64,000 nt of DNA, taken from IMG/VR virus record IMGVR_UViG_3300008107_000010; one strand, given 5' to 3'. Shown here one piece after another: positions 1 to 64,000 of this stretch. This DNA comes from a virus (taxonomy: Duplodnaviria > Heunggongvirae > Uroviricota > Caudoviricetes). A model generated the notes under the pieces. The model was not told the origin of the DNA. It searched no databases and saw only the letters and a program-made list of their open reading frames with translations. The position numbers and the translations under genes are program-made. Positions within the stretch are counted from its first letter, which is position 1. The number at the start of each line of letters is the position of its first letter.

Positions 1-573
1 TGTGCCATTTTGGTTTCCCTGTCCATTATTAGATCCAGTGCTACCTGAGTTATTGCCAGTCCCGCTACCATTGCTAGAACCACTAGACACATTATTGTTA
101 CTATTGTTTCCATTTGATTGGTTATTTTTATTACCACCCTTAGATCCAGAACTAGAATTTCCACCGGTAGAAGTTTGCATACTACCAACACTTCCACCAA
201 GCATATTACTAGTTCCAGTTGCCATATCTGCTAATGATGATAATGAGTTAACAATACCTAAAAAATTAATAGCAGAACTTTGAGCAACTGTTACAGCAGC
301 TGGCATACCAACAACGCTAGCACATGGATTATTATTACCAAACGATGAAAAAACACCTTGCGCCCAAGACTCGAATGTTCCACTGTAAAAGTCTCCTGGC
401 GCAAATGTTCTAATTTGTCCGTAATATGTTACAGTAACTCCATTAGAAGGTACCGATATTGTTTTTATTGCTCCAGTACATGGATCAGTGTATGAATATG
501 AAATTGTCTGTCCATAAGATACTCCTGAAAATAACAAGAAAAACAAGAAGATGATAAGATTTTTAACATACAT
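1..573 (-). CDS. secreted Gly/Ser/Asn-rich low-complexity protein, 3' part cut by the window edge
   Basis: Minus-strand frame is open from the ATG at 573-571 to position 1 with no in-frame stop. N-terminus MYVKNLIIFLF...SGVSYGQT looks like a signal peptide, followed by a G/S/N-rich low-complexity tract. Not in the ORF track because it is unterminated. Confidence 0.4.
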   Translation of the reverse strand, partial: MYVKNLIIFLFFLLFSGVSYGQTISYSYTDPCTGAIKTISVPSNGVTVTYYGQIRTFAPGDFYSGTFESWAQGVFSSFGNNNPCASVVGMPAAVTVAQSSAINFLGIVNSLSSLADMATGTSNMLGGSVGSMQTSTGGNSSSGSKGGNKNNQSNGNNSNNNVSSGSSNGSGTGNNSGSTGSNNGQGNQNGT

Positions 574-574
574 T

Positions 575-1294
575 TTATGATTTAAAGATTCCTTTTTTAA
601 TCATACGACTTACAATTCTTGCTGCTGCTGTTTCTAGTGACTTCTTAGTTGTAATACCAATATGAGATTGATTGAATTTAATTTCACTATCGTCAATTCC
701 ATCTAGAATTGAAACAGTTTTAACCGTTTTAGCCTCTCCTAATCCAGATCCGACTAAAACTTCTCCAGTCTCAGCATCAACAAAGCGAACTTGAAGACCT
801 AAACGCGTAATTTGTGTTGTTTGAGATTGTCCATTAATTTTTACAACCTCATCATCAGATACTGAAAAGTCATATACCTCAATATAAACAAAGTATTTAG
901 CAAGTTTAATTTTACCCTTGCCATCCATTGTATTTTCAGTAAATCCTTTTGCTGATGCTTTAAATTGGTTAATCATTCTTTCTTTGATTTCCAATTTATC
1001 TTCAGTAAATACGAATCGGTTTGTATATTCTAAATATTCTAATACAATATTAGTTACACCAAGACCAACTCTCTTGTCCTTTAATTCAGGGTACATTTCA
1101 TATAGTTCTTCGCTGATTCCAATTTTTAAGATTTGAATTGGAATCTTAATAGTGTCTTTATATTCAGGTACCGAATCAATTGACATTTTCTTTTCAAAGT
1201 CAGCTTGGTACTGCTCAGACTTGATAGTTCCGATCTGAGCAGTTGCCATAGCTACATTGAAAATTAAACAAATTAAAAGTGCTAATTTTTTCAT
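575..1294 (-). CDS. CsgG/LpoB-like periplasmic lipoprotein
   Basis: ORF 575..1342. The probable true start is the internal MKKLALLICLIFNVAMATAQ signal peptide at 1294. The RFVFTEDKLEIKERMINQ and GEAK segments resemble the CsgG family. Confidence 0.4.
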   Translation of the reverse strand: MKKLALLICLIFNVAMATAQIGTIKSEQYQADFEKKMSIDSVPEYKDTIKIPIQILKIGISEELYEMYPELKDKRVGLGVTNIVLEYLEYTNRFVFTEDKLEIKERMINQFKASAKGFTENTMDGKGKIKLAKYFVYIEVYDFSVSDDEVVKINGQSQTTQITRLGLQVRFVDAETGEVLVGSGLGEAKTVKTVSILDGIDDSEIKFNQSHIGITTKKSLETAAARIVSRMIKKGIFKS

Positions 1295-1295
1295 T

Positions 1296-1658
1296 TTAAA
1301 CATCTGTTGTATTTGATAGAGAAACTCCATCTTCTTCATCAACTTTTTGAATTAACATTTTGTCTCTGTCTTCTGAATTGAACCAATAATCTACAACTTT
1401 ATTAAGATTACCAACAAAGGCTCCTAATAAGATTAATAACATTTCTTTCCAATCTTCACCGACAGTTAATCCAAACATAATTCCTGCATTAATTCCTAAT
1501 ACGATAAAGAAAAATAAGAATAATACTATTCCTGTAATTTTCCAACGATTAGATTGCATTTGTTGTAACATAAAATAGAATCGATTTTTATCTTCTACTT
1601 TTATGTAATCTTCTTTACCAAATCCTAACATTTTCTTAATTGACATAAAGATATTCAT
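1296..1658 (-). CDS. small integral membrane protein
   Basis: 120 aa with two hydrophobic segments (IVLFLFFFIVLGINAGIMFGL). No recognisable family. Confidence 0.4.
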   Translation of the reverse strand: MNIFMSIKKMLGFGKEDYIKVEDKNRFYFMLQQMQSNRWKITGIVLFLFFFIVLGINAGIMFGLTVGEDWKEMLLILLGAFVGNLNKVVDYWFNSEDRDKMLIQKVDEEDGVSLSNTTDV

Positions 1659-1665
1659 TTATTTT

Positions 1666-2007
1666 TTACCAAGGAGCGTCTTCAGTTTCGCTCTTTTTCT
1701 CTTTTTTCTTCTCTTCTTTCTTTTCAGTTGCTGGTTTTTCAACAACTCTTTCACGAATGATCGTGTTAGTTCCACCACCATTTGATGAATTATTTTGAGA
1801 TGAGTTATCAACATTTAAGTTAATAACAGGTTGCGCTGGAGCAGCTTGTTCAGTTTTGGTTTCTTCCTTATCGTCACCACCATTGAAAAGTGTAGTAGTA
1901 ACCCAAGTACCGCCAGCTAAAACTGCTGTTGAAAGAGTACCGATTAAGGTTTTCTTTAAACCTGACCAAGTACCATCATTAGTCTCTACGTTTTGTTCGT
2001 CTGACAT
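1666..2007 (-). CDS. membrane-anchored Lys/Glu-rich protein
   Basis: 113 aa with one TM-like segment (LIGTLSTAVLAGGTWVTTTLF) and an EKKEEKKKEKK tail. Confidence 0.35.
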   Translation of the reverse strand: MSDEQNVETNDGTWSGLKKTLIGTLSTAVLAGGTWVTTTLFNGGDDKEETKTEQAAPAQPVINLNVDNSSQNNSSNGGGTNTIIRERVVEKPATEKKEEKKKEKKSETEDAPW

Positions 2008-2028
2008 AGTAATTAATATTTGTTTTGT

Positions 2029-3960
2029 TTAGTTTTTAATAATTCTAACCGATCCCTTTTGACCAGTTGCTTGTAAAGTTCCAAAATATAAGCCTTGCGC
2101 GACATGATTGATATTAAAATCATAATTATAAACTCCAGCAGGCATATCTTTATCAAAAATAACATGTATTGGTCGACCATTCATATCATATACTTCTAAT
2201 CTAACTCGACCTGTATTTTTAACTTCGAATTTAATATTTGCGTAACCAGTGGTTGGATTTGGATAAACCATCATTTTAGTTTCTTCTTCAGTTACACCAA
2301 TTACGCTTGGCGCTGACATTTTAAATACAACTAAAATACCATTAGTTGGAGAAACTGATAAATCTTTAGAATTTACATCTCCTGAAAACTTTCTAGTAGT
2401 TGCAAGAGGTGACTGACCCCATTGATTTTGTGGTCTTTTTGCAATAAATCTTAGTTTAAAAACTTCATATCCGTCAGGAATCATATAATCTTTATTTGCA
2501 GATGGGTCATAACCTGCCCATTCAATCATATCGTCCATTGGATTAAGAGAAGACATCCAAAACATTGCTTTTGGCGAGTTTTTAATATCTTTAAATTCTA
2601 ATAAACTATCATTATAAATTAAACCTAATTGAAGTGAAGATACTTCTAAACCATTAGTATTAACAACTACTGGAAGTTCAACTAAGTTGCCTTCAGTAAC
2701 TGTTAGGTGTGGTAGGTTCACTTCAATATTGTTAGTTGGAAAATCATATTCAACCTTCATGTCAATCACATTTTCAATAGCGGCTGGTGTGCCGGGTTGA
2801 GGATTTGTGGTAACTTCAATTGGCGTTAAACGCGCCATGTTATAACCAGTACCGTTCGCATCACCAGGAACTAGAACATAGAATTGAACTGAATCAGGTT
2901 GACCTGGTAAAATATTATAATAGAAATTAGTTACACCAGGAATAGATGAAGTATAGTTAGTTGCAGGTGTACCAGTGATAGTATTCTTTTCAGATACTGT
3001 AAAGAATTTAACATCTTTTACACCATTGGGCCAAACTGAAAATCTTCCGGCAATTCTACCAAATACGCCATAAGCATCGGTGATTGAGATATTATTAGAT
3101 CCATTAACATCGCCAGTGTAGAAATCCCACGCTGATGGAGTTGCAGATCCTAGTACCCATTGATTAATTAATTGAGCATCTGCTGTTGAAATTACGTTGC
3201 CAACAGTCATTGTATCACCTTTAATTGCTAAACGAACATCATAGTATGTTGTATCAATTAATTCAGTAAATGCAAAATCGCCATTTAAATCAGTAGTGTA
3301 AGATGCATGTTGAGACCAAGTTGATCCAGTTTTAACTTTCTTTTCTAATGCCAATGTTAGGTTTTTAGCACCAGTTCCAGTTACGTTTGTAAATGTACCA
3401 TGGAAATTAAGTTCTGGCTTTTCCCATACACCACCATAACTATGTAAAGTTAAAGTTGTGTCCATACCATCTTGAGTAGCTGCAACTTGAGAATACGTTG
3501 CAGAACCAGTCCATGTTAAATCAGAAATTGCAGAAAGAGCATAGAAAGAAGATGCAGTAACGTGTGTGAATGTCATTTCAAATCTTTCTCCATCTGGAAT
3601 TTCATACGTAGATGACGAACCTGTATAAACAACAGTAGCGGTAAGATAACCGCCAGCATTATTGTCAACAAATTGTAAGTTTAAGTTTGATGTAGAACCT
3701 AATAGAGCAATAGAAGCTGCTGAAAAGGCATTTTTATCATAAAAAATTCTAAACTGATAACCAGTTATTAGAGTTGAAGTGGTGTTTTGAACTGTTAATT
3801 TGGCTTTTGATTGAGCCTGAATACTAGTACCGACTTGGTATGTTGTATCGATAATAACATAGATTCCATTACCTGGTGCCGGAGGTCCTGTTTGAGAGAA
3901 ACCAACGAATGGAGTAATGAAAGCTAATAGAACGAGTAGATTCTTTAAAAAGTTTTTCAT
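2029..3960 (-). CDS. secreted protein with T9SS (Por) C-terminal sorting domain
   Basis: N-terminal signal peptide MKNFLKNLLVLLAFITPFVGFSQ. The C-terminal ~80 aa (VYPNPTTGYANIKFEV...LEVYDMNGRPIHV...AGVYNYDFN...GLYFGTLQATGQKGSVRIIKN) match the Bacteroidota T9SS CTD pattern (YPNP...vYd..G......GvY......G.Yf). The middle is Thr/Ser-rich and beta-rich. Confidence 0.7.
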   Translation of the reverse strand: MKNFLKNLLVLLAFITPFVGFSQTGPPAPGNGIYVIIDTTYQVGTSIQAQSKAKLTVQNTTSTLITGYQFRIFYDKNAFSAASIALLGSTSNLNLQFVDNNAGGYLTATVVYTGSSSTYEIPDGERFEMTFTHVTASSFYALSAISDLTWTGSATYSQVAATQDGMDTTLTLHSYGGVWEKPELNFHGTFTNVTGTGAKNLTLALEKKVKTGSTWSQHASYTTDLNGDFAFTELIDTTYYDVRLAIKGDTMTVGNVISTADAQLINQWVLGSATPSAWDFYTGDVNGSNNISITDAYGVFGRIAGRFSVWPNGVKDVKFFTVSEKNTITGTPATNYTSSIPGVTNFYYNILPGQPDSVQFYVLVPGDANGTGYNMARLTPIEVTTNPQPGTPAAIENVIDMKVEYDFPTNNIEVNLPHLTVTEGNLVELPVVVNTNGLEVSSLQLGLIYNDSLLEFKDIKNSPKAMFWMSSLNPMDDMIEWAGYDPSANKDYMIPDGYEVFKLRFIAKRPQNQWGQSPLATTRKFSGDVNSKDLSVSPTNGILVVFKMSAPSVIGVTEEETKMMVYPNPTTGYANIKFEVKNTGRVRLEVYDMNGRPIHVIFDKDMPAGVYNYDFNINHVAQGLYFGTLQATGQKGSVRIIKN

Positions 3961-3973
3961 TTTTTATTTTAGA

Positions 3974-4795
3974 TTATTTTAAAAGGTTGTAGTATTCTTT
4001 GAAATGCTTAATACGATCAGCAAGACCAATTGTACCACCGTTTACTCTTTTAGTTACTGCAGTAACTGTAGCATCATCAGCACCTCTATCACAAATAGAC
4101 CATAATCCATTTGAATTAAAGAAGAATGCAGCAGAAGCTAAAGGATATTTAGTTGCAACTAAATCAGGATTTGCAATAGTATCTTCACCAATAAATTTAG
4201 CAAAGTTTGTGTAGTTTGATTTACCAGTTAATTGGATATAACCTCTACCACGGAATTTAAATCCTTCTTTTGATGCCTCATCTCCATTACCCATTCTAGA
4301 TGCGTAAACCTTTGATGCAATTTTTTCAGGGTTTCTAGCATATCCAGCTGCTGTAGTTGCATTGAAATACTTTCCAAAGATTTTTACTAATCCATCAGCT
4401 GAATAATTAAGATTTTCTGAAACTGCCCTGAAGCCGCCACTTTCATGTCCACATTGTGCTAGAAAATGAGCAAGTCTTAATGTATTTGTAATTCCAAACT
4501 TAGCAGCAGTATCTGGAATTTGTGCAATAACGGCGTCAGGAATATGTCCTTTTAAAGCCTCTAACTTAAATTGAGAAGCTGGAATTGAAACTGGAGCTGC
4601 GGTCGATGCAGAAGATCCGAACATCTTTCCCCAAGTTCCATCACCAACAATACCATCTGGTGTTAAACCATTTTTTGATTGCCAAGCTTTTACAGCTTCA
4701 GCAGTATTTGGCCCAAATGAACCATCGGCCTTAAGGCCTAATTTTTCTTGTAATTTTTTAACGTCCTCACCTGAAGACCCTACTTTTAGTAACAT
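3974..4795 (-). CDS. endolysin: peptidoglycan-binding domain fused to a GH19/chitinase-like muramidase
   Basis: N-terminal PG_binding_1-like repeat (GSSGEDVKKLQEKLGL.ADG.FGP.T..AVKAWQ). Catalytic region has the GH19/COG3179 signature AHFLAQCGHESGGF. Confidence 0.75.
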   Translation of the reverse strand: MLLKVGSSGEDVKKLQEKLGLKADGSFGPNTAEAVKAWQSKNGLTPDGIVGDGTWGKMFGSSASTAAPVSIPASQFKLEALKGHIPDAVIAQIPDTAAKFGITNTLRLAHFLAQCGHESGGFRAVSENLNYSADGLVKIFGKYFNATTAAGYARNPEKIASKVYASRMGNGDEASKEGFKFRGRGYIQLTGKSNYTNFAKFIGEDTIANPDLVATKYPLASAAFFFNSNGLWSICDRGADDATVTAVTKRVNGGTIGLADRIKHFKEYYNLLK

Positions 4796-4815
4796 AGTAT
4801 ATCAAATTATTTTTC

Positions 4816-5112
4816 TTATTCTGCTGTTTCTTCTGCTGATTCTTGAGAAGTTGCTTTCTTTACATCTTTTTTAGCAGCTGTAAATTTATCAATTGAAGAT
4901 AAACCTAAGCAACCAAAAGCTAAAAGAGCAACTGCATCTACAAGGTAAGGAGCAGGAGCAACATCAACAGTTGAAAAACTATTGTGATACATTGTTACAC
5001 AAAGCGCTACAGCACACATAATGCCGACAAAACGTTTTGATGATGGGGTTCCAGACTCGTCTTTGAACAAGCCGCCAACCCATTTTACAGAGTTTTCGAT
5101 TAATTTTTTCAT
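4816..5112 (-). CDS. holin-like small membrane protein
   Basis: 98 aa with two TM segments (FVGIMCAVALCVTMY; AVALLAFGCLGL) and a charged C-terminal tail. It lies directly upstream of the endolysin. Confidence 0.45.
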   Translation of the reverse strand: MKKLIENSVKWVGGLFKDESGTPSSKRFVGIMCAVALCVTMYHNSFSTVDVAPAPYLVDAVALLAFGCLGLSSIDKFTAAKKDVKKATSQESAEETAE

Positions 5113-5156
5113 GACCTAATTGCGATTTTAATTTAAACTGAGTTGGGTTCAGTTTG

Positions 5157-5167
5157 CTTTATATATC
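5157..5167 (-). promoter_or_regulatory. late-type promoter-like motif (minus strand GATATATAAAG) upstream of the holin
   Basis: Plus-strand ctttatatatc is identical to the motif at 15476-15486 and similar to motifs upstream of capsid, sheath and tube genes. Confidence 0.4.
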
Positions 5168-5184
5168 ATTTTAATATAAAGGAA

Positions 5185-5208
5185 AAGGGACTCAGAAATG
5201 AGTCCCTT
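5185..5208 (-). terminator. intrinsic terminator hairpin (10-bp stem, GAAA loop)
   Basis: aagggactca-gaaa-tgagtccctt, followed on the minus strand by TTCCTTTATATT. Lies after the nuclease gene. Confidence 0.5.
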
Positions 5209-5231
5209 CTAAGATTAGTTGTAAAAATATT

Positions 5232-5849
5232 TTATCTGCAGTTACATTTAAATTTAGTGTAATCTGAATTTATTGGCTTGACATTTGGAAAGAAATAACA
5301 GTCAATAGTATTTCCATATTTAATAGTTTTATAGAATCCGGTTGGAATTGCAGCACCAGATGACAATCTAGTTATTTTCTTGAATTCAACTTGGATTGTA
5401 ACATATACATCATATCTTTTTGCTAGCTCACGTTCTTGAATTTCTAGCATCTTCCATGGACCACGATTTAGGCTTTGTTGTTGAAGTGCTGAATTAGCGT
5501 ATGAGAAAGTTGTACGTAGCATTGTTGTGTTACAGTTAAACGATGCAGCAGGGGCCATGTGACCTTTATCCCATTCGTTTGCAACATAATCAGCATTATC
5601 AGAAGTTTTAAGACCTGGTACCGTATAGAAATCCATACCCGATCTTGATGCAGTTCCAGTTGGACATAAAACTTTATATTCAACAGCTCTAGGTTGTTCT
5701 AACACCTCTGAATAGAGAATCTTAAAGTATTCATTTTGAACTACAACACTGTCTCGAAGAGTTTGTGACCACCCAGTGACAGCAGACAAGGTGATTAATA
5801 GAAATAATAATAATTTTTTCATTAGTCTGGTTTTATTTATTAGCTTCAA
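5232..5849 (-). CDS. secreted DNA/RNA non-specific endonuclease (Serratia NucA family)
   Basis: Signal peptide at the N-terminus. Active-site motif WDKGHMAPAA (the DRGH motif) plus a downstream NRGPW..LE motif. Confidence 0.7.
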   Translation of the reverse strand: MKLINKTRLMKKLLLFLLITLSAVTGWSQTLRDSVVVQNEYFKILYSEVLEQPRAVEYKVLCPTGTASRSGMDFYTVPGLKTSDNADYVANEWDKGHMAPAASFNCNTTMLRTTFSYANSALQQQSLNRGPWKMLEIQERELAKRYDVYVTIQVEFKKITRLSSGAAIPTGFYKTIKYGNTIDCYFFPNVKPINSDYTKFKCNCR

Positions 5850-6075
5850 TCAATATAGTAATACCAGCTGCTCCAGCCGATATCATATATTTATTGTATC
5901 TATTATCATTTAACCAGCCATATTTTTTAAACTCAAATATGATAGTATCTTTATCCTCAAACCAGACATGTATCGCATTTGTTGCATAATCTATTGATGG
6001 ATGTTTCATTAAACCCAATTTCCAACTTTCTCTATATTCTTCCTTTAATTCGTCGGGTGTTATATGAATAATCAT
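5833..6075 (-). CDS. hypothetical protein
   Basis: 80-aa ORF with no recognisable motifs. Confidence 0.3.
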   Translation of the reverse strand: MIIHITPDELKEEYRESWKLGLMKHPSIDYATNAIHVWFEDKDTIIFEFKKYGWLNDNRYNKYMISAGAAGITILIEANK

Positions 6076-6462
6076 TTACTTTTGATATTTTTCCTTGACT
6101 CTTTGGGAAATTGGAATTGCAGCTCCGTGGTCATCGATTCTAACAAATTTAATCTTAGTTGATAAAATTACAGTTTGTTCTCCAGAATAGACATTATGTG
6201 CTCTTGCCTCAAGATAGAGAGTTATTGAAGTGTTACCAATTTCAAATACTTCCCCATAAATTTTAAGTAGTTGACCTTCTCTTGCTGGTTTGGTAAAAAC
6301 ACATTCATCGATTTTGATTGTAACCATTCTAGGAGTATCGCATACTTCCATTGCAAGAGCAGCTCCAGCCGCATCAATCCATGCCATTAATTTTCCGCCA
6401 AAAAGATTAGCATGAAAACCAAGATCGGCTTTTTTAATTGGGTGTGTTGATATTAATTGCAT
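6076..6462 (-). CDS. acyl-CoA thioesterase, hotdog fold (YciA-like)
   Basis: HANLFGGKLMAWIDAAGA...VTIKIDECVFTKPAREGQLL matches the 4HBT/YciA pattern. Confidence 0.6.
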   Translation of the reverse strand: MQLISTHPIKKADLGFHANLFGGKLMAWIDAAGAALAMEVCDTPRMVTIKIDECVFTKPAREGQLLKIYGEVFEIGNTSITLYLEARAHNVYSGEQTVILSTKIKFVRIDDHGAAIPISQRVKEKYQK

Positions 6463-6731
6463 TATTCAGTCTCGTCAGAAATTATATTACCATATTGTTC
6501 AGCTGCCTTTGGATTTCGCTCTAGAAAAATTTGATATGCAACTTCATATCTTCCTAACTCCACTTCAAGTGGAAATATTTCGTAATTTAATGAATCTAAT
6601 TGATACTGTAGAGAATCGATCTTTTTCTTATCTGCAATTGATTGTTCTTTTAATTCAGATAGTGAAATACTTTGATATGATAGTATTCCAATGATAAAGA
6701 CGACAAGAACTGCAAGAAATCCATTTTTCAT
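6462..6731 (-). CDS. small membrane-anchored coiled-coil protein
   Basis: N-terminal TM segment followed by a heptad-like region. Confidence 0.35.
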   Translation of the reverse strand: MKNGFLAVLVVFIIGILSYQSISLSELKEQSIADKKKIDSLQYQLDSLNYEIFPLEVELGRYEVAYQIFLERNPKAAEQYGNIISDETE

Positions 6732-6743
6732 ATAGTATTTATT

Positions 6744-7871
6744 TTAATTACTTAAAGGTGCCTTAATTTCAGGCTGTGATTTATAGTTTACTAATTTAAT
6801 TGAGTTTCTATCAATTTTTTCAAAAGCAGTTATGTACCCTTGAGTTTTTTCGTATTCAAAATCCAAATTAATAGTTGGTAGTTCTAAAGGTTCTCGACCA
6901 ATTTGTTCTTTTGCCTGCTCAAGATGATTTAAATACAAATGAGTATCTCCAAGATTTCCAATTAATTCATCAGGAACCATGTTAACTCTCTTAGCCAACA
7001 TTTCCAATAATAGACCATAAGAAGCAATATTAAATGGTAAACCTAAGAATGTATCGACTGATCGTTGATTCCACATTAAAGAGATTGCTCGTTTTGGAAC
7101 AGGGTATAGTTTATCAATTTCATCATGGTCAATTTTAGCAGGATGACCAAAATCAAATGGGTCGAATACGCTATATGTTTTTGCTGCTAAATCTAATCTT
7201 TCTGATACATTTAGCTCTCTTGTATAAACTTGAAATCCATAATGACAGGGTGGAAGTGTCATTTTATCAAGATCTGCAACATTCCAAGCGTTAACCATCA
7301 GGCGTCTAGAATCTGGATTCCTTTCAAGATCTGCAATAAGTCGAAGTATTTGGTCATACCAAAGAGAACCATGCCCAGTTGAACCATCATTATTTTTATA
7401 TTGCATCCAACCTTGCCATTGTCTCCATTGTTTACCATAAACTGGGCCAAGTTCTCCCCAAACTTTTGAGAATTCTGGCCAATTCTTAATTGCATCAACA
7501 AATTCAGATTCGGTCATAATACGAATCTTAGACTCTTCAAGATCCTCAACATGAACACTCATATCTGGCTCTTCTAAGTTAGAGGCATACTGTTTATATT
7601 TCTTGTAGGCATCTCCATTCCAAATATTACAACCATTATCAACAAGATATTTGATATTAGTGTCGCCCTGTAAAAACCAAAGCAGTTCAGTTACCATTGA
7701 CTTAAATGCCATTTTCTTAGTTGTCAAAAGAGGATAACCTTCGGACATTTTATGGCGGATCTGGCGACCAAAAACAGAAATCGTACCAGTTCCAGTACGA
7801 TCTTTTTTAACTATGCCATTTTCAAGAATATCTTTTAATAAAGCTTGATATTGTTTATCTATGTTATTCAT
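6744..7871 (-). CDS. thyA: thymidylate synthase family enzyme (ThyA or pyrimidine hydroxymethylase) with three insertions
   Basis: DRTGTGT, LLWFLQGDTN, GPVYGKQWR, catalytic PCH, GLPFNIASY and GDTHLY all align closely with E. coli ThyA. It is 375 aa versus 264 because of about 45, 12 and 35 aa insertions. Confidence 0.8.
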   Translation of the reverse strand: MNNIDKQYQALLKDILENGIVKKDRTGTGTISVFGRQIRHKMSEGYPLLTTKKMAFKSMVTELLWFLQGDTNIKYLVDNGCNIWNGDAYKKYKQYASNLEEPDMSVHVEDLEESKIRIMTESEFVDAIKNWPEFSKVWGELGPVYGKQWRQWQGWMQYKNNDGSTGHGSLWYDQILRLIADLERNPDSRRLMVNAWNVADLDKMTLPPCHYGFQVYTRELNVSERLDLAAKTYSVFDPFDFGHPAKIDHDEIDKLYPVPKRAISLMWNQRSVDTFLGLPFNIASYGLLLEMLAKRVNMVPDELIGNLGDTHLYLNHLEQAKEQIGREPLELPTINLDFEYEKTQGYITAFEKIDRNSIKLVNYKSQPEIKAPLSN

Positions 7872-8220
7872 GTTCTGTTAATTTGCGAATATTTACTTTG
7901 ATAATTCCGGCACTTAATTTAGCAATTGATTTAAACGCAGCTAATGATAAATCTATTTTGTTATTTTTAATAGCTCCGCCTCGATCATTTACCCTGACGA
8001 CGACGGATTTACCATTTGTTAAGTTAGTAATTTCTAAAAGATCACCAAATCTAAATTTAGAATCAGCAGCGCATGTTAGAGCATTCATGTCATAAACTTC
8101 GCCAGAAGCTGTTTTTCTACCATGATGTTGTGTGCTGTAATAAGTTGCAGTTCCAGTAACTTGTGTAAATCCATAAACACAAATTAATAGGAATGCAAAA
8201 ATAAGAATTTTAATGTACAT
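7864..8220 (-). CDS. RlpA-like double-psi beta-barrel (DPBB) secreted protein
   Basis: Signal peptide. ATYYSTQHHGRKTASGEVYD...TCAA...GDLLEITNLTNGKSVVVRVNDRG...IDLSLAAF matches the RlpA/3D domain. Confidence 0.6.
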   Translation of the reverse strand: MYIKILIFAFLLICVYGFTQVTGTATYYSTQHHGRKTASGEVYDMNALTCAADSKFRFGDLLEITNLTNGKSVVVRVNDRGGAIKNNKIDLSLAAFKSIAKLSAGIIKVNIRKLTEHE

Positions 8221-8328
8221 AATTATCTTTATTTTTATAAAAGAATGCCTCTATAAAGATAATAGTTGCCACAACCGGAGTTATGATAGTTCCAAATAAA
8301 AATGCTGTAATTCCGGTTAATGCTCGTC

Positions 8329-8649
8329 TCATATTGATTGAATGTATGTGATTAATGTAAGTGACAACTTATAACCTGTAAAGGCTCCAATTGCAGATGG
8401 AATTGGGAAAACAATAAGCTTTCCCAAGTCCGTTACGTATTTTGGACGATTAACAATTCGTCCCATATATGAATAATAAACTAAATATCCGATTAAAACT
8501 GCTAAATCAGTTCTAGTTGAAATAAAAACTACTAGAATTGCACCTAAAAATCCAAAGATAAAGTTATCACGGACTCCTTCCCAAATCTCTTTGGTCGTGG
8601 CTTCATTCCACTCTTTAACAATTTTATGATATTTAGTCTTCTTAGACAT
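8329..8649 (-). CDS. membrane protein
   Basis: Two TM helices. The start is probably the internal Met. Confidence 0.3.
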   Translation of the reverse strand: MSKKTKYHKIVKEWNEATTKEIWEGVRDNFIFGFLGAILVVFISTRTDLAVLIGYLVYYSYMGRIVNRPKYVTDLGKLIVFPIPSAIGAFTGYKLSLTLITYIQSI

Positions 8650-8836
8650 ATTTGTTAAATATTGCTTTTGCTTTTTCGATTTCTTCTGGATTGTCTTCAC
8701 TTTCCAAAAGAGTCATAATAATAGTTGTAGCCTCTTCTTCGCTACATTTTGTTTCAATGATTTCAATATACTTTTCAACATCTACTTCTAATGTGTCAGC
8801 AATCACCTGATCCATTATATCGAAAAATCCTTGCAT
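8642..8836 (-). CDS. small acidic protein
   Basis: 64 aa, acidic. Confidence 0.3.
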   Translation of the reverse strand: MQGFFDIMDQVIADTLEVDVEKYIEIIETKCSEEEATTIIMTLLESEDNPEEIEKAKAIFNKYV

Positions 8837-8941
8837 TGTTAATCTTTTTTAGATGTGCTACTTGTTGATTTAAATAACAAGTGAAATAGAATATTAATTC
8901 CTAGAGCTTGCCAAAACCCAATTTCATGAACTCCATCTACT

Positions 8942-17369: not shown

Positions 17370-19283
17370 TTATAAACCATATCTATTTCTATTCGCATTG
17401 AAGTTTCGTAATACTTCATCATCTGAGAGTGCTTTTCTATAAACTCTAAATTGTGAAAAAGATCCTTTATATACGGCACTTCCTCCGCTATATGTACTTA
17501 ATCCAAATCCATTACTACCTCGGCCCATGCCACTATTATGAAAATCAAAGTTTGGATTACCATCGATATAAACTCCATTTCGGTATGTTCTTAAGGATCC
17601 ACTAGTACCTGTAGTATTTGTAAAAACCCATGTAAAAAGATTCCATGCATTATTTTCCCAATAGCCCATTCCGCCTGGATAATCTCCACTTGGACTTCCT
17701 GGAAAATAGTGTGAACCCATGCAACTATTATGACAATAAAACATAGGACCATAATTACCATTGGCTCCCATAGATAAAATTCCATAAGAACTTCCTTGGT
17801 CTAGTCCATTATGATAGAATGCCAATTCTAATGTAAAATCAGAATGTCCTCCAGGTAGAGTAGTATTTCCAATCCAGTCATCAACGCCATCGCAAATTAC
17901 TGATTTTACTCCTGCTGTTAACCCAAATCTAGCACCATTGTATAAATTAGCATGGTGACCACCTCCGCTTAAATCATACCATACCGCATTTTGCGATCTT
18001 GAGCCGGCAACAAATGGGGTTATTGAAGGTTGCTGTTCGATTTGAATATTAGCAACATCTATTTTCATATCTCCGGTAGATGGAAACCAATATGAAATAA
18101 GCACGTTATGCGTTGGAGTAAAAGTAAAACTGCATCTTACCCATTCTCCCTGTGCACCAGTATATGCATTCATATAGAATCCACTGGCTCCAGCAGGACC
18201 TTGATAATTGTAGTGTTGAAATGCAATATATTGACCAACCGCGCTAGGAGATGCAGCTCTTACCCAAAATGAAGTTGTAACTGGAACTCCAATAGTTACT
18301 GAAGCATCTACACCATAAGACATTCCATCCGTTGCATCTGATCTAAAAAAATGTAGACGAACACAATCAGTTACTGGATGTCCAGCTACATTAAATCCAC
18401 CTGATATAATCTCTTTAACTAAAGCTGAATTAGGCTGATGAGGATATCCCCACCATTTGGTTGGAAATCCAGAAGCATTAACAGAAACTCGTTGGTCTAA
18501 CCAAAATGAATCATGTACTTTAAATCTTCCGGTAGCTGGATTTAAATATCCTTGAGATCCATCTTGTGAACCATTATATTCATGTAAACTAAATTTAGTA
18601 TCTGAGATTTTTTTAGCTAAATATTGAGTACCGCCGGACAATCCTCCGCCTGATGATTGAGGATTAATCACATCAAAAGATCTAATTTGATGAGCGCTTA
18701 CGGTTGTAACTATATTATCAGATACCGATGCAATTGCAGGAATATCCCAATATACAGCACATCCATTATTTCCACAATATTGATTAGTATTATATGTACC
18801 CCATCCATTTCCAACTGTAGGATACGCGTTGATTGTTGGGTTCGGAATTAAGTTCGTGGTTGGTTTATTATCAACAAAACTAGAAACATGTTCAGCATCA
18901 AGATTTAATATTAATCCGTCTGTGACTATATTTTCAATTGAACTATTTAACACAGCAACACCAGATTGGTCTACTGCCCAATTTAACGCAGCGGTAGCAC
19001 TAGGTGAATTAGCGCCTAGAGCATTAAGTTTACCAAGTAGTTGTGTATCGTTTGCTGCGCGAAAAACTCCATCTGGTCCATATATTGTATATCCACCGGA
19101 CGGTATATCAGCACCGTTATAGAAACCGGTTACCGAACTTGGACCATCTCCTATATTATTTGGAGTTGTATCGATTGCCCAGTTACCTTTAAAAATAGAA
19201 TTAGGCTCTGATCCTGTCTTGTTTCTTTTAAATTTATTTGGCATTACAACCCGAATCTTTTCTTTTATATATTTTAAAAACAA
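17370..19283 (-). CDS. large protein with C-terminal concanavalin A/LamG-like domain (possible virion or host-recognition protein)
   Basis: C-terminus ...TYRNGVYIDG...FSQFRVYRKALSDDEVLRNF is typical of LamG/pentraxin jelly-roll domains. The G/S/N-rich body is beta-rich. The probable start is the internal Met at 19244. Confidence 0.45.
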   Translation of the reverse strand: MFLKYIKEKIRVVMPNKFKRNKTGSEPNSIFKGNWAIDTTPNNIGDGPSSVTGFYNGADIPSGGYTIYGPDGVFRAANDTQLLGKLNALGANSPSATAALNWAVDQSGVAVLNSSIENIVTDGLILNLDAEHVSSFVDNKPTTNLIPNPTINAYPTVGNGWGTYNTNQYCGNNGCAVYWDIPAIASVSDNIVTTVSAHQIRSFDVINPQSSGGGLSGGTQYLAKKISDTKFSLHEYNGSQDGSQGYLNPATGRFKVHDSFWLDQRVSVNASGFPTKWWGYPHQPNSALVKEIISGGFNVAGHPVTDCVRLHFFRSDATDGMSYGVDASVTIGVPVTTSFWVRAASPSAVGQYIAFQHYNYQGPAGASGFYMNAYTGAQGEWVRCSFTFTPTHNVLISYWFPSTGDMKIDVANIQIEQQPSITPFVAGSRSQNAVWYDLSGGGHHANLYNGARFGLTAGVKSVICDGVDDWIGNTTLPGGHSDFTLELAFYHNGLDQGSSYGILSMGANGNYGPMFYCHNSCMGSHYFPGSPSGDYPGGMGYWENNAWNLFTWVFTNTTGTSGSLRTYRNGVYIDGNPNFDFHNSGMGRGSNGFGLSTYSGGSAVYKGSFSQFRVYRKALSDDEVLRNFNANRNRYGL

Positions 19284-19434
19284 CTAGTGTTTCTAAAATT
19301 ATCTTTTATTTCCTCTTCGGGGTTTGTTAAATTTTTTGTTGTTTTTTCCAAAGTTATCTTTCATTTTTTTAACTTTGTTTTTATTATCATTTGATTGGGG
19401 TTCATCTTGCCAATCATTGTCAAAATTAAAATCT

Positions 19435-19665
19435 TTACGCGGTTTCATGGTTCTTAATCTTATACTTTTTCTTGTAGTAAGCAATACAGCTTGATCCTAC
19501 GCAAACTTCATCAAACACATACTCATAGGGTAGTAATGGTTTACGTTTATTTGTTGAGATAATATCATCGACTAAATGATTTGTAAAAACTATCATTTTG
19601 TGGGTCTTCGCTCTCTCCGAAACTCTGTAAACTACTACTACCGGCGGTTTGGTTTTTTCTTCCAT
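19435..19665 (-). CDS. hypothetical small protein
   Basis: 76 aa, between the LamG protein and the sigma factor. Confidence 0.2.
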   Translation of the reverse strand: MEEKTKPPVVVVYRVSERAKTHKMIVFTNHLVDDIISTNKRKPLLPYEYVFDEVCVGSSCIAYYKKKYKIKNHETA

Positions 19666-19724
19666 AGTATTCGTGATTTTCTTCTTTAATCCATGTTGGT
19701 TCGTCCCAATAACAAAAGATCCAA

Positions 19725-20345
19725 TTAGTTTTCTTTTCTGCCTCCAACGGACTCAGCGATGAGTGATTTTCCACGACGGATACGGTTTTTAATAGTTTGT
19801 AACGGCAAGTTGTATTTAACTGCAAGGTCTTCATATTTGATTTTGTTAATCAAACGGTCAACTACGATTTCACGATAAATTGGTTTTAATTTCTCCATTG
19901 CACGAATACAATTATCATAACGGGCTTGAAGTTCGTTATCTTCTTCAAGAAAATCGATTTCAGTTTTAAAATCTAAATCATCAACAAGAGAACCAATAGT
20001 TTCAATCATAACGCTTCCGCCGTCATTAACTTCCATACCATATTCTTCAAGACGTGTTAATGATGTTTTCTTATTACGCTCATTGATATAACCAAGACAT
20101 TCGTTAAATGCAATTCGATATAACCAAGTCGTGATTTGATACTGTGGATCATACTGATCGATTTTGGTCCACATTTTAGTCAATGTATTAACTAAAATAT
20201 CATCTGCTGCTTCAGAATCTTTTACAATTTTAGAAATGTAAGATCTAAGACCTGGTTTAACTTTACGATACAATGCAGTGAAATCTGCTTCAGAACGAGT
20301 TTCTAGATAATTTTCGGTAAGTTCTCTGTAATTTGCTTTAGACAT
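19725..20345 (-). CDS. sigma-70 family (ECF-like) RNA polymerase sigma factor
   Basis: Region-2-like ADDILVNTLTKMW...YQITTWLYRIAFNECLGYINERNKK and region-4-like YEDLAVKYNLPLQTIKNRIRRGKSLI. Confidence 0.65.
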   Translation of the reverse strand: MSKANYRELTENYLETRSEADFTALYRKVKPGLRSYISKIVKDSEAADDILVNTLTKMWTKIDQYDPQYQITTWLYRIAFNECLGYINERNKKTSLTRLEEYGMEVNDGGSVMIETIGSLVDDLDFKTEIDFLEEDNELQARYDNCIRAMEKLKPIYREIVVDRLINKIKYEDLAVKYNLPLQTIKNRIRRGKSLIAESVGGRKEN

Positions 20346-20370
20346 ATATGATTTGTTTTAACGATTAATG

Positions 20371-20388
20371 ATATGTAAATATAAACAA
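20371..20388 (-). promoter_or_regulatory. early-type motif, copy 4
   Basis: atatgtaaatataaacaa, 25 nt upstream of the sigma factor ATG. Confidence 0.5.
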
Positions 20389-20431
20389 TTTTTCTCAAAT
20401 GGTAAAACTTTTTTCACTTTTTTTTAAAAAA

Positions 20432-20452
20432 GTTATTAACAAAGTTATTAAC
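20432..20452. promoter_or_regulatory. two tandem GTTATTAAC palindromes
   Basis: aaaaaagttattaacaaagttattaac. Confidence 0.35.
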
Positions 20453-20465
20453 ATTTCATAAGTAG

Positions 20466-20990
20466 TTAACTTTCAATATCTTTGAAAAGACCCATAATCG
20501 AATCAAAAGATTTTGGTTTATATCCCCAATAATCGCATGCAACATTAACTAACCGTTTCTTATGGTCAGTTTTATATTTCTTACCAGGATAACCAAAGAA
20601 ATGGTAATACCCTTTATTTTTAAAAGGCCATTCAGCCAAAGGCCAATAAGATATGGCTAATTTTTCAGTAGGAGAACTGAATAGAGGTTCGACGATTGCA
20701 CAATGTTTTGGCAAAACTCGTCTTTTATTTAAATCAAGAATAGCAGCATCATGCTCACCTGGAACTAGAATAATGGTTCCATTCAATTTTTTAAGAATAT
20801 CTTCAGCTGTTGTTGGATCCCAAGCAAAATTGCCAAGAACATAAACAATGTCTTCTGTATCGACCGTTGAGTTCCAAGTATTGATCAGTGCTTGGTTCAT
20901 CGTATTGACATCTTCAAAAGGGCGATCAAATTCTTTAATTGCGCTTGGACGACCAAACTGTTGATTTGCTGTAAAAAATAATTTTTGCAT
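20466..20990 (-). CDS. hypothetical protein (possibly a degenerate metallophosphoesterase)
   Basis: LGNFAW and VPGEHD weakly recall GDxx and GNHD motifs. Confidence 0.3.
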   Translation of the reverse strand: MQKLFFTANQQFGRPSAIKEFDRPFEDVNTMNQALINTWNSTVDTEDIVYVLGNFAWDPTTAEDILKKLNGTIILVPGEHDAAILDLNKRRVLPKHCAIVEPLFSSPTEKLAISYWPLAEWPFKNKGYYHFFGYPGKKYKTDHKKRLVNVACDYWGYKPKSFDSIMGLFKDIES

Positions 20991-21527
20991 CTAAACTACT
21001 ATAAATTTTATATTAAAGTTATCCCATAAGTTTTCTAAAAACTTTTCTTCTGAGATTCCTGTTCTAGCGTTTTTAATTCTACCATCATCTGAACAATCTA
21101 TAAACATATAGATAATAAAATCATAAACTGTTGAATAAACTAGGCTTTGACCAAAACCAGCTCTTAAATCAGATCCTCGATCTCCTCTTTTAATTTCAAC
21201 AGCAATTTTAATTCCACCATATTCAATACTCATATCTGGTCGATTATTGGTTCCCATAAATACCATGTTATGTACTGTTGTATTTATGTTACCTTCCCAT
21301 TTTAGAAGGGTTTTGGCCTTTTCTTTAGCTAGAGAAAGATCCATATCTTTCTTTTCAGCTATCCATTTGCCAAGAGAATCGACCACATGCGGGTAGATAA
21401 ATTGTTTAATTTTATCTTCAGACTGTTTTTTATAATTAATAGTTCCGAAGACATCTTTGGTAGAGATGCCTTCGGAAATAATATCAACTAATTCAATTCT
21501 ATTCTTGGATTTACTTGCTAGTTTCAT
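20991..21527 (-). CDS. PD-(D/E)xK nuclease-like protein
   Basis: PDMSIEYGGIKIAVEIKRGD contains a D...E.K core. Confidence 0.3.
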   Translation of the reverse strand: MKLASKSKNRIELVDIISEGISTKDVFGTINYKKQSEDKIKQFIYPHVVDSLGKWIAEKKDMDLSLAKEKAKTLLKWEGNINTTVHNMVFMGTNNRPDMSIEYGGIKIAVEIKRGDRGSDLRAGFGQSLVYSTVYDFIIYMFIDCSDDGRIKNARTGISEEKFLENLWDNFNIKFIVV

Positions 21528-22077
21528 TGACTAATTCATCTTCAACTGGTGTGCCAAATTCTACAATACGCTTGTCTAAATCGGCTAATTCACCATGAAG
21601 GGCTTGAATTTTCTTATTCTCTTCAGCCATAGAACGCATTGCATCAGAAATCTGTGCACCAATGTTGGTTAATAATTTTATGTAATTACGAGCAGATTCA
21701 ATACCTGTGCTCTGTACACCTAATAGAGACTGATAAAGAGTATTTAGATCAATAGTTTTTAAATAAACGATTGATTCTAAAGATTTATCATATTCTTTCT
21801 TTTCTTGCTTTGCGGTTGCAACCTCATGATTAATTCTCTGTTTTTCAACTTTTAAATTATCTGAAAGATTTACAAGCAATGCAGCATTTTTAGTATTCCA
21901 TGCAACATCATCGTTTAGGTGTTTTAAAACTTTATTGATGTTTGTAGAATTCTCAAAATCGACAGAATATTCTTTTTGAGCTAATTCAGTTTGCATATCA
22001 GCAACTTTCTTTTCTAGTTCGTTGCGAAGGTTTTTTAAATCTTCAATGCTTTCTTGATTCTTTTTTGCTTTTGCCAT
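21511..22077 (-). CDS. coiled-coil protein
   Basis: 188 aa, charged heptads. Confidence 0.35.
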   Translation of the reverse strand: MAKAKKNQESIEDLKNLRNELEKKVADMQTELAQKEYSVDFENSTNINKVLKHLNDDVAWNTKNAALLVNLSDNLKVEKQRINHEVATAKQEKKEYDKSLESIVYLKTIDLNTLYQSLLGVQSTGIESARNYIKLLTNIGAQISDAMRSMAEENKKIQALHGELADLDKRIVEFGTPVEDELVNETSK

Positions 22078-22102
22078 TGTTTTTGTATTTGTATTTTATA
22101 TA

Positions 22103-22582
22103 TTAGAAATTTGGATTTGTGATTCGGCAGTCGAAGTTTGTAAAACCTTCATACTGTTTTTCATCGGCTTCGATTCGACGTTCCCATGGATCATGTGTAT
22201 CTCCGCGTTGAGAAAGACGCTCAGCACGAACTTCGAATGGAATATCTAAATAGACAACCCAGCATCTTTTACGATATTCTTCAGATAACATTGCTAGACC
22301 TTCAACATTTAAAATCATAGCATCACAACGCTCAAATTCATCTTTGTGAATACCATAATAGAATCCTACAAACTCTTGCCATTCAACGAATTCATCATTA
22401 GCAATCATCTCCTTGAACTTTTCTACAGTGGTAAAATGATAATCAGATCCATCAACTTCTCCAACCCTAGGTGGTCGAGTAGTGTGAGAAACACCATATT
22501 TAAAACCTCTATCTATTAAAACTTTACGGAAATGGTCTTTGCCTGACGCAGCTTTACCAACTAATACGATCTTACTATCCAT
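22103..22582 (-). CDS. gmk: guanylate kinase
   Basis: P-loop GKAASGKD and the guanylate kinase signature SHTTRPPRVGEVDGSDYHF. Confidence 0.7.
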   Translation of the reverse strand: MDSKIVLVGKAASGKDHFRKVLIDRGFKYGVSHTTRPPRVGEVDGSDYHFTTVEKFKEMIANDEFVEWQEFVGFYYGIHKDEFERCDAMILNVEGLAMLSEEYRKRCWVVYLDIPFEVRAERLSQRGDTHDPWERRIEADEKQYEGFTNFDCRITNPNF

Positions 22583-22601
22583 ACTTATTATATTCTTTAA
22601 T

Positions 22602-23468
22602 TTATTTTTGTTTCAAATATGCAGTTGGGCTTGGCATGCCACTATAATGACACCAATCTTGATCCTCGCCATAATTCCATTTTGGATCATACCAAAACCT
22701 TCTTCCCTTTCCATTATTATCGATCATTGTTGACATTCCGGGTTTTCCATAACACTTCATAAATTCTTCCCAGCCAAGTTTGACATCTTCTATTGTGTCA
22801 AACTGAAATGGGTTCTTCCAATCCTTTAGTTCTCCTCCACCAAGCATATATGCTGTTTCTGGGATAGTTCTACAAAGACTAAAAATACTATTATGTTTAG
22901 TTAAAGCTTCTCTTGCTGACATAAATGGATTAATATCGGCTCGGTAGAGAATTTCAGCTCTAAGATAATTACCAATTCCATTAAACCATTTTTGATTCAT
23001 TAGAACCTCACAAATTGGTTTATCAAAATCTTTTTTATGTAGATTATTCTTAATGTTTCGGACAAAATCTTGAAATTGTTGAGTTGGATCTGGACCACGG
23101 TCTTCAGACCAATCTTCTGCAAGTTTCCATTTACCAAATCGACGAACATCAACAAAATCAAGAGATCCATTTTCAGATTGAAAGCGTAAATGAGAGTGTT
23201 TTGAAAGAACTCCAACATCTACCCACTTAAAATAACCAGACATTCCCATTGTCATTAATAACTTAACCTGATGAGATGAATTGAGTTGAGTTAAAGTTAA
23301 CATCAATTCTTTACCGCGGCTTTCGGCTGAAATAGTAAAACCTCGAAATTGAATTTCAACTTCTTTACCCTTATGCACTGGATTCTTTTTAACACTATAG
23401 AAAACTCTGTTTTGAGCCTCTTGGTTAATATAATCTGCGGTTAGTCTAAGTTCTGCTAATTCTGGCAT
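22602..23468 (-). CDS. Fpg/Nei family DNA glycosylase (zinc-less)
   Basis: N-terminal MPELAEL (Pro2/Glu3). H2TH motif GNYLRAEILYRADINP. No C4 zinc finger. Confidence 0.6.
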   Translation of the reverse strand: MPELAELRLTADYINQEAQNRVFYSVKKNPVHKGKEVEIQFRGFTISAESRGKELMLTLTQLNSSHQVKLLMTMGMSGYFKWVDVGVLSKHSHLRFQSENGSLDFVDVRRFGKWKLAEDWSEDRGPDPTQQFQDFVRNIKNNLHKKDFDKPICEVLMNQKWFNGIGNYLRAEILYRADINPFMSAREALTKHNSIFSLCRTIPETAYMLGGGELKDWKNPFQFDTIEDVKLGWEEFMKCYGKPGMSTMIDNNGKGRRFWYDPKWNYGEDQDWCHYSGMPSPTAYLKQK

Positions 23469-23665
23469 TATTTTCTAGGATTTATCATTCCAACAATAAC
23501 ATATAACAAGGCAAACGGCCAAATTAACATGACAATTATTCTTTCAAAGTTTGTCAATCTTAGATATTCGGCATTTGGTCCAGTTTGACCTAAAAAAGAA
23601 ACTAAAATATCTACGATGATGTTAAGAAATAATCCGCAGAAAATATAAAATAAAAAAATATCCAT
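23468..23665 (-). CDS. small membrane protein
   Basis: 65 aa, two TM segments. Confidence 0.3.
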   Translation of the reverse strand: MDIFLFYIFCGLFLNIIVDILVSFLGQTGPNAEYLRLTNFERIIVMLIWPFALLYVIVGMINPRK

Positions 23666-23668
23666 ATA

Positions 23669-24073
23669 TTAAAATTCATATCCTTTAAAAACTGGTCTAT
23701 CGCCAGCATGTTCATCACACAGTGTTTGCATCCAACCTCCACTTCGTAGTTGGCCTGGCTCTCCGCAAGTTTCACATGTAATATATGAAGCATCTTCGGC
23801 TAATTTAATACGCTGCCAAATTTCTTCGTTTCCAGTATTAATATAGAATCTTAATCCACCAAACTTTTCTTTAATTTGGCAAATTTGTTTGTTCCAACCA
23901 AGTTCAATTAGATCTTCAATCAAACGTTTGATAATCCCATACCAACCATTACCACAACCACAAATACCATGGCTCATGATTTTTGGACGATCTGCAAAGA
24001 ATCCATTCTCTAATCCTCCAATACTTTCTAGGAATTTATCAAATTCCTCATTAGTCATATAATTATTGTTCAT
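23669..24073 (-). CDS. Cys-rich hypothetical protein
   Basis: CGCG...CETCGE...C...H clusters suggest metal binding. Confidence 0.35.
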   Translation of the reverse strand: MNNNYMTNEEFDKFLESIGGLENGFFADRPKIMSHGICGCGNGWYGIIKRLIEDLIELGWNKQICQIKEKFGGLRFYINTGNEEIWQRIKLAEDASYITCETCGEPGQLRSGGWMQTLCDEHAGDRPVFKGYEF

Positions 24074-24500
24074 AATTTACCAATATTAATTTATATTCGT
24101 CAGCCGTAATTTGTTTACCGGACAGAGTAATTTTTTTCATAGTTAGAGCTCGTTCATAGATTCGGTCAATAACTAGTTGATTTGCTTCTGATGTTCCATA
24201 CCAATCATTATAGAGTGATAGGTGACCACTGACTCGGCCATCATCCCACTCAATAGAAACATCATAACCTCGATTTATTAGCTCCTGTCGTAAACTATTG
24301 AACCTGAGGTGAATATATTTTAACTTATCGTAGAAGAATTTAACATGGCCTGTACCTAGTGTAAAAGTCTGAGGCAACTTTGACTTATCAACTGGTTTAT
24401 TAGTTGCAAGTGTAGTTGTCCTCAGAATTTCACGATATTCAGCAACTAAATGTTGATCGCATAAAGATGCTGGAGGTATGGTTGCATTAATTCTTGTCAT
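24063..24500 (-). CDS. denV: pyrimidine dimer DNA glycosylase (T4 endonuclease V)
   Basis: MTRINATIPPASLCDQHLVAEYREI...GTGHVKFFYDKL matches T4 DenV ([24 protein letters not shown]...GAGHVTFFYDKL). Confidence 0.85.
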   Translation of the reverse strand: MTRINATIPPASLCDQHLVAEYREILRTTTLATNKPVDKSKLPQTFTLGTGHVKFFYDKLKYIHLRFNSLRQELINRGYDVSIEWDDGRVSGHLSLYNDWYGTSEANQLVIDRIYERALTMKKITLSGKQITADEYKLILVNYEQ

Positions 24501-24844
24501 TAAATTTTACCTAGGGTTCTACGATAATTTGTAGCAGCACGATAAATAATTTCCATACGAGCTTCAGGATCCATTTCTAAAATACGCTCTGTTTTTGTAG
24601 AGGTAAAATGATTTCCATAATAATCAATTCCAGATACTGGAACTTGTCTGGTTTTGTTTAACTGGTAAACTGTATTTACAATATTACCTCGCCAATTTCT
24701 TGCTGAATATTTACGACGAACATAACCACTTTCATAACTCATATAATCACAATTTGCGATTGGGTCATAAAAACATACAGTTCCATTATCAGCTTGACGT
24801 TGACTAGTTACTTCAAATAATCTAAGAGTTTGTGCTTTATTCAT
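24500..24844 (-). CDS. hypothetical protein
   Basis: 114 aa, early-type motif upstream. Confidence 0.35.
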   Translation of the reverse strand: MNKAQTLRLFEVTSQRQADNGTVCFYDPIANCDYMSYESGYVRRKYSARNWRGNIVNTVYQLNKTRQVPVSGIDYYGNHFTSTKTERILEMDPEARMEIIYRAATNYRRTLGKI

Positions 24845-24866
24845 GTTATTGTTGTTTTGATTAATG

Positions 24867-24884
24867 ATATGTAAATATAAACAA
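24867..24884 (-). promoter_or_regulatory. early-type motif, copy 5
   Basis: atatgtaaatataaacaa. Confidence 0.5.
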
Positions 24885-24914
24885 AAAAATTCAAACGGAA
24901 AAACTTTTTATAAA

Positions 24915-25223
24915 TTATTTTACATCTATTCCAAAAGTAGGTTTAAAACTAAAATCAACCCACATTTTACAAACAATTAAATTAATACCAAACATGTAAC
25001 ACTTAACATGATTTTTAGCAGTAAATGTTTTTTTAATGGTATCTTGACTAGATTTTCCTTTTCGAACTGGCCCAACTACATCATATTGTTTTGCCCAAAT
25101 TCCAAGTTCCCATTCATTTTTCATTCGGGATGCGGTGTAATTTGACAGTGTATCACCTTTTTCCCATCTATGTCTTAAGACGAAATTTGCCTTAAATCTT
25201 TTTGTTTTGATTCTTTTTATCAT
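24915..25223 (-). CDS. hypothetical protein
   Basis: 102 aa. Confidence 0.3.
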   Translation of the reverse strand: MIKRIKTKRFKANFVLRHRWEKGDTLSNYTASRMKNEWELGIWAKQYDVVGPVRKGKSSQDTIKKTFTAKNHVKCYMFGINLIVCKMWVDFSFKPTFGIDVK

Positions 25224-25250
25224 TTTTTATTTTTTATTTTTTCTTTACTA

Positions 25251-25709
25251 TTAACTCCTATATCTTAGTTCTTTTTGACGATATACACTTAACACTGAAC
25301 CTTGTCCATGCGTGATTGCAAATTGATAACCATAATAATCGTATACCGTCGATGGAAAGTTTTCAGTTAAACCATCTAATGGTTCAATTTCAGTTCCTTC
25401 AAGAGATGCAAGTTCCCACATTAGATTTAAAATATGAAGAGGTCGATCAGTATAAGTTGCCCAATGTATATCATCATACTTTTTCTGCTTTTCTAGAATA
25501 TCAAGCATTAGATAATCAAATGTTGAATCATCGCAAACTCCGTATCTTTGTAATAGTTTATTTGCTCGTTCAATTTTGATTTTTTCACTCTCATATAATT
25601 TATGGAAATATTCCTCCATTGCCTTTTCGCCTTCTGAACTATTCATAAATTCTATCATTTTTCCTAATGTTTCCATATTAATCTGAAATATAAGTTGCAA
25701 AAATACCAA
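25251..25709 (-). CDS. hypothetical protein
   Basis: 152 aa. Confidence 0.35.
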   Translation of the reverse strand: MVFLQLIFQINMETLGKMIEFMNSSEGEKAMEEYFHKLYESEKIKIERANKLLQRYGVCDDSTFDYLMLDILEKQKKYDDIHWATYTDRPLHILNLMWELASLEGTEIEPLDGLTENFPSTVYDYYGYQFAITHGQGSVLSVYRQKELRYRS

Positions 25710-25909
25710 TCACAATAAACCACAGTATAACAAATATTACTGTCCAATTTTCTTTAATCCAATTTTTCATTATTCTTCGTTTTGTTCAATTACCAAATAA
25801 TTTAGTCCATTAACTTGCTTAATTTGGCCGGATTGGACTAATTTCTGCGCAAATTCTTGATTCTGTTGAGCAATCAAAATAATTGTCGGCTCCATATAAA
25901 TAATTTTCA

Positions 25910-26206
25910 TTATGATAAAATTGTAGGTTTACCAACATTATACATCAATCGGCAATAGAATGGAAGAGCCATTTGATTAGTTGAATCTGCTCGACCCATA
26001 GCCTGCATTAAATTGTTTTCAACTACAGCTTGGACGAAACTACCACCTTCATAACCAATCTTCCATTTAGTACATAGAATTGAAGTTGCAATATCTTCAA
26101 TATGTGCTAGTTGTGATGGTGAAAACTTTGATCCAATTTCATGGTCTTGTTCCATGTATTCTTTAACAACATTTTTTACTACTTCGATTTGTTCAAAAAC
26201 TTTCAT
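25910..26206 (-). CDS. hypothetical protein
   Basis: 98 aa. Confidence 0.3.
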   Translation of the reverse strand: MKVFEQIEVVKNVVKEYMEQDHEIGSKFSPSQLAHIEDIATSILCTKWKIGYEGGSFVQAVVENNLMQAMGRADSTNQMALPFYCRLMYNVGKPTILS

Positions 26207-26222
26207 ATATTCTTATTTTAAA

Positions 26223-26441
26223 TTAAAATTCAATTTCAACAGCTTCACCATCCATTGCAAATACATTTGCATCATTAAAATCTGATAGAACAGCATTATA
26301 AACGCCATCATTAAAATTTGTAATGGTTACATCTAACCATTCGATAGAAATATTATTTTCTTCGCAATATGCTTCAAACTCAACAGGATTCATTCCTTTG
26401 GTTGCTTCAACTAGAGCTTTTAATGTGATTTTCTTTTTCAT
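26223..26441 (-). CDS. hypothetical protein
   Basis: 72 aa, early-type motif upstream. Confidence 0.3.
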   Translation of the reverse strand: MKKKITLKALVEATKGMNPVEFEAYCEENNISIEWLDVTITNFNDGVYNAVLSDFNDANVFAMDGEAVEIEF

Positions 26442-26463
26442 TTTGTTATTGTTTTAATTAATG

Positions 26464-26481
26464 ATATGTAAATATAAACAA
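26464..26481 (-). promoter_or_regulatory. early-type motif, copy 6
   Basis: atatgtaaatataaacaa. Confidence 0.5.
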
Positions 26482-26524
26482 TTTTCTCTAAACGGTAAAA
26501 CTTTTTTCACTTTTTTTCAAAAAA

Positions 26525-26545
26525 GTTATTAACATAGTTATTAAC
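26525..26545. promoter_or_regulatory. two tandem GTTATTAAC palindromes overlapping the stop of the CCA-enzyme gene
   Basis: aaaaaagttattaacatagttattaac. Confidence 0.35.
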
Positions 26546-27281
26546 ATTTTTCGAATGTTGGTTTTAACCATAAACCTCGATCAAAAATCAGATCTAAAAA
26601 TCCTGGAATTGATTTAGAGTCAACTAAATGTAACAATCTTATTGTAGCTGGAGTATCATGCGCCATCATCTTAAAAACTTCTTCACGGATCCTCTCAGCA
26701 CTAACAGTAGTTCTTAACTTATCAAGAATGTCTTTTTGCATCATAGCCAACCAAATCTCATCAGAAATACTAAAGCCTTTGGTGATTTTAAACCTTAGAG
26801 CTCGCATAATACGAAGAGGATCGTCCATCATTGTTTGTTCAGCAGGTAGAGGAGTTCTTAAAATTCTTTTAGCTAAATCAGCTTGACCGCCAAATGGATC
26901 AATTAAATTTCCATGCTCATCTTCAGCAATCGCATTCAATGTAAAATCTCGACGTAAAAGGTCATCTTCAAGAGTTCCAAGTTCTAAGATTGGACGACGA
27001 GTTCCTTCTACATATCCAACTTCTTTACGAGCTAAAACAAAATCTGCAACCAAACCTTCATTTTCATGACCCTTTGGAAATTTAGCTCTAATTGTAAAAC
27101 AATCAGGTGTACTCAAAAAGATTGTAAATTCTTTATGAGTCAACCAATCTGACATAATTTGGAATCCTTCTTCTACAGTTCTGTCTAAATTATCTAAGAC
27201 AAATGTAAAATCAATATCTTTAGACTCTAATCCCATTAGAGCATCTCTTACGCAACCTCCGACTTTAAATATTTGTGGCAT
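26541..27281 (-). CDS. cca: minimal tRNA nucleotidyltransferase (CCA- or A-adding enzyme; Pol-beta/poly(A) polymerase head domain family)
   Basis: VGGCVRDALMG...KDIDF, DLLRRDFTLNAIA and GGQADL...RTP...DDPLRIMRALRF are class II CCA-adding enzyme head/neck motifs. Only 246 aa. Confidence 0.75.
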   Translation of the reverse strand: MPQIFKVGGCVRDALMGLESKDIDFTFVLDNLDRTVEEGFQIMSDWLTHKEFTIFLSTPDCFTIRAKFPKGHENEGLVADFVLARKEVGYVEGTRRPILELGTLEDDLLRRDFTLNAIAEDEHGNLIDPFGGQADLAKRILRTPLPAEQTMMDDPLRIMRALRFKITKGFSISDEIWLAMMQKDILDKLRTTVSAERIREEVFKMMAHDTPATIRLLHLVDSKSIPGFLDLIFDRGLWLKPTFEKC

Positions 27282-27282
27282 G

Positions 27283-27552
27283 TTATTTGTTTTTACGTTG
27301 TCCTAATTTACGGGTCTCATACTCAACAGTGACAGAAGTGACTTCAACTTCATTTTCAAAGTTATACTTATCAAAGGTTATGCGCCCTTCGAAGGTAGGT
27401 CTTTCTACACGTTCACCAGTACGAATGCGCTCGAATATAGTCTCATTAACAATCATTGTATCTCCTACTTTATATTTTACTGCTTGTCTTTCATATCCAG
27501 CAGATTCAAGGATTTCTTTCTTAACTATTAATTTAAATTCTTTGTGTGTCAT
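27283..27552 (-). CDS. hypothetical protein
   Basis: 89 aa, early-type motif 14 nt upstream. Confidence 0.3.
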   Translation of the reverse strand: MTHKEFKLIVKKEILESAGYERQAVKYKVGDTMIVNETIFERIRTGERVERPTFEGRITFDKYNFENEVEVTSVTVEYETRKLGQRKNK

Positions 27553-27566
27553 ATTTGATTAATTTG

Positions 27567-27584
27567 ATATGTAAATATAAACAA
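27567..27584 (-). promoter_or_regulatory. early-type motif, copy 7, with hairpin 27589-27610 and palindrome 27629-27637
   Basis: atatgtaaatataaacaa. Hairpin ctcgacat-aaaaaa-atgtcgag. Palindrome gttattaac. Confidence 0.5.
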
Positions 27585-27642
27585 AAAACTCGACATAAAA
27601 AAATGTCGAGTTAATTATTTTCAAAAAAGTTATTAACAATTT

Positions 27643-28569
27643 TTACTTAATACCAATCATTGCGTTAGTTTTATCACCTAACATTGTTTCAGGTAGTTTA
27701 CCATTCCACTTATTAATCCACTCTAATTGAAGTAACATTGGCGTAATAGTTTTCTGTTTTAAACTATTTGCTTCAGCTTCAGCTTTTGCAGCAGTTAACA
27801 TTGCTTGGGCATTACCATTTGCAGTTGCAATTTTAATTTTAGCTTGTGCTTCAGCTGTTTTAACTTCATTTTCTGCTCGTAATGCTGACTGAACTGCATT
27901 ATTTTTAGCTTCAATAGATTTCTTAAATGTTTCAGGATAAATTAGGTTTGATGTGAATTGATTAATAATAAAACCTTCTTTAAGTAACTGACTTTCTAAT
28001 AATTTACGTACTTCTACTTCAAATACTGCACGATTTGAGATTAATTCATCGGCTGTATATTTATTAGTAGCTAGACGGAATGCATCATATACTGCGGTCT
28101 TTAAGAAACCTTCTTCAATTTCTGGCAAAGATCTACGGTATTTAGCAAAGATTGCAGGTACCTTTTCACGTTGAACCGAATAGTTCATAATTGGTGAAAC
28201 TTGGAATTCACTACCATCTTTAGAGTTTACAACAAATGAATTGTCAACATCTTCAGTTTTCTTATATTCTTTATGTTGAATATAAGTAGGGAATTCATAG
28301 ATTTTAGTTGTTACAGGATTATAGAATACCCATCCGGTACATTCTGTAACTCCATCAACTCCTTTACCACTTCCGTAAAGATTAACTTTTACACCGACAT
28401 GACCTGCGTCGATTCTTTCACATGACATAAACATTGTGATTAGCACAAAAAATGCTACTACTCCAATTGCGATTTTTCTAAACATACTTTTTAATTTTAA
28501 TTGTTGATTTAATTTTTCTTGTTTTTCTTTTTCTAGGCGTTCTTGCCACCAGTCTCTTTGTTCTGCCAT
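27643..28569 (-). CDS. SPFH/band-7 (prohibitin/HflK-like) membrane protein
   Basis: N-terminal TM segment, SPFH-like core, and a C-terminal Ala/Lys/Glu-rich coiled coil. Confidence 0.55.
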   Translation of the reverse strand: MAEQRDWWQERLEKEKQEKLNQQLKLKSMFRKIAIGVVAFFVLITMFMSCERIDAGHVGVKVNLYGSGKGVDGVTECTGWVFYNPVTTKIYEFPTYIQHKEYKKTEDVDNSFVVNSKDGSEFQVSPIMNYSVQREKVPAIFAKYRRSLPEIEEGFLKTAVYDAFRLATNKYTADELISNRAVFEVEVRKLLESQLLKEGFIINQFTSNLIYPETFKKSIEAKNNAVQSALRAENEVKTAEAQAKIKIATANGNAQAMLTAAKAEAEANSLKQKTITPMLLQLEWINKWNGKLPETMLGDKTNAMIGIK

Positions 28570-28778
28570 ACTTTTTTAAGTTCTTTAATACATGTTGATG
28601 CATTCCATCCGAAAACAAAACCGCCTACCATAAATACTGCAATTCCTAAGATTGGTCCAAAATAGGCCAAATCAGAATTCATATTCATTAAGTTTGCAAT
28701 TTGATTTTTCACAGGTTGCATTAACACTACAACTGCAACCATAACTAGGATGCTTGTAAATAATTTTGAATACTTCAT
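28533..28778 (-). CDS. small two-TM membrane protein (possible NfeD-like partner of the SPFH protein)
   Basis: 81 aa, two hydrophobic helices. Confidence 0.3.
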   Translation of the reverse strand: MKYSKLFTSILVMVAVVVLMQPVKNQIANLMNMNSDLAYFGPILGIAVFMVGGFVFGWNASTCIKELKKVWQNKETGGKNA

Positions 28779-28825
28779 TTTTAAAGATTAAATGTATATT
28801 TTATAGAAGGTTTCTATAAAATGTT

Positions 28826-29554
28826 TCACAGGACAGTGTTCTCAACCCGGCGTTCCCATCCAATGTGTTTAACATATCCATCGGCGTCGGTCATGGTCAT
28901 ACTAATAACTTTATAGCCTAGGTCTCGATAATAATGGTCAACCAGATGCTCTTTTCCAAATTGAGAATATCCACCAGATCCTAATTTAAAATAATCAGAC
29001 ATTCTCTTAACTCCTGGATTATATGAAAAACCCATATAATTAATAACTGTTTCTTTGTCTCCATTCTCTAATACTTTACCAGTATAAAAACTTGCAGGTT
29101 GAACTGCTCGAAATGGAATTGAATCAGCCCAAAAAACTTCGGGTGAAATCTTATTTAAAATACCATCAGTTTTTGGTCGAATCCAGGCTTGTAAAACTTC
29201 AGGTCTAGCTTTTAAAAGTTGAATTGATTTTTCGATAAAACCACTAGCATAAAATTGCCAATCATCTTCGCAATGGAAAACATACGGTGTTGTGATAGTT
29301 GCATAAGCCTGATCAATTGATCGGCTTTGACCTAGTTTATTCTTATTATAGATGAATGTTAACTTATTATCATACTTCCGATTAAGTAGATCACACGCCT
29401 TGAATACCTCTTCATCTCCAGAGTCTTCAGTTATAATAAACTTATCTATTGAATAAGTATTATACTTAAAAAAGCTGTCAAGTGTCTGTTCTAAAAGATC
29501 TAGACGCCCGCAGCTTGTTAAAACAAAAGTTATATTAGAATTGTTTATTGACAT
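28826..29554 (-). CDS. putative glycosyltransferase-like protein
   Basis: FVLTSCGRLDLLEQTLDSF...IITEDSGDEE weakly resembles the GT-A N-terminal region. The start is taken at the internal Met to avoid overlapping the upstream ORF. Confidence 0.3.
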   Translation of the reverse strand: MSINNSNITFVLTSCGRLDLLEQTLDSFFKYNTYSIDKFIITEDSGDEEVFKACDLLNRKYDNKLTFIYNKNKLGQSRSIDQAYATITTPYVFHCEDDWQFYASGFIEKSIQLLKARPEVLQAWIRPKTDGILNKISPEVFWADSIPFRAVQPASFYTGKVLENGDKETVINYMGFSYNPGVKRMSDYFKLGSGGYSQFGKEHLVDHYYRDLGYKVISMTMTDADGYVKHIGWERRVENTVL

Positions 29555-29555
29555 A

Positions 29556-30191
29556 TTAATCCCACCATCCTTTAAGACCGCTACCATCAAACCAATTGTT
29601 CCAATGGTCATCTTTTCTTCTCTCTTCTGGTGTTAATCCTTTTACTAATTTTTTGTACTTATTATGATCTTGGCCTTCTAAAAGTTTCCAAAGCTCTTTC
29701 CATTCTTGTCCTTCAAGTTTTGTAGAGTAATTATAAACCTTTCTATTGTGCTTCTTTTCAGCTGGAGTCTCTTTATCAATTAATTGACTGAATCCTGGTT
29801 GATCTGGAACATCTTCAAATTCCCACTCATGATGGATTAATTCTCCATATTCAGCTTCAGCCATTTCAATGTAACTATCTTCACTGATATGTTTCAAAAT
29901 TTCAACAGCGCGTTTCATCGCAGCAACCTTCTTTAGTCTAGATTCATCAATCTCTAGACCTTTTACCTCAATATTAGTTGCAATATCATTAATTGCAATT
30001 TCCATAAATTTTAAGGTTCCATTATAGTCCCACCAATAATGTTTAGATAGAGCATCTCTAAATTTCCAAACATTTTTCCAAAAGTGAGGAACATCTCGAC
30101 GAATCCAAGACCATGCTTTATTATACCATCGATTGTCTTTAATTAGTTTTTCTATTGATTTAGCAAAACTGTCTGCAAATTTAACTTCCAT
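29556..30191 (-). CDS. hypothetical protein
   Basis: 211 aa, Trp-rich. Confidence 0.35.
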   Translation of the reverse strand: MEVKFADSFAKSIEKLIKDNRWYNKAWSWIRRDVPHFWKNVWKFRDALSKHYWWDYNGTLKFMEIAINDIATNIEVKGLEIDESRLKKVAAMKRAVEILKHISEDSYIEMAEAEYGELIHHEWEFEDVPDQPGFSQLIDKETPAEKKHNRKVYNYSTKLEGQEWKELWKLLEGQDHNKYKKLVKGLTPEERRKDDHWNNWFDGSGLKGWWD

Positions 30192-30203
30192 AATTTTATT
30201 TTA

Positions 30204-30704
30204 TTAACAAAAATCCGTTGCTGTTGAAACTCTCAATCCATCAACTTCTAAATCATAATGATCTCTTCCATGTCTCCAATAATTAGGATGCTCTTTAACC
30301 ATTTGATTTTCGTAATCTTGATTAAAAATTGCTCCATCTGGTTGTCCCCAATTTAATGCCATTTCAATAAACTCTTCAATATCTTGTAGCTCACCGTATT
30401 CGTTAACAACCCGACCAGATCTAATAAATTTAAGTAATTCTTCTTTATTGCTGTAGAATCTATTGCCATTAAAATTCCAGCAAAATTTCCAACCCATTGA
30501 ACGTTTACCAAGATGGATATTCATTCCATTTATAAATTCATCCCATGGTGTCATATATTCCCAATCGCCATGTGGAATTGTAGCAAAATTACGTTCTACA
30601 GCAGATGGATCCATTGGATCCAGATCTTCAACTCTTTTAATCAAACAAACTTGGCGAGATCTAACCTCATCAACCTTTGGTATTCTATAATAATTTGTTC
30701 CCAT
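30204..30704 (-). CDS. hypothetical protein
   Basis: 166 aa. Confidence 0.35.
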   Translation of the reverse strand: MGTNYYRIPKVDEVRSRQVCLIKRVEDLDPMDPSAVERNFATIPHGDWEYMTPWDEFINGMNIHLGKRSMGWKFCWNFNGNRFYSNKEELLKFIRSGRVVNEYGELQDIEEFIEMALNWGQPDGAIFNQDYENQMVKEHPNYWRHGRDHYDLEVDGLRVSTATDFC

Positions 30705-31426
30705 TATATGAATATTATTTCATTAGTTTCTGGATTCCAATCGAATGTAACTGGTTTATTAACGTACTCATATCTTTCATTTAAAATTGAAGCATTAAAG
30801 AAGTGGGTTCCATTATGAAACTTATATCCATAACCCCCATGAATATGACCACATACATGAATTTTTGGTTTAATCTCTTCAATGCGAGCAGCTAATAATT
30901 CACAACCCAATAGTGGTTCATTATATGGAGGCCCACTAGTATCTAAATGACCTTGAGCCGGTCCATGTGTTATTAGAATATCGGTGTCTTCTGGAATAGC
31001 CGACCATTTTGCTTCCAATTCTTCCCCCATTCTAGGTAAATTAAATGCCCAATTGTAGAATTCAGGCTGCCATGGAGAACCATAAATTTTAGCAGTTTCT
31101 ACATTTGGGTCATGTGCATCTCTATCTCCAACAATAATCCAATCGTCTTGTAAATAATCAATCCACTTATATGAATTAACAATCTCCATTGCCTGTTCAG
31201 GTTTATCTTCAAACTTTCTGTCATGATTTCCAGCAATAAAGACTTTATGGTCATACTGATCTAATCCATCGAACCATTTACAAAAACTTGTAATGTCATT
31301 TGAATTATATCCGGAATTCATAAGGTCTCCAGCATGAATTAATAGATCTCCACCTGGAAGATCTGTTTTATCCCACATAAGTTCATCATGCTTAGTGTGA
31401 GTATCTGAAATTAGAGTTATACGCAT
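30704..31426 (-). CDS. calcineurin-like metallophosphoesterase
   Basis: ISDTHTKHDE, GDLMNSGY, GNHD, ITHGP and GHIHGG motifs. Confidence 0.65.
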   Translation of the reverse strand: MRITLISDTHTKHDELMWDKTDLPGGDLLIHAGDLMNSGYNSNDITSFCKWFDGLDQYDHKVFIAGNHDRKFEDKPEQAMEIVNSYKWIDYLQDDWIIVGDRDAHDPNVETAKIYGSPWQPEFYNWAFNLPRMGEELEAKWSAIPEDTDILITHGPAQGHLDTSGPPYNEPLLGCELLAARIEEIKPKIHVCGHIHGGYGYKFHNGTHFFNASILNERYEYVNKPVTFDWNPETNEIIFI

Positions 31427-31530
31427 AATTTGTTTATATCATAAAATTATATTGAATATCGACAAAATGTTTATTTTTAGAGTACTTTTAAAATAAATAG
31501 ATTGTCTAACAAAATAAATCCCAATTTAGT

Positions 31531-31662
31531 ATGGCAAAATCTTCAAAGAGTGCTAGTGTTTCTATGAAAGTCAGCTTTGGTAAAAGAAAGCGCGGTAGAT
31601 TCGCAAAAAAGAAAAACAAACACGATAAGAAAGAAAAGAATTATCGTGGCCAAGGTCGCTAA
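31531..31662 (+). CDS. 43-aa basic protein on the plus strand
   Basis: MAKSSKSASVSMKVSFGKRKRGRFAKKKNKHDKKEKNYRGQGR. Immediately followed by a strong terminator. Confidence 0.3.
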   Translation: MAKSSKSASVSMKVSFGKRKRGRFAKKKNKHDKKEKNYRGQGR

Positions 31663-31666
31663 GGTC

Positions 31667-31696
31667 AAAAAAAGCTCTCGAAAGAGAGCTTTTTTA
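31667..31696. terminator. bidirectional intrinsic terminator
   Basis: aaaaaaagctctc-gaaa-gagagcttttttt, with an A-run and a T-run on either side. Confidence 0.55.
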
Positions 31697-31717
31697 ATGT
31701 GATGCCTACGGTAAAAT

Positions 31718-32518
31718 TTAGTCTATTTTAGTCCCACAATTTGGGCAAAATTTCCAAGTTTGTTTCTTCATTCTAGTTCCACAATTAGAACAATAATTTC
31801 GAATATCTAAAACTTCGACTGGTTTATTAGATTCAGCCATAATCTTCATTTTAACAGTTTGACATGGAAAGTTTTCAAATTCCATATTTACTTCTGTAAA
31901 ATATTGGTCAGTTTTTCCGCCTTTTTCAACTCTACCAGTCTCAAAATTTGCATTATTAGTATATGACACAGATCCGGCAATAGCGGAAGTTGATGAATAA
32001 TATGCATTATTTGATGTTGTTATAGTTGTATTAAAACTTGGTGCAGTTCCACTATATCTAAAATCAGTTGTCCAGTATGGCTGAATAGTATTTGGTTGAA
32101 CGACTGGTTGATTTAAGTTCCATTCTCTCCAACTTGGATTTTTCCAAAGATCAGAATTTGCTTTGATTTTTTCAGGATAGAAGATAACGGTTACTGCTCC
32201 ATTATTTTCAATGGCTTTAATAACTTCTTCGTGTGTTCCATCGACCGAATAAGTTTTAAATACAAACTTATTATTTGTGTCAATGTAACGCTCTAAAAAG
32301 AATCTTTGTCCTGGTTGAATAACTAATCCGCTTTCAGAAATTAGTTTATCATTCATCCAAATTTTTGCAAGAACTGGAGTTGGTCTTGGATTAAAGAGTT
32401 CAATTTGAAACTCATCTCCATCTTTTAGATATACAAGCTCTAAATCAGAAGATGTCTTGTATGTTTTTAATCGGTTGTTTTTGACAGCAATTGCTGCCAT
32501 TTTTGTGTTGTTATTCAT
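31718..32518 (-). CDS. hypothetical protein with C-terminal zinc ribbon
   Basis: CSNCGTRMKKQTWKFCPNCGT at the C-terminus. Confidence 0.4.
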   Translation of the reverse strand: MNNNTKMAAIAVKNNRLKTYKTSSDLELVYLKDGDEFQIELFNPRPTPVLAKIWMNDKLISESGLVIQPGQRFFLERYIDTNNKFVFKTYSVDGTHEEVIKAIENNGAVTVIFYPEKIKANSDLWKNPSWREWNLNQPVVQPNTIQPYWTTDFRYSGTAPSFNTTITTSNNAYYSSTSAIAGSVSYTNNANFETGRVEKGGKTDQYFTEVNMEFENFPCQTVKMKIMAESNKPVEVLDIRNYCSNCGTRMKKQTWKFCPNCGTKID

Positions 32519-32607
32519 GTGATTTTTCCTTTATTTTAAAACCTTTTTACTGCCATAGACAGTTCTAAAGCCATTATTGACTCAAGGCCTCAAGTGTAGG
32601 CACCACT

Positions 32608-32697
32608 TGGCGGAGAGGGAGGGATTCGAACCCCCGTTACCCTTTCGAGTAAAACGGTTTTCAAGACCGCCGCGTTCAACCGCTCTGCCACCTCTCC
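32608..32697 (-). tRNA. tRNA-Ser (anticodon UGA), class II with long variable arm, CCA encoded
   Basis: Minus-strand sequence GGAGAGGTGGCAGAGCGGTTGAACGCGGCGGTCTTGAAAACCGTTTTACTCGAAAGGGTAACGGGGGTTCGAATCCCTCCCTCTCCGCCA. 7-bp acceptor stem, anticodon loop CUUGAAA, T-arm GGGGG-TTCGAAT-CCCTC, one A:C mismatch in the D-stem. Resembles E. coli tRNA-Ser(UGA). Confidence 0.8.
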
Positions 32698-32738
32698 AAG
32701 TATTATTTATAACTATTAAATAAGGATTGTTTCAAAAA

Positions 32739-35657
32739 TTAATTATCATCTCTAACATTGATAGTAACACTTTCTAGTAATGTTCTTAGTTGAGATAATG
32801 TAATTCCAGGTTTATTATCAACTGGAGCAGGTTTTCCTGCCGGACCTGGTGTTGTAGATTTACCAGGAGCCGGTGCTGTAGTACCTGCGGGTGCTGGTGT
32901 TCCGGTTGGTGCTGGTGGAGTTGAAACTTTATTCTTAAATTCTTCAATCATATCAGCAAGATGCTTAATTGAATCATTGAGAGCTTTACTCATTTGGTCA
33001 ACTGAACCGCGACCTTTATAACCTGAAAGATATGCTAAACCTTGGAACATATCACTTGTAAATTTCAAGTTAACTTTATCAAATGCATTTAATGTATCTT
33101 TTAATCGACCCATATCATCAACATACTTCTTAAAGTTGTCAACAAATTTAACCCATGGATCAATATTCTTTCCAATTTCTTCAAGTTTCTTAGCAACATC
33201 TCCTAAAACAAGAACAAAACTTTCTTGTTGTTCAGCATCTTCTCCAGCTGCAGAAAGAGCAGTTGTCATACCACTAATAATTCCTTGAATTTTTCCAGTT
33301 AAAGCAGCCGGATCAACATTTACTTCCATAAATGTTTTTGCAGCTTGTGCAATTTTTAAAATTGGTTCTGCGAAACTTGTTACAATTTCAACACCATCTT
33401 CGATTTTAGAAGAACCAAACCAACCCCAGTCATTTTGAGCATCTGGATTATTACCAATCTCACCCATAGTTCCAGTCAAACTAATAACAAGTTGACGAAT
33501 ATTTTGAGTTACTTTAGTAATTGCATCGGCTCCCATTGATTCATAACCAACAATTTTTCCATCTTTGTAGATTGGAATTTTAAGGTCAGCCATTGCTTGA
33601 ACTCCTTTTGCAATTTCAGCAACTGCAGCACCCATACCTTGAACTGCACCAATACCATCAATATTTTCTTTTAATCTATCAAATGCTCCAGAATCTAGAG
33701 TATTATAACCAACAATTTTAGTTCCTTCATAAATTGGAAACTTAAGATCAGCCATTGATTGTACTCCACCAGCAATTGAAGTTAATACATCTCCCATTCC
33801 CATTACCGCGGCAATACCGTCGGCGACTGGAGATTGAGATCCACCTCCAAAAACTCCTTGTAAGAAGGTTTTCTTACCACCTGGATATTTAAGTCCTAAT
33901 TCACCAAAGGTTGTACTTAGTGAATTTACAATTAAATTGATATTATCATTAACCTTTTTAAACGTGTCACTAGATAGTGTAAAATAACCTGTAATTTTAG
34001 TTCCTGTATAAATTGGAAACTTTAGGTCAGCCATTGCTTGTACGCCTTGTGCAATTGAAGATAAAGCATCTCCCATTCCCATTACCGCATCAATACCATC
34101 GGCTACAGCAGATTGAGATCCACCTCCAAAAATACGGCTTAAAACACTTTTTCTACCTCCTGGAAATCTTTCACCAATTGCGCCAAAAGCTCCAGCTAAA
34201 ACTGTAACTAATTTACCAATTTGATCTGGTAAAACATCATAATCAATATTTAAACCTTGTACTTTTTTAATACCATAAGCAACTGTTGCTAATGCAACTC
34301 CAACCATAATCATTGCGGGTGCGGTAGCGTACATTGATGCGATATTTACAGGACTAAGTGTAAATGAACGAGCAATAGATAATAATAACCATTCCATATT
34401 ACTCATCATTCTTCCTGCACCAAAACCAAGGAATCCTTCAGTTTCATGACCAGAATCTCCGAGCATTTTACTCATATCTGTGTCATTAAATAGTTTAGCC
34501 ATAGCCCCAGCACCCACTGAAACAAGTAATAATGCTATACCAGCAACAATCATTGCGGCGGCACCAGCAAGAATAAATCCTGAAGCGGCGCCAGCAAGTC
34601 CCATAACAAGACCTACTCCAGTAACTAATGCACCGATCTGACCGATTGTTATCCATCCAGCTTCATCCGGTGTAATAGATTCAGCAAATATTGCAACAGC
34701 AACTCCTAGTAAAATAATTGGAATTGCAGCAACAATCATAACTAAACTTCCTAAAAATATTTCTTTAGCAAATTTACCAGCCAAGTACATAACCAATGCT
34801 ACTCCGACAACCATTCCCATTACCATTAGTAAGGTTATAGCAGGATCGTCCATTGCTTGCATCATTGTATCAACTAATAAAAATGCTACGCCTAATAGAA
34901 CGATAGCTCCCGCAGCAAACATTAAACCAATTGAAACTTGTTTCATTGATTTTTCAATGTTCATCTTATCTAATAACCAAAATACGCCACCTAATGCTAA
35001 TAATGTTAAAACAATATATGGTAATGCAGATATTCCGGCTGGATATAAAACGGTTGCAAGTACTAATGCAACTCCTAAAAGTAGAATGGCCTTTGCCACA
35101 TCACCCATTGCAATTAATGCTTGTTGTGTTTTTGGATCCGACAATGGAGCGGATGCCATTTGTAAAACTTTAGTGATAATAAATAATGATAATCCAAATA
35201 ATGGAGCTGCTAGCGCACCAACTACTAAAAGTGGTGTTGCTAAGAATAGGTAACCAGCAAATTTAAGAATTGCTGGACCTATTTTTGATAGAGCATCTAT
35301 TGTTAATACTAAGGCTTCTGCTTTATCTTTAAATTCTTTAGAAGTGCTTTTCATTGATTCGATAGCCTCAACGATTGCTGCTAATCCTTTACCGATTCCT
35401 TCTAAACCTTTTCCGCCAACAATTTTTAATGCAATTGCATTTCCAATTCCTAGACCTCCGCCGCCTCCTCCGCCGCCTCCTTTTGCAGAAGCAGCAGTGT
35501 TAACTGCAATTTGCTTTAACAGTTTTACCATCTCCTCAACTTTACCAAAAAGAGCACCGCCCGGGGAAACAGCTATTGATGTTACCTGGGCAGATGCTAC
35601 TAATTGTTGTTGATTTTCTATCGAAAGCCTTTCAAAGGCACTTTTAAAAATGTTCAA
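32739..35657 (-). CDS. tail tape measure protein
   Basis: 972 aa, downstream of sheath, tube and chaperone genes. Contains a Gly8 tract, multiple TM helices and a threefold ~75-aa repeat (MADLKFPIY.GTKI.GY). Apparent TTG start. Confidence 0.55.
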   Translation of the reverse strand: MNIFKSAFERLSIENQQQLVASAQVTSIAVSPGGALFGKVEEMVKLLKQIAVNTAASAKGGGGGGGGGLGIGNAIALKIVGGKGLEGIGKGLAAIVEAIESMKSTSKEFKDKAEALVLTIDALSKIGPAILKFAGYLFLATPLLVVGALAAPLFGLSLFIITKVLQMASAPLSDPKTQQALIAMGDVAKAILLLGVALVLATVLYPAGISALPYIVLTLLALGGVFWLLDKMNIEKSMKQVSIGLMFAAGAIVLLGVAFLLVDTMMQAMDDPAITLLMVMGMVVGVALVMYLAGKFAKEIFLGSLVMIVAAIPIILLGVAVAIFAESITPDEAGWITIGQIGALVTGVGLVMGLAGAASGFILAGAAAMIVAGIALLLVSVGAGAMAKLFNDTDMSKMLGDSGHETEGFLGFGAGRMMSNMEWLLLSIARSFTLSPVNIASMYATAPAMIMVGVALATVAYGIKKVQGLNIDYDVLPDQIGKLVTVLAGAFGAIGERFPGGRKSVLSRIFGGGSQSAVADGIDAVMGMGDALSSIAQGVQAMADLKFPIYTGTKITGYFTLSSDTFKKVNDNINLIVNSLSTTFGELGLKYPGGKKTFLQGVFGGGSQSPVADGIAAVMGMGDVLTSIAGGVQSMADLKFPIYEGTKIVGYNTLDSGAFDRLKENIDGIGAVQGMGAAVAEIAKGVQAMADLKIPIYKDGKIVGYESMGADAITKVTQNIRQLVISLTGTMGEIGNNPDAQNDWGWFGSSKIEDGVEIVTSFAEPILKIAQAAKTFMEVNVDPAALTGKIQGIISGMTTALSAAGEDAEQQESFVLVLGDVAKKLEEIGKNIDPWVKFVDNFKKYVDDMGRLKDTLNAFDKVNLKFTSDMFQGLAYLSGYKGRGSVDQMSKALNDSIKHLADMIEEFKNKVSTPPAPTGTPAPAGTTAPAPGKSTTPGPAGKPAPVDNKPGITLSQLRTLLESVTINVRDDN

Positions 35658-35679
35658 AACAGAATCAAAACTATTTTTT

Positions 35680-35690
35680 ACTATATATCC
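35680..35690 (-). promoter_or_regulatory. late-type motif (minus GGATATATAGT) upstream of the tape measure gene
   Basis: Plus-strand actatatatcc. Confidence 0.3.
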
Positions 35691-35693
35691 TTG

Positions 35694-35927
35694 TTAAAAC
35701 TTAGGTGTCTTGAAGCTAGGGGTTTTAAATGATGGCGTCTTCATATTAGGCATTTTTGATTTTGCTATTTTAGAAGGATCTCCATATTTACCATAAGCCT
35801 CTTCTTCTTGACCTTTCTGACCGTCATTTTGTTTCTTAATAAAGTCAGCCAAATCTTTAACAATATACCAAAATTCATAATACTCTAACTTATCGATCTC
35901 CGATGGTTGAGTATGCAAATGGTACAT
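35694..35927 (-). CDS. small Lys-rich protein with KTPSF tandem repeats
   Basis: Track ORF 35694..36065 trimmed to the internal Met. The first ~40 aa of the long form overlap the upstream gene out of frame. C-terminus KTPSFKTPSFKTPKF. Confidence 0.3.
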   Translation of the reverse strand: MYHLHTQPSEIDKLEYYEFWYIVKDLADFIKKQNDGQKGQEEEAYGKYGDPSKIAKSKMPNMKTPSFKTPSFKTPKF

Positions 35928-35943
35928 AAGATAGAATTTCGTC

Positions 35944-36903
35944 TTAAAGAAGTTCTGAAGCGATATCTTGAACAACGAAAAGAGATTTGATCCCATCACG
36001 AAAGCCAATGGGTACGAGGACCTCCTCATCCCCGTGTGGTACCAACATTTCTGGACGTACCCCAATTTTCATTTTTTCAGCTAAACGATATATTAATGAA
36101 TATTTAGTTGTATTCCAACTATGAAATTCAACTTCGCCTTTAAAGATTTTTTCATCATTAAATCCTCTCCAATCTAATGTAATATATGGAAGGATTTGTA
36201 GATATGATTGATCCCATGATTTCTTTTCAACTTGACGAACTTTAATATAGTTAGTCACAGATTCCATAACACCAATTGATGGTGGTTTCATGTAAATAGT
36301 TCCAAAGCTTCTAGTTTGAATTGCAAAAGCTCTTTTTTCATCATCATAATACTTTTCAATTTCTTCAGGAACTCTAGAAAGTTGAAAATAACGAGCGTTA
36401 ATTTCAGCTTCAAATTCTTCTCCATCTTTTGCCGAAGCTTTAACAGTTAATTTAGTTTCTGGATCTGGAAAAGTTAAATCACGGATTGATAATAAGATAT
36501 AAATACGATCTTCTTCTAGAATATCTTTATATGATAACACTTTCGTGCCTGAAGTGAACCTAGTGCAATTCTTTACAATGTGGTTTAATTTATCTTCAAT
36601 ATCTAAAAGATTACTCTCATCGATGGTTGAAAAATGTCTAACTTCAGCAACTTGTGCAGATCTAATAGCCATTTTAGCATCACTTGGATAAAATCTACCG
36701 CCTGAAGGCAATGTAGATATATCAACTGAATGAAACCCTAAATGTAAATCTGGATCTTGTGCCTTTTGATTTGCATAGCGGTCCATGTCTACTCTTCCCA
36801 AGTCGATTCTCTCTTCCTTGTTAGATTCTTTCTCTTCTACCATTTTACGATATTGTTCTTCCATGTTGAACTCTTCGTTTTCTTGATTCTTTTTTGTGCT
36901 CAT
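35944..36903 (-). CDS. putative tail assembly protein or chaperone
   Basis: 319 aa, between the tube and tape measure genes. Confidence 0.35.
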   Translation of the reverse strand: MSTKKNQENEEFNMEEQYRKMVEEKESNKEERIDLGRVDMDRYANQKAQDPDLHLGFHSVDISTLPSGGRFYPSDAKMAIRSAQVAEVRHFSTIDESNLLDIEDKLNHIVKNCTRFTSGTKVLSYKDILEEDRIYILLSIRDLTFPDPETKLTVKASAKDGEEFEAEINARYFQLSRVPEEIEKYYDDEKRAFAIQTRSFGTIYMKPPSIGVMESVTNYIKVRQVEKKSWDQSYLQILPYITLDWRGFNDEKIFKGEVEFHSWNTTKYSLIYRLAEKMKIGVRPEMLVPHGDEEVLVPIGFRDGIKSLFVVQDIASELL

Positions 36904-36906
36904 AAA

Positions 36907-37125
36907 TTACTTTGATTTTAAATGTTTTACGCGATCTTTGTCCCATGTTTTTATTTCAGTTGGTCGACGATCAATTTCTTTTCTTATTAATTCTCTAATA
37001 AAAGCAGAAACGGACATAGGTCGTTGACCATTTTCAATGGCATCATTTAAGATGATGACATTTAAGTCTTGAACTTCTTCATCCGTGAGAAGGACTTGAA
37101 GTTTTCTGGTTAATTTAGTTGACAT
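36907..37125 (-). CDS. small hypothetical protein (tail chaperone position)
   Basis: 72 aa. Confidence 0.3.
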   Translation of the reverse strand: MSTKLTRKLQVLLTDEEVQDLNVIILNDAIENGQRPMSVSAFIRELIRKEIDRRPTEIKTWDKDRVKHLKSK

Positions 37126-37164
37126 AGTATTTTAATAACATATTATATATTCATTGCAAAAAGA

Positions 37165-37186
37165 AGGGATGACTCTCGCCATCCCT
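37165..37186 (-). terminator. terminator hairpin after the tube gene
   Basis: agggatg-actctcgc-catccct, followed on the minus strand by TCTTTTTGC. Confidence 0.4.
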
Positions 37187-37198
37187 CTTATTAAAAAA

Positions 37199-37753
37199 TT
37201 AAGCTAATACTTCTTTGAAAGCATCACATCTCCAAGTAACTTCTAACTGAGCTGGGTCAGTTGTTTCATAGTTTAACTCATTTGTAAATGGTAAACCTGA
37301 TTTAATGAAGCAATCTTCTAATGTAATTGTTCTGTAAATATCTCCAGCTCTATTGAACTGAACGATAATAATTGTTCCAGTGTAGTCTTTCTTAAGACCC
37401 ATTAAACCAGTTTGAGGATCGTATTGTAAATTATACCATTCTCTCATGGTTTTGTAAAGGTAAGCTTGATTTGAATCATTTAAGTTCAAAGAGAAGTTGA
37501 TATTAACATCTAATGATGTGTTATCTGGCATACCAGCATAAGAACGTGTAGCGAACTTATACTTTTGTGTAACTTCAGAAACTTCTTTATATAGATCCAA
37601 ACCGCCAATACTGTTTACGTGTTGTAAAAGCAGTGGAGCACCTTTTACACCAGCTGGAGGAATAACTGTCACCTCAAAGAGGTTCGACTGTACCGGTTCC
37701 CATTGTGAACCTTTTCTACTAGTCTGGTCTTGTGAATAATGTGGTAGTGCCAT
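37199..37753 (-). CDS. tail tube protein (T4 gp19-like)
   Basis: NLFEVTVIPPAG resembles T4 gp19 NLFQVEISYLG. Size and position after the sheath gene fit. Confidence 0.65.
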   Translation of the reverse strand: MALPHYSQDQTSRKGSQWEPVQSNLFEVTVIPPAGVKGAPLLLQHVNSIGGLDLYKEVSEVTQKYKFATRSYAGMPDNTSLDVNINFSLNLNDSNQAYLYKTMREWYNLQYDPQTGLMGLKKDYTGTIIIVQFNRAGDIYRTITLEDCFIKSGLPFTNELNYETTDPAQLEVTWRCDAFKEVLA

Positions 37754-37770
37754 TGTCGTTTATTTATTTT

Positions 37771-37780
37771 TTTATATATC
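37771..37780 (-). promoter_or_regulatory. late-type motif (minus AGATATATAA) upstream of the tube gene
   Basis: Plus-strand ttatatatct. Confidence 0.35.
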
Positions 37781-37786
37781 TATTTT

Positions 37787-40354
37787 TTAGCTGAAGTTTC
37801 CAGTTTGAATTTCGCCAGTATTTAATACTGTAGTTCTGTGAACAACGATTTCAAGACCTTTAACTGGTTCAACAAAAGTATCTAAGATACCGATGTTGTT
37901 GTCAATAACTTCATTTGTATTATTTGTTTGGTCAATAATGTTTTTGAAGTCATATACACCTTGATCAGCTTTAACTGATTCCATAAATGCATCAGCTAAA
38001 GTTTTGATTTCAAGTCTAGTTTGAGCTGTATTGAATTCAAATACGTATCCTTTTAGAATGTTAGCTAAACCTTCTTGGATATAAATCAATACTTCTCTTA
38101 CGTGAGCAGAAGAAAGCGCTGATTTAATTGACTGTTGTGCAGTTTTATTACCAAGAATTGTTAAACCTACACCTCTTTGGAATACGATTGGGTTAATACC
38201 AAATGGTTCTAATACGTCTCTATCAGTTTTATCGAATGCATATTCAACTCCAACAACTCCAGTTCCAGATACAACTCCTCTTCTTGGACCAGCAATAATT
38301 GACCAAGGTAATGCAGTTGAATATTTATCAATGTAGTTATTAGATACGTATGCTGCGGGTGGGATAACAATATCTTTACCATTTTCTCTAACTGTTAAAC
38401 CTGGACCATAATAAAATCCGTAGTTTGCACCATCAGCGATTGAAGGTAAAGTATAGAATGCAGTTGGATTTTTATCCAAGTTTCCACCATCTTTTAAGTA
38501 TTCTACGCTAAATGCTCCATCAGCATCTGTGAAAGATGGGTTAGTTGATTTTTTGAAATCAGCTACAGTTGGTGCATTTAAGATTGCAGAAGCATTTTGT
38601 CTCTCGTGAGCAAGATAAGCTAATTCTTTCTTGTTTTGAATACCATCAACAGTATCAAATGAACCGAAAGTATCAACAATATATCTGTAAAGAATTAAAT
38701 CTTTGTCAGCTAACGCATTGAATAAGTTAGTTCCTACGATTGCGTTTAAAGAATCGGTTATTGTTTTATCACCAATAGTTGCTTTAGCAATAATGAATGG
38801 TTTGTATACTGAAGTAGCTTCTTCGAAAGAAACTAGGTAGCTACCACCCCAAGTATTTGGTACGTTATTATCAGTTGTTACAGTTACTGTTGTGGTTGTA
38901 TTACCACCAGAAGTAACTACAGATTTTGTAACTGATTTAATTTTAGCCAATCTACCAGAAGTAGCAGAAGGAACATAGTGTCCTTTCTTAAGAGTTACAG
39001 TTGAAATTGCAGCACTATAAGTAAAAGTAAAAATACCACCACCTAAGTTTGCATATGTTGCGGTAACTGTACCGTTTCCGGCTAAGTTTGATTCAGATCC
39101 AGTATAAGGAATTACTCTATCAGTTGTGATAGCATATTTTTTAAAGCTAGTTGCGTTATTTAATGAAGTTTTAATTGCACCATCGCAAGTTACTGTTGTA
39201 GTACCACTTGCAAAAACAACGCTTAATACTTCAACATATTCACCGCTAGTAGCTGCTTCAATAAATGAACCAACTGCAAGAGATGAAGTTAAATCTTGTG
39301 CAACAGTCATAGTTGAACCATTAACAGTTAAAACGTTAGGATTTGTTAAAGTTACAGTTGTTCCAGCAGTTGGATTTAATTCTTGGTCAACGATATAAGA
39401 AAGTAACTGATAGTTTTGATCTTTATCAAATGTATGACCAATTAAATCTACTTTAGTACCAGTATCGCTAGTAACTGCATCTTCATCAACTGCACAGAAT
39501 AAACCAGTTCTTCTAGCTTCTGAGTTAATGATTGTTTCAATGTATAAGTTTCTACCTTCAAGATCTTTGAAGTTAGGGATTAATGAACCAGTGTAGTTGG
39601 CAATTAATGAAACTTGTCTTAGGTTAGAGAAAGCGTCTAATTGACCTTTCAATAAACCTTTTGCGTTAAAATAATTTGCGTAGATTGGATCATTTGCAAG
39701 AGTAGCAGGATTGAATTCGCCTTTAAATACGAATACATCAATCATGAAATCTGATAAGTAATCTTTTTCATTTAAGAATTCAGGTACATTACCTTCACCA
39801 TACCATTCTCTAGCAGTAATATCGAATGTAGATACATCCTGTGCTTTTCTTACGATAATAGTAATTGGCTCTTGTTTGATGTTAATAAAGTTAATAATTC
39901 TGTCATCGTTTTGACCGATTGTAGAAATAGTAGCTTCATCACTAGGGAACCAGAATTTATCAGTGTTAAAAAACTTAGTATATTCATCGCTACCTGAAAG
40001 TGATAACGCAGTATGATCGCTACCAGTAGTAACTGGAGCAACATAGCTGATTTCATCGCTAGCTTCGAATGTTGATAAGTTTAAGGCTAAGATTGGGCCT
40101 CTAGTAAGAGCAGCAAGTGCTGATCTGTGGAAGAACATACCCTTCTTCTCTAGGTTTCTGTCGATACCGCCGAAGACCGCATTGAAATCTTCTACTGTCT
40201 CAACAAACACTGGAGTATTGTATGGACCTTTTTTAGAGTGACCAACTACCAATCTGATAGTCTCTGTAGCAAAGTTCGTAGTTTGTGATTTATCGAATTC
40301 TAGACGATAAACACCCGAACTCTTGAATTGCAATAATTGAGGACTTAGTGCCAT
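37787..40354 (-). CDS. contractile tail sheath protein (T4 gp18-like)
   Basis: N-terminal MALSPQLLQF resembles T4 MTLLSPGIEL. C-terminal WSIIAGPRRG...INPIVF...ILGNKTA resembles gp18 WMSPAGYNRG...INPV...LYGDKTA. Confidence 0.8.
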   Translation of the reverse strand: MALSPQLLQFKSSGVYRLEFDKSQTTNFATETIRLVVGHSKKGPYNTPVFVETVEDFNAVFGGIDRNLEKKGMFFHRSALAALTRGPILALNLSTFEASDEISYVAPVTTGSDHTALSLSGSDEYTKFFNTDKFWFPSDEATISTIGQNDDRIINFINIKQEPITIIVRKAQDVSTFDITAREWYGEGNVPEFLNEKDYLSDFMIDVFVFKGEFNPATLANDPIYANYFNAKGLLKGQLDAFSNLRQVSLIANYTGSLIPNFKDLEGRNLYIETIINSEARRTGLFCAVDEDAVTSDTGTKVDLIGHTFDKDQNYQLLSYIVDQELNPTAGTTVTLTNPNVLTVNGSTMTVAQDLTSSLAVGSFIEAATSGEYVEVLSVVFASGTTTVTCDGAIKTSLNNATSFKKYAITTDRVIPYTGSESNLAGNGTVTATYANLGGGIFTFTYSAAISTVTLKKGHYVPSATSGRLAKIKSVTKSVVTSGGNTTTTVTVTTDNNVPNTWGGSYLVSFEEATSVYKPFIIAKATIGDKTITDSLNAIVGTNLFNALADKDLILYRYIVDTFGSFDTVDGIQNKKELAYLAHERQNASAILNAPTVADFKKSTNPSFTDADGAFSVEYLKDGGNLDKNPTAFYTLPSIADGANYGFYYGPGLTVRENGKDIVIPPAAYVSNNYIDKYSTALPWSIIAGPRRGVVSGTGVVGVEYAFDKTDRDVLEPFGINPIVFQRGVGLTILGNKTAQQSIKSALSSAHVREVLIYIQEGLANILKGYVFEFNTAQTRLEIKTLADAFMESVKADQGVYDFKNIIDQTNNTNEVIDNNIGILDTFVEPVKGLEIVVHRTTVLNTGEIQTGNFS

Positions 40355-40381
40355 GTTTATTTTGATCTTTTTTTCTTTATT

Positions 40382-40390
40382 CTATATATC
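40382..40390 (-). promoter_or_regulatory. late-type motif (minus AGATATATAG) upstream of the sheath gene
   Basis: Plus-strand ctatatatct. Confidence 0.35.
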
Positions 40391-40407
40391 TATTTCTATT
40401 TCTAATT

Positions 40408-42228
40408 TTAACCGTCAAGTAAGTCATAGATGTCGTATTGTAAATCTCCTTGTGATTGACTATCTTTGTATAGAACTTCTTCCATATAATCGTGAAGGTT
40501 TTCGTCAATAACATCTAGCATCTCTTCGATATAATCAGCATAGTCAGTAGTACCAAAGAACTCTGTTGCAATAATTGAAGACATAATTAAATCATCATGT
40601 CCCATTTGTGCAGAATAATTACCACTTTTGTTAGTACCAAATAAGGATGCTTCATTAACGGTAGTTATTTCATTAATATTTATCCTATTTGATTCGATCA
40701 ACTTTTTAAAGTTTTGACAAAAAATAGCTTTATTATCTGCTCGCAACCTAATTCCAGGTTTTAGTCCTCTAGAATCATGTCTGTGTTTAAACCTCAAAAT
40801 CATATCTTCATCAAAATCATTTCTCTGAGGAAACACTGTTTGTAAATATTTTAATAAGATAGTTCCGTATGTATTAAATTCAATTAGCATTTTTACGTTT
40901 TCTCCGTTAAAAATATCAATTGCTAAAGTATATAATATTTTTGAAAAATCTTCAATCGGGTGTTCATTACTTTTGAACAGAGCCACTTGATTCAGCTTAA
41001 AGAAATCATACATTGCACCTGGATTCGTGGCAACCTCGATCTCCTTTCTACTCATTGGTGTTACTTCAAATACGTTAATAACAGAATAGTCTCCACCAGA
41101 TCCTTCTGCAATATCGACTGAAAATAGCCAATATTTGCTCTCATCTTTACATGATTCAAGATCGAATCCTGGTTTAAAACCTAAAAATCCTTTTACATCA
41201 ATATGAATATTATCAAAATCTTCGATATCTTGATAAACAAACTTCTTAGCATTTTTTCTTAATGTACCTAAAGATCCTGGTGATAGTAGGAGTGAAGATG
41301 AACTAATAAACTCATTACCATATTGTCTATTAAAAGCTTCCTCAGAACCTAAGTTCTTTAACTCTCGTTGATACCATGCTTCATCTCTTTCTGGATGCTG
41401 CCACCAGTCAATTCTTATTGGGGTATATGCATTCTTTCCGTCAACCGCAGCTGCCCAAATTTCATAGAATTTATTAAATCCGTTTGGTGTAGAAGTAATA
41501 TTGATTCTTGAAATTTTTGAAGATGATAATGTTGGATAAACGTTTTCATAGAATATGTCTACGATATTTGGATGGATGTGAGCAAACTCATCTAAATATA
41601 AGTTATGAATAGTAAAACCAATACCTGCTTTTGCAGTTGTTGATTGACCTACTAAACGACAACCATTATCACAACGAACGTTCATAACATCATATTTAAT
41701 AATACCTGGTTTCATAAAGAATGGCAAATGTTCAATTACAACTTTTGCCTTATCAATAATCTCTTTGGTAGTTTCTCCTTTGTTGGCTAAAAGTAGAGTA
41801 TTTTTATCAACATTAAAACAAATAAACCATGCATTGAAAATAGATGCAGTTACAGTTTTACCCATTTGTCGAGAGGCAAGAACAATATTAAATCTGTTGT
41901 TTTGAAAGTTTCTCAACATTTCTTTTTGATATTCTCTAAGTTTAACCTTTCGAATACCTTCGTCGGTCATCACCACTGCATATTTCTCTGCAAAGTATAC
42001 AATATCACTTGCACATCTTGCTATTTCGGCAATTTCATCATCTGTATATTCAAATACAATATTTCCTCGTTTTAAGTGCTGTTTACCTTCATAAAAAGGC
42101 ATAGACACTTGAGGACGATAACCCTTATCAAGTGCCACAATTAGGTCATTAACTGCTTTAGTCGACCATACAATCTTATTTGATTGAATTTCTTCTGAAT
42201 CCTTTGGAATCCAAATATTATCACTCAT
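40408..42228 (-). CDS. terminase large subunit (T4 gp17-like)
   Basis: Walker A LASRQMGKT, ATPase-nuclease architecture, 606 aa. Its start overlaps the upstream ORF by 8 nt. Confidence 0.8.
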   Translation of the reverse strand: MSDNIWIPKDSEEIQSNKIVWSTKAVNDLIVALDKGYRPQVSMPFYEGKQHLKRGNIVFEYTDDEIAEIARCASDIVYFAEKYAVVMTDEGIRKVKLREYQKEMLRNFQNNRFNIVLASRQMGKTVTASIFNAWFICFNVDKNTLLLANKGETTKEIIDKAKVVIEHLPFFMKPGIIKYDVMNVRCDNGCRLVGQSTTAKAGIGFTIHNLYLDEFAHIHPNIVDIFYENVYPTLSSSKISRINITSTPNGFNKFYEIWAAAVDGKNAYTPIRIDWWQHPERDEAWYQRELKNLGSEEAFNRQYGNEFISSSSLLLSPGSLGTLRKNAKKFVYQDIEDFDNIHIDVKGFLGFKPGFDLESCKDESKYWLFSVDIAEGSGGDYSVINVFEVTPMSRKEIEVATNPGAMYDFFKLNQVALFKSNEHPIEDFSKILYTLAIDIFNGENVKMLIEFNTYGTILLKYLQTVFPQRNDFDEDMILRFKHRHDSRGLKPGIRLRADNKAIFCQNFKKLIESNRININEITTVNEASLFGTNKSGNYSAQMGHDDLIMSSIIATEFFGTTDYADYIEEMLDVIDENLHDYMEEVLYKDSQSQGDLQYDIYDLLDG

Positions 42229-42895
42229 TTGATTCTGGTTCTATTTCTAGAGCATCATCAGCGTCTTCGTTGCTTTGATTGATACCCATTTGAATCATTC
42301 GCATTAAGTCCTTAGTACCTCTCTGTACATTAGCATCTTTAACATCTCCTCCAGCCTCTTCAATTTGAGTTTTGTTAGTATTTTTTCGGTAAACTTCAAT
42401 ATCTCTAGCAATTCTCTTATTAGATTCTTCAGTTGCCATTAAATACATGGTCTGAGATTTAATAATATCCAACATTGATTTTTGTAGTGTTGCTAATACC
42501 TCAAACATTCTTGGAGACAGTTCGCCATCTTCAATAGTTTCTAATAATATTGTTAAGGCTCTTTCACCGGCTTGAAGCTGATAAACTAGAGATGCCATTG
42601 TCATCTCGTCCATTTTCTTTTTAGCCTTTACATACTCATCGTTTTCAATAATATCTGCATCGAGATAAAATTTCATTAGTGCAGTAATTGTTTTCTTAGC
42701 CTGAGTTTCTGCACTGGTTTTTACGGCAGTATATGATACAGCTGGACTCTTTTGAACTTGAGGAGTTGAAGGAAGAGGTTGGTCTGTTTCTACAATATCT
42801 GTTAAAGATTCATCATCGCCAATCAACCACTCTAATTCCTTGCGAATATCTTCGGCCTGTTCACGAATTGGCCTATCCTTGTTTTCTTCTGACAT
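42221..42895 (-). CDS. putative terminase small subunit
   Basis: 224 aa, acidic and helical, immediately upstream of and overlapping the large terminase gene. Call is by position only. A TATAAATA-like sequence (minus strand) lies upstream at 42908-42915. Confidence 0.3.
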   Translation of the reverse strand: MSEENKDRPIREQAEDIRKELEWLIGDDESLTDIVETDQPLPSTPQVQKSPAVSYTAVKTSAETQAKKTITALMKFYLDADIIENDEYVKAKKKMDEMTMASLVYQLQAGERALTILLETIEDGELSPRMFEVLATLQKSMLDIIKSQTMYLMATEESNKRIARDIEVYRKNTNKTQIEEAGGDVKDANVQRGTKDLMRMIQMGINQSNEDADDALEIEPESNE

Positions 42896-42928
42896 AATAT
42901 AATATTATTTATAGAATATTTATCTCGA

Positions 42929-44881
42929 TTACAGAGAGTTTCTAAACTTCTGATAACCTAGAGATGGTAGAGCATTATCAATAATGATTCCTAATTGATT
43001 ATCTCGAACAACATATTGATTTAAAACATTACTATGTTGCTCATATTCTACAGGTGTATTAAATAATCTAATGTTTGTTAATTTAGCCTTAGTTCCTTTT
43101 AATGAATAAGCTCCATCTGGAACATCCCATGATATATTATAAACTTGATTTCTTGTTTCATCGTAAACCGGTACTAAATCATTTGAAGCGCTTTGAGGTG
43201 TTCCTAAATTATTAGTAGGATCTAATGAATATAAACTAAATGATAATTGATTAAATTGTGTATTTGCATTAAGTACTATAGCATACCATCTCGTTGGTGA
43301 TAAGATCGCATTATGATTAAATACAAACTCATTAGTATTTACAACTACTTTAATTTTACTTCCATTAAATAAAACTTTTAATCCTTGGTTAATTGTACCA
43401 TTACCAAATAGCCAATAGTAATTATTATCATTAAAGTCTACATTTGGCGCAAACCAACATGTAAATGCAAAGTTATTTGTTATTTTAACAGGAGCAACGT
43501 ACTCGATTGCCGTTTCGTCGATTGGTAATGATTGTAAATCATAGTAATTTTTAGAAACAATAGTCCATCTATTCTTTAATTCAGAATCAATTATTTTTAA
43601 ACTTGAATTAATTCTACCTCTAATACCATCATTGTATGATGTTGAAACCGTTTTAAAAATATCTGGCTTAGTAGTTTGGATATATTCATCTCTGATCTCT
43701 TCTCCAAAAATTTCATCAACATCAGTAACTAAACTATCTGTTAAAGTTTCAAATGTATTTTTAATAACTGCTGTATCGTTTTGGTATTTAGTTAATTTAA
43801 CTTTCCAATATGTAATTGCCTCATTAAAACGATCTCCTAATGCAACTGAAAGAACAGTATACATTTTATTAATTAATGGAAAATATAAATAGTCATTATT
43901 TCTTGGCTTTTTGCCTTGACCAAATACCGCTTGAAATTGCTGTTGTGTTATATGAATTTCAAACTCTTCAAGCTCCATTCCAAATAAATCATATGAGATT
44001 GTAGATTCTTGAGGGAATTCATTGTCCGGAACTAAAACTTTTAATGTTTCTTGGTCAACCACACTATGTAGTGAATATTCCATTAAAATAACATCCTTAG
44101 TTCTAGTATCTGGTTCAGTTCTAAAATACGTAACTTCATGACCAAATATATTATTAACAATATTTGCTAATTGAATATATGTCTGTTGAGAACGGAATTG
44201 TTTGTATGGCTGAAATAAGTTTCCAGCGTTTTGACCAGTACAGCTAACTTCAATAGTTGCACATCCTGAATAAACAAATGGATCTGTACATTGTGTGCAG
44301 AACTGTGGACAAGATTCAATAACTCCATCAACTGTCTCAATCGTTATTGTTGAAGATATAAATGTTATTTTAGCTCCAGTTAATAATGCTGAAACTTCTG
44401 CGCCAAAATCAATTAATAAATCAATGCCATTAGGCCAATTATAATTTAATAAGTCTCCGGGTGTATTATTGTTATTTAATGGAGCAAATTCACTATATAA
44501 CTTTCCGCCATCAACCGAAATTCTAAAGGTGTAATCAAAACTATTATCCTCATCTACTGGACGATAAAATTGTATACCAGATCCTGTAAAATTAACAGGT
44601 GCCGTTAATACTAAAATATTATTATTAGTTACACTCTGTATTGTCAGTACATTATTACCAACAATAATTTGGTTTGTGTTTTGGAAAAGTCTTGTAAAAT
44701 TAGTTCCAATTCCGATAACTACTGCTGACCCAGAAGTAAAACTTAGAGTTCCTATCGTAGATGCATCACTAACTCCACTAAGAATGCTCCAGCCAACAAC
44801 TTTTTTGAGATTCTTATATGGTGTCTTAATTGATGCGATTAAAAAATCGCCATAAGCTGATGCGGTATTACCTACTACCAT
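42929..44881 (-). CDS. hypothetical structural protein
   Basis: 650 aa, beta-rich and Cys-containing, preceded by a late-type motif at 44899-44910. Confidence 0.4.
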   Translation of the reverse strand: MVVGNTASAYGDFLIASIKTPYKNLKKVVGWSILSGVSDASTIGTLSFTSGSAVVIGIGTNFTRLFQNTNQIIVGNNVLTIQSVTNNNILVLTAPVNFTGSGIQFYRPVDEDNSFDYTFRISVDGGKLYSEFAPLNNNNTPGDLLNYNWPNGIDLLIDFGAEVSALLTGAKITFISSTITIETVDGVIESCPQFCTQCTDPFVYSGCATIEVSCTGQNAGNLFQPYKQFRSQQTYIQLANIVNNIFGHEVTYFRTEPDTRTKDVILMEYSLHSVVDQETLKVLVPDNEFPQESTISYDLFGMELEEFEIHITQQQFQAVFGQGKKPRNNDYLYFPLINKMYTVLSVALGDRFNEAITYWKVKLTKYQNDTAVIKNTFETLTDSLVTDVDEIFGEEIRDEYIQTTKPDIFKTVSTSYNDGIRGRINSSLKIIDSELKNRWTIVSKNYYDLQSLPIDETAIEYVAPVKITNNFAFTCWFAPNVDFNDNNYYWLFGNGTINQGLKVLFNGSKIKVVVNTNEFVFNHNAILSPTRWYAIVLNANTQFNQLSFSLYSLDPTNNLGTPQSASNDLVPVYDETRNQVYNISWDVPDGAYSLKGTKAKLTNIRLFNTPVEYEQHSNVLNQYVVRDNQLGIIIDNALPSLGYQKFRNSL

Positions 44882-44910
44882 TTAATGAGAATTATTTTCT
44901 TTATATATTC

Positions 44911-45594
44911 TCAGTAATCCGTGACTAGTAGGACTTCAGGATTATCACCACTTAATTTCTGGTCGCTCATCATATCGAGCATATTAGCAACAGCATCTAC
45001 AACATCCATATCTGTAGATGTTATTGACTCTATAATCTTTTTATCTGCTCTAATAATCCATTCATCGAGTCGATCAATCAGGTCATTGAGCTTAATTCTT
45101 CGGTATGGAGTGCCTTCTTCTAAGATTCTTTGGTCAATTAGAATTTTATTAAACATTTGAACTTCTTCATTTGTTTCGAAAATATCAAATGTTTTGAGAG
45201 TCATGTGAAGTATTTTAAATCCAAATTTAATTTGAGAATTTCCATTTGAATCTTTAATAAGTCTAGAATATTTGCTATTTTTATTTAAAGTCAATTTAAT
45301 CCATCTAAGATTCTGCATGTTTTTTAACATGTTTGCGATAAAATAGATTGAATTTACTTCTTTGTGAATAACTTCATAACCAACAGCATTAAATGTATTT
45401 AGTTCATTTTTAAATGAATGCTTAATAAAATTTTCTAGTTGGTCTTTAGTAACAATAATAGAGCCGTCATTTGGCTCTAAATATTCTACTTTGTTTCTAA
45501 TGCCTGTCCATAACTTATTATCACTATGATTATATTTGTAAAGGACAATATCTATAACATCAGATCGGTCATATAGTGAAAAGTTCTCGGTCAT
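44911..45594 (-). CDS. hypothetical protein
   Basis: 227 aa. Confidence 0.35.
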   Translation of the reverse strand: MTENFSLYDRSDVIDIVLYKYNHSDNKLWTGIRNKVEYLEPNDGSIIVTKDQLENFIKHSFKNELNTFNAVGYEVIHKEVNSIYFIANMLKNMQNLRWIKLTLNKNSKYSRLIKDSNGNSQIKFGFKILHMTLKTFDIFETNEEVQMFNKILIDQRILEEGTPYRRIKLNDLIDRLDEWIIRADKKIIESITSTDMDVVDAVANMLDMMSDQKLSGDNPEVLLVTDY

Positions 45595-46022
45595 TAATAC
45601 ACTTTAATTGTTTCGTCTAGCTTTTTTAATTCAGCAAGAGTTTCTTTTTTATAAAACTTTATTAGCTCATTATACTCTCTTTTACCAATTTCATTCTTTC
45701 TAATAAAAAATTCTATTGCTTCTTGACTAGGTATGTATTCGCTTTTTTCAGTTTTTACCGGTTCAGATTTCTTTGTTTTAGTATAAATCCAAGGTGGGAC
45801 AGCAGTAAATCTTTGAGCAACAAGACCCCAACTCTCAACAACCGCAAGACCATTAATACCATTAATGTTAAATGCCTGCGCGTTTGTCGGGAACTTAATC
45901 GCAAAGAAGCGATTAATCATAAAATGATGTCGCTTCTTTGTGTGGTCTTTAATATTTTGAAAATCTTTATGCTTTGTAAACATTATTTTTACAAAGTCAA
46001 ATAATTTAGTATCGTCTAACAT
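45594..46022 (-). CDS. hypothetical protein
   Basis: 142 aa. Confidence 0.35.
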   Translation of the reverse strand: MLDDTKLFDFVKIMFTKHKDFQNIKDHTKKRHHFMINRFFAIKFPTNAQAFNINGINGLAVVESWGLVAQRFTAVPPWIYTKTKKSEPVKTEKSEYIPSQEAIEFFIRKNEIGKREYNELIKFYKKETLAELKKLDETIKVY

Positions 46023-47245
46023 TAAAATAAAGTGTTTGTAGTTTTAGAGTTATCATTCACTTTTGTTTCATGTTCTTCTAAACCAGCAAAAGCATCAAAA
46101 TCAACGGGTGTTGTATTAGCCTTCTTTAACCACCCTGTGCCTTCTAGGATCTTTTCCATCTGTGATAATGACATAATCATTGGTTCCATTTGCTTATCCT
46201 TTTCAATACACTTAATGATTTCTCGTTGTATCGGGTCTGGTATTGTATTATAATGTAATAGCATCAAATCAAGATTTTGGTTAAAACGAACCAAGATATT
46301 CGCTTGAGTTTCATGGGCAACTACTCGATAAATCAAGTTAACAATTTTATCAACTTGTGTTTGGTTAAACATGTGGTCGATAACGAAGTTTCCTTCTTCT
46401 TTATTATATTGATTTAAGATAGACTCGGCCTGCTTGTCAGTAATTGAAAATGTTCTTGATTTACCATTCTTCATAGATTTTTGCCAAGTAACAACTGATT
46501 TAATATTATCGGATTTGTCACCCATTAGAATCTTTTGAAAAACAAATCGATCACAATTTACTTCTTCAATTTCAATTTGATTCTTTTTAATCCATTCAAC
46601 TAGCTCGTTTTTAATACGATCGCTTTCATGCGCTGGACTATCTAAATTAAATAGAAGATCGTCAGTGTTAATTTCTAATTCTTGATTTTTATTAAGCAAT
46701 TCATTGAAACCTTCAAATGTAATAAGTTTCTTTCTAGTATTATAATACCAGAGAGTATATCCATCGGTTGCCTTTGAATAGTCAACTAATTGAATCATAT
46801 CTCGGTCGCCAGTCCAAATAATTGTATTCTTACCTTGTGAATTAAGATAAGTTGACCAAGCAAAAAGAATGTCATCAGCTTCAGCACCTTTTACTTGATG
46901 TACAATAACACCCTTTTTGGCTAAAATTAGTTTAAACTCATCATAAACTTCGTAAACAGCTGACCAATCAACTGAACTATCTTGAGTTCTTGTACCTTTA
47001 TAAAAGGCTTCTGGAAATAGATCTTTACGCCACGATTTTGAATCAACTGCAAATACTATTTGGTTGACAAATGGCGCCATTTTTCTAACTTCAGATGCGA
47101 AATCAATCGCAAGTTTTCTAATAAATTGTCCTTTACTATTGTCATCTCCTAAAAGAGCGCCAGACTTAGGTCTAGGAAGGACAAAAAGTCTACTATGAAT
47201 GAAATAGTTTCCATCGATTAGTAGTGTATGATTACCAAACTTCAT
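46022..47245 (-). CDS. rnh: 5'-3' exonuclease / flap endonuclease (T4 RNase H-like)
   Basis: LLIDGNYF N-terminus, AEADDILFAW, and helical arch ILMGDKSDNIKSV resembling T4 Rnh ILKGDKKDNVASV. Confidence 0.75.
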   Translation of the reverse strand: MKFGNHTLLIDGNYFIHSRLFVLPRPKSGALLGDDNSKGQFIRKLAIDFASEVRKMAPFVNQIVFAVDSKSWRKDLFPEAFYKGTRTQDSSVDWSAVYEVYDEFKLILAKKGVIVHQVKGAEADDILFAWSTYLNSQGKNTIIWTGDRDMIQLVDYSKATDGYTLWYYNTRKKLITFEGFNELLNKNQELEINTDDLLFNLDSPAHESDRIKNELVEWIKKNQIEIEEVNCDRFVFQKILMGDKSDNIKSVVTWQKSMKNGKSRTFSITDKQAESILNQYNKEEGNFVIDHMFNQTQVDKIVNLIYRVVAHETQANILVRFNQNLDLMLLHYNTIPDPIQREIIKCIEKDKQMEPMIMSLSQMEKILEGTGWLKKANTTPVDFDAFAGLEEHETKVNDNSKTTNTLF

Positions 47246-47261
47246 ATCTTTATCTATTTGT

Positions 47262-47278
47262 TTATGTAAATATAAACA
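47262..47278 (-). promoter_or_regulatory. early-type motif, copy 8 (variant TTATGTAAATATAAACA)
   Basis: 17 nt upstream of the rnh ATG. Confidence 0.4.
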
Positions 47279-47314
47279 TTTTTCTTCAAACGGAAAAATG
47301 TTTTCACAATTTTT

Positions 47315-48265
47315 TTACGATTTTATAATCGTTTGTAGTTTATATACACAGCTTAACATAGTAATAACTGGATCAATTACATGTACTCGTTGTGCTTGAT
47401 GTTCGGCTACAGTTATGGCAATCTGTGGAATATGTTTAACGCTGTTTGGTTTTTCTGACTGGACGTATTCGATAAAATCATTACCAAGACATTGTAAAAC
47501 ATCATCAACTCGATTACCATATTCACTTACAAGCATCTTGTAATTTTTACTAGGATCCATTTCGTTAAAAATTAATTCAAATACATCTTTATAGACTGAA
47601 TTAAACTTCTTTACATCATCAATAGTAATATTTGATGTGCCTTGAGATTTGTAACCTTGTAACTTATTTAGAGTACTGCGAAGATCTGGAAAATTACGCT
47701 TAACAAATTCAACTAATGCGGGTTTTTCAATTGTCATTTCTTCCTTTCCACAAATATCGTAAACTCGCTTAATATATTTCTTAGTCAACTCAACTTCTTC
47801 AGATTTATCAAAATCAAAGTTGATAACTTCAAAACGAGATAAGATTGGATCCGGAATTTTATTAACATAATTACATGTTGCAATAAAACGAGAATTACTC
47901 GCAAATTGCTCCATTGTTGCACGTAATGCTTTAAAGAACTGGTCAGATACACCATCAACCTCATCAAGAATTACAACTTTAAATTTTCCTTGGTCATCTA
48001 AGATTGACATAGTTGAACAAAAATCTGTAATTCTTGTACGAATAACTTCAACTGAAGTATCTGTTGAAGCATTGATATAAATGTAAGGCAAACCAAATTG
48101 ATTAACAATTGCCTTTGCTGTTGAGGTTTTTCCTGTTCCAGGACTTCCAGCCAACAACATATTCTGAGTGATGCCATCTTTAAATTTTGACATAACTCGA
48201 TCTGGGAGAATTAACTCTGATAAATTTTTAGGACGGTACTTTTCTGTAAAGAGTGAATGTATCAT
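47315..48265 (-). CDS. clamp loader ATPase subunit (RFC/T4 gp44-like)
   Basis: EKYRP N-terminal motif, Walker A LLAGSPGTGKTSTAKAI, DEVD box, and SRC-type motif ILSRFEVINF. Track ORF runs to 48337. The start is placed at the MIHSLFTEKYRP Met. Confidence 0.7.
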   Translation of the reverse strand: MIHSLFTEKYRPKNLSELILPDRVMSKFKDGITQNMLLAGSPGTGKTSTAKAIVNQFGLPYIYINASTDTSVEVIRTRITDFCSTMSILDDQGKFKVVILDEVDGVSDQFFKALRATMEQFASNSRFIATCNYVNKIPDPILSRFEVINFDFDKSEEVELTKKYIKRVYDICGKEEMTIEKPALVEFVKRNFPDLRSTLNKLQGYKSQGTSNITIDDVKKFNSVYKDVFELIFNEMDPSKNYKMLVSEYGNRVDDVLQCLGNDFIEYVQSEKPNSVKHIPQIAITVAEHQAQRVHVIDPVITMLSCVYKLQTIIKS

Positions 48266-48330
48266 GTTTTGCACTTTATTTCTAAATTTATATGACAGAA
48301 TGTCGTTTAGTTTCAAAAATAAATAACTAT

Positions 48331-48840
48331 ATGGCATTTCGTAAAAAATATCCAGAAATCGTTCGAACTGGTGGACCGTATCCTTCTAATAGGTTTGGTA
48401 TCATACTTAAAAATCTGTCAAGGCTTCAGAGAAGATTCTTAGCCGATCATCCGATTTTAAGAGAAAGGGTACAAGATGATCAGTTTGCTCAAATTATTCT
48501 AGAAATTGCAAACCATTCAGTACAACCATTTAAGTTTAAAGATCGTATGTATTACGACTGGTCAACTGGAAGTGTTGTAGAGAAAGAAGTCTTATTAGAT
48601 AATTACAACTCAATCCCATGGGTATGTGCTGTCAGTGGTAAGCCTATCACTTCTAGAACAGATGATTTTAGCCTAGAAAACTTTGTTCATCCAGAATACC
48701 ATGACATTTTAAAGGCTCCAATGGTCGATAGTCGAATTCTTAAATCTTCAGTAGAATTCCGTAAATATGTGAAAAAGCTCCTGTTGAATGAACAACAAGA
48801 GCTTTTAAAATTGGCTAAAAAGAATTCTAAGGTTAATTAA
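48331..48840 (+). CDS. hypothetical protein, the only sizeable plus-strand gene
   Basis: 170 aa from the ATG at 48331 (track ORF begins at 48292). Non-repetitive, protein-like composition, with no competing minus-strand ORF. Confidence 0.4.
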   Translation: MAFRKKYPEIVRTGGPYPSNRFGIILKNLSRLQRRFLADHPILRERVQDDQFAQIILEIANHSVQPFKFKDRMYYDWSTGSVVEKEVLLDNYNSIPWVCAVSGKPITSRTDDFSLENFVHPEYHDILKAPMVDSRILKSSVEFRKYVKKLLLNEQQELLKLAKKNSKVN

Positions 48841-50144
48841 CCTAGTAAAACTCTCATCCTATCAGCAACTGACATGCTGAATTTAGATTCATTTAATTTT
48901 GATTCATTCTGAAGTTTCTTAAGTTCCATTTCATAAATTCTACCTAATTCAGTTCCTTCTAATTGCCAAGATTCATTCTTAGAAATTTTATCAATTTTAG
49001 CTTGGATATTCTTAACTTTTTCTTCATCACCAGCATTTTTAGCATCTTCTAATTGTTTCTTAAAACCTTTTAGTAATTCTGCCTTCTTATTTTCTTTATT
49101 ATCTCCAGTTTCTGCTGGTTTTTCAGATTTAACATCGTTTAATGCTTGTTGGAATTCACCAACTTTACCCTGTGCAGTTGAAATAGCTTTATCATCTTTT
49201 TTCAATTTAGCAATTTGTAAATCTATTTGAGCCATGCTTAAATTATTTTGAGCCTCTCCTGCCTTATCTTCTGGAGCAATTTTCTTTGCTTTTAATTCTC
49301 CTTTTTTAATATTTAGCTTTTCGATTTCTGCTTTAGCACCTTCTTCTTTAGCTTTTTTATCAGTTTCTTCTTTAGCTTTTCTATCAGTTTCAGCTTTAGC
49401 ATCGTTATCTTTCTTTGCTTGTGCTGCAGCATCTTCTTTAGCTTTTTTATCGGCTTCGGCTTTAGCAGCTTTAGCTTCATCAGATAAATCTTTAATAGCA
49501 TCTTGCTCTTCAGCATATCTTTTCTGTAATTCTCCCATTGATGATGCTAAATCTTTCTTTTTCTTTGGATCGTCTTCCATGCCACTAGATCTTTTAACTA
49601 GTTCCATTCTACCTTTAATCTTTTCAGATTTAATTACTTTCTGAACATAAGATCCTCTATCTTTTGCCTTGTCATCAACAGCCGTTTGTAGATCAGATAT
49701 TTGACTGTCAATAGTTTTCTTTTTAGCAAGAATTGCATCTTTTTTAGGCTTGTCTGCGCCAGATCCAAGATTATCAGCAGCAATCTGCATATCTAGAGCA
49801 TTCATTTTCATTTTGTTGATTTTCTTTTGCATATTACGATATTTTGGTGCAAAAAGAAAATCTTTAATTTTATCCATTGCTGTTTCTTCTCCAGCTTCAT
49901 TAAGAACTGAATCGCCAATAGATTCTAATTCTTCTTTTACTTGTGATGCTAACTGCGATAAGTTAGTCATGATAGTGTCAATATCACTAATAATTTCTTC
50001 TCTTGAAAAGTTTCCAGTTGAAGGAATTGCAGCAGTATCGACTGTTGGTGCGTCGGTATTATCAGTGGTTGTTGCAACCGGTTCGGGAGTATTAACCGCC
50101 TCGAGAATGTTTGAATACCAAGAATTGAAGTTTAATTTTTTCAT
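48837..50144 (-). CDS. Lys/Glu/Ala-rich coiled-coil protein (scaffold or head-associated?)
   Basis: 435 aa with a long KAKEDAAAQAKKDNDAKAETDRKAKEE-type low-complexity helix, between the capsid and replication genes. Confidence 0.4.
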   Translation of the reverse strand: MKKLNFNSWYSNILEAVNTPEPVATTTDNTDAPTVDTAAIPSTGNFSREEIISDIDTIMTNLSQLASQVKEELESIGDSVLNEAGEETAMDKIKDFLFAPKYRNMQKKINKMKMNALDMQIAADNLGSGADKPKKDAILAKKKTIDSQISDLQTAVDDKAKDRGSYVQKVIKSEKIKGRMELVKRSSGMEDDPKKKKDLASSMGELQKRYAEEQDAIKDLSDEAKAAKAEADKKAKEDAAAQAKKDNDAKAETDRKAKEETDKKAKEEGAKAEIEKLNIKKGELKAKKIAPEDKAGEAQNNLSMAQIDLQIAKLKKDDKAISTAQGKVGEFQQALNDVKSEKPAETGDNKENKKAELLKGFKKQLEDAKNAGDEEKVKNIQAKIDKISKNESWQLEGTELGRIYEMELKKLQNESKLNESKFSMSVADRMRVLLG

Positions 50145-50169
50145 TGTTCAATATTTTATTTGACTATGG

Positions 50170-50183
50170 TTTATATATTTACA
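50170..50183 (-). promoter_or_regulatory. late-type motif (minus GTAAATATATAAAC)
   Basis: Upstream of 48837..50144. Confidence 0.3.
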
Positions 50184-50198
50184 TTTCTAGGTAAAAAA

Positions 50199-50229
50199 GA
50201 AAAGGCTCTCCATTTGGAGAGCCTTTCTT
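50199..50229 (-). terminator. intrinsic terminator after the capsid gene
   Basis: aaaaggctctcc-attt-ggagagccttt, followed on the minus strand by TCTTTTTTACC. Confidence 0.55.
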
Positions 50230-50269
50230 ATAAAAATTGTACTATTAAGTATTATACTCTTAAGTAAAA

Positions 50270-51751
50270 TTATGCTAAGTTTAATAGGTTAGCAAATGCA
50301 GAACCGTCTGCTTTAGTAACACTGAACTTAACGTATTGAGTTTCAGGGTGGAAACCAGCTTCAACTAGAGCGAATCTAGATTTAACCGCAATTTTAGGAG
50401 CCATAGTTCCTTCAGCGATAGTTTGTACTGATTCAGCCATTAAGTAAGGCATGAAAACTAATCCAGGACCATTACCATCACCTTTTCTACCTACTAATAC
50501 GTGATTGTAGTTCCAAGCCCATTTAGGGTTAGTGTAAACTTGTACACCAGCTACTGAACCTACTGGGTAGATTGCACCTGCAGCTTGAGATACTGTATTA
50601 GCAAATGGATTTGGTACGAAACCAGCAACAGCTTGAAGAACTGTAGCAACTTGAGGACCTACAACTGCAAAGTTACCTGCACCTCTACGACCACGGTTAG
50701 CGATCAAGTTAGCAGCAGCTAAAATACCAGTTAAGATTTTTCTGTGCTCAGAACCTTCAGTTTGACCACCTGTGAAAGATGCAGCTGCAACTAATTTTAC
50801 GTTTAATGCACCTGAAGCGAATTCACCAGCAGCAACCGCTCTAGTTAAGTTAGTAGTACCTAAAGTAGCGATGTTATTGATGATTAAGTCGTTGATGTTT
50901 TGAGTTAACTCGTTAACAAGTACTGCTTCAACTTGAGCAACAGCGTCAACGCCGAATTGCTTAAGATCTTGTACCTGCTCTCTTGTTACTGCAGCAGCAA
51001 CTTGGAAAGTCTTAGCTTCAACAGCTTTGCTGAATAAAGATAGACCCATGATTTTTTCGTTAGTTTGCTCACCAACACCTCTTGTGAAAGGATCACCGTT
51101 AGCGTCTCCAGAGAAGCTAGGGATGTGATCTTCTAAAGCTTTTACTAATTCTACAGTTACTGAACCAGAAGTTACAGTAAATAGATCAGCAACAGTTCCA
51201 GCAGTTGAAGTTACGAAAGCTTCACCAGCATCATTGATTTTGTAGATGTTTTTACCATCGATACGAGATGTACCAATTAAAACAGCTCCAACTTGAGTAC
51301 CTGCAGTACCTGAATCAATATCAGCTAAAGCAAGACCTGTACCAGATGCTTTAACAATTGTAGGAGTAGTTGTACCAGCTAACTTACCACCTTCGTAAAC
51401 GAAGTCTAAGTAAGATAATAGACCCATAGGACCAGCCATAGGAATAACAGGTACTAAGTCTAAACCGATAGTTTGAGCAGCTACTTGCATTGCTAAAGGT
51501 AACAATGTAGGAGCTTTATCACCAGAACCTTTTGCAACACCATCAACGGCACCAGGAAGTGCAACAGCACCCATACCGAAAATGTTACCTGCAGAACCAA
51601 GTGACATCATATTTGCGTCTTCGTACAACTTGTGGTTGTGGCAGTACTCAGACATCCAAGCTAGTTTAGAAGCATCATTGATACCAGTAGCAGATTCGAT
51701 GATCGGCGACCATGTCTCTCTGATTTCAGCTTCATTAATTAAATTTGCCAT
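50270..51751 (-). CDS. major capsid protein (T4 gp23 family)
   Basis: GNFAVVGPQVATVLQA aligns with T4 gp23 GNFIIASRNVVNVLAS. 493 aa. Confidence 0.8.
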   Translation of the reverse strand: MANLINEAEIRETWSPIIESATGINDASKLAWMSEYCHNHKLYEDANMMSLGSAGNIFGMGAVALPGAVDGVAKGSGDKAPTLLPLAMQVAAQTIGLDLVPVIPMAGPMGLLSYLDFVYEGGKLAGTTTPTIVKASGTGLALADIDSGTAGTQVGAVLIGTSRIDGKNIYKINDAGEAFVTSTAGTVADLFTVTSGSVTVELVKALEDHIPSFSGDANGDPFTRGVGEQTNEKIMGLSLFSKAVEAKTFQVAAAVTREQVQDLKQFGVDAVAQVEAVLVNELTQNINDLIINNIATLGTTNLTRAVAAGEFASGALNVKLVAAASFTGGQTEGSEHRKILTGILAAANLIANRGRRGAGNFAVVGPQVATVLQAVAGFVPNPFANTVSQAAGAIYPVGSVAGVQVYTNPKWAWNYNHVLVGRKGDGNGPGLVFMPYLMAESVQTIAEGTMAPKIAVKSRFALVEAGFHPETQYVKFSVTKADGSAFANLLNLA

Positions 51752-51834
51752 TTTTTAAATGAATTTATTTTTGTGTTTTAGCGTTATGCTCGACATGCTT
51801 AGATTTTTGCTTCTTATCTAATATCGTCGATTGT

Positions 51835-51844
51835 TTTATATATT
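51835..51844 (-). promoter_or_regulatory. late-type motif ATATATAAAACAAT (minus) upstream of the capsid gene
   Basis: Plus-strand attgttttatatat, an identical 14-mer to 55944-55957. Confidence 0.4.
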
Positions 51845-51880
51845 TGTGAATTTTTTCAAATTTTCCAATTTTTCAAAAAA

Positions 51881-53869
51881 TTACTTTTTGAATCTTTTTG
51901 CAAATTCTTCTTTCATACCATCTACGTTGTATGGTAATTTAGAAACTTTTTCTTCAGCTTTAGCAGATTCATTAACTACTTCAATTTTTTCCATTACTGG
52001 AGCAGTTTCTCTTAAATCTCTTGTTTGCCAGAAGTTTCTTACTTGATATTCAGTTTCTAATTTATGATATTTAGACTGGGCAAGTAATTGATTCTTTTTG
52101 CTTTCAGATAATTTATTCCATGTTTCTCTGTATTCAGCAGGCATAGCTTTGATTACCATTGGTTCGTTTTCAACTGGAGCTCCAGCTACTGCATTATTCC
52201 ATAATGCATAGATTTGAGATTCAGTTAAGAAACCTTTACCTTCAACAGCTTTGGTAATTTTTGCTTTTGCTTCATCAGTTAAAGCATTGAATTCTTCAAC
52301 TTTTGATTCAGAAATAAATTTAAAGAAGTTTGGAGTTGTTGCAGGTTTTGCAGTTGCTTTTTCAACTAAAATTTGTAATTTCTCAGTGATTGCTTTCTTA
52401 TAAGCATCCATTCTATCAACTTCTTCAGTTACTTCTTTACCAATATTTTCGCCTTCTGCTTCAGAATCTTTAATATCTTTTTCTAATTCTTTAGAATCAT
52501 CTTCAGCTCTGTCTTCAGCTTTAGCATATTTAGTGCCTTCGCCATCTACAACTGGAGGTGTAGTATCTTTTAATTCTGTAGATTTAAGATCTTCAGCGTG
52601 TGTGCCAGTTTCGCCAGCAGCTTCGGTTACTTCTTTACCAATGTTTTCACCTTCTGCTTCAGAATCTTTAAGATCTTTTTCTAATTCTTTAGCTGTATCT
52701 TCGATAGCATCTTCACCAGTTGGTTGTTTTTTGCCATCAAATTCTACTTTTGGAGTTTTGTCATCAGACATTTTCTTAATTTTTTCAGCAGGTAAACCAG
52801 CTTCTTCTCCATCAGCTTCAACTAATAAGTTTTTATTTACTGATTCAGCAATATATTCAGCATACTCAGTTACTTTTTCTAAACTTTCTTTTAAATAAGT
52901 AACATACTTAAGCATATTATCATGAGATGTTGCACCTTCGTTAAATGCCTCAGCTAAATAGTTTGAGTATTCTTTTACTTGGTTTACTGATTCACCAATT
53001 TTTTCACTGTATTGAATAGATTGGTCTAATTTTTCAGCAACATGATCTCCGTGTTGAATAGACTCGTCTACTTTTTCAGCTAAATAATTGTTATATTCAA
53101 TTACTGAATTCATTTTTTCAGCTAAGTATGATGAATATTCTTTAAGATTTTCAACTTCTTTAGCAAAAGTACCTTCGTTCTTTTCCTTAAGTGATTCTTT
53201 AATACCCTTCATCTCTTCTGCTAAGTACTTAGAATATTTGTTAAAATCTTCTGTACTTACAAATCTAGATTGTTCCATTTTGTTTTCTTCTATGGTTTGT
53301 GTTTGGTTGTCTTCTGTACTATTTATCTCATAAATTAGAATATCGCCTTCATCTTCAAAACCAAAAGCCTCATTTACTCTTTTTAATTCAGCATTAGCAA
53401 ATCCAGGATCTGCAACTAAATCGTATGTAAATAATTGTTTGATTTTTACTTTTCCGTCTGATTCAACGACACCAGCTGCTCTAGATGAGATATGAAGAGG
53501 TACTCCAGCATCAACTAATGCTTTTGCTTGTTTACCAGCATCAGTATCAAGTAGCCTAATTCTACCCATTACTTTTTTGCTTTCTTTGTCATAAGTTAAT
53601 TCTTCAATAACGTGTGATACGTTTTTAAGAGAAATATCAAATGCTTGAGGGTGATCAAGTTCACCAAGTAATTTTGATGAACCTATTTTAGCCTGTAGAG
53701 CTTCGATTTGAGGAAGGTATTCGCTTTCAGTATAGATTCTGTTATTTCTATTCTTAACACCAATCTCACCAAAACAGCCTTCTAGTACATAAGCACCAGA
53801 ATCCTCTTGGTTGAAGGTCAACGTACTATTTGACCTTTCTAGAATAAGTAGTTTACTTTGTGGAGTCAT
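51881..53869 (-). CDS. prohead protease fused to scaffold-like repeat domain (T4 gp21/gp22-like)
   Basis: The N-terminal ~200 aa have a prohead-protease-like profile (GELDHP, HISSRAAG). The C-terminal 450 aa are acidic with repeated YSxYLAEKx and KELEKDIKDSEAEGENIGKEVTE units. Track start at 53881 is GTG. The ATG is at 53869. Confidence 0.55.
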   Translation of the reverse strand: MTPQSKLLILERSNSTLTFNQEDSGAYVLEGCFGEIGVKNRNNRIYTESEYLPQIEALQAKIGSSKLLGELDHPQAFDISLKNVSHVIEELTYDKESKKVMGRIRLLDTDAGKQAKALVDAGVPLHISSRAAGVVESDGKVKIKQLFTYDLVADPGFANAELKRVNEAFGFEDEGDILIYEINSTEDNQTQTIEENKMEQSRFVSTEDFNKYSKYLAEEMKGIKESLKEKNEGTFAKEVENLKEYSSYLAEKMNSVIEYNNYLAEKVDESIQHGDHVAEKLDQSIQYSEKIGESVNQVKEYSNYLAEAFNEGATSHDNMLKYVTYLKESLEKVTEYAEYIAESVNKNLLVEADGEEAGLPAEKIKKMSDDKTPKVEFDGKKQPTGEDAIEDTAKELEKDLKDSEAEGENIGKEVTEAAGETGTHAEDLKSTELKDTTPPVVDGEGTKYAKAEDRAEDDSKELEKDIKDSEAEGENIGKEVTEEVDRMDAYKKAITEKLQILVEKATAKPATTPNFFKFISESKVEEFNALTDEAKAKITKAVEGKGFLTESQIYALWNNAVAGAPVENEPMVIKAMPAEYRETWNKLSESKKNQLLAQSKYHKLETEYQVRNFWQTRDLRETAPVMEKIEVVNESAKAEEKVSKLPYNVDGMKEEFAKRFKK

Positions 53870-53890
53870 ATTTATAGACACTATGTTTCT

Positions 53891-53900
53891 TTATATATCT
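53891..53900 (-). promoter_or_regulatory. late-type motif (minus AGATATATAA) upstream of the protease-scaffold gene
   Basis: Plus-strand ttatatatct. Confidence 0.35.
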
Positions 53901-53929
53901 GATTGATTTTTCAATTTTTTAATTTTTCA

Positions 53930-54295
53930 TTAAAGCTCTTCTAATCCGGCTTCAGCGTCAGCAACATCGGCTTCTGCATCGGCACCGCCTTCTTCTTTTT
54001 TCTTATCGTCTTCTTGATTTTCTTTGTTCTCTTCTTCTTTCATTTCATTGTAAAAAGTCTTTAATTTAGACATTTCTTCAGTTTTGAAAGCGTCTTGACC
54101 ATAAGTATTAAAGAAATAATCTTCAAACTCTTGTTCTGTTGCTGAGGCTGCAATTGCACCTAGTGTTTCAGCAGCTTTGATTACCGTGCCGTCTTCTAAT
54201 GTAACATCTTCTACATATACTTTAGAATCTTCTGCTTTTAAAGCTTCTGCTTCGGCAACGAATTCTTCAAATGTTTTAATAATTTTCATTTTCAT
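53930..54295 (-). CDS. small acidic prohead core or scaffold-like protein
   Basis: 121 aa with an E/D/A-rich C-terminus, between the portal and protease genes. Confidence 0.35.
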   Translation of the reverse strand: MKMKIIKTFEEFVAEAEALKAEDSKVYVEDVTLEDGTVIKAAETLGAIAASATEQEFEDYFFNTYGQDAFKTEEMSKLKTFYNEMKEEENKENQEDDKKKEEGGADAEADVADAEAGLEEL

Positions 54296-54313
54296 TTTGG
54301 TTTTGTTTAAAAT

Positions 54314-55927
54314 TTAGAATCCCATTCCTCCGCCACCGCCCATTGCAGCCATTGGATCTGCTGGTGGTTCTTCGGCTTTTTCAGCATCTTTTCTAGCTTT
54401 ATACGCTTCGTTAGCTGCTTTATCGTCTGGGGAAAGTTTTAAGTATCTGTCAACCAAGAATTCTAAGTCAAAGTAATGTTCTTCTTCCATTGTCATTGGG
54501 TTAGCAATCATCAGGTCTTGGTTCATTTTAGAGATAAAGTCTAATCTCTTTTCCATTATTTCCATTTCTTTTAACTCAGCAAACATGTTCTCTTCATTGT
54601 ATCTCAATGCAATTTGAGTTTTGAATCCAGGATCATCAGAAAATTCTGGATATTTTAAACACATTTGTAAGTATAGTGGTTTTACAAGTATTTCTTGGAA
54701 TGAGCTTCTTAAACGATTAATAAATTTAGAGAATTTAATCTCATCACGAATCATACCATCTGCTGCCAAGTTAAAGTCTCCTCCTCCATCTTCATACATA
54801 AATCTATTAAATGGAATTTTAGAAACTTGTTTTAACTTATCAGAGAAATATTTAAGAGCTTCAGTGTCTGATAATTCTGGTCCATCTCCACCTAAAGTTT
54901 CAATTTCTGGTTGTTCACCATCTTTAGAAGGTAACCAATATTCTTTATTAAATTGAAGCATTGGTTTACCATTAGTTTTCAGCATACCTGAATCCCAATC
55001 GAAATCAACAACTTCTTTATAGTTATTCATTAATTGTGCTAACGATTGTTTAGCACGTGTTTTAGATTTACCTCCAACTGGAATAATGAATTTCATTCTA
55101 TATGAGGCATTGGTAACAGCCCAAATAACTCTGGTGTGTTCCATAACTCTTAATAAGTTAAAAGCTCTAATTAATCTTTCAACATAAGAAACTCTAGAAG
55201 CTGTGGTAATTGAAGAATAAGAAATATAGATAATCTGCGCATCATATAATTTTCTTTCTTTGATTGGATCGTCTTTAAACTGGATCCAAACTTTTTTACC
55301 ATCTTCTTTATTATATGCTGGAACTAATGTAATAGGATCGATTTCTTTAAAACCGATAATCTCAGATTGTTCAGGGTTATAGATAATTTCAAATGCAAGA
55401 TAACCATCAACTAACCATTTGCGGAAATAGAACCACGCAGATTGATCTTGTGCAAAGCCAAAATATTGATAAATTTGACGGAATGCTTTATTTAGATAAT
55501 TATTAACTTCCTCTGAAATCTCCATTCCAATAATTGATGGATTTGCAATAAAGTTTTTCTCATCATAAACAACCGCTTCATCACAAAGAATATCTAAAAT
55601 ATCTTCAATTTCATCGTACATTGAGAATTGACGTAATTCATCTCTCTTTGTTTTATAATTCATGTCAAAGAACGGAATGTTCTTTCTCATGTTTGTATCT
55701 GCCATTGATAAAGCTGCAAATGCTCCATAAATGTCGTCATTATCGATACCCATCACATTCATTTGGCCGTAACCAAATTGATCTTCTGCTGGACCAATTG
55801 CTTGAGATTGTCGTAGTACTAAATCATCATAGTACATACCAAAAGAAGATAACCTTTTTAATCCGTCACTTAGATTAAAAGGTCTTCTGGCACTAAAGGG
55901 TCCATTTTTATTTACAAATCCAGCCAT
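54314..55927 (-). CDS. portal protein
   Basis: 537 aa (T4 gp20 is similar in size). Lies immediately upstream of the prohead core, protease and capsid genes. Gly-rich C-terminal tail. Confidence 0.55.
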   Translation of the reverse strand: MAGFVNKNGPFSARRPFNLSDGLKRLSSFGMYYDDLVLRQSQAIGPAEDQFGYGQMNVMGIDNDDIYGAFAALSMADTNMRKNIPFFDMNYKTKRDELRQFSMYDEIEDILDILCDEAVVYDEKNFIANPSIIGMEISEEVNNYLNKAFRQIYQYFGFAQDQSAWFYFRKWLVDGYLAFEIIYNPEQSEIIGFKEIDPITLVPAYNKEDGKKVWIQFKDDPIKERKLYDAQIIYISYSSITTASRVSYVERLIRAFNLLRVMEHTRVIWAVTNASYRMKFIIPVGGKSKTRAKQSLAQLMNNYKEVVDFDWDSGMLKTNGKPMLQFNKEYWLPSKDGEQPEIETLGGDGPELSDTEALKYFSDKLKQVSKIPFNRFMYEDGGGDFNLAADGMIRDEIKFSKFINRLRSSFQEILVKPLYLQMCLKYPEFSDDPGFKTQIALRYNEENMFAELKEMEIMEKRLDFISKMNQDLMIANPMTMEEEHYFDLEFLVDRYLKLSPDDKAANEAYKARKDAEKAEEPPADPMAAMGGGGGMGF

Positions 55928-55943
55928 ATAGCTTTAGTTTTTT

Positions 55944-55957
55944 ATTGTTTTATATAT
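55944..55957 (-). promoter_or_regulatory. late-type motif ATATATAAAACAAT upstream of the portal gene
   Basis: Identical 14-mer to the capsid-upstream site. Confidence 0.4.
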
Positions 55958-56661
55958 TAAGATTTTTTCTTGTTGTCTTTCATTTTAGCCGGTTTCTCTT
56001 TCGGTTTAGCTTTTGCAATTGCCTCTTCTATTCTTTTTCGCTTCTCTTCATTTCTAAAATTAGCATTATATTCTTGAAATTCTTTTCTGATTTCACCAAC
56101 AGTAGAACCATGTATCTTTGCAAATTCACATATTGCAATTTTACCCCAACTCTCATAACTTACAACAGCTTGATTTTTCTTAAGATTTGGTAAATATCTT
56201 CTAACAGCAAAACCAAACCCATAACGATCTAAAAATCTTTTAGCATTTTCATATTTAAGATCGAGAAGTGGTCTTTGTTTTCTAGCATCGGATGCATTTG
56301 TTCCTTTTGTTGCGTTTTTAATTTTAGATTTCATTGTTTCATAAATCGCATCAAGCAATGCTTGTCTAAATTTAGCAGGTAGAAGGTTTAAATTAATACC
56401 AATATCGGTATGGTCTTTAGTATCTAATGCTAAAACTACTGGGGCTTTATCCCACCATTTTAATTTTTCTTCAGTAATTGGATTCTCGTATTTAAAAACA
56501 TAAATTTTACCAGGCTCAAAACGCTTTCTAGTTGGCTTTGCCTCTAACGCCTCTCTAGCTGTAAGAGAATCTCGAAACCAGTTAGTAGCTATACTTTTTG
56601 CTTTAGCATATCCACCACTGTCTCTAAACATGTCTCTAATCTGATCCTTAATGTAACCCAT
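55957..56661 (-). CDS. hypothetical protein
   Basis: 234 aa with a basic C-terminus. Confidence 0.35.
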   Translation of the reverse strand: MGYIKDQIRDMFRDSGGYAKAKSIATNWFRDSLTAREALEAKPTRKRFEPGKIYVFKYENPITEEKLKWWDKAPVVLALDTKDHTDIGINLNLLPAKFRQALLDAIYETMKSKIKNATKGTNASDARKQRPLLDLKYENAKRFLDRYGFGFAVRRYLPNLKKNQAVVSYESWGKIAICEFAKIHGSTVGEIRKEFQEYNANFRNEEKRKRIEEAIAKAKPKEKPAKMKDNKKKS

Positions 56662-57133
56662 TTATTGTCTTTTCGGTTAATATTTGAAAGTTCCAATTTC
56701 TTCCAGCACAATAGGTTTTGGCTGCGATATATTTATCAAGATTTTTTGTATATTGCTCGACTAAAAATTTATAGCTGTCGAGAGATTTCTTTGAATTCTT
56801 TTTTGGAGGTTCTGGCTTCCTAAGTTGATCTTCCGGTTTTATTTCAATTAATAACTCTTTAACCGTTCCATCGTTTTGTAATACTTTTAAATAAAAATCT
56901 GGGCTATATGTATGCTCTCGTCCATCTAATCTCCAGAAATATTTTATTTGAATTGGTTCGCTAGACCAATAAATTACTTGCTGATTCCTGTCGCACCACA
57001 TCATAAATTTCCGTTCCCAGCTAGAACGGAAAATGATAGGCATTGGTCCAACATATTTTTCTCTATTTTGAGGAGTAAAATATCCTTGAACGAATCCTGA
57101 TTTTTTAGTAGGTTTTACATTCTTTATTGACAT
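56648..57133 (-). CDS. hypothetical protein with PD-(D/E)xK-like motif
   Basis: YSPDFYL...VKELLIEIKP. Confidence 0.3.
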   Translation of the reverse strand: MSIKNVKPTKKSGFVQGYFTPQNREKYVGPMPIIFRSSWERKFMMWCDRNQQVIYWSSEPIQIKYFWRLDGREHTYSPDFYLKVLQNDGTVKELLIEIKPEDQLRKPEPPKKNSKKSLDSYKFLVEQYTKNLDKYIAAKTYCAGRNWNFQILTEKTINGLH

Positions 57134-57525
57134 TAAATGCTATAGATACCACCACCTTCTTCTGAATCTCCATTTGAAGTTCTATCTAAGGAAATTGTAC
57201 CTTTGTATTTTACCGGATGAATTTTATTCCAACCTTTGGCGTATCCACGTTTTGCAATTTCCGTAAAGTATGCAAATGCGTTAGTATACTGAGGATTGAA
57301 ATTTTTCCAATATTTTAATAAGTCTAAAATTGCAAATTGTAAACAATCCATTCGATCGTCATCATTAACAAATCTCAATTTATTAATTGCCTTTTCTGCT
57401 AATAGAATTAGCATTTTTTCGGCATCTTTAGTTAATTTATCCTGCTCTTTCGATTCGACAATCGCAGCATAGAAATCTCTATTATTGAGATAATTTTTAT
57501 TTGCTCTTGGTTTTCTTTCAGCCAC
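57133..57525 (-). CDS. late-transcription sigma factor (T4 gp55-like)
   Basis: [25 protein letters not shown] resembles T4 gp55 [33 protein letters not shown] resembles KNPHAYITQ. GTG start. Lies next to the gp47 and gp46 homologues as in T4. Confidence 0.65.
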   Translation of the reverse strand: [130 protein letters not shown]

Positions 57526-57580
57526 GTTATTTAATTATTTTTAGGTATTATACACCGGGTAGTAAAATTGTTTCTAAAAC

Positions 57581-57612
57581 TAAGAAAGGGGCGCAATAGC
57601 GTCCCTTTCCCC
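57581..57612 (-). terminator. terminator hairpin (8-bp stem with one G-U pair, aata loop)
   Basis: aggggcgc-aata-gcgtccct. Confidence 0.35.
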
Positions 57613-57631
57613 AAATAAATCTATATAAATC

Positions 57632-58396
57632 TTATGCTTTTAATTCAGCAATCTTAGATTCCCATACTTTAATTTCTTCACTGATTAATTTATCAGCTTC
57701 TTTAATTTCTGAAATCTTTTTATCAGCTTCTGCTAATAATTCTCTTTGTTCTTTTAAGAATACGATCATTGATTCGCATTCTAAAATTTCTTTTGCTTTA
57801 GTAGCTAATTCAACTGATTCTCCTTCTAATAAATCTACTAAGAAATTACTAGCATCGTGTCCAGTTTGTTCTTTAACGTATTCAACAGCAGAAACGGCAT
57901 TTTCAGCCTTAAAGAATTTTGCAATTCTTGTATTTTCATTAATTCTAGCAACAAAAATGCCAGATTCAGTTTTCATTAAATCTACTTTATTACCATTACC
58001 TTCATAACAAGATACGAAATCTAACATAATGAAAGATTCTAAAATAACTGGTAATTTTTCAAAAAGTTCTGCAGTTATTTTGTGTTCATATCTAACAGCT
58101 CCTGCTGCAATTAAGTGTTTTGCAACTGATTCACCTAGGATTTCACTGCTTCCCCAAGTAAATTTGTTTTCAGTAATATTATATGAAAATCTTGATGCAC
58201 CATAGTACCATTTAACATTTTCATTTGTGAAACTGAAAGTTTGGATTGCTCTAATTTTTTCTACAAAATCAGCTGATAGTTTATTAACCTCTAGCTCATT
58301 AATTTCTGAACCGATCATTTCAAACACTCTTCCATTTAAATAGAACTGGATTGAGTTTTCTGTTTGATTGATTGGAGATAGAATGCCTTTATTCAT
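57632..58396 (-). CDS. hypothetical protein
   Basis: 254 aa with a C-terminal coiled coil. Late-type motif at 58421-58430. Confidence 0.35.
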   Translation of the reverse strand: MNKGILSPINQTENSIQFYLNGRVFEMIGSEINELEVNKLSADFVEKIRAIQTFSFTNENVKWYYGASRFSYNITENKFTWGSSEILGESVAKHLIAAGAVRYEHKITAELFEKLPVILESFIMLDFVSCYEGNGNKVDLMKTESGIFVARINENTRIAKFFKAENAVSAVEYVKEQTGHDASNFLVDLLEGESVELATKAKEILECESMIVFLKEQRELLAEADKKISEIKEADKLISEEIKVWESKIAELKA

Positions 58397-58433
58397 TTTA
58401 GCTCTTGTTTTTTTCTTTTATTATATATCTATT

Positions 58434-59324
58434 TTAAAGATCGTTCTGATCGATAATATTTATATCATCACCGAGGTAACCTCTTTTAAATTCTTCGACC
58501 TTCTGTTCGGTGATAGTTGATCTAATTTCAAACATTCTATTACCAACATGCATTTCAGTATTTCCAGATGATCTAATTCTTCTACCTGTTACTAAATCTG
58601 GATCATTACCTGTGTCTAATCCTAAAACATCTGATAAATCATATCCATCGCCAAGATCAAAGGACGGTATAAACGAATTCACTTCTATTGATAATTCTAT
58701 TTTATATTTACCCTTATCTTCGTAAGTATAACCGATTGGTCTTTCTGGACTATAATCGTCCGGCATTGCATAATATGATGCTATTTTATAGGTTCCTTCG
58801 TTTAAATGACCAACCTCAACATAGAAATAGTTAGACTTATATAACTTTTTAATTAGCTGTTCAGTGATTTTAAATGCATCAAGCTGAGAAGAAACTATAA
58901 TCTCTAAATCAAATGCCATCGTAACTGGAACCATTTCAAATTCAGCAGTATATCCTTGCATTGATCCATTTTCATCTAATCTTGAATAACTTCCTCTATT
59001 TCTACGATTAACTAGTTTAGCAGAGTCAATTTGTACTGATTTTAAATTAGCAACTCCTCTTGGAACTGATTCATAATTCCCATCTGCAAAAGCTTTATTA
59101 GGAACACAGTCAGGACCAACCGCAGTTTGAAAAAGAAAATGATCTCTTAAGAATTGGTCATCTCCGCTGATTGAATAGTAAAATGGAACATCAATTACGG
59201 CACGAGTATTTGCATCTAATTGACGATAAAAATAAATTTTATTGTTCAAATCAGATAGAAGACCAATGATTACATGTCGGATAACCGAATCGTCTGAATT
59301 GTATTTAACGTTGTATGATGCCAT
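58434..59324 (-). CDS. hypothetical protein
   Basis: 296 aa. Confidence 0.35.
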   Translation of the reverse strand: MASYNVKYNSDDSVIRHVIIGLLSDLNNKIYFYRQLDANTRAVIDVPFYYSISGDDQFLRDHFLFQTAVGPDCVPNKAFADGNYESVPRGVANLKSVQIDSAKLVNRRNRGSYSRLDENGSMQGYTAEFEMVPVTMAFDLEIIVSSQLDAFKITEQLIKKLYKSNYFYVEVGHLNEGTYKIASYYAMPDDYSPERPIGYTYEDKGKYKIELSIEVNSFIPSFDLGDGYDLSDVLGLDTGNDPDLVTGRRIRSSGNTEMHVGNRMFEIRSTITEQKVEEFKRGYLGDDINIIDQNDL

Positions 59325-59336
59325 ATTTCATATATA

Positions 59337-61010
59337 TTATTCGATAGATTCAATATCAAACTTAGAGAATCCATTTTCTTTATATATGTGAATTTTCTTA
59401 TCAAAGATTTCGTGAGGTAAGACAGTATGATTAATCACAAATGTATTAATCTTGCTCTCTTTAATTACCTGACTCAAAATCTTTAAAATGTTATAAATAC
59501 CATCTTGATCTACCGAACTTAATAACTCATCTAAGAATAAAAGATTTAATTGAGGAAATCTTAGCTTTAGAATCTTAATAATTGCAATAATAACAATAAA
59601 ATCTGCCTTCTTTCTCTCTCCGGTTGAAAGAGTCATTGGATTAATATTTTCACCTAAATGGTTAATAATACAGTCGAATTTTTCATCAAAACGGATATGA
59701 AATGGTAGGTGCATTGTTGAAGCCATTGCTGCAATATTTGCATTTAGACCTGGTAGAATTGTTTTTACTGCCAAGTTTTTAACACCATCTTCACCAAGAA
59801 CTGATTCAACAGCTTCTAAGAAAATATAGTCAGAATTTAGGGTTGCTTTTTGATTTCCTTTTTCTAATTCTTTAGTTTGAAAATCTTCGATAATTTGCTT
59901 CAAATGATCGAACTCTTTATTTTCACTTAGGCTATTTTTAATCTTTAATAATTCATTTTTAAAATTATCAATTGATGAACTCATATTACCTATTCTTTCT
60001 AAAACTTGGCGCTCTTTAGTTCTTAATGCTGTAATTTCATCACTAATACCTTGTACTTCTAATTCACATGTTTCGATTTGATCTGGCATAGAATTACATT
60101 TATGCTCTATTTCATTCTTTCTCTCAATATGAAATTCTGAAGACAGAGGAGCTTCACAAGTTGGACAAGAATTTGATTCATATAGTTTTAACTTTCTTTT
60201 TAATTCGGCGTATTCATACTTTAATTTAGAATATGCTGATTGAGAAGTTTCAAGTTCTTTTGATTTTGTACCAAGTGAAGATTTAATTTTATCTCTAGCC
60301 GCTTCTAGCTTTTTCTTGTCATCATTCATTGTAACAAGAGATGCTTTTAATTCTTCGATTCGATCTTTATTTTTCTGATCAGAATCAGTTAATAATTTTT
60401 CTAGCTTCTCTTGTACTGATTCAATGTTCTCATTAATTTGTTTTAGCTCTCGATCAAAAACATCAAGATCAGTTTTAATAGTTTTTCTTTCTTCTTTAAT
60501 CGCTCGTTGCATATCGTTTAGGATAGAAAAACCAAACATCTTATCTATGATCTGTTTCTTATCACCAGGTGACATCGTTAAAAATGATTTAAAATCATTC
60601 ACAGATAAAATAATAATGTTCTTAAACACATGGTATGGAATACCATACACTTCCTCTTCTAAATAATCTTGTACTGATCTTTTACCAGCCTTATCATACT
60701 CAACTCCATTTAGAGAAACATTAAATACTGTTGGAGCCAAACCTCGCTCAATAACTACTTCAATGTTTTTACATTGAACTACGATTTTAACAAGTAGATT
60801 CTTGTTAATTCTATTTGGCAAATCAGCAAGTTTAACACCCTCTAATTTTCCATATAGTGCATATATAATTGCATTGGCAATGGTAGTTTTGCCATCACCA
60901 TTCTTTCCAGTTGTCAGAAATAATTCAGCTTTATCTTCAGTTAGATCGAGTTTTTGTGACTTATTTCCATAACTTGCAAAATTCTTAAACTCTATTGATT
61001 TTATTCTCAT
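59337..61010 (-). CDS. Rad50/SbcC-like recombination ATPase (T4 gp46-like)
   Basis: Walker A TGKNGDGKTT, coiled-coil with zinc hook CPTC, and C-terminal signature/Walker B LLFLDELLSSVD. Confidence 0.8.
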   Translation of the reverse strand: MRIKSIEFKNFASYGNKSQKLDLTEDKAELFLTTGKNGDGKTTIANAIIYALYGKLEGVKLADLPNRINKNLLVKIVVQCKNIEVVIERGLAPTVFNVSLNGVEYDKAGKRSVQDYLEEEVYGIPYHVFKNIIILSVNDFKSFLTMSPGDKKQIIDKMFGFSILNDMQRAIKEERKTIKTDLDVFDRELKQINENIESVQEKLEKLLTDSDQKNKDRIEELKASLVTMNDDKKKLEAARDKIKSSLGTKSKELETSQSAYSKLKYEYAELKRKLKLYESNSCPTCEAPLSSEFHIERKNEIEHKCNSMPDQIETCELEVQGISDEITALRTKERQVLERIGNMSSSIDNFKNELLKIKNSLSENKEFDHLKQIIEDFQTKELEKGNQKATLNSDYIFLEAVESVLGEDGVKNLAVKTILPGLNANIAAMASTMHLPFHIRFDEKFDCIINHLGENINPMTLSTGERKKADFIVIIAIIKILKLRFPQLNLLFLDELLSSVDQDGIYNILKILSQVIKESKINTFVINHTVLPHEIFDKKIHIYKENGFSKFDIESIE

Positions 61011-62122
61011 TGGTTAGCATCATAGTTGTACGCACATTGGTCGTGTAATTGTTTTAGACGATTTTTGATTTCTTGTTTCATTTGATCGTCATAACCCAAT
61101 CCATCGACATAAACGTTACATAGGTGTAGAATATTATAATTTTTATATAGATCCTCAATTTCATCAAGGTCATAAAAATCTTTGTCTAAAAAGTTTTCTT
61201 CATCATAAATATTCGGCTCTATTTTACGACTAATTTTCTGAATTTTATTAATTAGCTTTGATAAAGCATTTGATGAAGCGATAGAAGCAGGAACATATAA
61301 GTCAACAAAGTTGTTTTCAATTTCTGCTTTAAATTCTCCTAATTGAGTATTATATAAGTTTGCTAAATTGTACTTAACAAATTTTGGAGAAACTGTATTT
61401 TCAAAGAATGTTTCTTCCATTGTAGCTAAATCTACTAAATCAAATCCTTTAGGATTATTTGAATCTGATCTGGTTAGCTGGTATGGAGTTCCTACCATTC
61501 TTAATTTACCCTTCTTTTGTCGATAGTGAATATGTCCTGAATAAACTGCGGTAAAATCTTGGTAAGTTTCAATTGAATTGCCATGTTGATTATTTACCTT
61601 TGCATTTAATTTAATACCAGTTACTTCAGAGTGACAGAATACAATATCGGTCTTGGGATATTTAGCTAGTGTTTCTGCTTCATGTTCAGCATCTCTTCTC
61701 CATGGCATTAGCAAAATTGTTTTATCAGCCCATTTAAATGTTTTAGGCTTTTTATAGATTCCAACATTAGGAATCCATTTTAATGTATCAATTGAAGTAA
61801 CTTCATTTGACTTTTTAGCCCAGATATCGTGGTTTCCGCAGATAACATGGGTTGGCATAATTTTGCCAAGACGCTCAAATAAATCTACAGCATAGTGTAA
61901 TACCTTTAAGTTAATGCTTTGTCTATTATCAAACACGTCTCCTACTTGAACGAGTACGTCACCTTCTTGATAATTATTTTCAAGTGTAGGTATAAAGACA
62001 TTATCATAGTATTCTCTCTGTATTTCTAACCACTCAGCTGAATTTGCACGGACTCCCAGGTGCATATCACCTAGGATCCATATTCTTTTAACCGGAAGTT
62101 TTAGCGTCTTTTCGTCAATCAT
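61007..62122 (-). CDS. Mre11/SbcD-like nuclease (T4 gp47-like)
   Basis: Phosphoesterase motifs GDMHLG, GDVFD, GNHD, H and GHIH in canonical order. Overlaps gp46 by 4 nt. Confidence 0.8.
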   Translation of the reverse strand: MIDEKTLKLPVKRIWILGDMHLGVRANSAEWLEIQREYYDNVFIPTLENNYQEGDVLVQVGDVFDNRQSINLKVLHYAVDLFERLGKIMPTHVICGNHDIWAKKSNEVTSIDTLKWIPNVGIYKKPKTFKWADKTILLMPWRRDAEHEAETLAKYPKTDIVFCHSEVTGIKLNAKVNNQHGNSIETYQDFTAVYSGHIHYRQKKGKLRMVGTPYQLTRSDSNNPKGFDLVDLATMEETFFENTVSPKFVKYNLANLYNTQLGEFKAEIENNFVDLYVPASIASSNALSKLINKIQKISRKIEPNIYDEENFLDKDFYDLDEIEDLYKNYNILHLCNVYVDGLGYDDQMKQEIKNRLKQLHDQCAYNYDANQ

Positions 62123-62562
62123 TAGAACAATCGATTTATTTTTTTACGTTTCAAGACATTTGTGCGATTATCTAGTTCTTGAATTAAATCTTCTTTAAAT
62201 TTATTACCAAGGGAAGAATAGAATTTTGTAGGATGAACATTGAAATAATCGCATGTTTCGCTAAATAATTCAATAAGTGAATATTTCTTAGCAAGTTCAT
62301 CAACAATAAATTCATAGATTTCATTAATATCTAACTTCTTTAATTTCTTAGTGTCATGCATATCGTCTAAATCATTGAAATGCTTGAACCTTGAATTTAT
62401 AATAGTAGAATGAATGTCTCTACGAATCATTTCTAACTCAATCTTCTCGTCTTCTGATCTATCATCAGAAAATTGTTTGGACACTTCGAATGATATTGAA
62501 CTATTGAGTTCAAATTCAGTGCTCTCAAACGTATTATTAAATATTTTATCTTCTTTCTGCAT
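62122..62562 (-). CDS. hypothetical protein
   Basis: 146 aa. Confidence 0.35.
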   Translation of the reverse strand: MQKEDKIFNNTFESTEFELNSSISFEVSKQFSDDRSEDEKIELEMIRRDIHSTIINSRFKHFNDLDDMHDTKKLKKLDINEIYEFIVDELAKKYSLIELFSETCDYFNVHPTKFYSSLGNKFKEDLIQELDNRTNVLKRKKINRLF

Positions 62563-63869
62563 TATAGAGAATGTAAATTTGAGTTTGTAATTTCATCAGT
62601 TTCAGTTAAACGCATATAATTATAATTGATGTTCAATTTACATTTCATGCCTTTTCCTTCACCATCACGTATTTTTAAAACTTTTAGCCAATATTCATAG
62701 CTTGCTCTCATTATATCATCTTGAATGATACCAAGCATAACATCGGCAGTATGAGATAGACCAGCAGATTCTGCAACATCTCCCATACCAATATCACTAG
62801 AATTATATCCACTTCTCGTGATCTGTGTTGCTGTTACAATTAACCAACCATTGCGAACTCCCATTGCTCGTAAATCTTCAGCAATTTGCTTAATTTTTAA
62901 GTACGTATTTTCAGAGTTTGGATTTCTGTAATTTGCTAAAATGTTAATATAGTCGATTACAATTGCACCTAATTTAATTTTACGTTCTTCTTCAATCTGC
63001 TTTAAGTATGCTTCAATATCTGGTACGGTTGCTTGAGATGTTGGAAATTGTTTGACAAACAGTTGACCAGGAGGAGTTAATCCATCACCAACAGTTTCAA
63101 GTTTTCTACGAATAAAATCAACGTTCTTTGATTTTTCTTCATATTCATTCATTGGAATTGTTAACAAATTAGAACCAACTCTTCGCATAAATTTATAAGC
63201 CGACATTTCCGCAGTAATGATTGCAGTATTAACTCCCATTTTTACATAGTGTGCTGCATCATTTGCTAAGAAAATAGACTTACCAATGTTTTGTTCTCCA
63301 ACATAAACTGTTAAAGTACCAGATTTATCATAACCGCCGCCAAGAATTCGGTCTAAGAAAACGTATGGCGTTGGAAATTTAGATGCTTCATTATGAATAT
63401 GGTGGTCTGGGTTAAAGAAATCTAGACCAATATCTGAGTTAAACACTAATGAGTTTCTATCATTAATTAATGTTTTAACTTTAGAAATAATTTGATCTGC
63501 ATTTTCAGGAGTAACATTAGTTGATTTGATATACTCGATCGTGTCAACTAATGTTGTGTCAAAGTTTCTCCATTTGATCCATGCTTCGGCAGTAGATGTT
63601 AACCATTCCTCATCATATTGTTTTAAATCAGCATCGTAAATTAATTCAACCATATCTGGTTCAATTTTCTTAGATACTTTTTGTGTTAATAATTTCATTT
63701 GTTCACAACTCGGAACTTCATGAAATTTATTATGGAATTTCGTAGCTAAATAATGTAGTGTATCGATTTCTTCTGAAGTATAAAAACCTTTTTTAATAGA
63801 TTCTAAATACTTTGGCTTAGATAACGATAATTTAAAGAATATTTTTTCAAAATCTTGTCCGAAATTCAT
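62562..63869 (-). CDS. DnaB-family replicative helicase (gp41-like)
   Basis: RecA-like C-terminal domain with H1 GEQNIGKS, H2 VIDYINIL and H4 ATQITRSG motifs. N-terminal 170 aa are unassigned. Confidence 0.6.
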   Translation of the reverse strand: MNFGQDFEKIFFKLSLSKPKYLESIKKGFYTSEEIDTLHYLATKFHNKFHEVPSCEQMKLLTQKVSKKIEPDMVELIYDADLKQYDEEWLTSTAEAWIKWRNFDTTLVDTIEYIKSTNVTPENADQIISKVKTLINDRNSLVFNSDIGLDFFNPDHHIHNEASKFPTPYVFLDRILGGGYDKSGTLTVYVGEQNIGKSIFLANDAAHYVKMGVNTAIITAEMSAYKFMRRVGSNLLTIPMNEYEEKSKNVDFIRRKLETVGDGLTPPGQLFVKQFPTSQATVPDIEAYLKQIEEERKIKLGAIVIDYINILANYRNPNSENTYLKIKQIAEDLRAMGVRNGWLIVTATQITRSGYNSSDIGMGDVAESAGLSHTADVMLGIIQDDIMRASYEYWLKVLKIRDGEGKGMKCKLNINYNYMRLTETDEITNSNLHSL

Positions 63870-64000
63870 ATGAATGGGTTTATAAGTATTGTATAGGATT
63901 CTTTGCCTTCTGTTTCACAAGTACATTCAACAATACCTAGTTCAATGGCTTTATCTAAGCCTCGTAGTGCTTGTTCTTCTCTACCTTTTGCTTGATAGTT
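63866..64000 (-). CDS. C-terminal fragment of an upstream gene (5' part outside the window)
   Basis: Open frame from the window edge ending in TGA, which overlaps the helicase ATG as ATGA. Confidence 0.3.
   Translation of the reverse strand, partial: NYQAKGREEQALRGLDKAIELGIVECTCETEGKESYTILINPFI

Follow-up and report, generated by a model that had tools for sequence, protein, structure and literature searches.

The gene T643 lies at positions 2029..3960 on the minus strand of the window, by which we mean the whole 64,000-nucleotide stretch of viral DNA that was analysed, and runs from ATG to stop as an open reading frame of 643 amino acids plus the stop codon. The window encodes a tail sheath, a large terminase, a major head protein, a prohead protease and a portal, so an earlier sequence-only reading of this DNA was right to call T643 a phage gene. 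The phage is a myovirus, and among cultured phages its nearest relative has a Flavobacterium host. The same reading had named Bacteroidota as the host phylum, and this fits the cultured Flavobacterium-phage relatives, signal peptides that follow the Q-rule, and the ~33% G+C of the window. We infer that the source is a large freshwater phage of the Flavobacterium type, with a host to match. A near-identity DNA search of GenBank phages returned just a 200-nt thyA segment in the phage immuto and no close sequenced relative.

T643 stands at the head of a conserved block consisting of T643, C113, (B120), A255, P527, a lectin-dockerin gene, P150a and P150b, and every product of the block carries a signal peptide or membrane segments. 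Directly downstream of T643 is C113 (1666..2007, minus strand), a 113-residue protein with one N-terminal membrane segment, a low-complexity tail rich in K and E and no family match; T643 is followed by C113 in 83 of 87 related loci. The 120-residue multi-pass membrane protein B120 (1296..1658, minus) was detected in 28 of the 87 and has no meaningful family match. A255 (575..1294, minus), a secreted protein of 239 residues with a predicted signal peptide ending ATA|Q, was found in 79 of the 87 at 49-100% identity, and a divergent clade of the family has a lipobox cysteine at the equivalent position. Sequence comparison of A255 with Pfam (membership of PF03783 being looked for), NCBIfam and PDB matched nothing. 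We call it CsgG-like on the strength of a fold search, in which CsgG gave the top PDB matches to the AF2 model (pLDDT 67; prob 1.0, E 2e-5) at a TM-score of just 0.33-0.43, and of the JGI label 'curli ... channel CsgG' borne by some family members. P527, a secreted protein of 527 residues, is cut by the window edge, leaving its 5′ part of ~191 codons (1..573, minus), which covers the signal peptide, an N-domain and the opening stretch of a long low-complexity region rich in S, G, N and T; the complete gene is found on the 99%-identical contig L008 (13388-14971). The C-terminal 210 residues of P527 are conserved in 27 of 28 loci. The protein matched nothing in Pfam, NCBIfam or PDB sequences, and a PorP/SprF- or PorV-like barrel at its C-terminus found no profile support.

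On the other side of T643, 13 nt upstream, lies an endolysin gene (PG_binding_1 + GH19; 3974..4795, minus), preceded by a gene for a 98-residue protein with two membrane segments (4816..5112, minus). The latter has no family match and is probably a holin, as judged from its size, membrane segments, charged tail and position. It is the first gene past a terminator-like hairpin with a 12-bp stem and T-run (5183..5210, minus), which separates it from a nuclease gene. Because no further intergenic terminator-like site occurs from this hairpin down to position 575, and because the gaps between the genes of the run measure 7-21 nt, the holin-like gene, the endolysin gene, T643, C113, B120 and A255 are probably co-transcribed. 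A sigma-70 promoter scan performed no better than on shuffled sequence and was not used.

This arrangement suggests an accessory role in lysis, in which T643 and the membrane proteins that follow it would breach the outer membrane together with the holin and endolysin, as a substitute for spanins. The gene order (holin-like, endolysin, T643, single-TM, multi-TM, secreted outer-membrane-type protein), the close spacing downstream of the hairpin and the failure to see a recognisable spanin all fit such a role, and an endolysin gene is present within the flanking sequence retrieved (up to 10 kb per side) for 45 of the 87 loci. However, its position and orientation vary: 42 of the 87 lack it in these flanks, and where present it is often encoded on the other strand or lies 5-7 kb downstream, with T643-C113-A255 intact. 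Nor does the locus have the make-up of a two-component spanin: although C113 has a single N-terminal membrane segment, no small lipoprotein partner was found (A255 in the window's clade is not one), and adjacency to the endolysin is not conserved. Moreover, T9SS cargo is delivered to the outer face of the outer membrane, whereas o-spanins act at the inner leaflet, and envelope fusion or disruption is not a known role for cohesin, dockerin or lectin domains. We therefore consider a lysis function unlikely.

[quoted passage not shown] Both targeting signals had been noticed in the sequence-only reading, and both have held up. The N-terminus, MKNFLKNLLVLLAFITPFVGFS|QTGPPAPG, has a basic n-region, a hydrophobic core and an A/S-x-S/A|Q site, and is predicted to be a Sec signal peptide of 22 residues (3895..3960, minus) cut by signal peptidase I at ...GFS|Q. 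Gln23, which would occupy position +1, is invariant across 50 homologues while the signal peptide itself is only 30% identical (mean pairwise), in keeping with the Q-rule for signal peptidase I substrates of Bacteroidetes (PMC5837995).

The CTD occupies residues 565-643 (2032..2268, minus). The earlier reading had proposed it from a motif pattern, to be given up if no T9SS CTD profile matched significantly; both profiles that were run match. PF18962 (Por_Secre_tail) scores 40.9 bits (cut-off 27; E 2.6e-10) on T643 and 45.9 bits on the tail scanned alone. The NCBIfam type A model TIGR04183 scores 38.7 bits (cut-off 23) over profile positions 1-72 of 72 and ends at residue 643 of 643, the extreme C-terminus of the protein; the type B sorting-domain model is absent from the NCBIfam matches of T643. 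The quoted motif (YPNP ... G.Y ... KIIK) is present, residues P567, N568, P569, F578, G595, G609, G623 and Y625 are invariant in 50 homologues, and AF2 models the domain as a seven-strand beta-sandwich. It is preceded by a linker (residues 541-564; 2269..2340, minus) predicted to be disordered, with pLDDT below 50 over residues 541-565 and a mean pairwise identity of 31%. When the C-termini of the 65 other minus-strand ORFs of at least 90 residues were concatenated and scanned with NCBIfam (11 further ORFs are on the plus strand), neither TIGR04183 nor TIGR04131 matched at E <= 0.05. At the level of sequence, the CTD of T643 is thus confirmed as a genuine Bacteroidota type IX sorting tag, and the protein is predicted to be exported, to have its CTD cleaved and perhaps to be anchored at the surface.

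The signal peptide and the CTD are kept in more than 120 homologues, with mean pairwise identities of 30% and 44%, respectively, compared with 58-74% for the passenger; regions that are retained while drifting in sequence are as expected of working targeting signals. The presence of the CTD in 120 of the 120 homologues listed would also suit a function residing in the tag itself, whereby abundant CTD cargo clogs the T9SS of the host, or the PorV/PorU machinery for attachment, and stops the secretion of adhesins and receptors such as gliding adhesins, the passenger being of minor importance. T9SS and gliding mutants of Flavobacterium resist many phages, indicating that T9SS-dependent surface proteins are receptors. 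However, conservation is higher in the passenger than in the CTD, and a mere plug would need neither interaction modules nor conserved partner genes, making this explanation improbable.

Between the two targeting signals lie modules related to those of cellulosomes. The first cohesin module (residues ~30-160; 3481..3873, minus), a beta-sandwich modelled by AF2 at pLDDT ~90, scores 19.4 bits with Pfam Cohesin when scanned alone (E 1.3e-3, profile positions 17-128 of 139). The second (residues ~400-540; 2341..2763, minus) scores 20.6 bits alone (E 5e-4), and the best stretch in the whole protein is residues 413-514. Each match is near full length and by itself scores too low for the Pfam gathering threshold of 24.1; only the two together exceed it, with 34.2 bits for PF00963 on the whole protein. 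The two modules match Pfam Cohesin independently, and hhalign found no significant relation between their profiles. A Foldseek search of PDB with the AF2 model retrieved type I cohesins (6kgd, 1anu, 1ohz, 4dh2 and 2xdh; TMt 0.68-0.74, rmsd 3.0-3.5 Å, prob 1.0), a match that belongs to the whole-protein model, the output not giving which of the two modules was aligned. The best fold match was 2w1n, the cohesin-FN3 of Clostridium perfringens GH84C.

The cohesins flank a three-part module that is shared with the lectin partners described below. Its first part is a beta-sandwich (residues ~175-248; 3217..3438, minus) with weak Pfam matches of CarboxypepD_reg/SdrD_B/transthyretin-like type and AF2 pLDDT ~90. 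Next comes the dockerin-like module of two repeats (residues ~249-305; 3046..3216, minus), which at 74% mean pairwise identity is the most conserved segment of T643. Pfam Dockerin_1 (PF00404) is sub-threshold here, at 14.6-14.8 bits against 22.9, and a profile of residues 244-312 matches the solved dockerin 4uyp_B across both repeats (E 3.7e-4). The second calcium loop, D284-V-N286-G-S-N-N-I-S-I-T-D295, has the canonical length, and its residues D284, N286 and D295 do not vary; the first is degenerate (GDTMTVGN), and AF2 confidence is low over residues 293-313. A beta-rich segment modelled at low to medium confidence (residues ~306-395; 2776..3045, minus) completes the module, and both the partner proteins and the immuto protein gp14 end at the equivalent of T643 residues ~369-374. 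A PHROGs scan of T643 gave one meaningless match (E 0.009) and left the protein without a phage-family annotation.

Homologues of T643 occur on 273 IMG/VR contigs, compared with one 16.5-kb contig of a metagenome-assembled genome among the 185,579 species genomes of GTDB; by these searches, the family is phage-specific and essentially absent from cellular genomes. The single GTDB match carries the same phage gene order, sits in a genome labelled 'Sphingomonadaceae' and is probably mis-binned, and a recent origin from a host was rejected. More than 120 full-length homologues of ~640 residues were found, and the architecture is fixed at this length over 80 IMG/VR loci spanning 52-100% identity.

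The sole cultured relatives to carry a homologue are Flavobacterium phages, exemplified by immuto (vB_FspM_immuto, MW353176; host Flavobacterium sp. LMO8), whose gp14 and gp15 are true homologues of T643 at ~31-33% identity. Here the counterpart of T643 is split at a module boundary into two genes, each half having its own signal peptide and gp15 alone carrying the CTD. A lectin-dockerin gene lies directly upstream of the split pair, and the neighbours are as at T643: the lectin-dockerin protein and C113-like, A255-like, P527-like and P150a-like proteins. GenBank labels gp14 as hypothetical and gp15 as cohesin domain-containing, the CTD and the dockerin both being unannotated.

Ig-like and other beta-sandwich domains are common on phage virions, and T9SS CTDs are themselves Ig-like in fold. 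It might therefore be argued that T643 is a virion protein, its 'CTD' an Ig-like decoration, its N-terminus not a working signal peptide and its cohesin-like sandwiches fibre or decoration modules; the low-TM-score matches of a BFVD fold search did include putative structural phage proteins as well as proteins containing Big-1, FN3 and CUB domains. Against this, T643 lies ~30 kb from the structural module (32-56 kb), all its neighbours in the block have signal peptides or membrane segments, the signal-peptide pattern with Gln at +1 is conserved throughout the family and provided separately on both immuto halves, and the invariant CTD positions are those of the T9SS-specific motif. A place in the virion is accordingly quite improbable.

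The shared module points to a set of partner proteins. Residues 186-369 of T643 align at 34% identity (E 1e-18) with the end of a 584-residue lectin protein, its C-terminus, encoded on contig L008 (14971-16725), and a second protein with a dockerin module is encoded in 34 of the 50 loci that have at least 6 kb of downstream flank; in the other 16 it was not detected with a narrow HMM derived from the family. In the window itself, where the partner gene would sit just past the left edge, this family HMM finds no dockerin module other than that of T643. The partners make up a set of 35 distinct sequences, two of them truncated ORFs, and all 33 listed full-length members have a signal peptide and a C-terminal dockerin module. 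Their dockerins contain canonical DVNNDGxIxxxD loops and match Dockerin_1 at 16.5-18.2 bits, below threshold, as are the EF-hand matches. Their heads are Lectin_C (C-type lectin), Laminin_G_3 (ConA-like), GEVED or Ig_7 domains, and no T9SS CTD was found in them.

Profile scans detected no catalytic domain in the passenger of T643, which is a non-enzyme, or in the seven partners scanned (the L008 protein and six from other loci); all domains are of binding type. The suggestion of the sequence-only reading that the product might degrade polysaccharides thus goes unsupported, and its two other suggestions, surface remodelling and superinfection exclusion, are candidate roles. The related idea of an auxiliary gene for nutrient acquisition, whereby an enzyme scaffold resembling a cellulosome would help the infected host to break down more polysaccharide, has precedents in that cellulosomes are the best-known setting of the cohesin-dockerin architecture, T9SS-linked multi-modular cellulases occur in Bacteroidota (PMC5831590), and an endoglucanase and a GH39 are among the T9SS cargo genes of 'Cryophage' (PMC7468147). 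Given the lack of catalytic domains in T643 and the scanned partners, and the near absence of the family from cellular genomes, we regard it as very improbable.

We propose instead, with a probability of roughly 0.55, that T643 is exported by the T9SS and serves as a scaffold by which phage lectins are assembled on the envelope of the infected cell. T643 would cross the inner membrane by Sec and be cut by signal peptidase I before Gln23. Judging from its family membership, the type A CTD would then be recognised by the T9SS of a Flavobacteriia-type host and the protein carried across the outer membrane, whereupon, if T643 behaves like other type A cargo, it would lose the CTD and be released or attached to the surface. 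Its two cohesins and one dockerin-like module, which are apparent as domains, would by their presumed binding make it an adaptor or anchoring scaffold. The cohesins would capture the dockerins of secreted phage proteins encoded 3-5 kb downstream, whose N-terminal heads are variable domains of carbohydrate-binding type (C-type lectin, ConA-like Laminin_G_3, GEVED, Ig_7). Because the gene is split in immuto, assembly may be hierarchical, with cohesin 2 and the CTD as anchor, cohesin 1 and the dockerin as adaptor, and a lectin with its dockerin as payload.

More speculatively, the CTD-less partners might cross the outer membrane by hitch-hiking on T643 through the T9SS, or by way of the CsgG-like protein, and the envelope of the infected cell might thereby become decorated with glycan-binding heads. 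The likeliest purpose would be to mask surface glycan receptors, giving superinfection exclusion and shielding progeny from debris; alternatively, infected cells might be made to adhere to particles or to neighbours. It is also conceivable that the cohesin-dockerin complex assembles in the periplasm, or not until the cell has lysed. Extended to the whole module, the proposal becomes decidedly more tentative: the ~8 genes would be a self-contained set, carried by large freshwater phages of Flavobacteriia that form a widespread lineage, and would specify a cellulosome-like 'lectin display' on the infected outer membrane, made up of a T9SS-anchored cohesin scaffold, interchangeable dockerin-tagged lectin heads, a CsgG-like outer-membrane component and CTD-less partners that hitch-hike via the T9SS or the CsgG-like protein.

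Phage-encoded T9SS cargo is itself not new. 'Cryophage' encodes T9SS cargo with enzyme or PA14 passengers in genes of a hypervariable island (Bellas et al. 2020; PMC7468147), and crAss-like phages encode T9SS sorting-domain proteins beside BACON ORFs (de Jonge et al. 2019; PMC6949934). These cargoes and T643 are alike in having a type A sorting domain, in being encoded by phages of Bacteroidota hosts and in their probable reading as a hijack of secretion. T643 differs from the Cryophage cargo in being conserved, with a fixed architecture and a cohesin/dockerin passenger, inside a conserved envelope block. Such a passenger, the conserved multi-gene envelope module and the precedents for phage T9SS cargo (PMC7468147, PMC6949934) are additions to the first reading. 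The literature searched held no report of a phage cohesin or dockerin, of a T9SS signal combined with a cohesin in a phage, or of a cohesin-dockerin-lectin module.

Among cellular proteins, bacterial type A cargo such as P. gingivalis RgpB and F. johnsoniae ChiA resembles T643 in its layout, with Gln at +1 after the Sec signal peptide and a flexible linker joining the passenger to an Ig-like CTD of ~80 residues that has the motifs PNP, G.Y and K..K, whereas T643 is encoded by a virus, has a non-catalytic passenger and lacks close cellular homologues. Cellulosomal scaffoldins (Acetivibrio cellulolyticus ScaB, 4uyp; C. thermocellum CipA/OlpB) likewise combine cohesin and dockerin in one secreted polypeptide and imply hierarchical assembly onto a cell-surface anchor; the ScaB dockerin is matched by the T643 dockerin profile, and type I cohesins by the T643 fold. 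In contrast to these scaffoldins, T643 is phage-encoded and belongs to a Gram-negative setting, relies for anchoring on a T9SS CTD where they have an SLH domain or a sortase signal, and has two cohesins only. Its payloads are lectin-type binding domains (lectin, ConA-like, GEVED and Ig heads), not the dockerin-bearing carbohydrate-active enzymes that a scaffoldin recruits. T643 may thus work like a scaffoldin, though not as a component of a cellulosome. Extracellular cohesin-dockerin complexes outside cellulose degradation are also represented by Clostridium perfringens GH84C (2w1n) and the Archaeoglobus fulgidus cohesin (2xdh), systems that unlike T643 are cellular, associated with enzymes or toxins, and not sorted by a T9SS.

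A T9SS-anchored cohesin could serve as a handle for surface display in Flavobacteriia, and T643, together with Q-rule signal peptides, is a practical means of linking large uncultured phages with hosts in the Bacteroidota. The presence of a homologous system in the cultured pair of immuto and Flavobacterium sp. LMO8 makes experiments feasible now. If the cohesin-dockerin reading is true, modular scaffold assembly extends to viruses and to Gram-negative anchoring by the T9SS; a lectin display, if true, would be without precedent both as a viral cohesin-dockerin system and as piggy-back export by a T9SS. Swappable lectin heads on a conserved scaffold resemble an arms-race interface, comparable to that of receptor-binding proteins, and T643 offers a concrete, testable example in which a virus would remodel the surface of its host through a secretion system confined to one phylum.

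[quoted passage not shown] Profile searches of its C-terminus confirmed a T9SS sorting domain (CTD) above the curated thresholds of two libraries: the last 79 residues match PF18962 at 40.9 bits against a cut-off of 27 (Pfam) and TIGR04183 (type A) at 38.7 bits against 23 (NCBIfam), the latter over all 72 profile positions up to the final residue, and the tail alone scores 45.9 bits against Pfam. The N-terminus, MKNFLKNLLVLLAFITPFVGFS|QTGPPAPG, combines a basic n-region and a hydrophobic core with Gln at +1. This Gln23 is invariant in 50 homologues whose signal peptides share a mean identity of only 30%, and from sequence and conservation residues 1–22 are predicted to be a signal peptide following the Bacteroidetes Q-rule, in which Gln occupies +1 of signal peptidase I substrates (PMC5837995); the rule has also been seen in P. 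gingivalis phage proteins (PMC10367356). The signal peptide and CTD proposed for T643 both hold. By sequence criteria T643 falls within the T9SS type A cargo family, and it is very probably a real T9SS cargo; of the window's 66 minus-strand ORFs with 90 aa or more, it is the only one found to encode a CTD protein.

The window is from a phage whose host is probably of Bacteroidota type. Matches to PHROGs identify a tail sheath (37787–40354), large terminase (40408–42228), major head protein (50270–51751), prohead protease (51881–53881) and portal (54314–55927), genes lie almost all on the minus strand, and G+C is ~33%. Similarity to GenBank phages is limited to the 160-kb Flavobacterium myoviruses vB_FspM_immuto (host Flavobacterium sp. 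LMO8, Baltic Sea), in which the T643 homologue is ~31% identical; DNA-level similarity (81%) is confined to thymidylate synthase (6744–7871, minus strand), a 375-aa protein whose match covers the entire 266-position profile, implying ~110 aa of insertions. IMG/VR UViG_3300032092_000011 (L008, 109.8 kb) is 99% identical to the window and represents the same phage (window x = L008 position 13961 − x). Relatives are located on viral contigs of 150–434 kb, a size that agrees with recently isolated freshwater Flavobacterium jumbophages (PMC13573597); the words 'secretion' and 'lectin' are absent from that paper, which apparently does not treat the T643 gene set. Elsewhere in the window, a single tRNA-Ser (anticodon TGA; 32608–32697, minus strand) lies directly downstream of a 972-aa ORF (32739–35657), and a 637-aa protein (17370–19283, minus strand) scores 34.2 bits for head-spike-fibre domain NF048003, just below the cut-off of 36; its C-terminus matches a PHROG 'virion structural protein', and it has neither signal peptide nor dockerin module.

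Sequence and structure comparison resolves T643 into a signal peptide, two cohesin folds, a dockerin-like module and the CTD (aa 565–643). The cohesins span aa ~30–160 (19.4 bits, E 1.3e-3, profile positions 17–128 of 139) and ~400–540 (20.6 bits, E 5e-4, positions 2–114 of 139), and their Pfam matches sum to 34.2 bits against a cut-off of 24.1. Between them lie a beta-sandwich with weak CarboxypepD_reg/SdrD_B-like matches (~175–248), the dockerin-like module (~249–305) and a beta-rich segment (~306–395) defined by the AF2 model and by alignment to a 584-aa partner; a disordered linker (541–564, pLDDT <50) precedes the CTD. The AF2 model, built from 50 homologues (mean pLDDT 73.5, sandwich domains ~85–94), matches solved type I cohesins with TMt 0.68–0.74, rmsd ~3 Å and probability 1.0, and among all its fold matches the cohesin-FN3 of C. 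perfringens GH84C, which is non-cellulosomal, ranks first. T643 belongs to the cohesin family. The dockerin-like module reaches only 14.6–14.8 bits with Pfam Dockerin_1, below the cut-off of 22.9, yet a family profile of aa 244–312 spans both repeats of 4uyp_B, the A. cellulolyticus ScaB dockerin (E 3.7e-4), and loop 2 (D284-V-N286-G-S-N-N-I-S-I-T-D295) is of canonical length with D284, N286 and D295 invariant; profile match and loop pattern together favour a dockerin. This segment is the most conserved region of T643, at 74% mean pairwise identity.

Among 5.8 billion proteins searched, more than 120 full-length homologues were found (56–100% identity, all ~620–660 aa), and of those listed all 120 had been pre-annotated with Por_Secre_tail and 119 with Cohesin; a UniProt/BFVD member at 57% identity is auto-named 'Secretion system C-terminal sorting domain [uncultured Caudovirales phage]'. 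The distribution is phage-specific. Relatives are encoded on 273 IMG/VR viral contigs, and a scan of 185,579 bacterial and archaeal species, one genome each, returned a single locus, a 16.5-kb contig (RFPL01000028.1) of a 'Sphingomonadaceae bacterium' MAG. It carries homologues of T643 and of the downstream genes B120, C113 and A255, with B120 and C113 swapped in order; because the phage gene order is present, this is probably a mis-binned phage contig within an alphaproteobacterial MAG. Querying 1.84 billion cluster representatives exhaustively with the passenger (aa 24–545; phmmer) yielded only 110 matches, ~15 of them full-length (627–668 aa, 24–62% identity) and the others fragments or partner proteins, with no large cellular scaffoldins. 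Mean identity is 0.30 in the signal peptide, 0.31 in the linker, 0.44 in the CTD and 0.58–0.74 in the passenger modules, and despite the low value for the CTD its motif positions are invariant. This is how working targeting signals around a constrained functional core should look. The idea that the CTD is the decaying leftover of a gene captured from a host was rejected, since drifting signals with fixed motifs flank a conserved core; that T643 serves to jam the host T9SS is improbable, as this would leave the stronger conservation of passenger over tag unexplained.

The dockerin-like module recurs in neighbouring proteins, where it is combined with lectin heads. The C-terminal 174 aa of the 584-aa secreted lectin-type protein, encoded downstream of T643 in L008, share 34% identity (E 1e-18) with T643 aa 186–369, comprising the sandwich, dockerin and closing strands. 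A dockerin-segment HMM detected a second module-bearing protein 3–5 kb downstream of T643 in at least 34 of the 50 loci with enough flank; the narrowness of the HMM makes this a minimum. Full-length partners measure 302–990 aa, and all 33 listed, leaving out two incomplete ORFs, have a signal peptide ending ...A/G-Q and a C-terminal module; the six scanned against Pfam show no T9SS CTD. Their N-terminal heads include C-type lectin (up to 52 bits), Laminin_G_3 ConA-like (up to 96 bits), GEVED, Ig_7 and pentaxin-like domains. Canonical DVNNDGxIxxxD loops occur in several partners, independent sub-threshold Dockerin_1 matches in two of the six scanned, and in immuto a C-type-lectin protein with the module lies directly upstream of the T643 homologue. 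T643 would work like an adaptor or anchoring scaffoldin, but since its payloads are other than enzymes it does not count as part of a cellulosome. A role as an enzyme scaffold for nutrient acquisition is very unlikely, given that catalytic domains were found neither anywhere in T643 nor in the seven partner proteins scanned. We put the probability that T643 is a cohesin–dockerin scaffold for lectin partners at roughly 55%.

In immuto the T643 homologue is divided into two adjacent genes in different reading frames (L001, MW353176, 8010–9834). In the first product, gp14 (363 aa), a signal peptide precedes cohesin 1, the sandwich and the dockerin, and the C-terminus ...YYLLVLGDVNGTGLN falls exactly where the partner proteins terminate. 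The second, gp15 (243 aa), begins with a separate signal peptide (MKSWIVILLLSINSLYS|Q), which is followed by cohesin 2 (36.6 bits) and the CTD (36.7 bits). In GenBank gp14 is hypothetical and the CTD of gp15 is unannotated. Both halves are predicted to be exported independently, and this is strong evidence against a role in the cytoplasm or the virion; a virion protein is also made highly improbable by the conservation of signal peptides, those of both halves included, and by the distance of T643 from the structural module. By Rosetta-stone logic gp14 and gp15 would act together, most simply through the gp14 dockerin and the gp15 cohesin. Such cooperation would yield a three-tier assembly of anchor (cohesin 2 and CTD), adaptor (cohesin 1 and dockerin) and payload (lectin and dockerin).

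T643 also sits within a conserved block of exported and membrane proteins. Reading the minus strand from 5849 to 1, a secreted DNA/RNA non-specific endonuclease (5232–5849; Endonuclease_NS 83 bits, Q-rule signal peptide) is followed by a strong terminator-like hairpin (5183–5210, minus strand; 12-bp stem and T-run, 3′ of the nuclease gene), a 98-aa two-TM holin-like gene, an endolysin (PG_binding_1 and GH19), T643, C113 (single TM), B120 (multi-TM), the secreted A255 and the start of a 527-aa secreted protein, P527. A periplasmic or extracellular nuclease is unusual for a phage. In immuto its homologue, 'endonuclease G/NUC1', is encoded upstream of the cohesin genes at a distance of two genes. 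The window's nuclease gene closely precedes the lysis and scaffold genes and may form part of one export-oriented island with them. A second cell-wall-active gene besides the endolysin encodes a secreted RlpA-like lytic transglycosylase/DPBB protein (7864–8220, minus strand; PF03330 66.6 bits, TIGR00413 84 bits, signal peptide). The hairpin probably marks the start of a transcription unit with the holin-like gene, endolysin and T643: gaps are 7–21 nt from the holin-like gene through A255, no intergenic terminator-like site was found from the hairpin down to 575, and T643 is likely co-transcribed with the lysis genes in the window. This local order agrees with T643 being a spanin-like lysis accessory, a reading that we consider unlikely because conserved synteny and domain content disagree with it. 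Among 87 related loci C113 follows T643 in 83 and A255 is present in 79, whereas only 45 showed an endolysin within flanks of up to 10 kb on each side, where it may lie on either strand and in some cases 5–7 kb downstream; the invariant unit is the T643 block, not the lysis cassette. Weak NCBIfam matches to C-terminal fragments, all on the minus strand, comprise ECF-type sigma factors (19725–20345), guanylate kinase (22103–22582) and CCA-adding tRNA nucleotidyltransferase (26541–27281); a phage sigma factor, if present, would bear on the timing of T643-block expression.

The 239-aa A255 (575–1294, minus strand) is highly conserved and very abundant, with more than 6000 database relatives, some labelled CsgG by JGI, and no profile match in Pfam, NCBIfam or PDB sequences. 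Fold comparison of its AF2 model (pLDDT 67) against the PDB ranks CsgG first (probability 1.0, E 2e-5, TM only 0.33–0.43), ahead of LptE, PelC and FlgT-type outer-membrane lipoprotein folds, and a divergent clade (45–49% identity) places a lipobox Cys ('CGS') at the position of the SPI site 'ATA|QIG'. P527 (window 1–573, minus strand; L008 13388–14971) has no family match. It consists of a signal peptide, ~200 aa of S/G/N/T/Q-rich low complexity, which gives rise to an artefactual antisense ORF on the plus strand (2..283), and a C-terminal domain of 210 aa, whose alternating hydrophobic pattern suggests that it is possibly an outer-membrane barrel. Of the 28 loci whose downstream flank reaches 8 kb or more, with gene order taken from L008, 27 conserve this domain. 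The 584-aa protein comes next, and two secreted 150-aa proteins (L008 16725–17608) close the block, P150a in 27 and P150b in 26 of the 28; P150b contains an HExxH-like motif, HESYH, and has weak Zn-protease-like matches (DUF2268, SprT-like; E 0.006–0.05). Every block product has a signal peptide or membrane segments.

Phage-encoded T9SS cargo as such is not new: in published work, three variable CTD genes (endoglucanase, GH39, PA14 protein) were described from Cryophage and termed 'a unique occurrence' in 2020 (PMC7468147), and crAss-like phages encode T9SS sorting-domain proteins beside BACON ORFs (PMC6949934). In a non-exhaustive literature search we found no description of a viral cohesin–dockerin system, of a T9SS-anchored scaffold with lectin–dockerin partners, or of a conserved envelope block with a CsgG-like protein.

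From what is known of these families, T643 would be exported by Sec and cleaved by SPI, translocated by the T9SS, relieved of its CTD by the PorU sortase, and released or attached to anionic LPS. Lectin heads would assemble on the scaffold through cohesin–dockerin pairing. The CTD-less partners might cross the outer membrane together with T643, hitch-hiking on it through SprA, a wide translocon; speculative alternatives are passage through the CsgG-like A255 or assembly only at lysis. Our confidence in any specific biological purpose of the complex is rather low. Infected cells might adhere to particles or neighbours; we favour, speculatively, the masking of surface glycan receptors, because glycan-binding heads that can be exchanged on a conserved scaffold mirror the diversity of host surface glycans; such masking would bring superinfection exclusion and shield progeny from debris.

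What the first reader, a model, noticed from the sequence alone, without database searches (positions are those of the whole stretch)
5157..58430. Late-type promoter-like motif (minus strand AGATATATAAAG or ATATATAAAACAAT) upstream of structural and lysis genes, matching an encoded gp55-like sigma
Plus-strand (c/t)tttatatat(c/t) occurs 10-40 nt upstream of the following genes:
- Holin (5157).
- Candidate ncRNA (15476).
- Tape measure (35680).
- Tube (37771).
- Sheath (40382).
- The 650-aa structural gene (44899).
- The coiled-coil gene (50170).
- Protease-scaffold (53891).
- Portal (55944).
- The 254-aa gene (58421).

It also occurs 84 nt upstream of the capsid gene (51835). The portal and capsid copies share an identical 14-mer attgttttatatat. 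The motif is a permutation of the T4 late promoter TATAAATA, and the window encodes a clear gp55 homologue (57133-57525). This is a coherent late regulon that includes lysis genes and the ncRNA.
Basis: partly seen in the sequence, partly recalled or inferred. Interest (0 to 1): 0.6.

Follow-up and report, generated by a model that had tools for sequence, protein, structure and literature searches.

The report
Variant T4-type late promoter, RATATATA
An uncultured marine jumbo phage related to T4 marks its virion, lysis and one non-coding RNA gene with a short box, RATATATA. This box is a one-letter variant of the classic T4 late promoter and is most likely read by the phage's own small gp55-like sigma factor. 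It is a solid but unsurprising regulatory signal.

Summary
The motif is real and far above chance. On the gene (minus) strand the 8-mer RATATATA occurs 15 times, always outside coding sequence, and never on the other strand. The strictly intergenic count is 11 against 1.5 expected, and the coding count is 0 against 7.7 expected.

- **Anatomy:** there is no -35-like element. An A sits at the 5th base downstream in 14 of 15 sites.
- **Targets:** the box precedes portal, protease, capsid, sheath, tube, tail and other virion genes, a holin-like/endolysin pair and a ~345-nt structured ncRNA. It is absent upstream of replication, nucleotide and RNA-repair genes, which carry other promoter-like motifs.
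- **Conservation:** the box is kept at orthologous sites while flanks diverge. Over 706 kb of relatives, GATATATA is 216 non-coding / 13 coding / 0 opposite strand.
- **Register:** upstream of the homologous ncRNA, a more distant clade carries canonical TATAAATA in the same position. The box is therefore TATAAATA with R at -13 and T at -9.
- **Sigma:** ORF 57133-57525 is a gp55 homologue (PHROG 1.2e-11; best fold match is T4 gp55, 7d7c_F).

It is a new consensus variant of a known kind. Timing, start sites and which sigma reads the box remain inferred. No gp33 or gp45 was found in the window.

The parts
59331..59338 (-). AATATATA box, 6 nt before the ATG of the gp15-like tail sheath stabiliser gene (58434-59324)
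   Evidence: Kept in L004, L006, L007 and L008 as AATATATA-GAAC-ATG or GATATATA-GTGT-ATG. Gene identity: Pfam T4-gp15_tss 2.2e-9.
58422..58429 (-). GATATATA box, 25 nt before the 254-aa gene (57632-58396)
   Evidence: Kept in L004-L008.
55951..55958 (-). AATATATA box, 23 nt before the portal gene (54314-55927)
   Evidence: Pfam Portal_T4 2.3e-72. Kept in L004-L008 and before the portal genes of LR756500, LR745206 and LR756502.
53892..53899 (-). GATATATA box before the prohead protease/scaffold gene (51881-53881 as GTG ORF; likely ATG at 53867)
   Evidence: phrog_207 2.2e-41. Kept in L004-L008 and L012-L014.
51837..51844 (-). AATATATA box, 85 nt before the major capsid gene (50270-51751); the leader holds a conserved hairpin (51790-51830)
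   Evidence: 71 of 80 IMG/VR relatives have RATATATA 82-116 nt upstream of the capsid ATG.
50172..50179 (-). AATATATA box, 27 nt before the 435-aa gene (48837-50144), just after a hairpin plus T-run (50193-50223)
   Evidence: Kept in L006, L007, L008 and L012-L014.
44902..44909 (-). AATATATA box, 20 nt before the 650-aa gene (42929-44881), which is followed by a 224-aa gene and the large terminase gene
   Evidence: Kept in L012-L014.
40383..40390 (-). GATATATA box, 28 nt before the tail sheath gene (37787-40354)
   Evidence: phrog_34521 2.3e-126. Kept in L012-L014 with diverged flanks and an A at the 5th downstream base in all four.
37773..37780 (-). GATATATA box, 19 nt before the tail tube gene (37199-37753)
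   Evidence: Kept in L012 and L013, degenerate in L014.
37144..37151 (-). AATATATA box, 18 nt before a 72-aa gene (36907-37125), after a hairpin plus T-run (37158-37185)
Evidence: Kept in L012-L014.
35682..35689 (-). GATATATA box, 24 nt before the 972-aa gene (32739-35657, TTG start; candidate tape measure)
   Evidence: Kept in L012-L014. The tape-measure identity is not established; there is only a weak phrog_788 'tail protein' hit, 8.3e-5.
22097..22104 (-). AATATATA box, 19 nt before a 188-aa gene (21511-22077)
Evidence: A box at the matching distance upstream of the 637-aa gene orthologue is present in L219-L221 and L231.
19266..19273 (-). AATATATA box, about 27 nt before the ATG (19238) of a 622-aa virion structural protein gene (17370-19238)
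Evidence: phrog_8510 4.7e-10. Kept in L220, L231 and L243 with diverged flanks.
15480..15487 (-). GATATATA box overlapping the stop codon of the Ro/TROVE-like gene, at the 5' end of the ncRNA
   Evidence: Kept in L096-L109 and L134. Replaced by TATAAATA at the same spacing in L112-L120.
15125..15475 (-). Candidate ~345-nt structured ncRNA, running from the A at the 5th base after the box to a hairpin plus T-run (15133-15159); a member of the regulon
   Evidence: RNAalifold gives 41 pairs, 12 with compensatory changes, in 10 sequences. No Rfam family.
5160..5167 (-). GATATATA box, 47 nt before a 98-aa holin-like gene (4816-5112) and the endolysin gene (3974-4795), after a hairpin plus T-run (5178-5206)
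   Evidence: The 98-aa product has two hydrophobic segments and a charged tail. Endolysin: phrog_181 1.7e-69.
57133..57525 (-). gp55-like minimal late sigma gene (130 aa)
   Evidence: phrog_234 'late sigma transcription factor' 1.2e-11. tblastn to annotated late sigma genes of cyanophages, Melnitz phages and XacN1, E 3e-8 to 1e-3. AF2 model's best PDB match is 7d7c_F, T4 gp55 (E 3.9e-3, prob 1.00, TM 0.64). Y97 and T99 equivalents conserved.
57546..57612 (-). Hairpin plus T-run (57582-57612) and a GGTGTATAATA extended -10-like box (57546-57556) upstream of the gp55-like gene; this is not a RATATATA site
   Evidence: The same arrangement is seen in L004, L006 and L007.

Best explanation
RATATATA is the -10-like element of this phage's late promoters.

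**Proposed mechanism.** Host RNA polymerase core carrying the phage's 130-aa gp55-like sigma opens DNA at this 8-mer without any -35 contact. Transcription starts 5-6 nt downstream, usually at an A. This drives the virion genes, the holin-like/endolysin pair and a structured ncRNA. The gp55-like gene sits behind a sigma70-like promoter, so it would be made earlier and switch the late class on.

**Shown.**
- The motif, its strand and position specificity, and its depletion from coding DNA.
- The lack of a -35 element.
- Its conservation at orthologous sites.
- Its positional equivalence to TATAAATA.
- The gp55 homology.

**Inferred.**
- That it is a promoter, that gp55 reads it, where transcription starts, and that the timing is late.
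- Any coupling to a sliding clamp or gp33.
For: 1. **Counts in the window.** There are 15 copies on the gene strand, all non-coding, and 0 on the other strand. The strictly intergenic count is 11 against 1.5 expected, and the coding count is 0 against 7.7 expected.
2. **Anatomy.** Information content is confined to R-ATATATA plus an A at the 5th downstream base (14/15 in the window, 44/49 unique sites in the close clade). Nothing is conserved at -35.
3. **Terminator then box.** Three sites lie directly after a hairpin plus T-run, as expected for new initiation.
4. **Downstream genes.** These are gp15-like, portal, protease, capsid, sheath, tube, a virion protein, holin-like/endolysin and the ncRNA. 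The helicase, SbcCD, clamp loader, exonuclease, thymidylate synthase and RNA ligase genes have no box and carry other motifs.
5. **Footprints.** The box is kept at orthologous sites in L004-L008 and L012-L014 while flanks diverge.
6. **Clade-wide counts.** Over 706 kb, GATATATA is 216 non-coding / 13 coding / 0 opposite strand and AATATATA is 78 / 15 / 8, with 11% of the DNA non-coding.
7. **Capsid genes.** 71 of 80 capsid genes have the box 82-116 nt upstream.
8. **Natural swap.** The homologous ncRNA is preceded by GATATATA here and by TATAAATA in L112-L120. Both lie 17-18 nt from a conserved CAGCAA, 22 nt in two of the GATATATA loci.
9. **Start position.** In LR745206 and LR756502 many boxes lie exactly 4-5 nt before an ATG. 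This places the start at the 5th-6th base, as for T4, where the box spans -13..-6 (PMC1524935).
10. **Sigma.** gp55 homology is shown. In T4 gp55 the pocket residues for A-12 (Y97) and A-8 (T99) are described in PMC7892883. Both are conserved here, matching the invariant A at those positions.
Against: - There are no RNA data, so start sites and timing are untested.
- A second phage sigma (ECF-like, 19725-20345) is encoded in the window.
- No gp33 or gp45 homologue was found in the window. The 227-aa candidate at 44911-45594 is not a clamp.
- The gp55-like protein lacks the helix-loop-helix part of T4 gp55, and its C-terminus (GIYSI) does not resemble the T4 clamp-binding motif.
- The -9 A-to-T switch has no residue-level explanation. 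H95 is F here, but also in a cyanophage gp55.
- Canonical TATAAATA is also enriched in spacers of the clade (43 non-coding / 23 coding), so the recognised set may be broader.
- The gp15 site is only 6 nt from its ATG.
Confidence: 0.78

Rival explanations
1. The box is a promoter element but is read by another sigma. Candidates are the phage's ECF-like sigma (19725-20345) or the host primary sigma helped by a phage factor. On this view the gp55-like protein does something else or reads another motif, for example canonical TATAAATA.
For: - An ECF-like sigma with regions 2 and 4 is encoded (Pfam Sigma70_r2 1.4e-10, r4_2 1.2e-6).
- TATAAATA is also spacer-enriched in the clade. In the window it sits exactly 6 nt before the tRNA-Ser 5' end.
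Against: - Sigmas with region 4 use a -35 element, and none is conserved at the 15 sites or the 49 clade sites.
- The bipartite ~45-nt motif with 8 copies is a better candidate for a region-4 sigma.
- The box is equivalent in position to TATAAATA at the ncRNA.
- The A-12 and A-8 pocket residues of gp55 are conserved.
Confidence: 0.12
2. The box acts at the RNA level, as a processing site or a translation or stability signal in the 5' region of mRNAs, rather than as a promoter.
For: It is strand-specific and lies close to start codons, and these genes have no obvious Shine-Dalgarno sequences.
Against: - It precedes a non-coding RNA.
- It lies 82-116 nt from the capsid ATG but 4-30 nt from other start codons.
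- It often follows a terminator, where no upstream transcript would carry it.
- It is interchangeable with the T4 late promoter 8-mer.
Confidence: 0.05
3. The box is a by-product of AT-rich spacer composition.
For: Spacers are 73% A+T.
Against: - Dinucleotide shuffles of the spacers give 1.5 copies against 11 observed.
- There are no copies on the opposite strand of the same spacers and none in coding DNA, where 7.7 are expected.
- The box is conserved while flanks diverge.
- Only T at position 5 with R at position 1 is enriched.
Confidence: 0.01

Closest known systems
Bacteriophage T4 late promoters (TATAAATA at -13..-6), read by gp55 with gp33 and the gp45 sliding clamp
   Same: - An 8-bp A/T box with no -35 element, lying upstream of virion genes.
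- An encoded gp55 homologue with the sigma region 2 fold and the Y97 and T99 pocket residues.
- The same register relative to a homologous transcript.
- 6 of 8 positions identical, including A-12 and A-8, which gp55 flips into pockets (PMC7892883).
   Different: - T instead of A at -9, and R instead of T at -13.
- The conserved A is 5 rather than 6 nt after the box.
- The sigma is 130 aa, without the T4 helix-loop-helix motif and with an unrelated C-terminus.
- No gp33 or gp45 was found in the 64-kb window. A clamp loader is present.
Variant late-promoter consensuses predicted in other gp55-encoding phages: Aeh1 CTAAATA, RB49/KVP40/S-PM2 with variable -13 (PMC1524935), CBB and GAP32 ATAAATA (PMC5259590)
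   Same: The principle is the same: each clade of T4-related phages has its own version of the box, found upstream of structural genes by sequence analysis. Position -13 is known to be loose.
   Different: All those variants keep the AAATA core. This clade changes the core at -9, giving ATATA.
Group 2.2 jumbo phages with a 'minimal sigma' (Iyer et al. 2021, PMC7824862), including Lak megaphages and the uncultured huge phages LR756500, LR745206 and LR756502
   Same: - The closest portal and gp55 relatives of the window.
- RATATATA is also spacer-enriched on the gene strand in the three LR genomes I sampled.
   Different: - That paper catalogues the sigma factors and gives no promoter motif.
- In the LR genomes the box is less strand-exclusive and often lies 4-5 nt from the ATG.
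- Tenacibaculum phage PTm1, another relative, shows ATACATA-type boxes instead.
Bacterial sigma70 -10 element (TATAAT) and extended -10 promoters
   Same: An A/T-rich hexamer-like core about 10 bp upstream of the start.
   Different: - No -35 or TG extension, and a different invariant pattern.
- The window has separate sigma70-like promoters (TTGAAA-N17-18-TATAAT, GGTGTATAAT) before early-type genes.

Membership tests
T4-type late promoter | Short A/T-rich -10-like box with no conserved -35 element | tested here: met
   Information content is limited to R-ATATATA-N4-A in 15 window sites and 49 clade sites.
T4-type late promoter | Consensus TATAAATA | tested here: not met
   The consensus is RATATATA: 6 of 8 positions identical, with T at -9 and R at -13. 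Canonical TATAAATA occurs at only 3 spacer sites in the window.
T4-type late promoter | Found 5' of virion and lysis genes and not 5' of early or replication genes | tested here: met
   Gene identities. No box lies before the helicase, SbcCD, clamp loader, exonuclease, ThyX, RNA ligase or sigma genes.
T4-type late promoter | Box at -13..-6, with the start about 6 nt downstream | tested here: inconclusive
   No RNA data. Indirect evidence: an A at the 5th base in 90% of sites, an ATG at 4-5 nt in relatives, and the same spacing as TATAAATA to the homologous ncRNA.
T4-type late promoter | Active late and dependent on gp55 | not testable with these tools
   Needs time-resolved RNA data or in vitro transcription.
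gp55 late sigma family | Sequence homology to gp55 | tested here: met
   phrog_234 1.2e-11. tblastn to annotated late sigma genes, E 3e-8 to 1e-3. T4 gp55 is the top PDB sequence hit of the family profile, but only at E 0.36. No Pfam hit.
gp55 late sigma family | Sigma region 2-like fold | tested here: met
   AF2 model with pLDDT 77. Foldseek's best PDB hit is 7d7c_F, T4 gp55 (E 3.9e-3, prob 1.00, TM 0.64/0.61), followed by sigmaE region 2.
gp55 late sigma family | Base-pocket residues of T4 gp55 (N13, H95, Y97, T99; PMC7892883) | tested here: inconclusive
   N13, Y97 and T99 equivalents are conserved (N15, Y86, T88). H95 is F84, as it also is in a cyanophage gp55. The alignment is weak outside this segment.
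gp55 late sigma family | Helix-loop-helix motif (H4-H5) after region 2 | tested here: not met
   The protein ends about 25 residues after the region 2 domain. There is no counterpart of T4 residues ~105-153.
gp55 late sigma family | C-terminal sliding-clamp-binding motif on a variable linker | tested here: inconclusive
   A variable acidic/Gly linker is followed by a conserved hydrophobic end, GIYSI. The DNA polymerase of relatives ends in NLIYSTSLF. There is no sequence likeness to T4 SLDFLYEAND, and binding is untested.
T4 late transcription system (gp55 + gp33 + gp45) | gp33 co-activator encoded | tested here: inconclusive
   No PHROG or Pfam hit among the window's small ORFs. The window is only part of a genome of more than 200 kb.
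T4 late transcription system (gp55 + gp33 + gp45) | gp45 sliding clamp encoded | tested here: inconclusive
   A clamp loader is present (47315-48337, phrog_168 7.9e-75). The 227-aa neighbour is not a clamp by fold. The rest of the genome was not seen.

The most novel reading that the evidence does not exclude
This widespread, uncultured marine jumbo-phage clade uses a stripped-down gp55 that has region 2 only, with no helix-loop-helix. Its base preference at -9 has switched from A to T. Transcription starts 5 nt after the box, so in the megaphage relatives many late mRNAs would be leaderless. The late regulon includes a structured ncRNA partner of a Ro/TROVE-like protein. This would give a natural sigma-promoter specificity pair and a late-expressed viral RNP.
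Probability: 0.3. Interest if true: 0.55.

Novelty: new variant of a known kind. Interest (0 to 1): 0.4.

Why it matters
- **Annotation:** the box gives a simple, highly specific marker of the late gene class for a large uncultured group. I found 575 capsid-bearing contigs in IMG/VR and more than 600 gp55-like protein clusters. Hypothetical genes, lysis genes and a ncRNA can therefore be assigned to a temporal class from sequence alone.
- **Specificity test:** T4 uses TATAAATA and this clade uses RATATATA, and the same ncRNA is driven by either box in different clades. This offers a clean natural test of how gp55-type sigmas read position -9.
- **Limits:** it does not change the picture of T4-type late transcription.

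Tried and rejected
- **Close relatives in GenBank phages:** megablast of 8.5 kb found nothing. Relatives had to be found by protein.
- **Sliding clamp:** I took the 227-aa gene next to the clamp-loader cluster (44911-45594) for a possible gp45. Its confident AF2 model has no clamp-like or any other PDB match.
- **gp33:** searched among the small ORFs with PHROGs at E up to 5; nothing found.
- **Rfam on the ncRNA gap:** only terminator-like sub-threshold hits.
- **Residue explanation for -9:** I tried to explain the A-to-T switch by H95 becoming F. This was rejected because cyanophage S-SSM7 gp55 also has F.
- **Endolysin relatives:** used to test the holin-site promoter. The 80 loci are a mixed bag of phages and only 7 share the holin-like gene, so the test is uninformative.
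- **RNAalifold on the capsid leader:** it found only the outer stem, because the alignment register differs between subgroups. Single-sequence folds show the inner stem.
- **Tenacibaculum phage PTm1:** it does not share the box, so the motif is not general to all relatives of this gp55.

Full report
**What the window is.** All but one gene lie on the minus strand, and G+C is about 33%. The gene content is that of a distant T4-like myovirus.
- **Replication genes:** DnaB-like helicase, SbcD/SbcC and a clamp loader.
- **Virion genes:** a gp15-like tail protein, gp4-like and gp2-like proteins, a T4-type portal, prohead protease, a gp23-type capsid, large terminase, sheath and tube.
- **Relatives:** no close relative is in the GenBank phage set. 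By protein, the nearest are uncultured huge phages: LR756500 (portal 58% identical), then LR745206 and LR756502.
- **More distant relatives:** Sphingomonas phage PAU, the Prevotella Lak megaphages and Tenacibaculum phage PTm1.
- **Metagenomic relatives:** the gp55-like protein has more than 600 clusters of relatives in metagenomes, many of them marine, on contigs up to 238 kb. A protein of the window is found 100% identical on a 208-kb contig.

**Observation.**
- Seven of the 11 listed sites fit it, and four are variants.
- The unit that never varies is minus-strand RATATATA, with 15 copies on the gene strand and none on the other.
- All 15 lie outside coding sequence once two start codons are corrected. 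The 637-aa ORF starts at ATG 19238, and the protease gene probably starts at ATG 53867.

**Chance.** Non-coding DNA is 7% of the window.
- Dinucleotide-preserving shuffles of the spacers give 1.54 +/- 1.17 copies (maximum 7 in 1000) against 11 strictly intergenic copies. The other four overlap a stop codon or an ORF edge.
- Coding DNA holds none on either strand, although 7.65 +/- 2.8 are expected in the sense strand. The opposite strand of the spacers holds none.
- An unbiased 8-mer ranking puts ATATATAA first (p 9e-11).
- The box is therefore both enriched where genes begin and avoided elsewhere, as expected of a signal that would be harmful if it fired inside genes.

**Anatomy.**
- Aligned on the box, the sites show information only at R, ATATATA, a mild A preference in the next three bases, and an A at the 5th base after the box. 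That A is present in 14 of 15 window sites and 44 of 49 unique sites in the close clade.
- Nothing is conserved around -35.
- Three sites (50172, 37144, 5160) follow directly on a G+C-rich hairpin with a T-run, the layout of terminator then promoter.

**Which genes carry the box.**
- Downstream genes are the gp15-like gene, a 254-aa gene, portal, protease/scaffold, capsid and a 435-aa gene. Then come a 650-aa gene (followed by a 224-aa gene and terminase), sheath and tube.
- The rest are a 72-aa gene, a 972-aa tail-region gene, a 188-aa gene, a virion structural protein, a holin-like 98-aa gene followed by the endolysin, and a non-coding stretch.
- No box precedes the replication, nucleotide-metabolism or RNA-repair genes.
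- Those genes carry two other promoter-like classes. One is sigma70-like boxes (TTGAAA-N17-18-TATAAT, GGTGTATAATA) before the gp55-like gene, the Ro-like gene and, in the relatives L012-L014, the clamp loader. The other is a ~45-nt bipartite motif with 8 copies.

**Conservation in the close clade.**
- In syntenic relatives found through the gp55-like protein (L004-L008; 89% and 76% identity), the box stands at the orthologous sites while the flanks change.
- The same holds in relatives found through a neighbouring 227-aa protein (L012-L014; 57, 65 and 43% identity).
- For the sheath gene the four genomes read GATATATA followed by GAAT-A, CTAT-A, CATA-A and GTTT-A.
- Over 80 IMG/VR loci around the capsid gene (539 kb), the gene strand holds 266 boxes, 245 of them non-coding, against 8 on the other strand. 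71 of 80 capsid genes have a box 82-116 nt upstream.

**Specificity and spread.**
- Over all 706 kb of the clade, GATATATA is 216 non-coding / 13 coding / 0 opposite strand and AATATATA is 78 / 15 / 8.
- Changing position 5 to A, C or G, or position 1 to C or T, removes the effect. The exception is TATAAATA itself, at 43 / 23 / 58.
- The three huge-phage genomes also show spacer enrichment on the gene strand (9/13, 12/16 and 17/23 copies non-coding), including before their portal genes.
- PTm1 does not share the box. It shows ATACATA-type boxes instead.

**Register relative to T4.**
- The Ro/TROVE-like gene (15487-16926; Pfam DUF2828 + DUF7788) is followed by a conserved RNA in many phages.
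- In this clade the RNA is preceded by GATATATA. In a more distant clade (L112-L120; protein 52-54% identical) it is preceded by canonical TATAAATA.
- In both, the 8-mer ends 17-18 nt (22 nt in two of the GATATATA loci) before a conserved CAGCAA.
- The two 8-mers therefore occupy the same place. RATATATA equals TATAAATA with changes at -13, a position already known to be loose (PMC1524935), and at -9.
- In T4 the box spans -13..-6 (PMC1524935).
- In the LR genomes nine boxes lie exactly 4-5 nt before the ATG of a long ORF. In L004 and L007 the gp15 gene reads box-N4-ATG. This puts the start at the 5th-6th base and suggests leaderless late mRNAs in those relatives.

**The sigma.**
- ORF 57133-57525 hits PHROG 234, 'late sigma transcription factor' (1.2e-11), and annotated late sigma genes of cyanophages and other phages by tblastn.
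- A family profile ranks T4 gp55 first in the PDB, though weakly (E 0.36).
- An AF2 model (pLDDT 77) matches T4 gp55 in the open complex best (7d7c_F; E 3.9e-3, prob 1.00, TM 0.64), followed by sigmaE region 2.
- In T4, gp55 flips A-12, A-9 and A-8 into pockets lined by Y97, by N13 and H95, and by T99 respectively (PMC7892883). Y97, T99 and N13 are conserved here, and A-12 and A-8 are invariant in the box. H95 is F, but it is also F in a cyanophage gp55, so the -9 switch is unexplained.
- The protein lacks the T4 helix-loop-helix segment.
- It ends in a variable acidic/Gly linker and a conserved GIYSI. The DNA polymerase of relatives ends in NLIYSTSLF. A shared clamp-binding tail is possible but unproven.
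- No gp33 or gp45 was found in the window, and the 227-aa candidate is not a clamp.

**Mechanism and rivals.**
- **Best account (0.78):** a T4-type late promoter read by core RNAP plus the gp55-like sigma.
- **Main rival (0.12):** another sigma reads the box. An ECF-like sigma is encoded (19725-20345), but such sigmas need a -35 element, which is absent. The bipartite 45-nt motif suits a region-4 sigma better.
- **RNA-level signal (0.05):** this fits poorly with a box before a ncRNA, after terminators, and at 4 to 116 nt from start codons.
- **Composition:** excluded.

**Comparison and novelty.**
- Variant late-promoter consensuses in gp55-encoding phages are known: Aeh1 CTAAATA (PMC1524935) and CBB/GAP32 ATAAATA (PMC5259590). 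All keep the AAATA core.
- The jumbo-phage survey that describes the 'minimal sigma' of this group gives no promoter (PMC7824862). My literature searches found no description of this box.
- This is a new variant of a known kind.

**Caveats.** All evidence is comparative. Only 64 kb of a genome of more than 200 kb was seen. Gene calls in the relatives are partly my own simple ORF calls. The holin site could not be tested in relatives.

Noticed in passing
window, minus strand; plus coordinates of the TATTTACA core: 47265, 27570, 26467, 24870, 20374, 15078, 13284, 11760: A second, long promoter-like motif with 8 copies, roughly AAAAAGTTTTaCCGTTTgag-N-TTGTTTATATTTACATATCA, often preceded by GTTAATAACTTTTTTGAAAA. 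It precedes the 5'-3' exonuclease gene, several small ORFs, the ECF-like sigma gene and an Rnl1-like gene. It is kept in relatives (L013, L014, L099, L109). It may be an early or middle promoter class. Its TATATTTA core resembles the Bacteroidetes TAnnTTTG box.
   Followed up: partly
window 19725-20345 (-): A second phage sigma: a 206-aa ECF-like protein (Pfam Sigma70_r2 1.4e-10, Sigma70_r4_2 1.2e-6; phrog_1740). With the gp55-like protein this suggests a multi-step sigma cascade.
   Followed up: no
window 15125-15475 (-), next to 15487-16926 (-): A ~345-nt structured RNA directly after a Ro/TROVE-like gene (DUF2828 + DUF7788/vWA; phrog_850 3.4e-161). RNAalifold on 10 relatives gives 41 pairs, 12 with compensatory changes. 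It matches no Rfam family. In some relatives a small ORF is inserted between the box and the RNA. It is a candidate Y-RNA-like partner.
   Followed up: partly
window 51790-51830 (-), in the 5' leader of the capsid gene: A conserved two-stem hairpin: outer stem UCGAC/GUCGA, an inner 5-6 bp stem with at least 6 compensatory variants, and a conserved loop AAGAAGCA(A/G)AA. All 29 distinct versions from 80 relatives fold the same way. Its function is unknown; it may be a binding site for a translational or stability regulator.
   Followed up: partly
window 32704-32711 (-), 42906 (-), 53869 (-): Canonical TATAAATA occurs at three spacer sites on the gene strand. One lies exactly 6 nt before the 5' end of tRNA-Ser(tga) (32608-32697). 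At the 224-aa gene, relatives carry GATATATA, GATACATA or GATAAATA at the same place, so position -9 may be partly tolerant.
   Followed up: partly
window 8942-13044, 26541-27281, 32608-32697 (-): An RNA repair and tRNA set: Rnl2-like ligase (9484-10497), Rnl1-like ligase (10658-11758), polynucleotide kinase-like ATPase (11980-12393), phosphoesterase (12400-13044), CCA-adding enzyme (26541-27281) and one tRNA-Ser.
   Followed up: no
L002 (LR745206) and L003 (LR756502), e.g. L003 2047, 5656, 10633, 18589, 37965: In these huge phages the box often lies exactly 4-5 nt before the ATG of a long ORF, which suggests leaderless mRNAs.
   Followed up: partly
L011 (Tenacibaculum phage PTm1 195240-224680): Upstream of the portal, capsid and other genes PTm1 shows ATACATA(T/A)A boxes instead of RATATATA. 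It also shows Bacteroidetes-type TATATTTG boxes elsewhere. Its gp55 homologue has TS where T4 and the window protein have NN (N12, N13).
   Followed up: partly
window 48292-48840 (+): The only plus-strand gene of the window (182 aa, no family hit). It is conserved as an opposite-strand gene of 168-174 aa between the 435-aa gene and the clamp loader in all relatives seen.
   Followed up: no
window 36907-37125 (-): A 72-aa protein under a late-type box in the tail module. By eye it looks like a ribbon-helix-helix DNA-binding protein (…MSVSAFIRELIRKEI…). It is conserved in L012-L014.
   Followed up: no
window 44911-45594 (-): A 227-aa protein conserved in the clade, with a confident AF2 model (pLDDT 80, pTM 0.74) and no PDB fold match. 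Its function is unknown.
   Followed up: partly
window 57133-57525 (-); L004 507-1703; L007 101-1297: The gp55-like protein ends in GIYSI and the DNA polymerase of relatives ends in NLIYSTSLF. The helicase ends in NIHSL/I and a 146-aa acidic protein ends in INRLF. These may be shared clamp-binding tails.
   Followed up: no

Follow-up and report, generated by a model that had tools for sequence, protein, structure and literature searches.

Described class II nucleotidyltransferases and the phage protein

[quoted passage not shown] The Asp and Arg of motif D act as a protein 'template' that reads the nucleobases of CTP and ATP (PMC3925840). A flexible loop and a basic/acidic motif lie between motifs A and B and are required for A addition; their roles are taken from PMC12013499 and PMC2910056. 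Bacterial A-adding (Aquifex aeolicus, 1VFG and 4WC2) and CC-adding (3WFP–3WFS) enzymes have the class II fold as well. These pairs divide the activity between two proteins but not the domains, and both are four-domain proteins of 390–525 aa. The A-adding enzyme supplies only A76, and its specificity has been ascribed to the neck and the C-terminal region. Poly(A) polymerase I (PcnB; 3AQK–3AQN) has a homologous head and neck, and it is also full length, with C-terminal RNA-binding regions.

CCA-adding enzymes have already been listed among the RNA-repair genes of jumbo phages (PMC7824862). Full-length phage enzymes (PHROG 2244; 394–469 aa) are known from Salmonella phage SSE121 (gp168), Mycobacterium phage Myrna (gp28), Caulobacter phage CcrBL9 and Vibrio phage F97. 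A short form, annotated as tRNA nucleotidyltransferase, occurs in two cultured phages, Microbacterium phage Cece (gp237, 244 aa) and Synechococcus phage B23 (gp209, 243 aa), both of PHROG 24229. This annotation is by homology only, and our literature search found no biochemical study of short or minimal phage CCA-adding enzymes. Small phages such as Providencia phage PS3 and Pseudomonas phage phiNV3 encode head-only nucleotidyltransferases (~180–220 aa; Klebsiella phage fHe-Kpn01 Gp22 type) with a Pol-beta-like head (PMC7291057).

The window analysed here is the whole 64,000-nucleotide stretch of a Caudoviricetes record (IMGVR_UViG_3300008107_000010). It encodes a 246-aa short class II nucleotidyltransferase (NTase) with a head, a neck and a C-terminal tail at 26541..27281 on the minus strand, as supported by the ORF list and translation, Pfam, PHROG, AlphaFold2 and Foldseek. 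The ORF starts with ATG and stops with TAA (26541-26543). An earlier note had placed a minimal CCA- or A-adding enzyme at this position without stating the strand; the ORF is genuine, the observation is confirmed and the match is far beyond chance. The window's capsid protein showed affinity with uncultured huge phages and Lak phages. No near-identical DNA was matched in the phage collection.

The NTase matched the PHROG 24229 'tRNA nucleotidyltransferase' profile from end to end (E=2.5e-57, residues 4-241 vs profile 6-241 of 245). It shared 50% identity with the Cece protein and 41% with the B23 protein over the full length, the same ~244-aa architecture and the same C-terminal W-L-x-P-T motif, present in Cece and degenerate in B23. 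Cece and B23 differ from the window phage in lineage and probable host (Actinomycetota and cyanobacteria, vs Bacteroidota for the window phage), and in the stretches examined their genes were not adjacent to RNA-repair genes. With the end-to-end match, the ~245-aa length and the basic W-L-x-P-T tail (the latter two signatures were derived in the present analysis), the NTase is a genuine member of a minimal family that is catalogued but uncharacterised, and not a new kind of system.

A retained catalytic core without body and tail

The whole profile of the Pfam PolyA_pol head (PF01743), the family proposed for checking in the earlier note, was matched with E=1e-18. The neck domain PF12627 gave E=9e-4, just below its cut-off. 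Against the solved CCA-adding enzymes E-values reached 2.4e-22, with 24–30% identity over ~235–248 aligned columns; no other group gave better E-values or bit scores. Family-profile scores were 130–150 bits for CCA-adding enzymes, 133 for the A-adding enzyme (aligned over query residues ~2–227), 104–107 for poly(A) polymerase and 82 for the CC-adding enzyme, which had the lowest score and aligned only from residue ~100. Among the NCBIfam models, those for CCA addition led with 108–112 bits, ahead of PcnB (77) and A-adding (55). The CCA equivalogs TIGR02692, NF009814 and NF008137 remained below their cut-offs of 290–451 bits and were matched only over the first ~200 of 396–466 profile positions. 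The A-adding model NF041569 (55 bits) has a cut-off of 1440, and the NTase is without its C-terminal region. The PHROG 2244 enzymes shared ~33% identity over residues 3–220 in a homologous head and neck, and they differ by 165–268 extra C-terminal residues.

The AlphaFold2 model had a mean pLDDT of 91.4. Its 46 best Foldseek matches in the PDB comprised only class II tRNA nucleotidyltransferases and poly(A) polymerase, and the top matches were CCA- or A-adding enzymes without exception. The best matches are thus to tRNA CCA-adding enzymes; kinship with antibiotic or other non-tRNA nucleotidyltransferases, named in the earlier note as the result that would refute it, was not what emerged. The head-only small-phage proteins were remote (TMq ~0.4, 12–16% identity) and lack a neck with the D-D-x-x-R template. 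A BFVD search retrieved full-length or remote head-only proteins and no viral structure with this architecture.

By sequence, the protein has the class II composition of a Pol-beta-type head with motif A, motifs B, C and E, and a neck with motif D of the form [E/D]-D-x-x-R. All features below are on the minus strand. The catalytic head spans residues 1–145 (26847..27281), with PF01743 over residues 5–142 and a mixed beta-sheet in the model. Motif A (27210..27260; coordinates verified, family alignment) reads G8-G-C-V-R-D13 and D22-I-D24-F and carries two metal-binding carboxylates in its G8-G9...D22-x-D24 pattern. In an alignment of 70 sequences with 37% mean identity, G8, G9, R12 and D22 were invariant and D24 was at least 90% conserved. 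The strand A79–R85 (27027..27047) aligned with the ...IDFVNLR... strand of the Arabidopsis enzyme, and its invariant D80 may be the third catalytic carboxylate.

The basic/acidic motif and flexible-loop region, R85–T103 (26973..27029), aligned to the B. stearothermophilus CCA-adding enzyme without deletion. Its length was similar to that of the aligned loop region, and loop sequences differ between enzymes (PMC2910056). Motif B, D106-D-L-L-R-R-D-F-T-L-N-A117 (26931..26966; coordinates verified), contains R110-R-D-F-T-L-N-A117 and showed D107, R111, D112 and N116 invariant. In motif C, I127-D-P-F-G-G-Q-A-D-L136 (26874..26903), D128 and G132 were invariant. The all-helical neck covers residues 146–224 (26610..26846), with PF12627 over residues 169–217 and helices over 147–224 in the model. 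Motif D (26790..26825) reads D153-D-P-L-R-I-M-R-A-L-R-F164, and its D154, R157, R160 and R163 were invariant. Motif E, S194-A-E-R-I-R-E-E-V-F-K204 (26670..26702), has an invariant E201 and an R197 conserved in at least 90%. The motifs quoted in the earlier note, GGCVRD...DIDF and RRDFTLNA among them, were all found in the translation, as was motif D.

The NTase ends ~25 residues past the neck, without the body and tail of the class II enzymes. These two domains anchor the tRNA in all characterised enzymes. Their absence, claimed from the sequence alone, held up: alignments to the 390–580-aa solved enzymes ended at query residue ~220, and family-profile alignments ended at profile positions 203–227 of 239. 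Foldseek aligned the query in full but under half of every target (TMq ~0.7, TMt 0.35–0.5). The likeness to split or minimal bacterial CCA/A-adding enzymes drawn in the same note failed, since the bacterial pairs split activity and the solved ones keep four domains.

We detected no body- or tail-like ORF elsewhere in the window. On the sequence evidence, a split gene with these domains nearby was rejected, as the C-terminal halves of four full-length phage enzymes gave only chance-level matches in the window; body and tail diverge fast, so this search is weak negative evidence. The small ORFs flanking the gene had no family and were not conserved. Truncation or pseudogene decay was ruled out by the conserved length and the invariant catalytic residues.

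Where body and tail would begin, the family alignment showed a family-specific C-terminal tail, P226–C246 (26544..26606), with the motif G-L-W-L-K-P-T. L239 and P241 were at least 90% conserved across the family. Of 120 short representatives, 78 had the strict pattern W-x-x-P-[TS], and most of the remainder had a relaxed form. The tail aligned to no solved enzyme, and pLDDT dropped to 69 and then 47 over it. From the alignments, this conserved basic W-L-x-P-T segment of ~20 residues appears to occupy the place of the missing domains, and in the model, where it is not confidently folded, it looks like a docking motif.

The short length is a property of the family. Of 121 close homologues, 104 have exactly 245 aa, and a length of 200–280 aa was found for 124 of the 150 nearest 50%-cluster representatives. 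When representatives at 50% identity are counted, 196 clusters of the short family fall at E<=1e-30; at 90% identity its clusters run into thousands. The best cellular matches were mostly from Bacteroidota. All 75 complete cellular relatives had 464–595 aa; therefore, the ~245-aa architecture looks restricted to viruses. Proteins of 478–2190 aa that embed the module were considered as fusions, and their only partners were GNAT and topoisomerase I domains without an RNA link; these are probably run-together gene calls.

tRNAs and RNA-repair genes around the NTase

The tRNA-Ser claimed elsewhere in the window was located as tRNA-Ser(UGA) at 32608..32697 on the minus strand by ARAGORN and Rfam. 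It is the only tRNA in the window, and it ends in ...CCTCTCC-G-CCA with a genomically encoded CCA. This tRNA is probably a member of the substrate class; as it already encodes CCA, at most repair would be needed for it, not synthesis.

The claimed RNA ligases are two genes of a four-gene set for RNA end healing and sealing (9484..13044, minus strand; Pfam and PHROG matches). The set consists of an RNA ligase with a PHA02142 OB domain (9484-10497), an Rnl1-like ligase (10658-11758), a P-loop kinase (11980-12393) and a metallophosphoesterase (12400-13044). In the window these genes are ~13.5 kb from the NTase. In the three related loci L004–L006, orthologues of three of them lie 1.7–4.3 kb downstream of the NTase orthologue, in the order tRNA array, NTase, 532-aa protein, Rnl1, PHROG 14949 protein, metallophosphoesterase, kinase. 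In L064 and L075 the NTase lies within or beside tRNA arrays. General adjacency to tRNA genes was rejected, because tRNA genes were within 10 kb in only 11 of 80 related loci.

Among the distinct tRNAs of NTase loci, 43 of 46 lacked an encoded CCA and 45 of 46 kept C74; thus C and A addition is needed. If these tRNAs are substrates, their need for C75 and A76 argues against an A-only activity. The link to RNA repair that the earlier note had drawn stands in the relatives, where the orthologue adjoins the Rnl1, metallophosphoesterase and kinase genes and an array of CCA-less tRNAs, and is weakened in the window by the encoded CCA of tRNA-Ser. A functional link between the repair set and the NTase may be inferred from this arrangement.

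Immediately upstream of the NTase, with a 1-nt gap, lies an 89-aa ORF (27283..27552, minus strand) without a family match, and the two genes are probably co-transcribed. Relatives do not conserve this ORF; in L004 the corresponding place is taken by a 76-aa ORF with no homology to it. Next to a Ro-like DUF2828 gene, at ~15140-15440, an intergenic stretch that is GC-rich and capped by a terminator was observed as an RNA candidate. Near that gene, no Y-RNA or other Rfam family scored above chance, and an action of the NTase on a candidate Y-RNA, proposed in the earlier note, is a conjecture.

Proposed function of the minimal enzyme

We consider it probable (about 0.6) that the NTase is a phage-specific, miniaturised class II tRNA nucleotidyltransferase that keeps the 3' ends of phage or damaged tRNAs intact. 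We infer catalytic activity, specificity for C and A, tRNA as the substrate and a means of holding it. Caution applies more than usual, since the canonical tRNA-binding domains are missing. The head would bind two metal ions through D22, D24 and D80, and D154 and R157 of the neck would read CTP and ATP by Watson-Crick-like contacts. The flexible loop and the basic/acidic motif may permit the switch from C to A. The tRNA 3' end would then be extended without a nucleic-acid template, so that C75-A76 or the full CCA is completed or restored. During infection, this may keep 3' ends intact on phage tRNAs, which are CCA-less in related phages, and on trimmed or cut tRNAs. The NTase would work beside the phage kinase, phosphoesterase and RNA-ligase set, which would mend internal breaks. 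The conserved C-terminal tail, self-association or a host factor are candidates for holding the substrate. Against this explanation stand the CCA already encoded by the only tRNA in the window, the distance of the repair genes in the window, the small number of related loci with tRNA genes near the NTase, the failure to find a body- or tail-like ORF or a conserved partner, and the host's presumed own CCA-adding enzyme.

A bolder version, to which we give a low probability, is a virus-only, self-sufficient minimal CCA-adding enzyme that would recognise the acceptor end through its W-L-x-P-T tail without elbow anchoring. It would serve counter-defence by rebuilding tRNA tails lost to host immune nucleases or infection-induced trimming, complementing the ligase repair of anticodon-loop breaks. 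Immune nucleases that cut tRNA CCA tails exist, such as Cas12a3 (PMC13594972).

A relaxed terminal transferase or a poly(A) or poly(C,A) polymerase, which without the elbow anchor would tail mRNAs or other RNAs and, e.g., mark host transcripts for decay, appears unlikely. The head and neck of poly(A) polymerase I are homologous and were matched at E=3e-10 with TMq 0.63–0.65, many family members carry the name 'poly(A) polymerase' from JGI, and the tRNA-anchoring domains are absent. Regions outside the core reportedly influence CCA versus poly(A) behaviour, as in the chimera work of Betat et al. in 2004. However, CCA-adding enzymes outscored poly(A) polymerases in every comparison, and the PcnB models were far below their cut-offs (TIGR01942, 77.5 vs 305.65 bits; NF008634, 37.7 vs 702). 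The flexible-loop and basic/acidic region, which appears to be retained, and the relatives' linkage to tRNA arrays and RNA-repair genes also argue against a polymerase.

It is rather improbable that the NTase repairs ends other than the acceptor end, refilling broken anticodon loops before ligation, or matures a structured phage RNA such as the GC-rich candidate by the DUF2828 gene. Without the elbow-measuring tail, the enzyme could be released from its specificity for the acceptor end, and the NTase adjoins Rnl1, phosphoesterase and kinase genes in L004–L006 and L009. Nucleotide restoration before ligation has been raised for other nucleotidyltransferases (PMC7824862). The candidate RNA itself is consistent with the second possibility, and 4 of 80 loci have a DUF2828 homologue no more than 10 kb away; no known RNA family was detected at the candidate. 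Most family members, however, are not beside ligase genes, and the NTase has the templating residues for C and A that CCA synthesis uses.

Equally improbable is a two-component enzyme, in which the short core would act with a separate RNA-binding subunit in place of body and tail, either a phage protein or a host protein recruited through the W-L-x-P-T tail, whose docking-motif look would suit this. The phage candidate is the 200-aa PHROG 14949 protein (14289..14891, minus strand), the protein most often encoded near the short NTase in related phages. Its homologue was within 10 kb in 60 of 80 loci (~17 of 31 lineages), always on the same strand and often as the next gene. In L004 its gene is part of the repair cluster, and in the window it is next to that cluster. 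Its model showed a ferredoxin-like domain of the ribosomal protein S6 kind, and the fold search was otherwise uninformative. The protein was found only in phages of Bacteroidota and is missing from Cece and B23; it is not an obligate partner, and with the upstream ORF unconserved we found no conserved partner of the NTase.

A host-directed toxin or take-over factor that, like MenT toxins, would block aminoacylation by extending tRNA 3' ends too far or wrongly is highly improbable. In its favour, a minimal nucleotidyltransferase acting on tRNA ends can be a toxin (MenT3; PMC11541572), the small nucleotidyltransferase-like phage protein fHe-Kpn01 Gp22 harms its host (PMC7291057), and without the anchor the enzyme might no longer stop after A76. 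The NTase is, however, much nearer to genuine CCA-adding enzymes than to the head-only phage proteins, and in relatives it is linked to repair genes and to phage tRNAs in need of CCA.

Should the NTase lack specificity for tRNA, the annotation of a large family in phage genomes would be wrong. If it is active alone, it would rank as the smallest class II CCA-adding enzyme in nature and as a natural experiment on how much an enzyme must retain to locate a tRNA end, add precisely C-C-A and then halt. The same question is usually approached through engineered truncations and chimeras. Restoration of the 3' tail would then join the known phage tRNA-repair toolkit of kinase/phosphatase and ligase, a timely addition now that tRNA CCA tails are known to be cut by immune systems.

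Identity and catalytic core of the short nucleotidyltransferase

The tRNA nucleotidyltransferase (NTase) gene lies at 26541-27281 on the minus strand, which carries every sizeable gene of the AT-rich window (33% G+C). The ORF translation runs from ATG to TAA and gives 246 aa. The earlier note had recognised a minimal CCA- or A-adding enzyme from three peptide motifs, and all three are present (residues 8-13 plus 22-25, 110-117, and 153-164). PolyA_pol (PF01743) matched over its full profile length (Pfam, E = 1e-18), and the neck domain PF12627 (E = 9e-4) fell just below the Pfam cut-off. PHROG 24229 ('tRNA nucleotidyltransferase', 245 positions) aligned end-to-end with E = 2.5e-57. The closest solved relatives were CCA-adding enzymes, from B. 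stearothermophilus (1MIV, E = 2.4e-22), plant, and yeast. PF01743, PHROG 24229, and the solved relatives therefore confirm the identification, to which only the minus-strand location is added. Judged by these profile comparisons, the family matches exceed chance.

The AlphaFold2 model, obtained with 37 homologues as input, was confident (mean pLDDT 91.4); its head (residues 1 to ~145) is built on a β-sheet, and its neck (~146-224) is helical. In the Foldseek search against the PDB, 46 of 46 best matches were class II tRNA nucleotidyltransferases or bacterial poly(A) polymerase, covering nearly the complete query (TMq ~0.7) and one third to half of the targets (TMt 0.35-0.5). Against solved enzymes, the alignment of a family profile of 70 diverse members (mean identity 37%) extended no further than positions 203-227 of its 239, so the NTase has a full catalytic core and ends about 25 residues past the neck. 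The putative metal ligands and motif A residues G8, G9, R12, D22, and D80 were invariant in the 70 sequences, and D24 of motif A was conserved in at least 90%. D107, R111, D112, and N116 of motif B, D128 and G132 of motif C, E201 of motif E, and the predicted nucleotide-reading residues D154 and R157, as well as R160 and R163, were also invariant. Between motifs A and B, the sequence could be aligned to the Bacillus enzyme's flexible-loop region with no deletion.

At the place of the body and tail domains, the family C-terminus carries G-L-W-L-K-P-T and then basic residues. Conservation reached at least 90% for L239 and P241 in the 70-sequence alignment; of 120 short representatives, 78 had the strict form W-x-x-P-[TS], and most others a relaxed form. 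Profile comparison with solved enzymes gave no match for this element, the sole poorly predicted part of the model.

Other readings keep appreciable weight because the anchoring domains are gone, which bears on how the NTase would hold its substrate and stop after A76. It could be a relaxed terminal transferase or a poly(A)-type polymerase, which we consider unlikely, as CCA-adding enzymes scored above poly(A) polymerases in every comparison.

Distribution of the short form

Public collections already contain a protein identical to the NTase, on contigs of up to 207,904 bp, which JGI calls 'tRNA nucleotidyltransferase/poly(A) polymerase'. The best-supported reading is close to the annotation already in databases. 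The length was exactly 245 aa in 104 of the 121 closest homologues and 200-280 aa in 124 of the 150 nearest 50%-identity cluster representatives, and 196 such clusters scored E ≤ 1e-30. Truncation was rejected, as the short length is conserved across homologues. The same architecture, annotated as tRNA nucleotidyltransferase, is found in gp237 of Microbacterium phage Cece (244 aa, 50% identity) and in gp209 of Synechococcus phage B23 (243 aa, 41% identity), both cultured. The short form is not the phage default, since SSE121 (417 aa), CcrBL9 (394 aa), Myrna (gp28, 397 aa), and Vibrio phage F97 (469 aa) encode ordinary full-length enzymes. The best 80 prokaryotic relatives (one genome per species), mostly Bacteroidota, showed at most 41% identity and covered just NTase residues ~3-212/240; all 75 complete ORFs among them were 464-595 aa. 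BFVD contained no close viral structure of this size. From length conservation, cultured carriers, and long cellular relatives, the short form is a distinct, abundant clade that looks virus-restricted.

The earlier note compared the NTase with 'split or minimal bacterial CCA/A-adding enzymes'; the comparison does not hold, because the bacterial pairs divide the activity between two full-length proteins. As the family is catalogued and has annotated counterparts in cultured phages, the NTase, a member of PHROG 24229, is not a new kind of system. The literature covered, which is incomplete and whose silence is not proof, contained neither biochemical work on the body/tail-less architecture, the apparent virus restriction, or the conserved tail nor any discussion of them.

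Five predicted proteins of 1433-2190 aa (P0218, P0224, P0243, P0247, and P0251) embed a short NTase module and a GNAT acetyltransferase, one of them also with eukaryotic-type topoisomerase I domains. Most likely these are gene calls run together in genomes with reassigned stop codons or in giant viruses.

Gene neighbourhood and tRNA ends

The NTase gene is preceded by an unconserved 89-aa ORF, only 1 nt away. Upstream of this pair, a terminator-like hairpin (27587-27612, minus strand; 10-bp stem and T run) separates it from an SPFH/Band-7 gene (27643-28569). We collected 80 further related viral loci (NTase identity 47-79%; 31 lineages at 80% identity), and in 16 of them an SPFH homologue lay within 10 kb. 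The window has three copies of a 34-nt motif, CCGTTT-N4-RAAATTGWTTATATTTACATATCA (15073-15106, 20369-20402, and 26462-26495, all minus strand), against 0 expected from 100 shuffles. A gene start follows each copy after ~20-25 nt, one of them that of a sigma-factor-like gene (19725-20345), and the motif is probably a phage-specific promoter; the copy at 26462-26495 comes after the NTase gene.

The tRNA and RNA ligases named as companions in the earlier note are real. tRNA-Ser(UGA) lies at 32608-32697 (minus strand), an RNA ligase with a PHA02142 OB domain at 9484-10497, an Rnl1-like ligase at 10658-11758, a small P-loop kinase at 11980-12393, and a metallophosphoesterase at 12400-13044. The repair genes are at least 13.5 kb from the NTase gene in the window. 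On the 273-kb contig L004 (NTase orthologue 74% identical), five tRNAs (Leu, Arg, Asp, Glu, and Met) and an odd tRNA-like gene are followed by a 76-aa ORF, the NTase, a 532-aa protein, an Rnl1-like ligase, the PHROG 14949 protein, a metallophosphoesterase, a 63-aa ORF, and a P-loop kinase. Four of these products, the ligase, the PHROG 14949 protein, the phosphoesterase, and the kinase, have orthologues in the window (42-69% identity), and the related loci L005 and L006 share this order. The 532-aa protein (L004 10791-12389), with no window counterpart, matched PHROG 1745 'DNA transfer protein' (E = 5e-152) and carries a weak metallophosphoesterase signature. The 96-nt tRNA-like gene upstream of the tRNA array (L004 6344-6439; L005 5855-5950) received no definite identity and a two-base 'anticodon' from ARAGORN; possible explanations are a tRNA with an intron or some other aberration, or a tRNA-like RNA.

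The PHROG 14949 protein (200 aa; 14289-14891, minus strand) is the most frequent NTase neighbour. In 60 of 80 loci (about 17 of 31 lineages), a same-strand homologue lay within 10 kb, often directly next to the NTase and on either side. Its model, of moderate confidence, includes a ferredoxin-like domain and gave only generic matches of that kind. The protein is very abundant in metagenomes (6,631 matches), and its gene lies inside or beside RNA-repair gene sets. Among cultured or named phages, only Bacteroidota phages carry it (Lak phages, Cellulophaga phi17:2, Tenacibaculum pT24, and one crAss-like phage). This distribution, with the nearest relatives of the capsid protein, supports a Bacteroidota host. 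As no homologue was found in Cece or B23, it was rejected as an obligate partner. No body- or tail-like sequence was detectable anywhere in the window. A two-component enzyme is improbable.

tRNA genes lay within 10 kb of the NTase in only 11 of 80 loci, so a general adjacency was rejected; a tRNA array surrounds the gene in L064, and one of 20 tRNAs adjoins it in L075. The window tRNA-Ser(UGA) ends in CCTCTCC-G-CCA, and since CCA is already encoded, it has no need of CCA synthesis. Its G-CCA, one base from CAA, compares with G-CAA, G-CAT, or G-CTA in the relatives' orthologues. None of the five L004 tRNAs encodes CCA. Across L004 and L009-L088 (46 distinct phage tRNAs), CCA was encoded in 3 and C74 in 45, and C-A-A was the commonest trailer. 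Judging from these gene ends, CCA-less phage tRNAs must gain at least C75 and A76 post-transcriptionally, which fits an enzyme adding both C and A. Because the sole Bacteroidales tRNA in the cellular loci (tRNA-Leu) also has an A-CAA trailer, the pattern may mirror host tRNA genes; the host would then also have a CCA-adding enzyme.

The NTase might instead act on other repair intermediates or a phage structured RNA, which we also regard as doubtful. An intergenic stretch at 15140-15440 (minus strand), just downstream of the DUF2828/DUF7788 'RNA-binding protein' (Ro-like) gene (15487-16926), is markedly GC-rich against the 33% of the genome, ends in a strong terminator hairpin, CCTGGCTTCGGCCAGG, and a T run, and looks like a structured non-coding RNA. 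Rfam matched no family to it above chance, and the backing for the Y-RNA suggested in the earlier note is limited to this stretch.

Proposed role

We propose, with a probability of about 0.6, that the NTase is a putative active, miniaturised class II enzyme that completes or restores CCA ends in infection, loosely allied with the end-healing and ligation genes. CCA-adding enzymes belong to the RNA-repair repertoire of jumbo phages, in agreement with this reading (PMC7824862). CRISPR effectors that cut tRNA CCA tails were recently described (PMC13594972) and would be a plausible selective reason for the gene. A MenT-like take-over factor is very improbable. The earlier identification and repair idea are retained; the split-enzyme, tRNA-Ser, and Y-RNA points are not. 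The annotation of the NTase is ordinary; the gene raises a clean, testable enzymological question.
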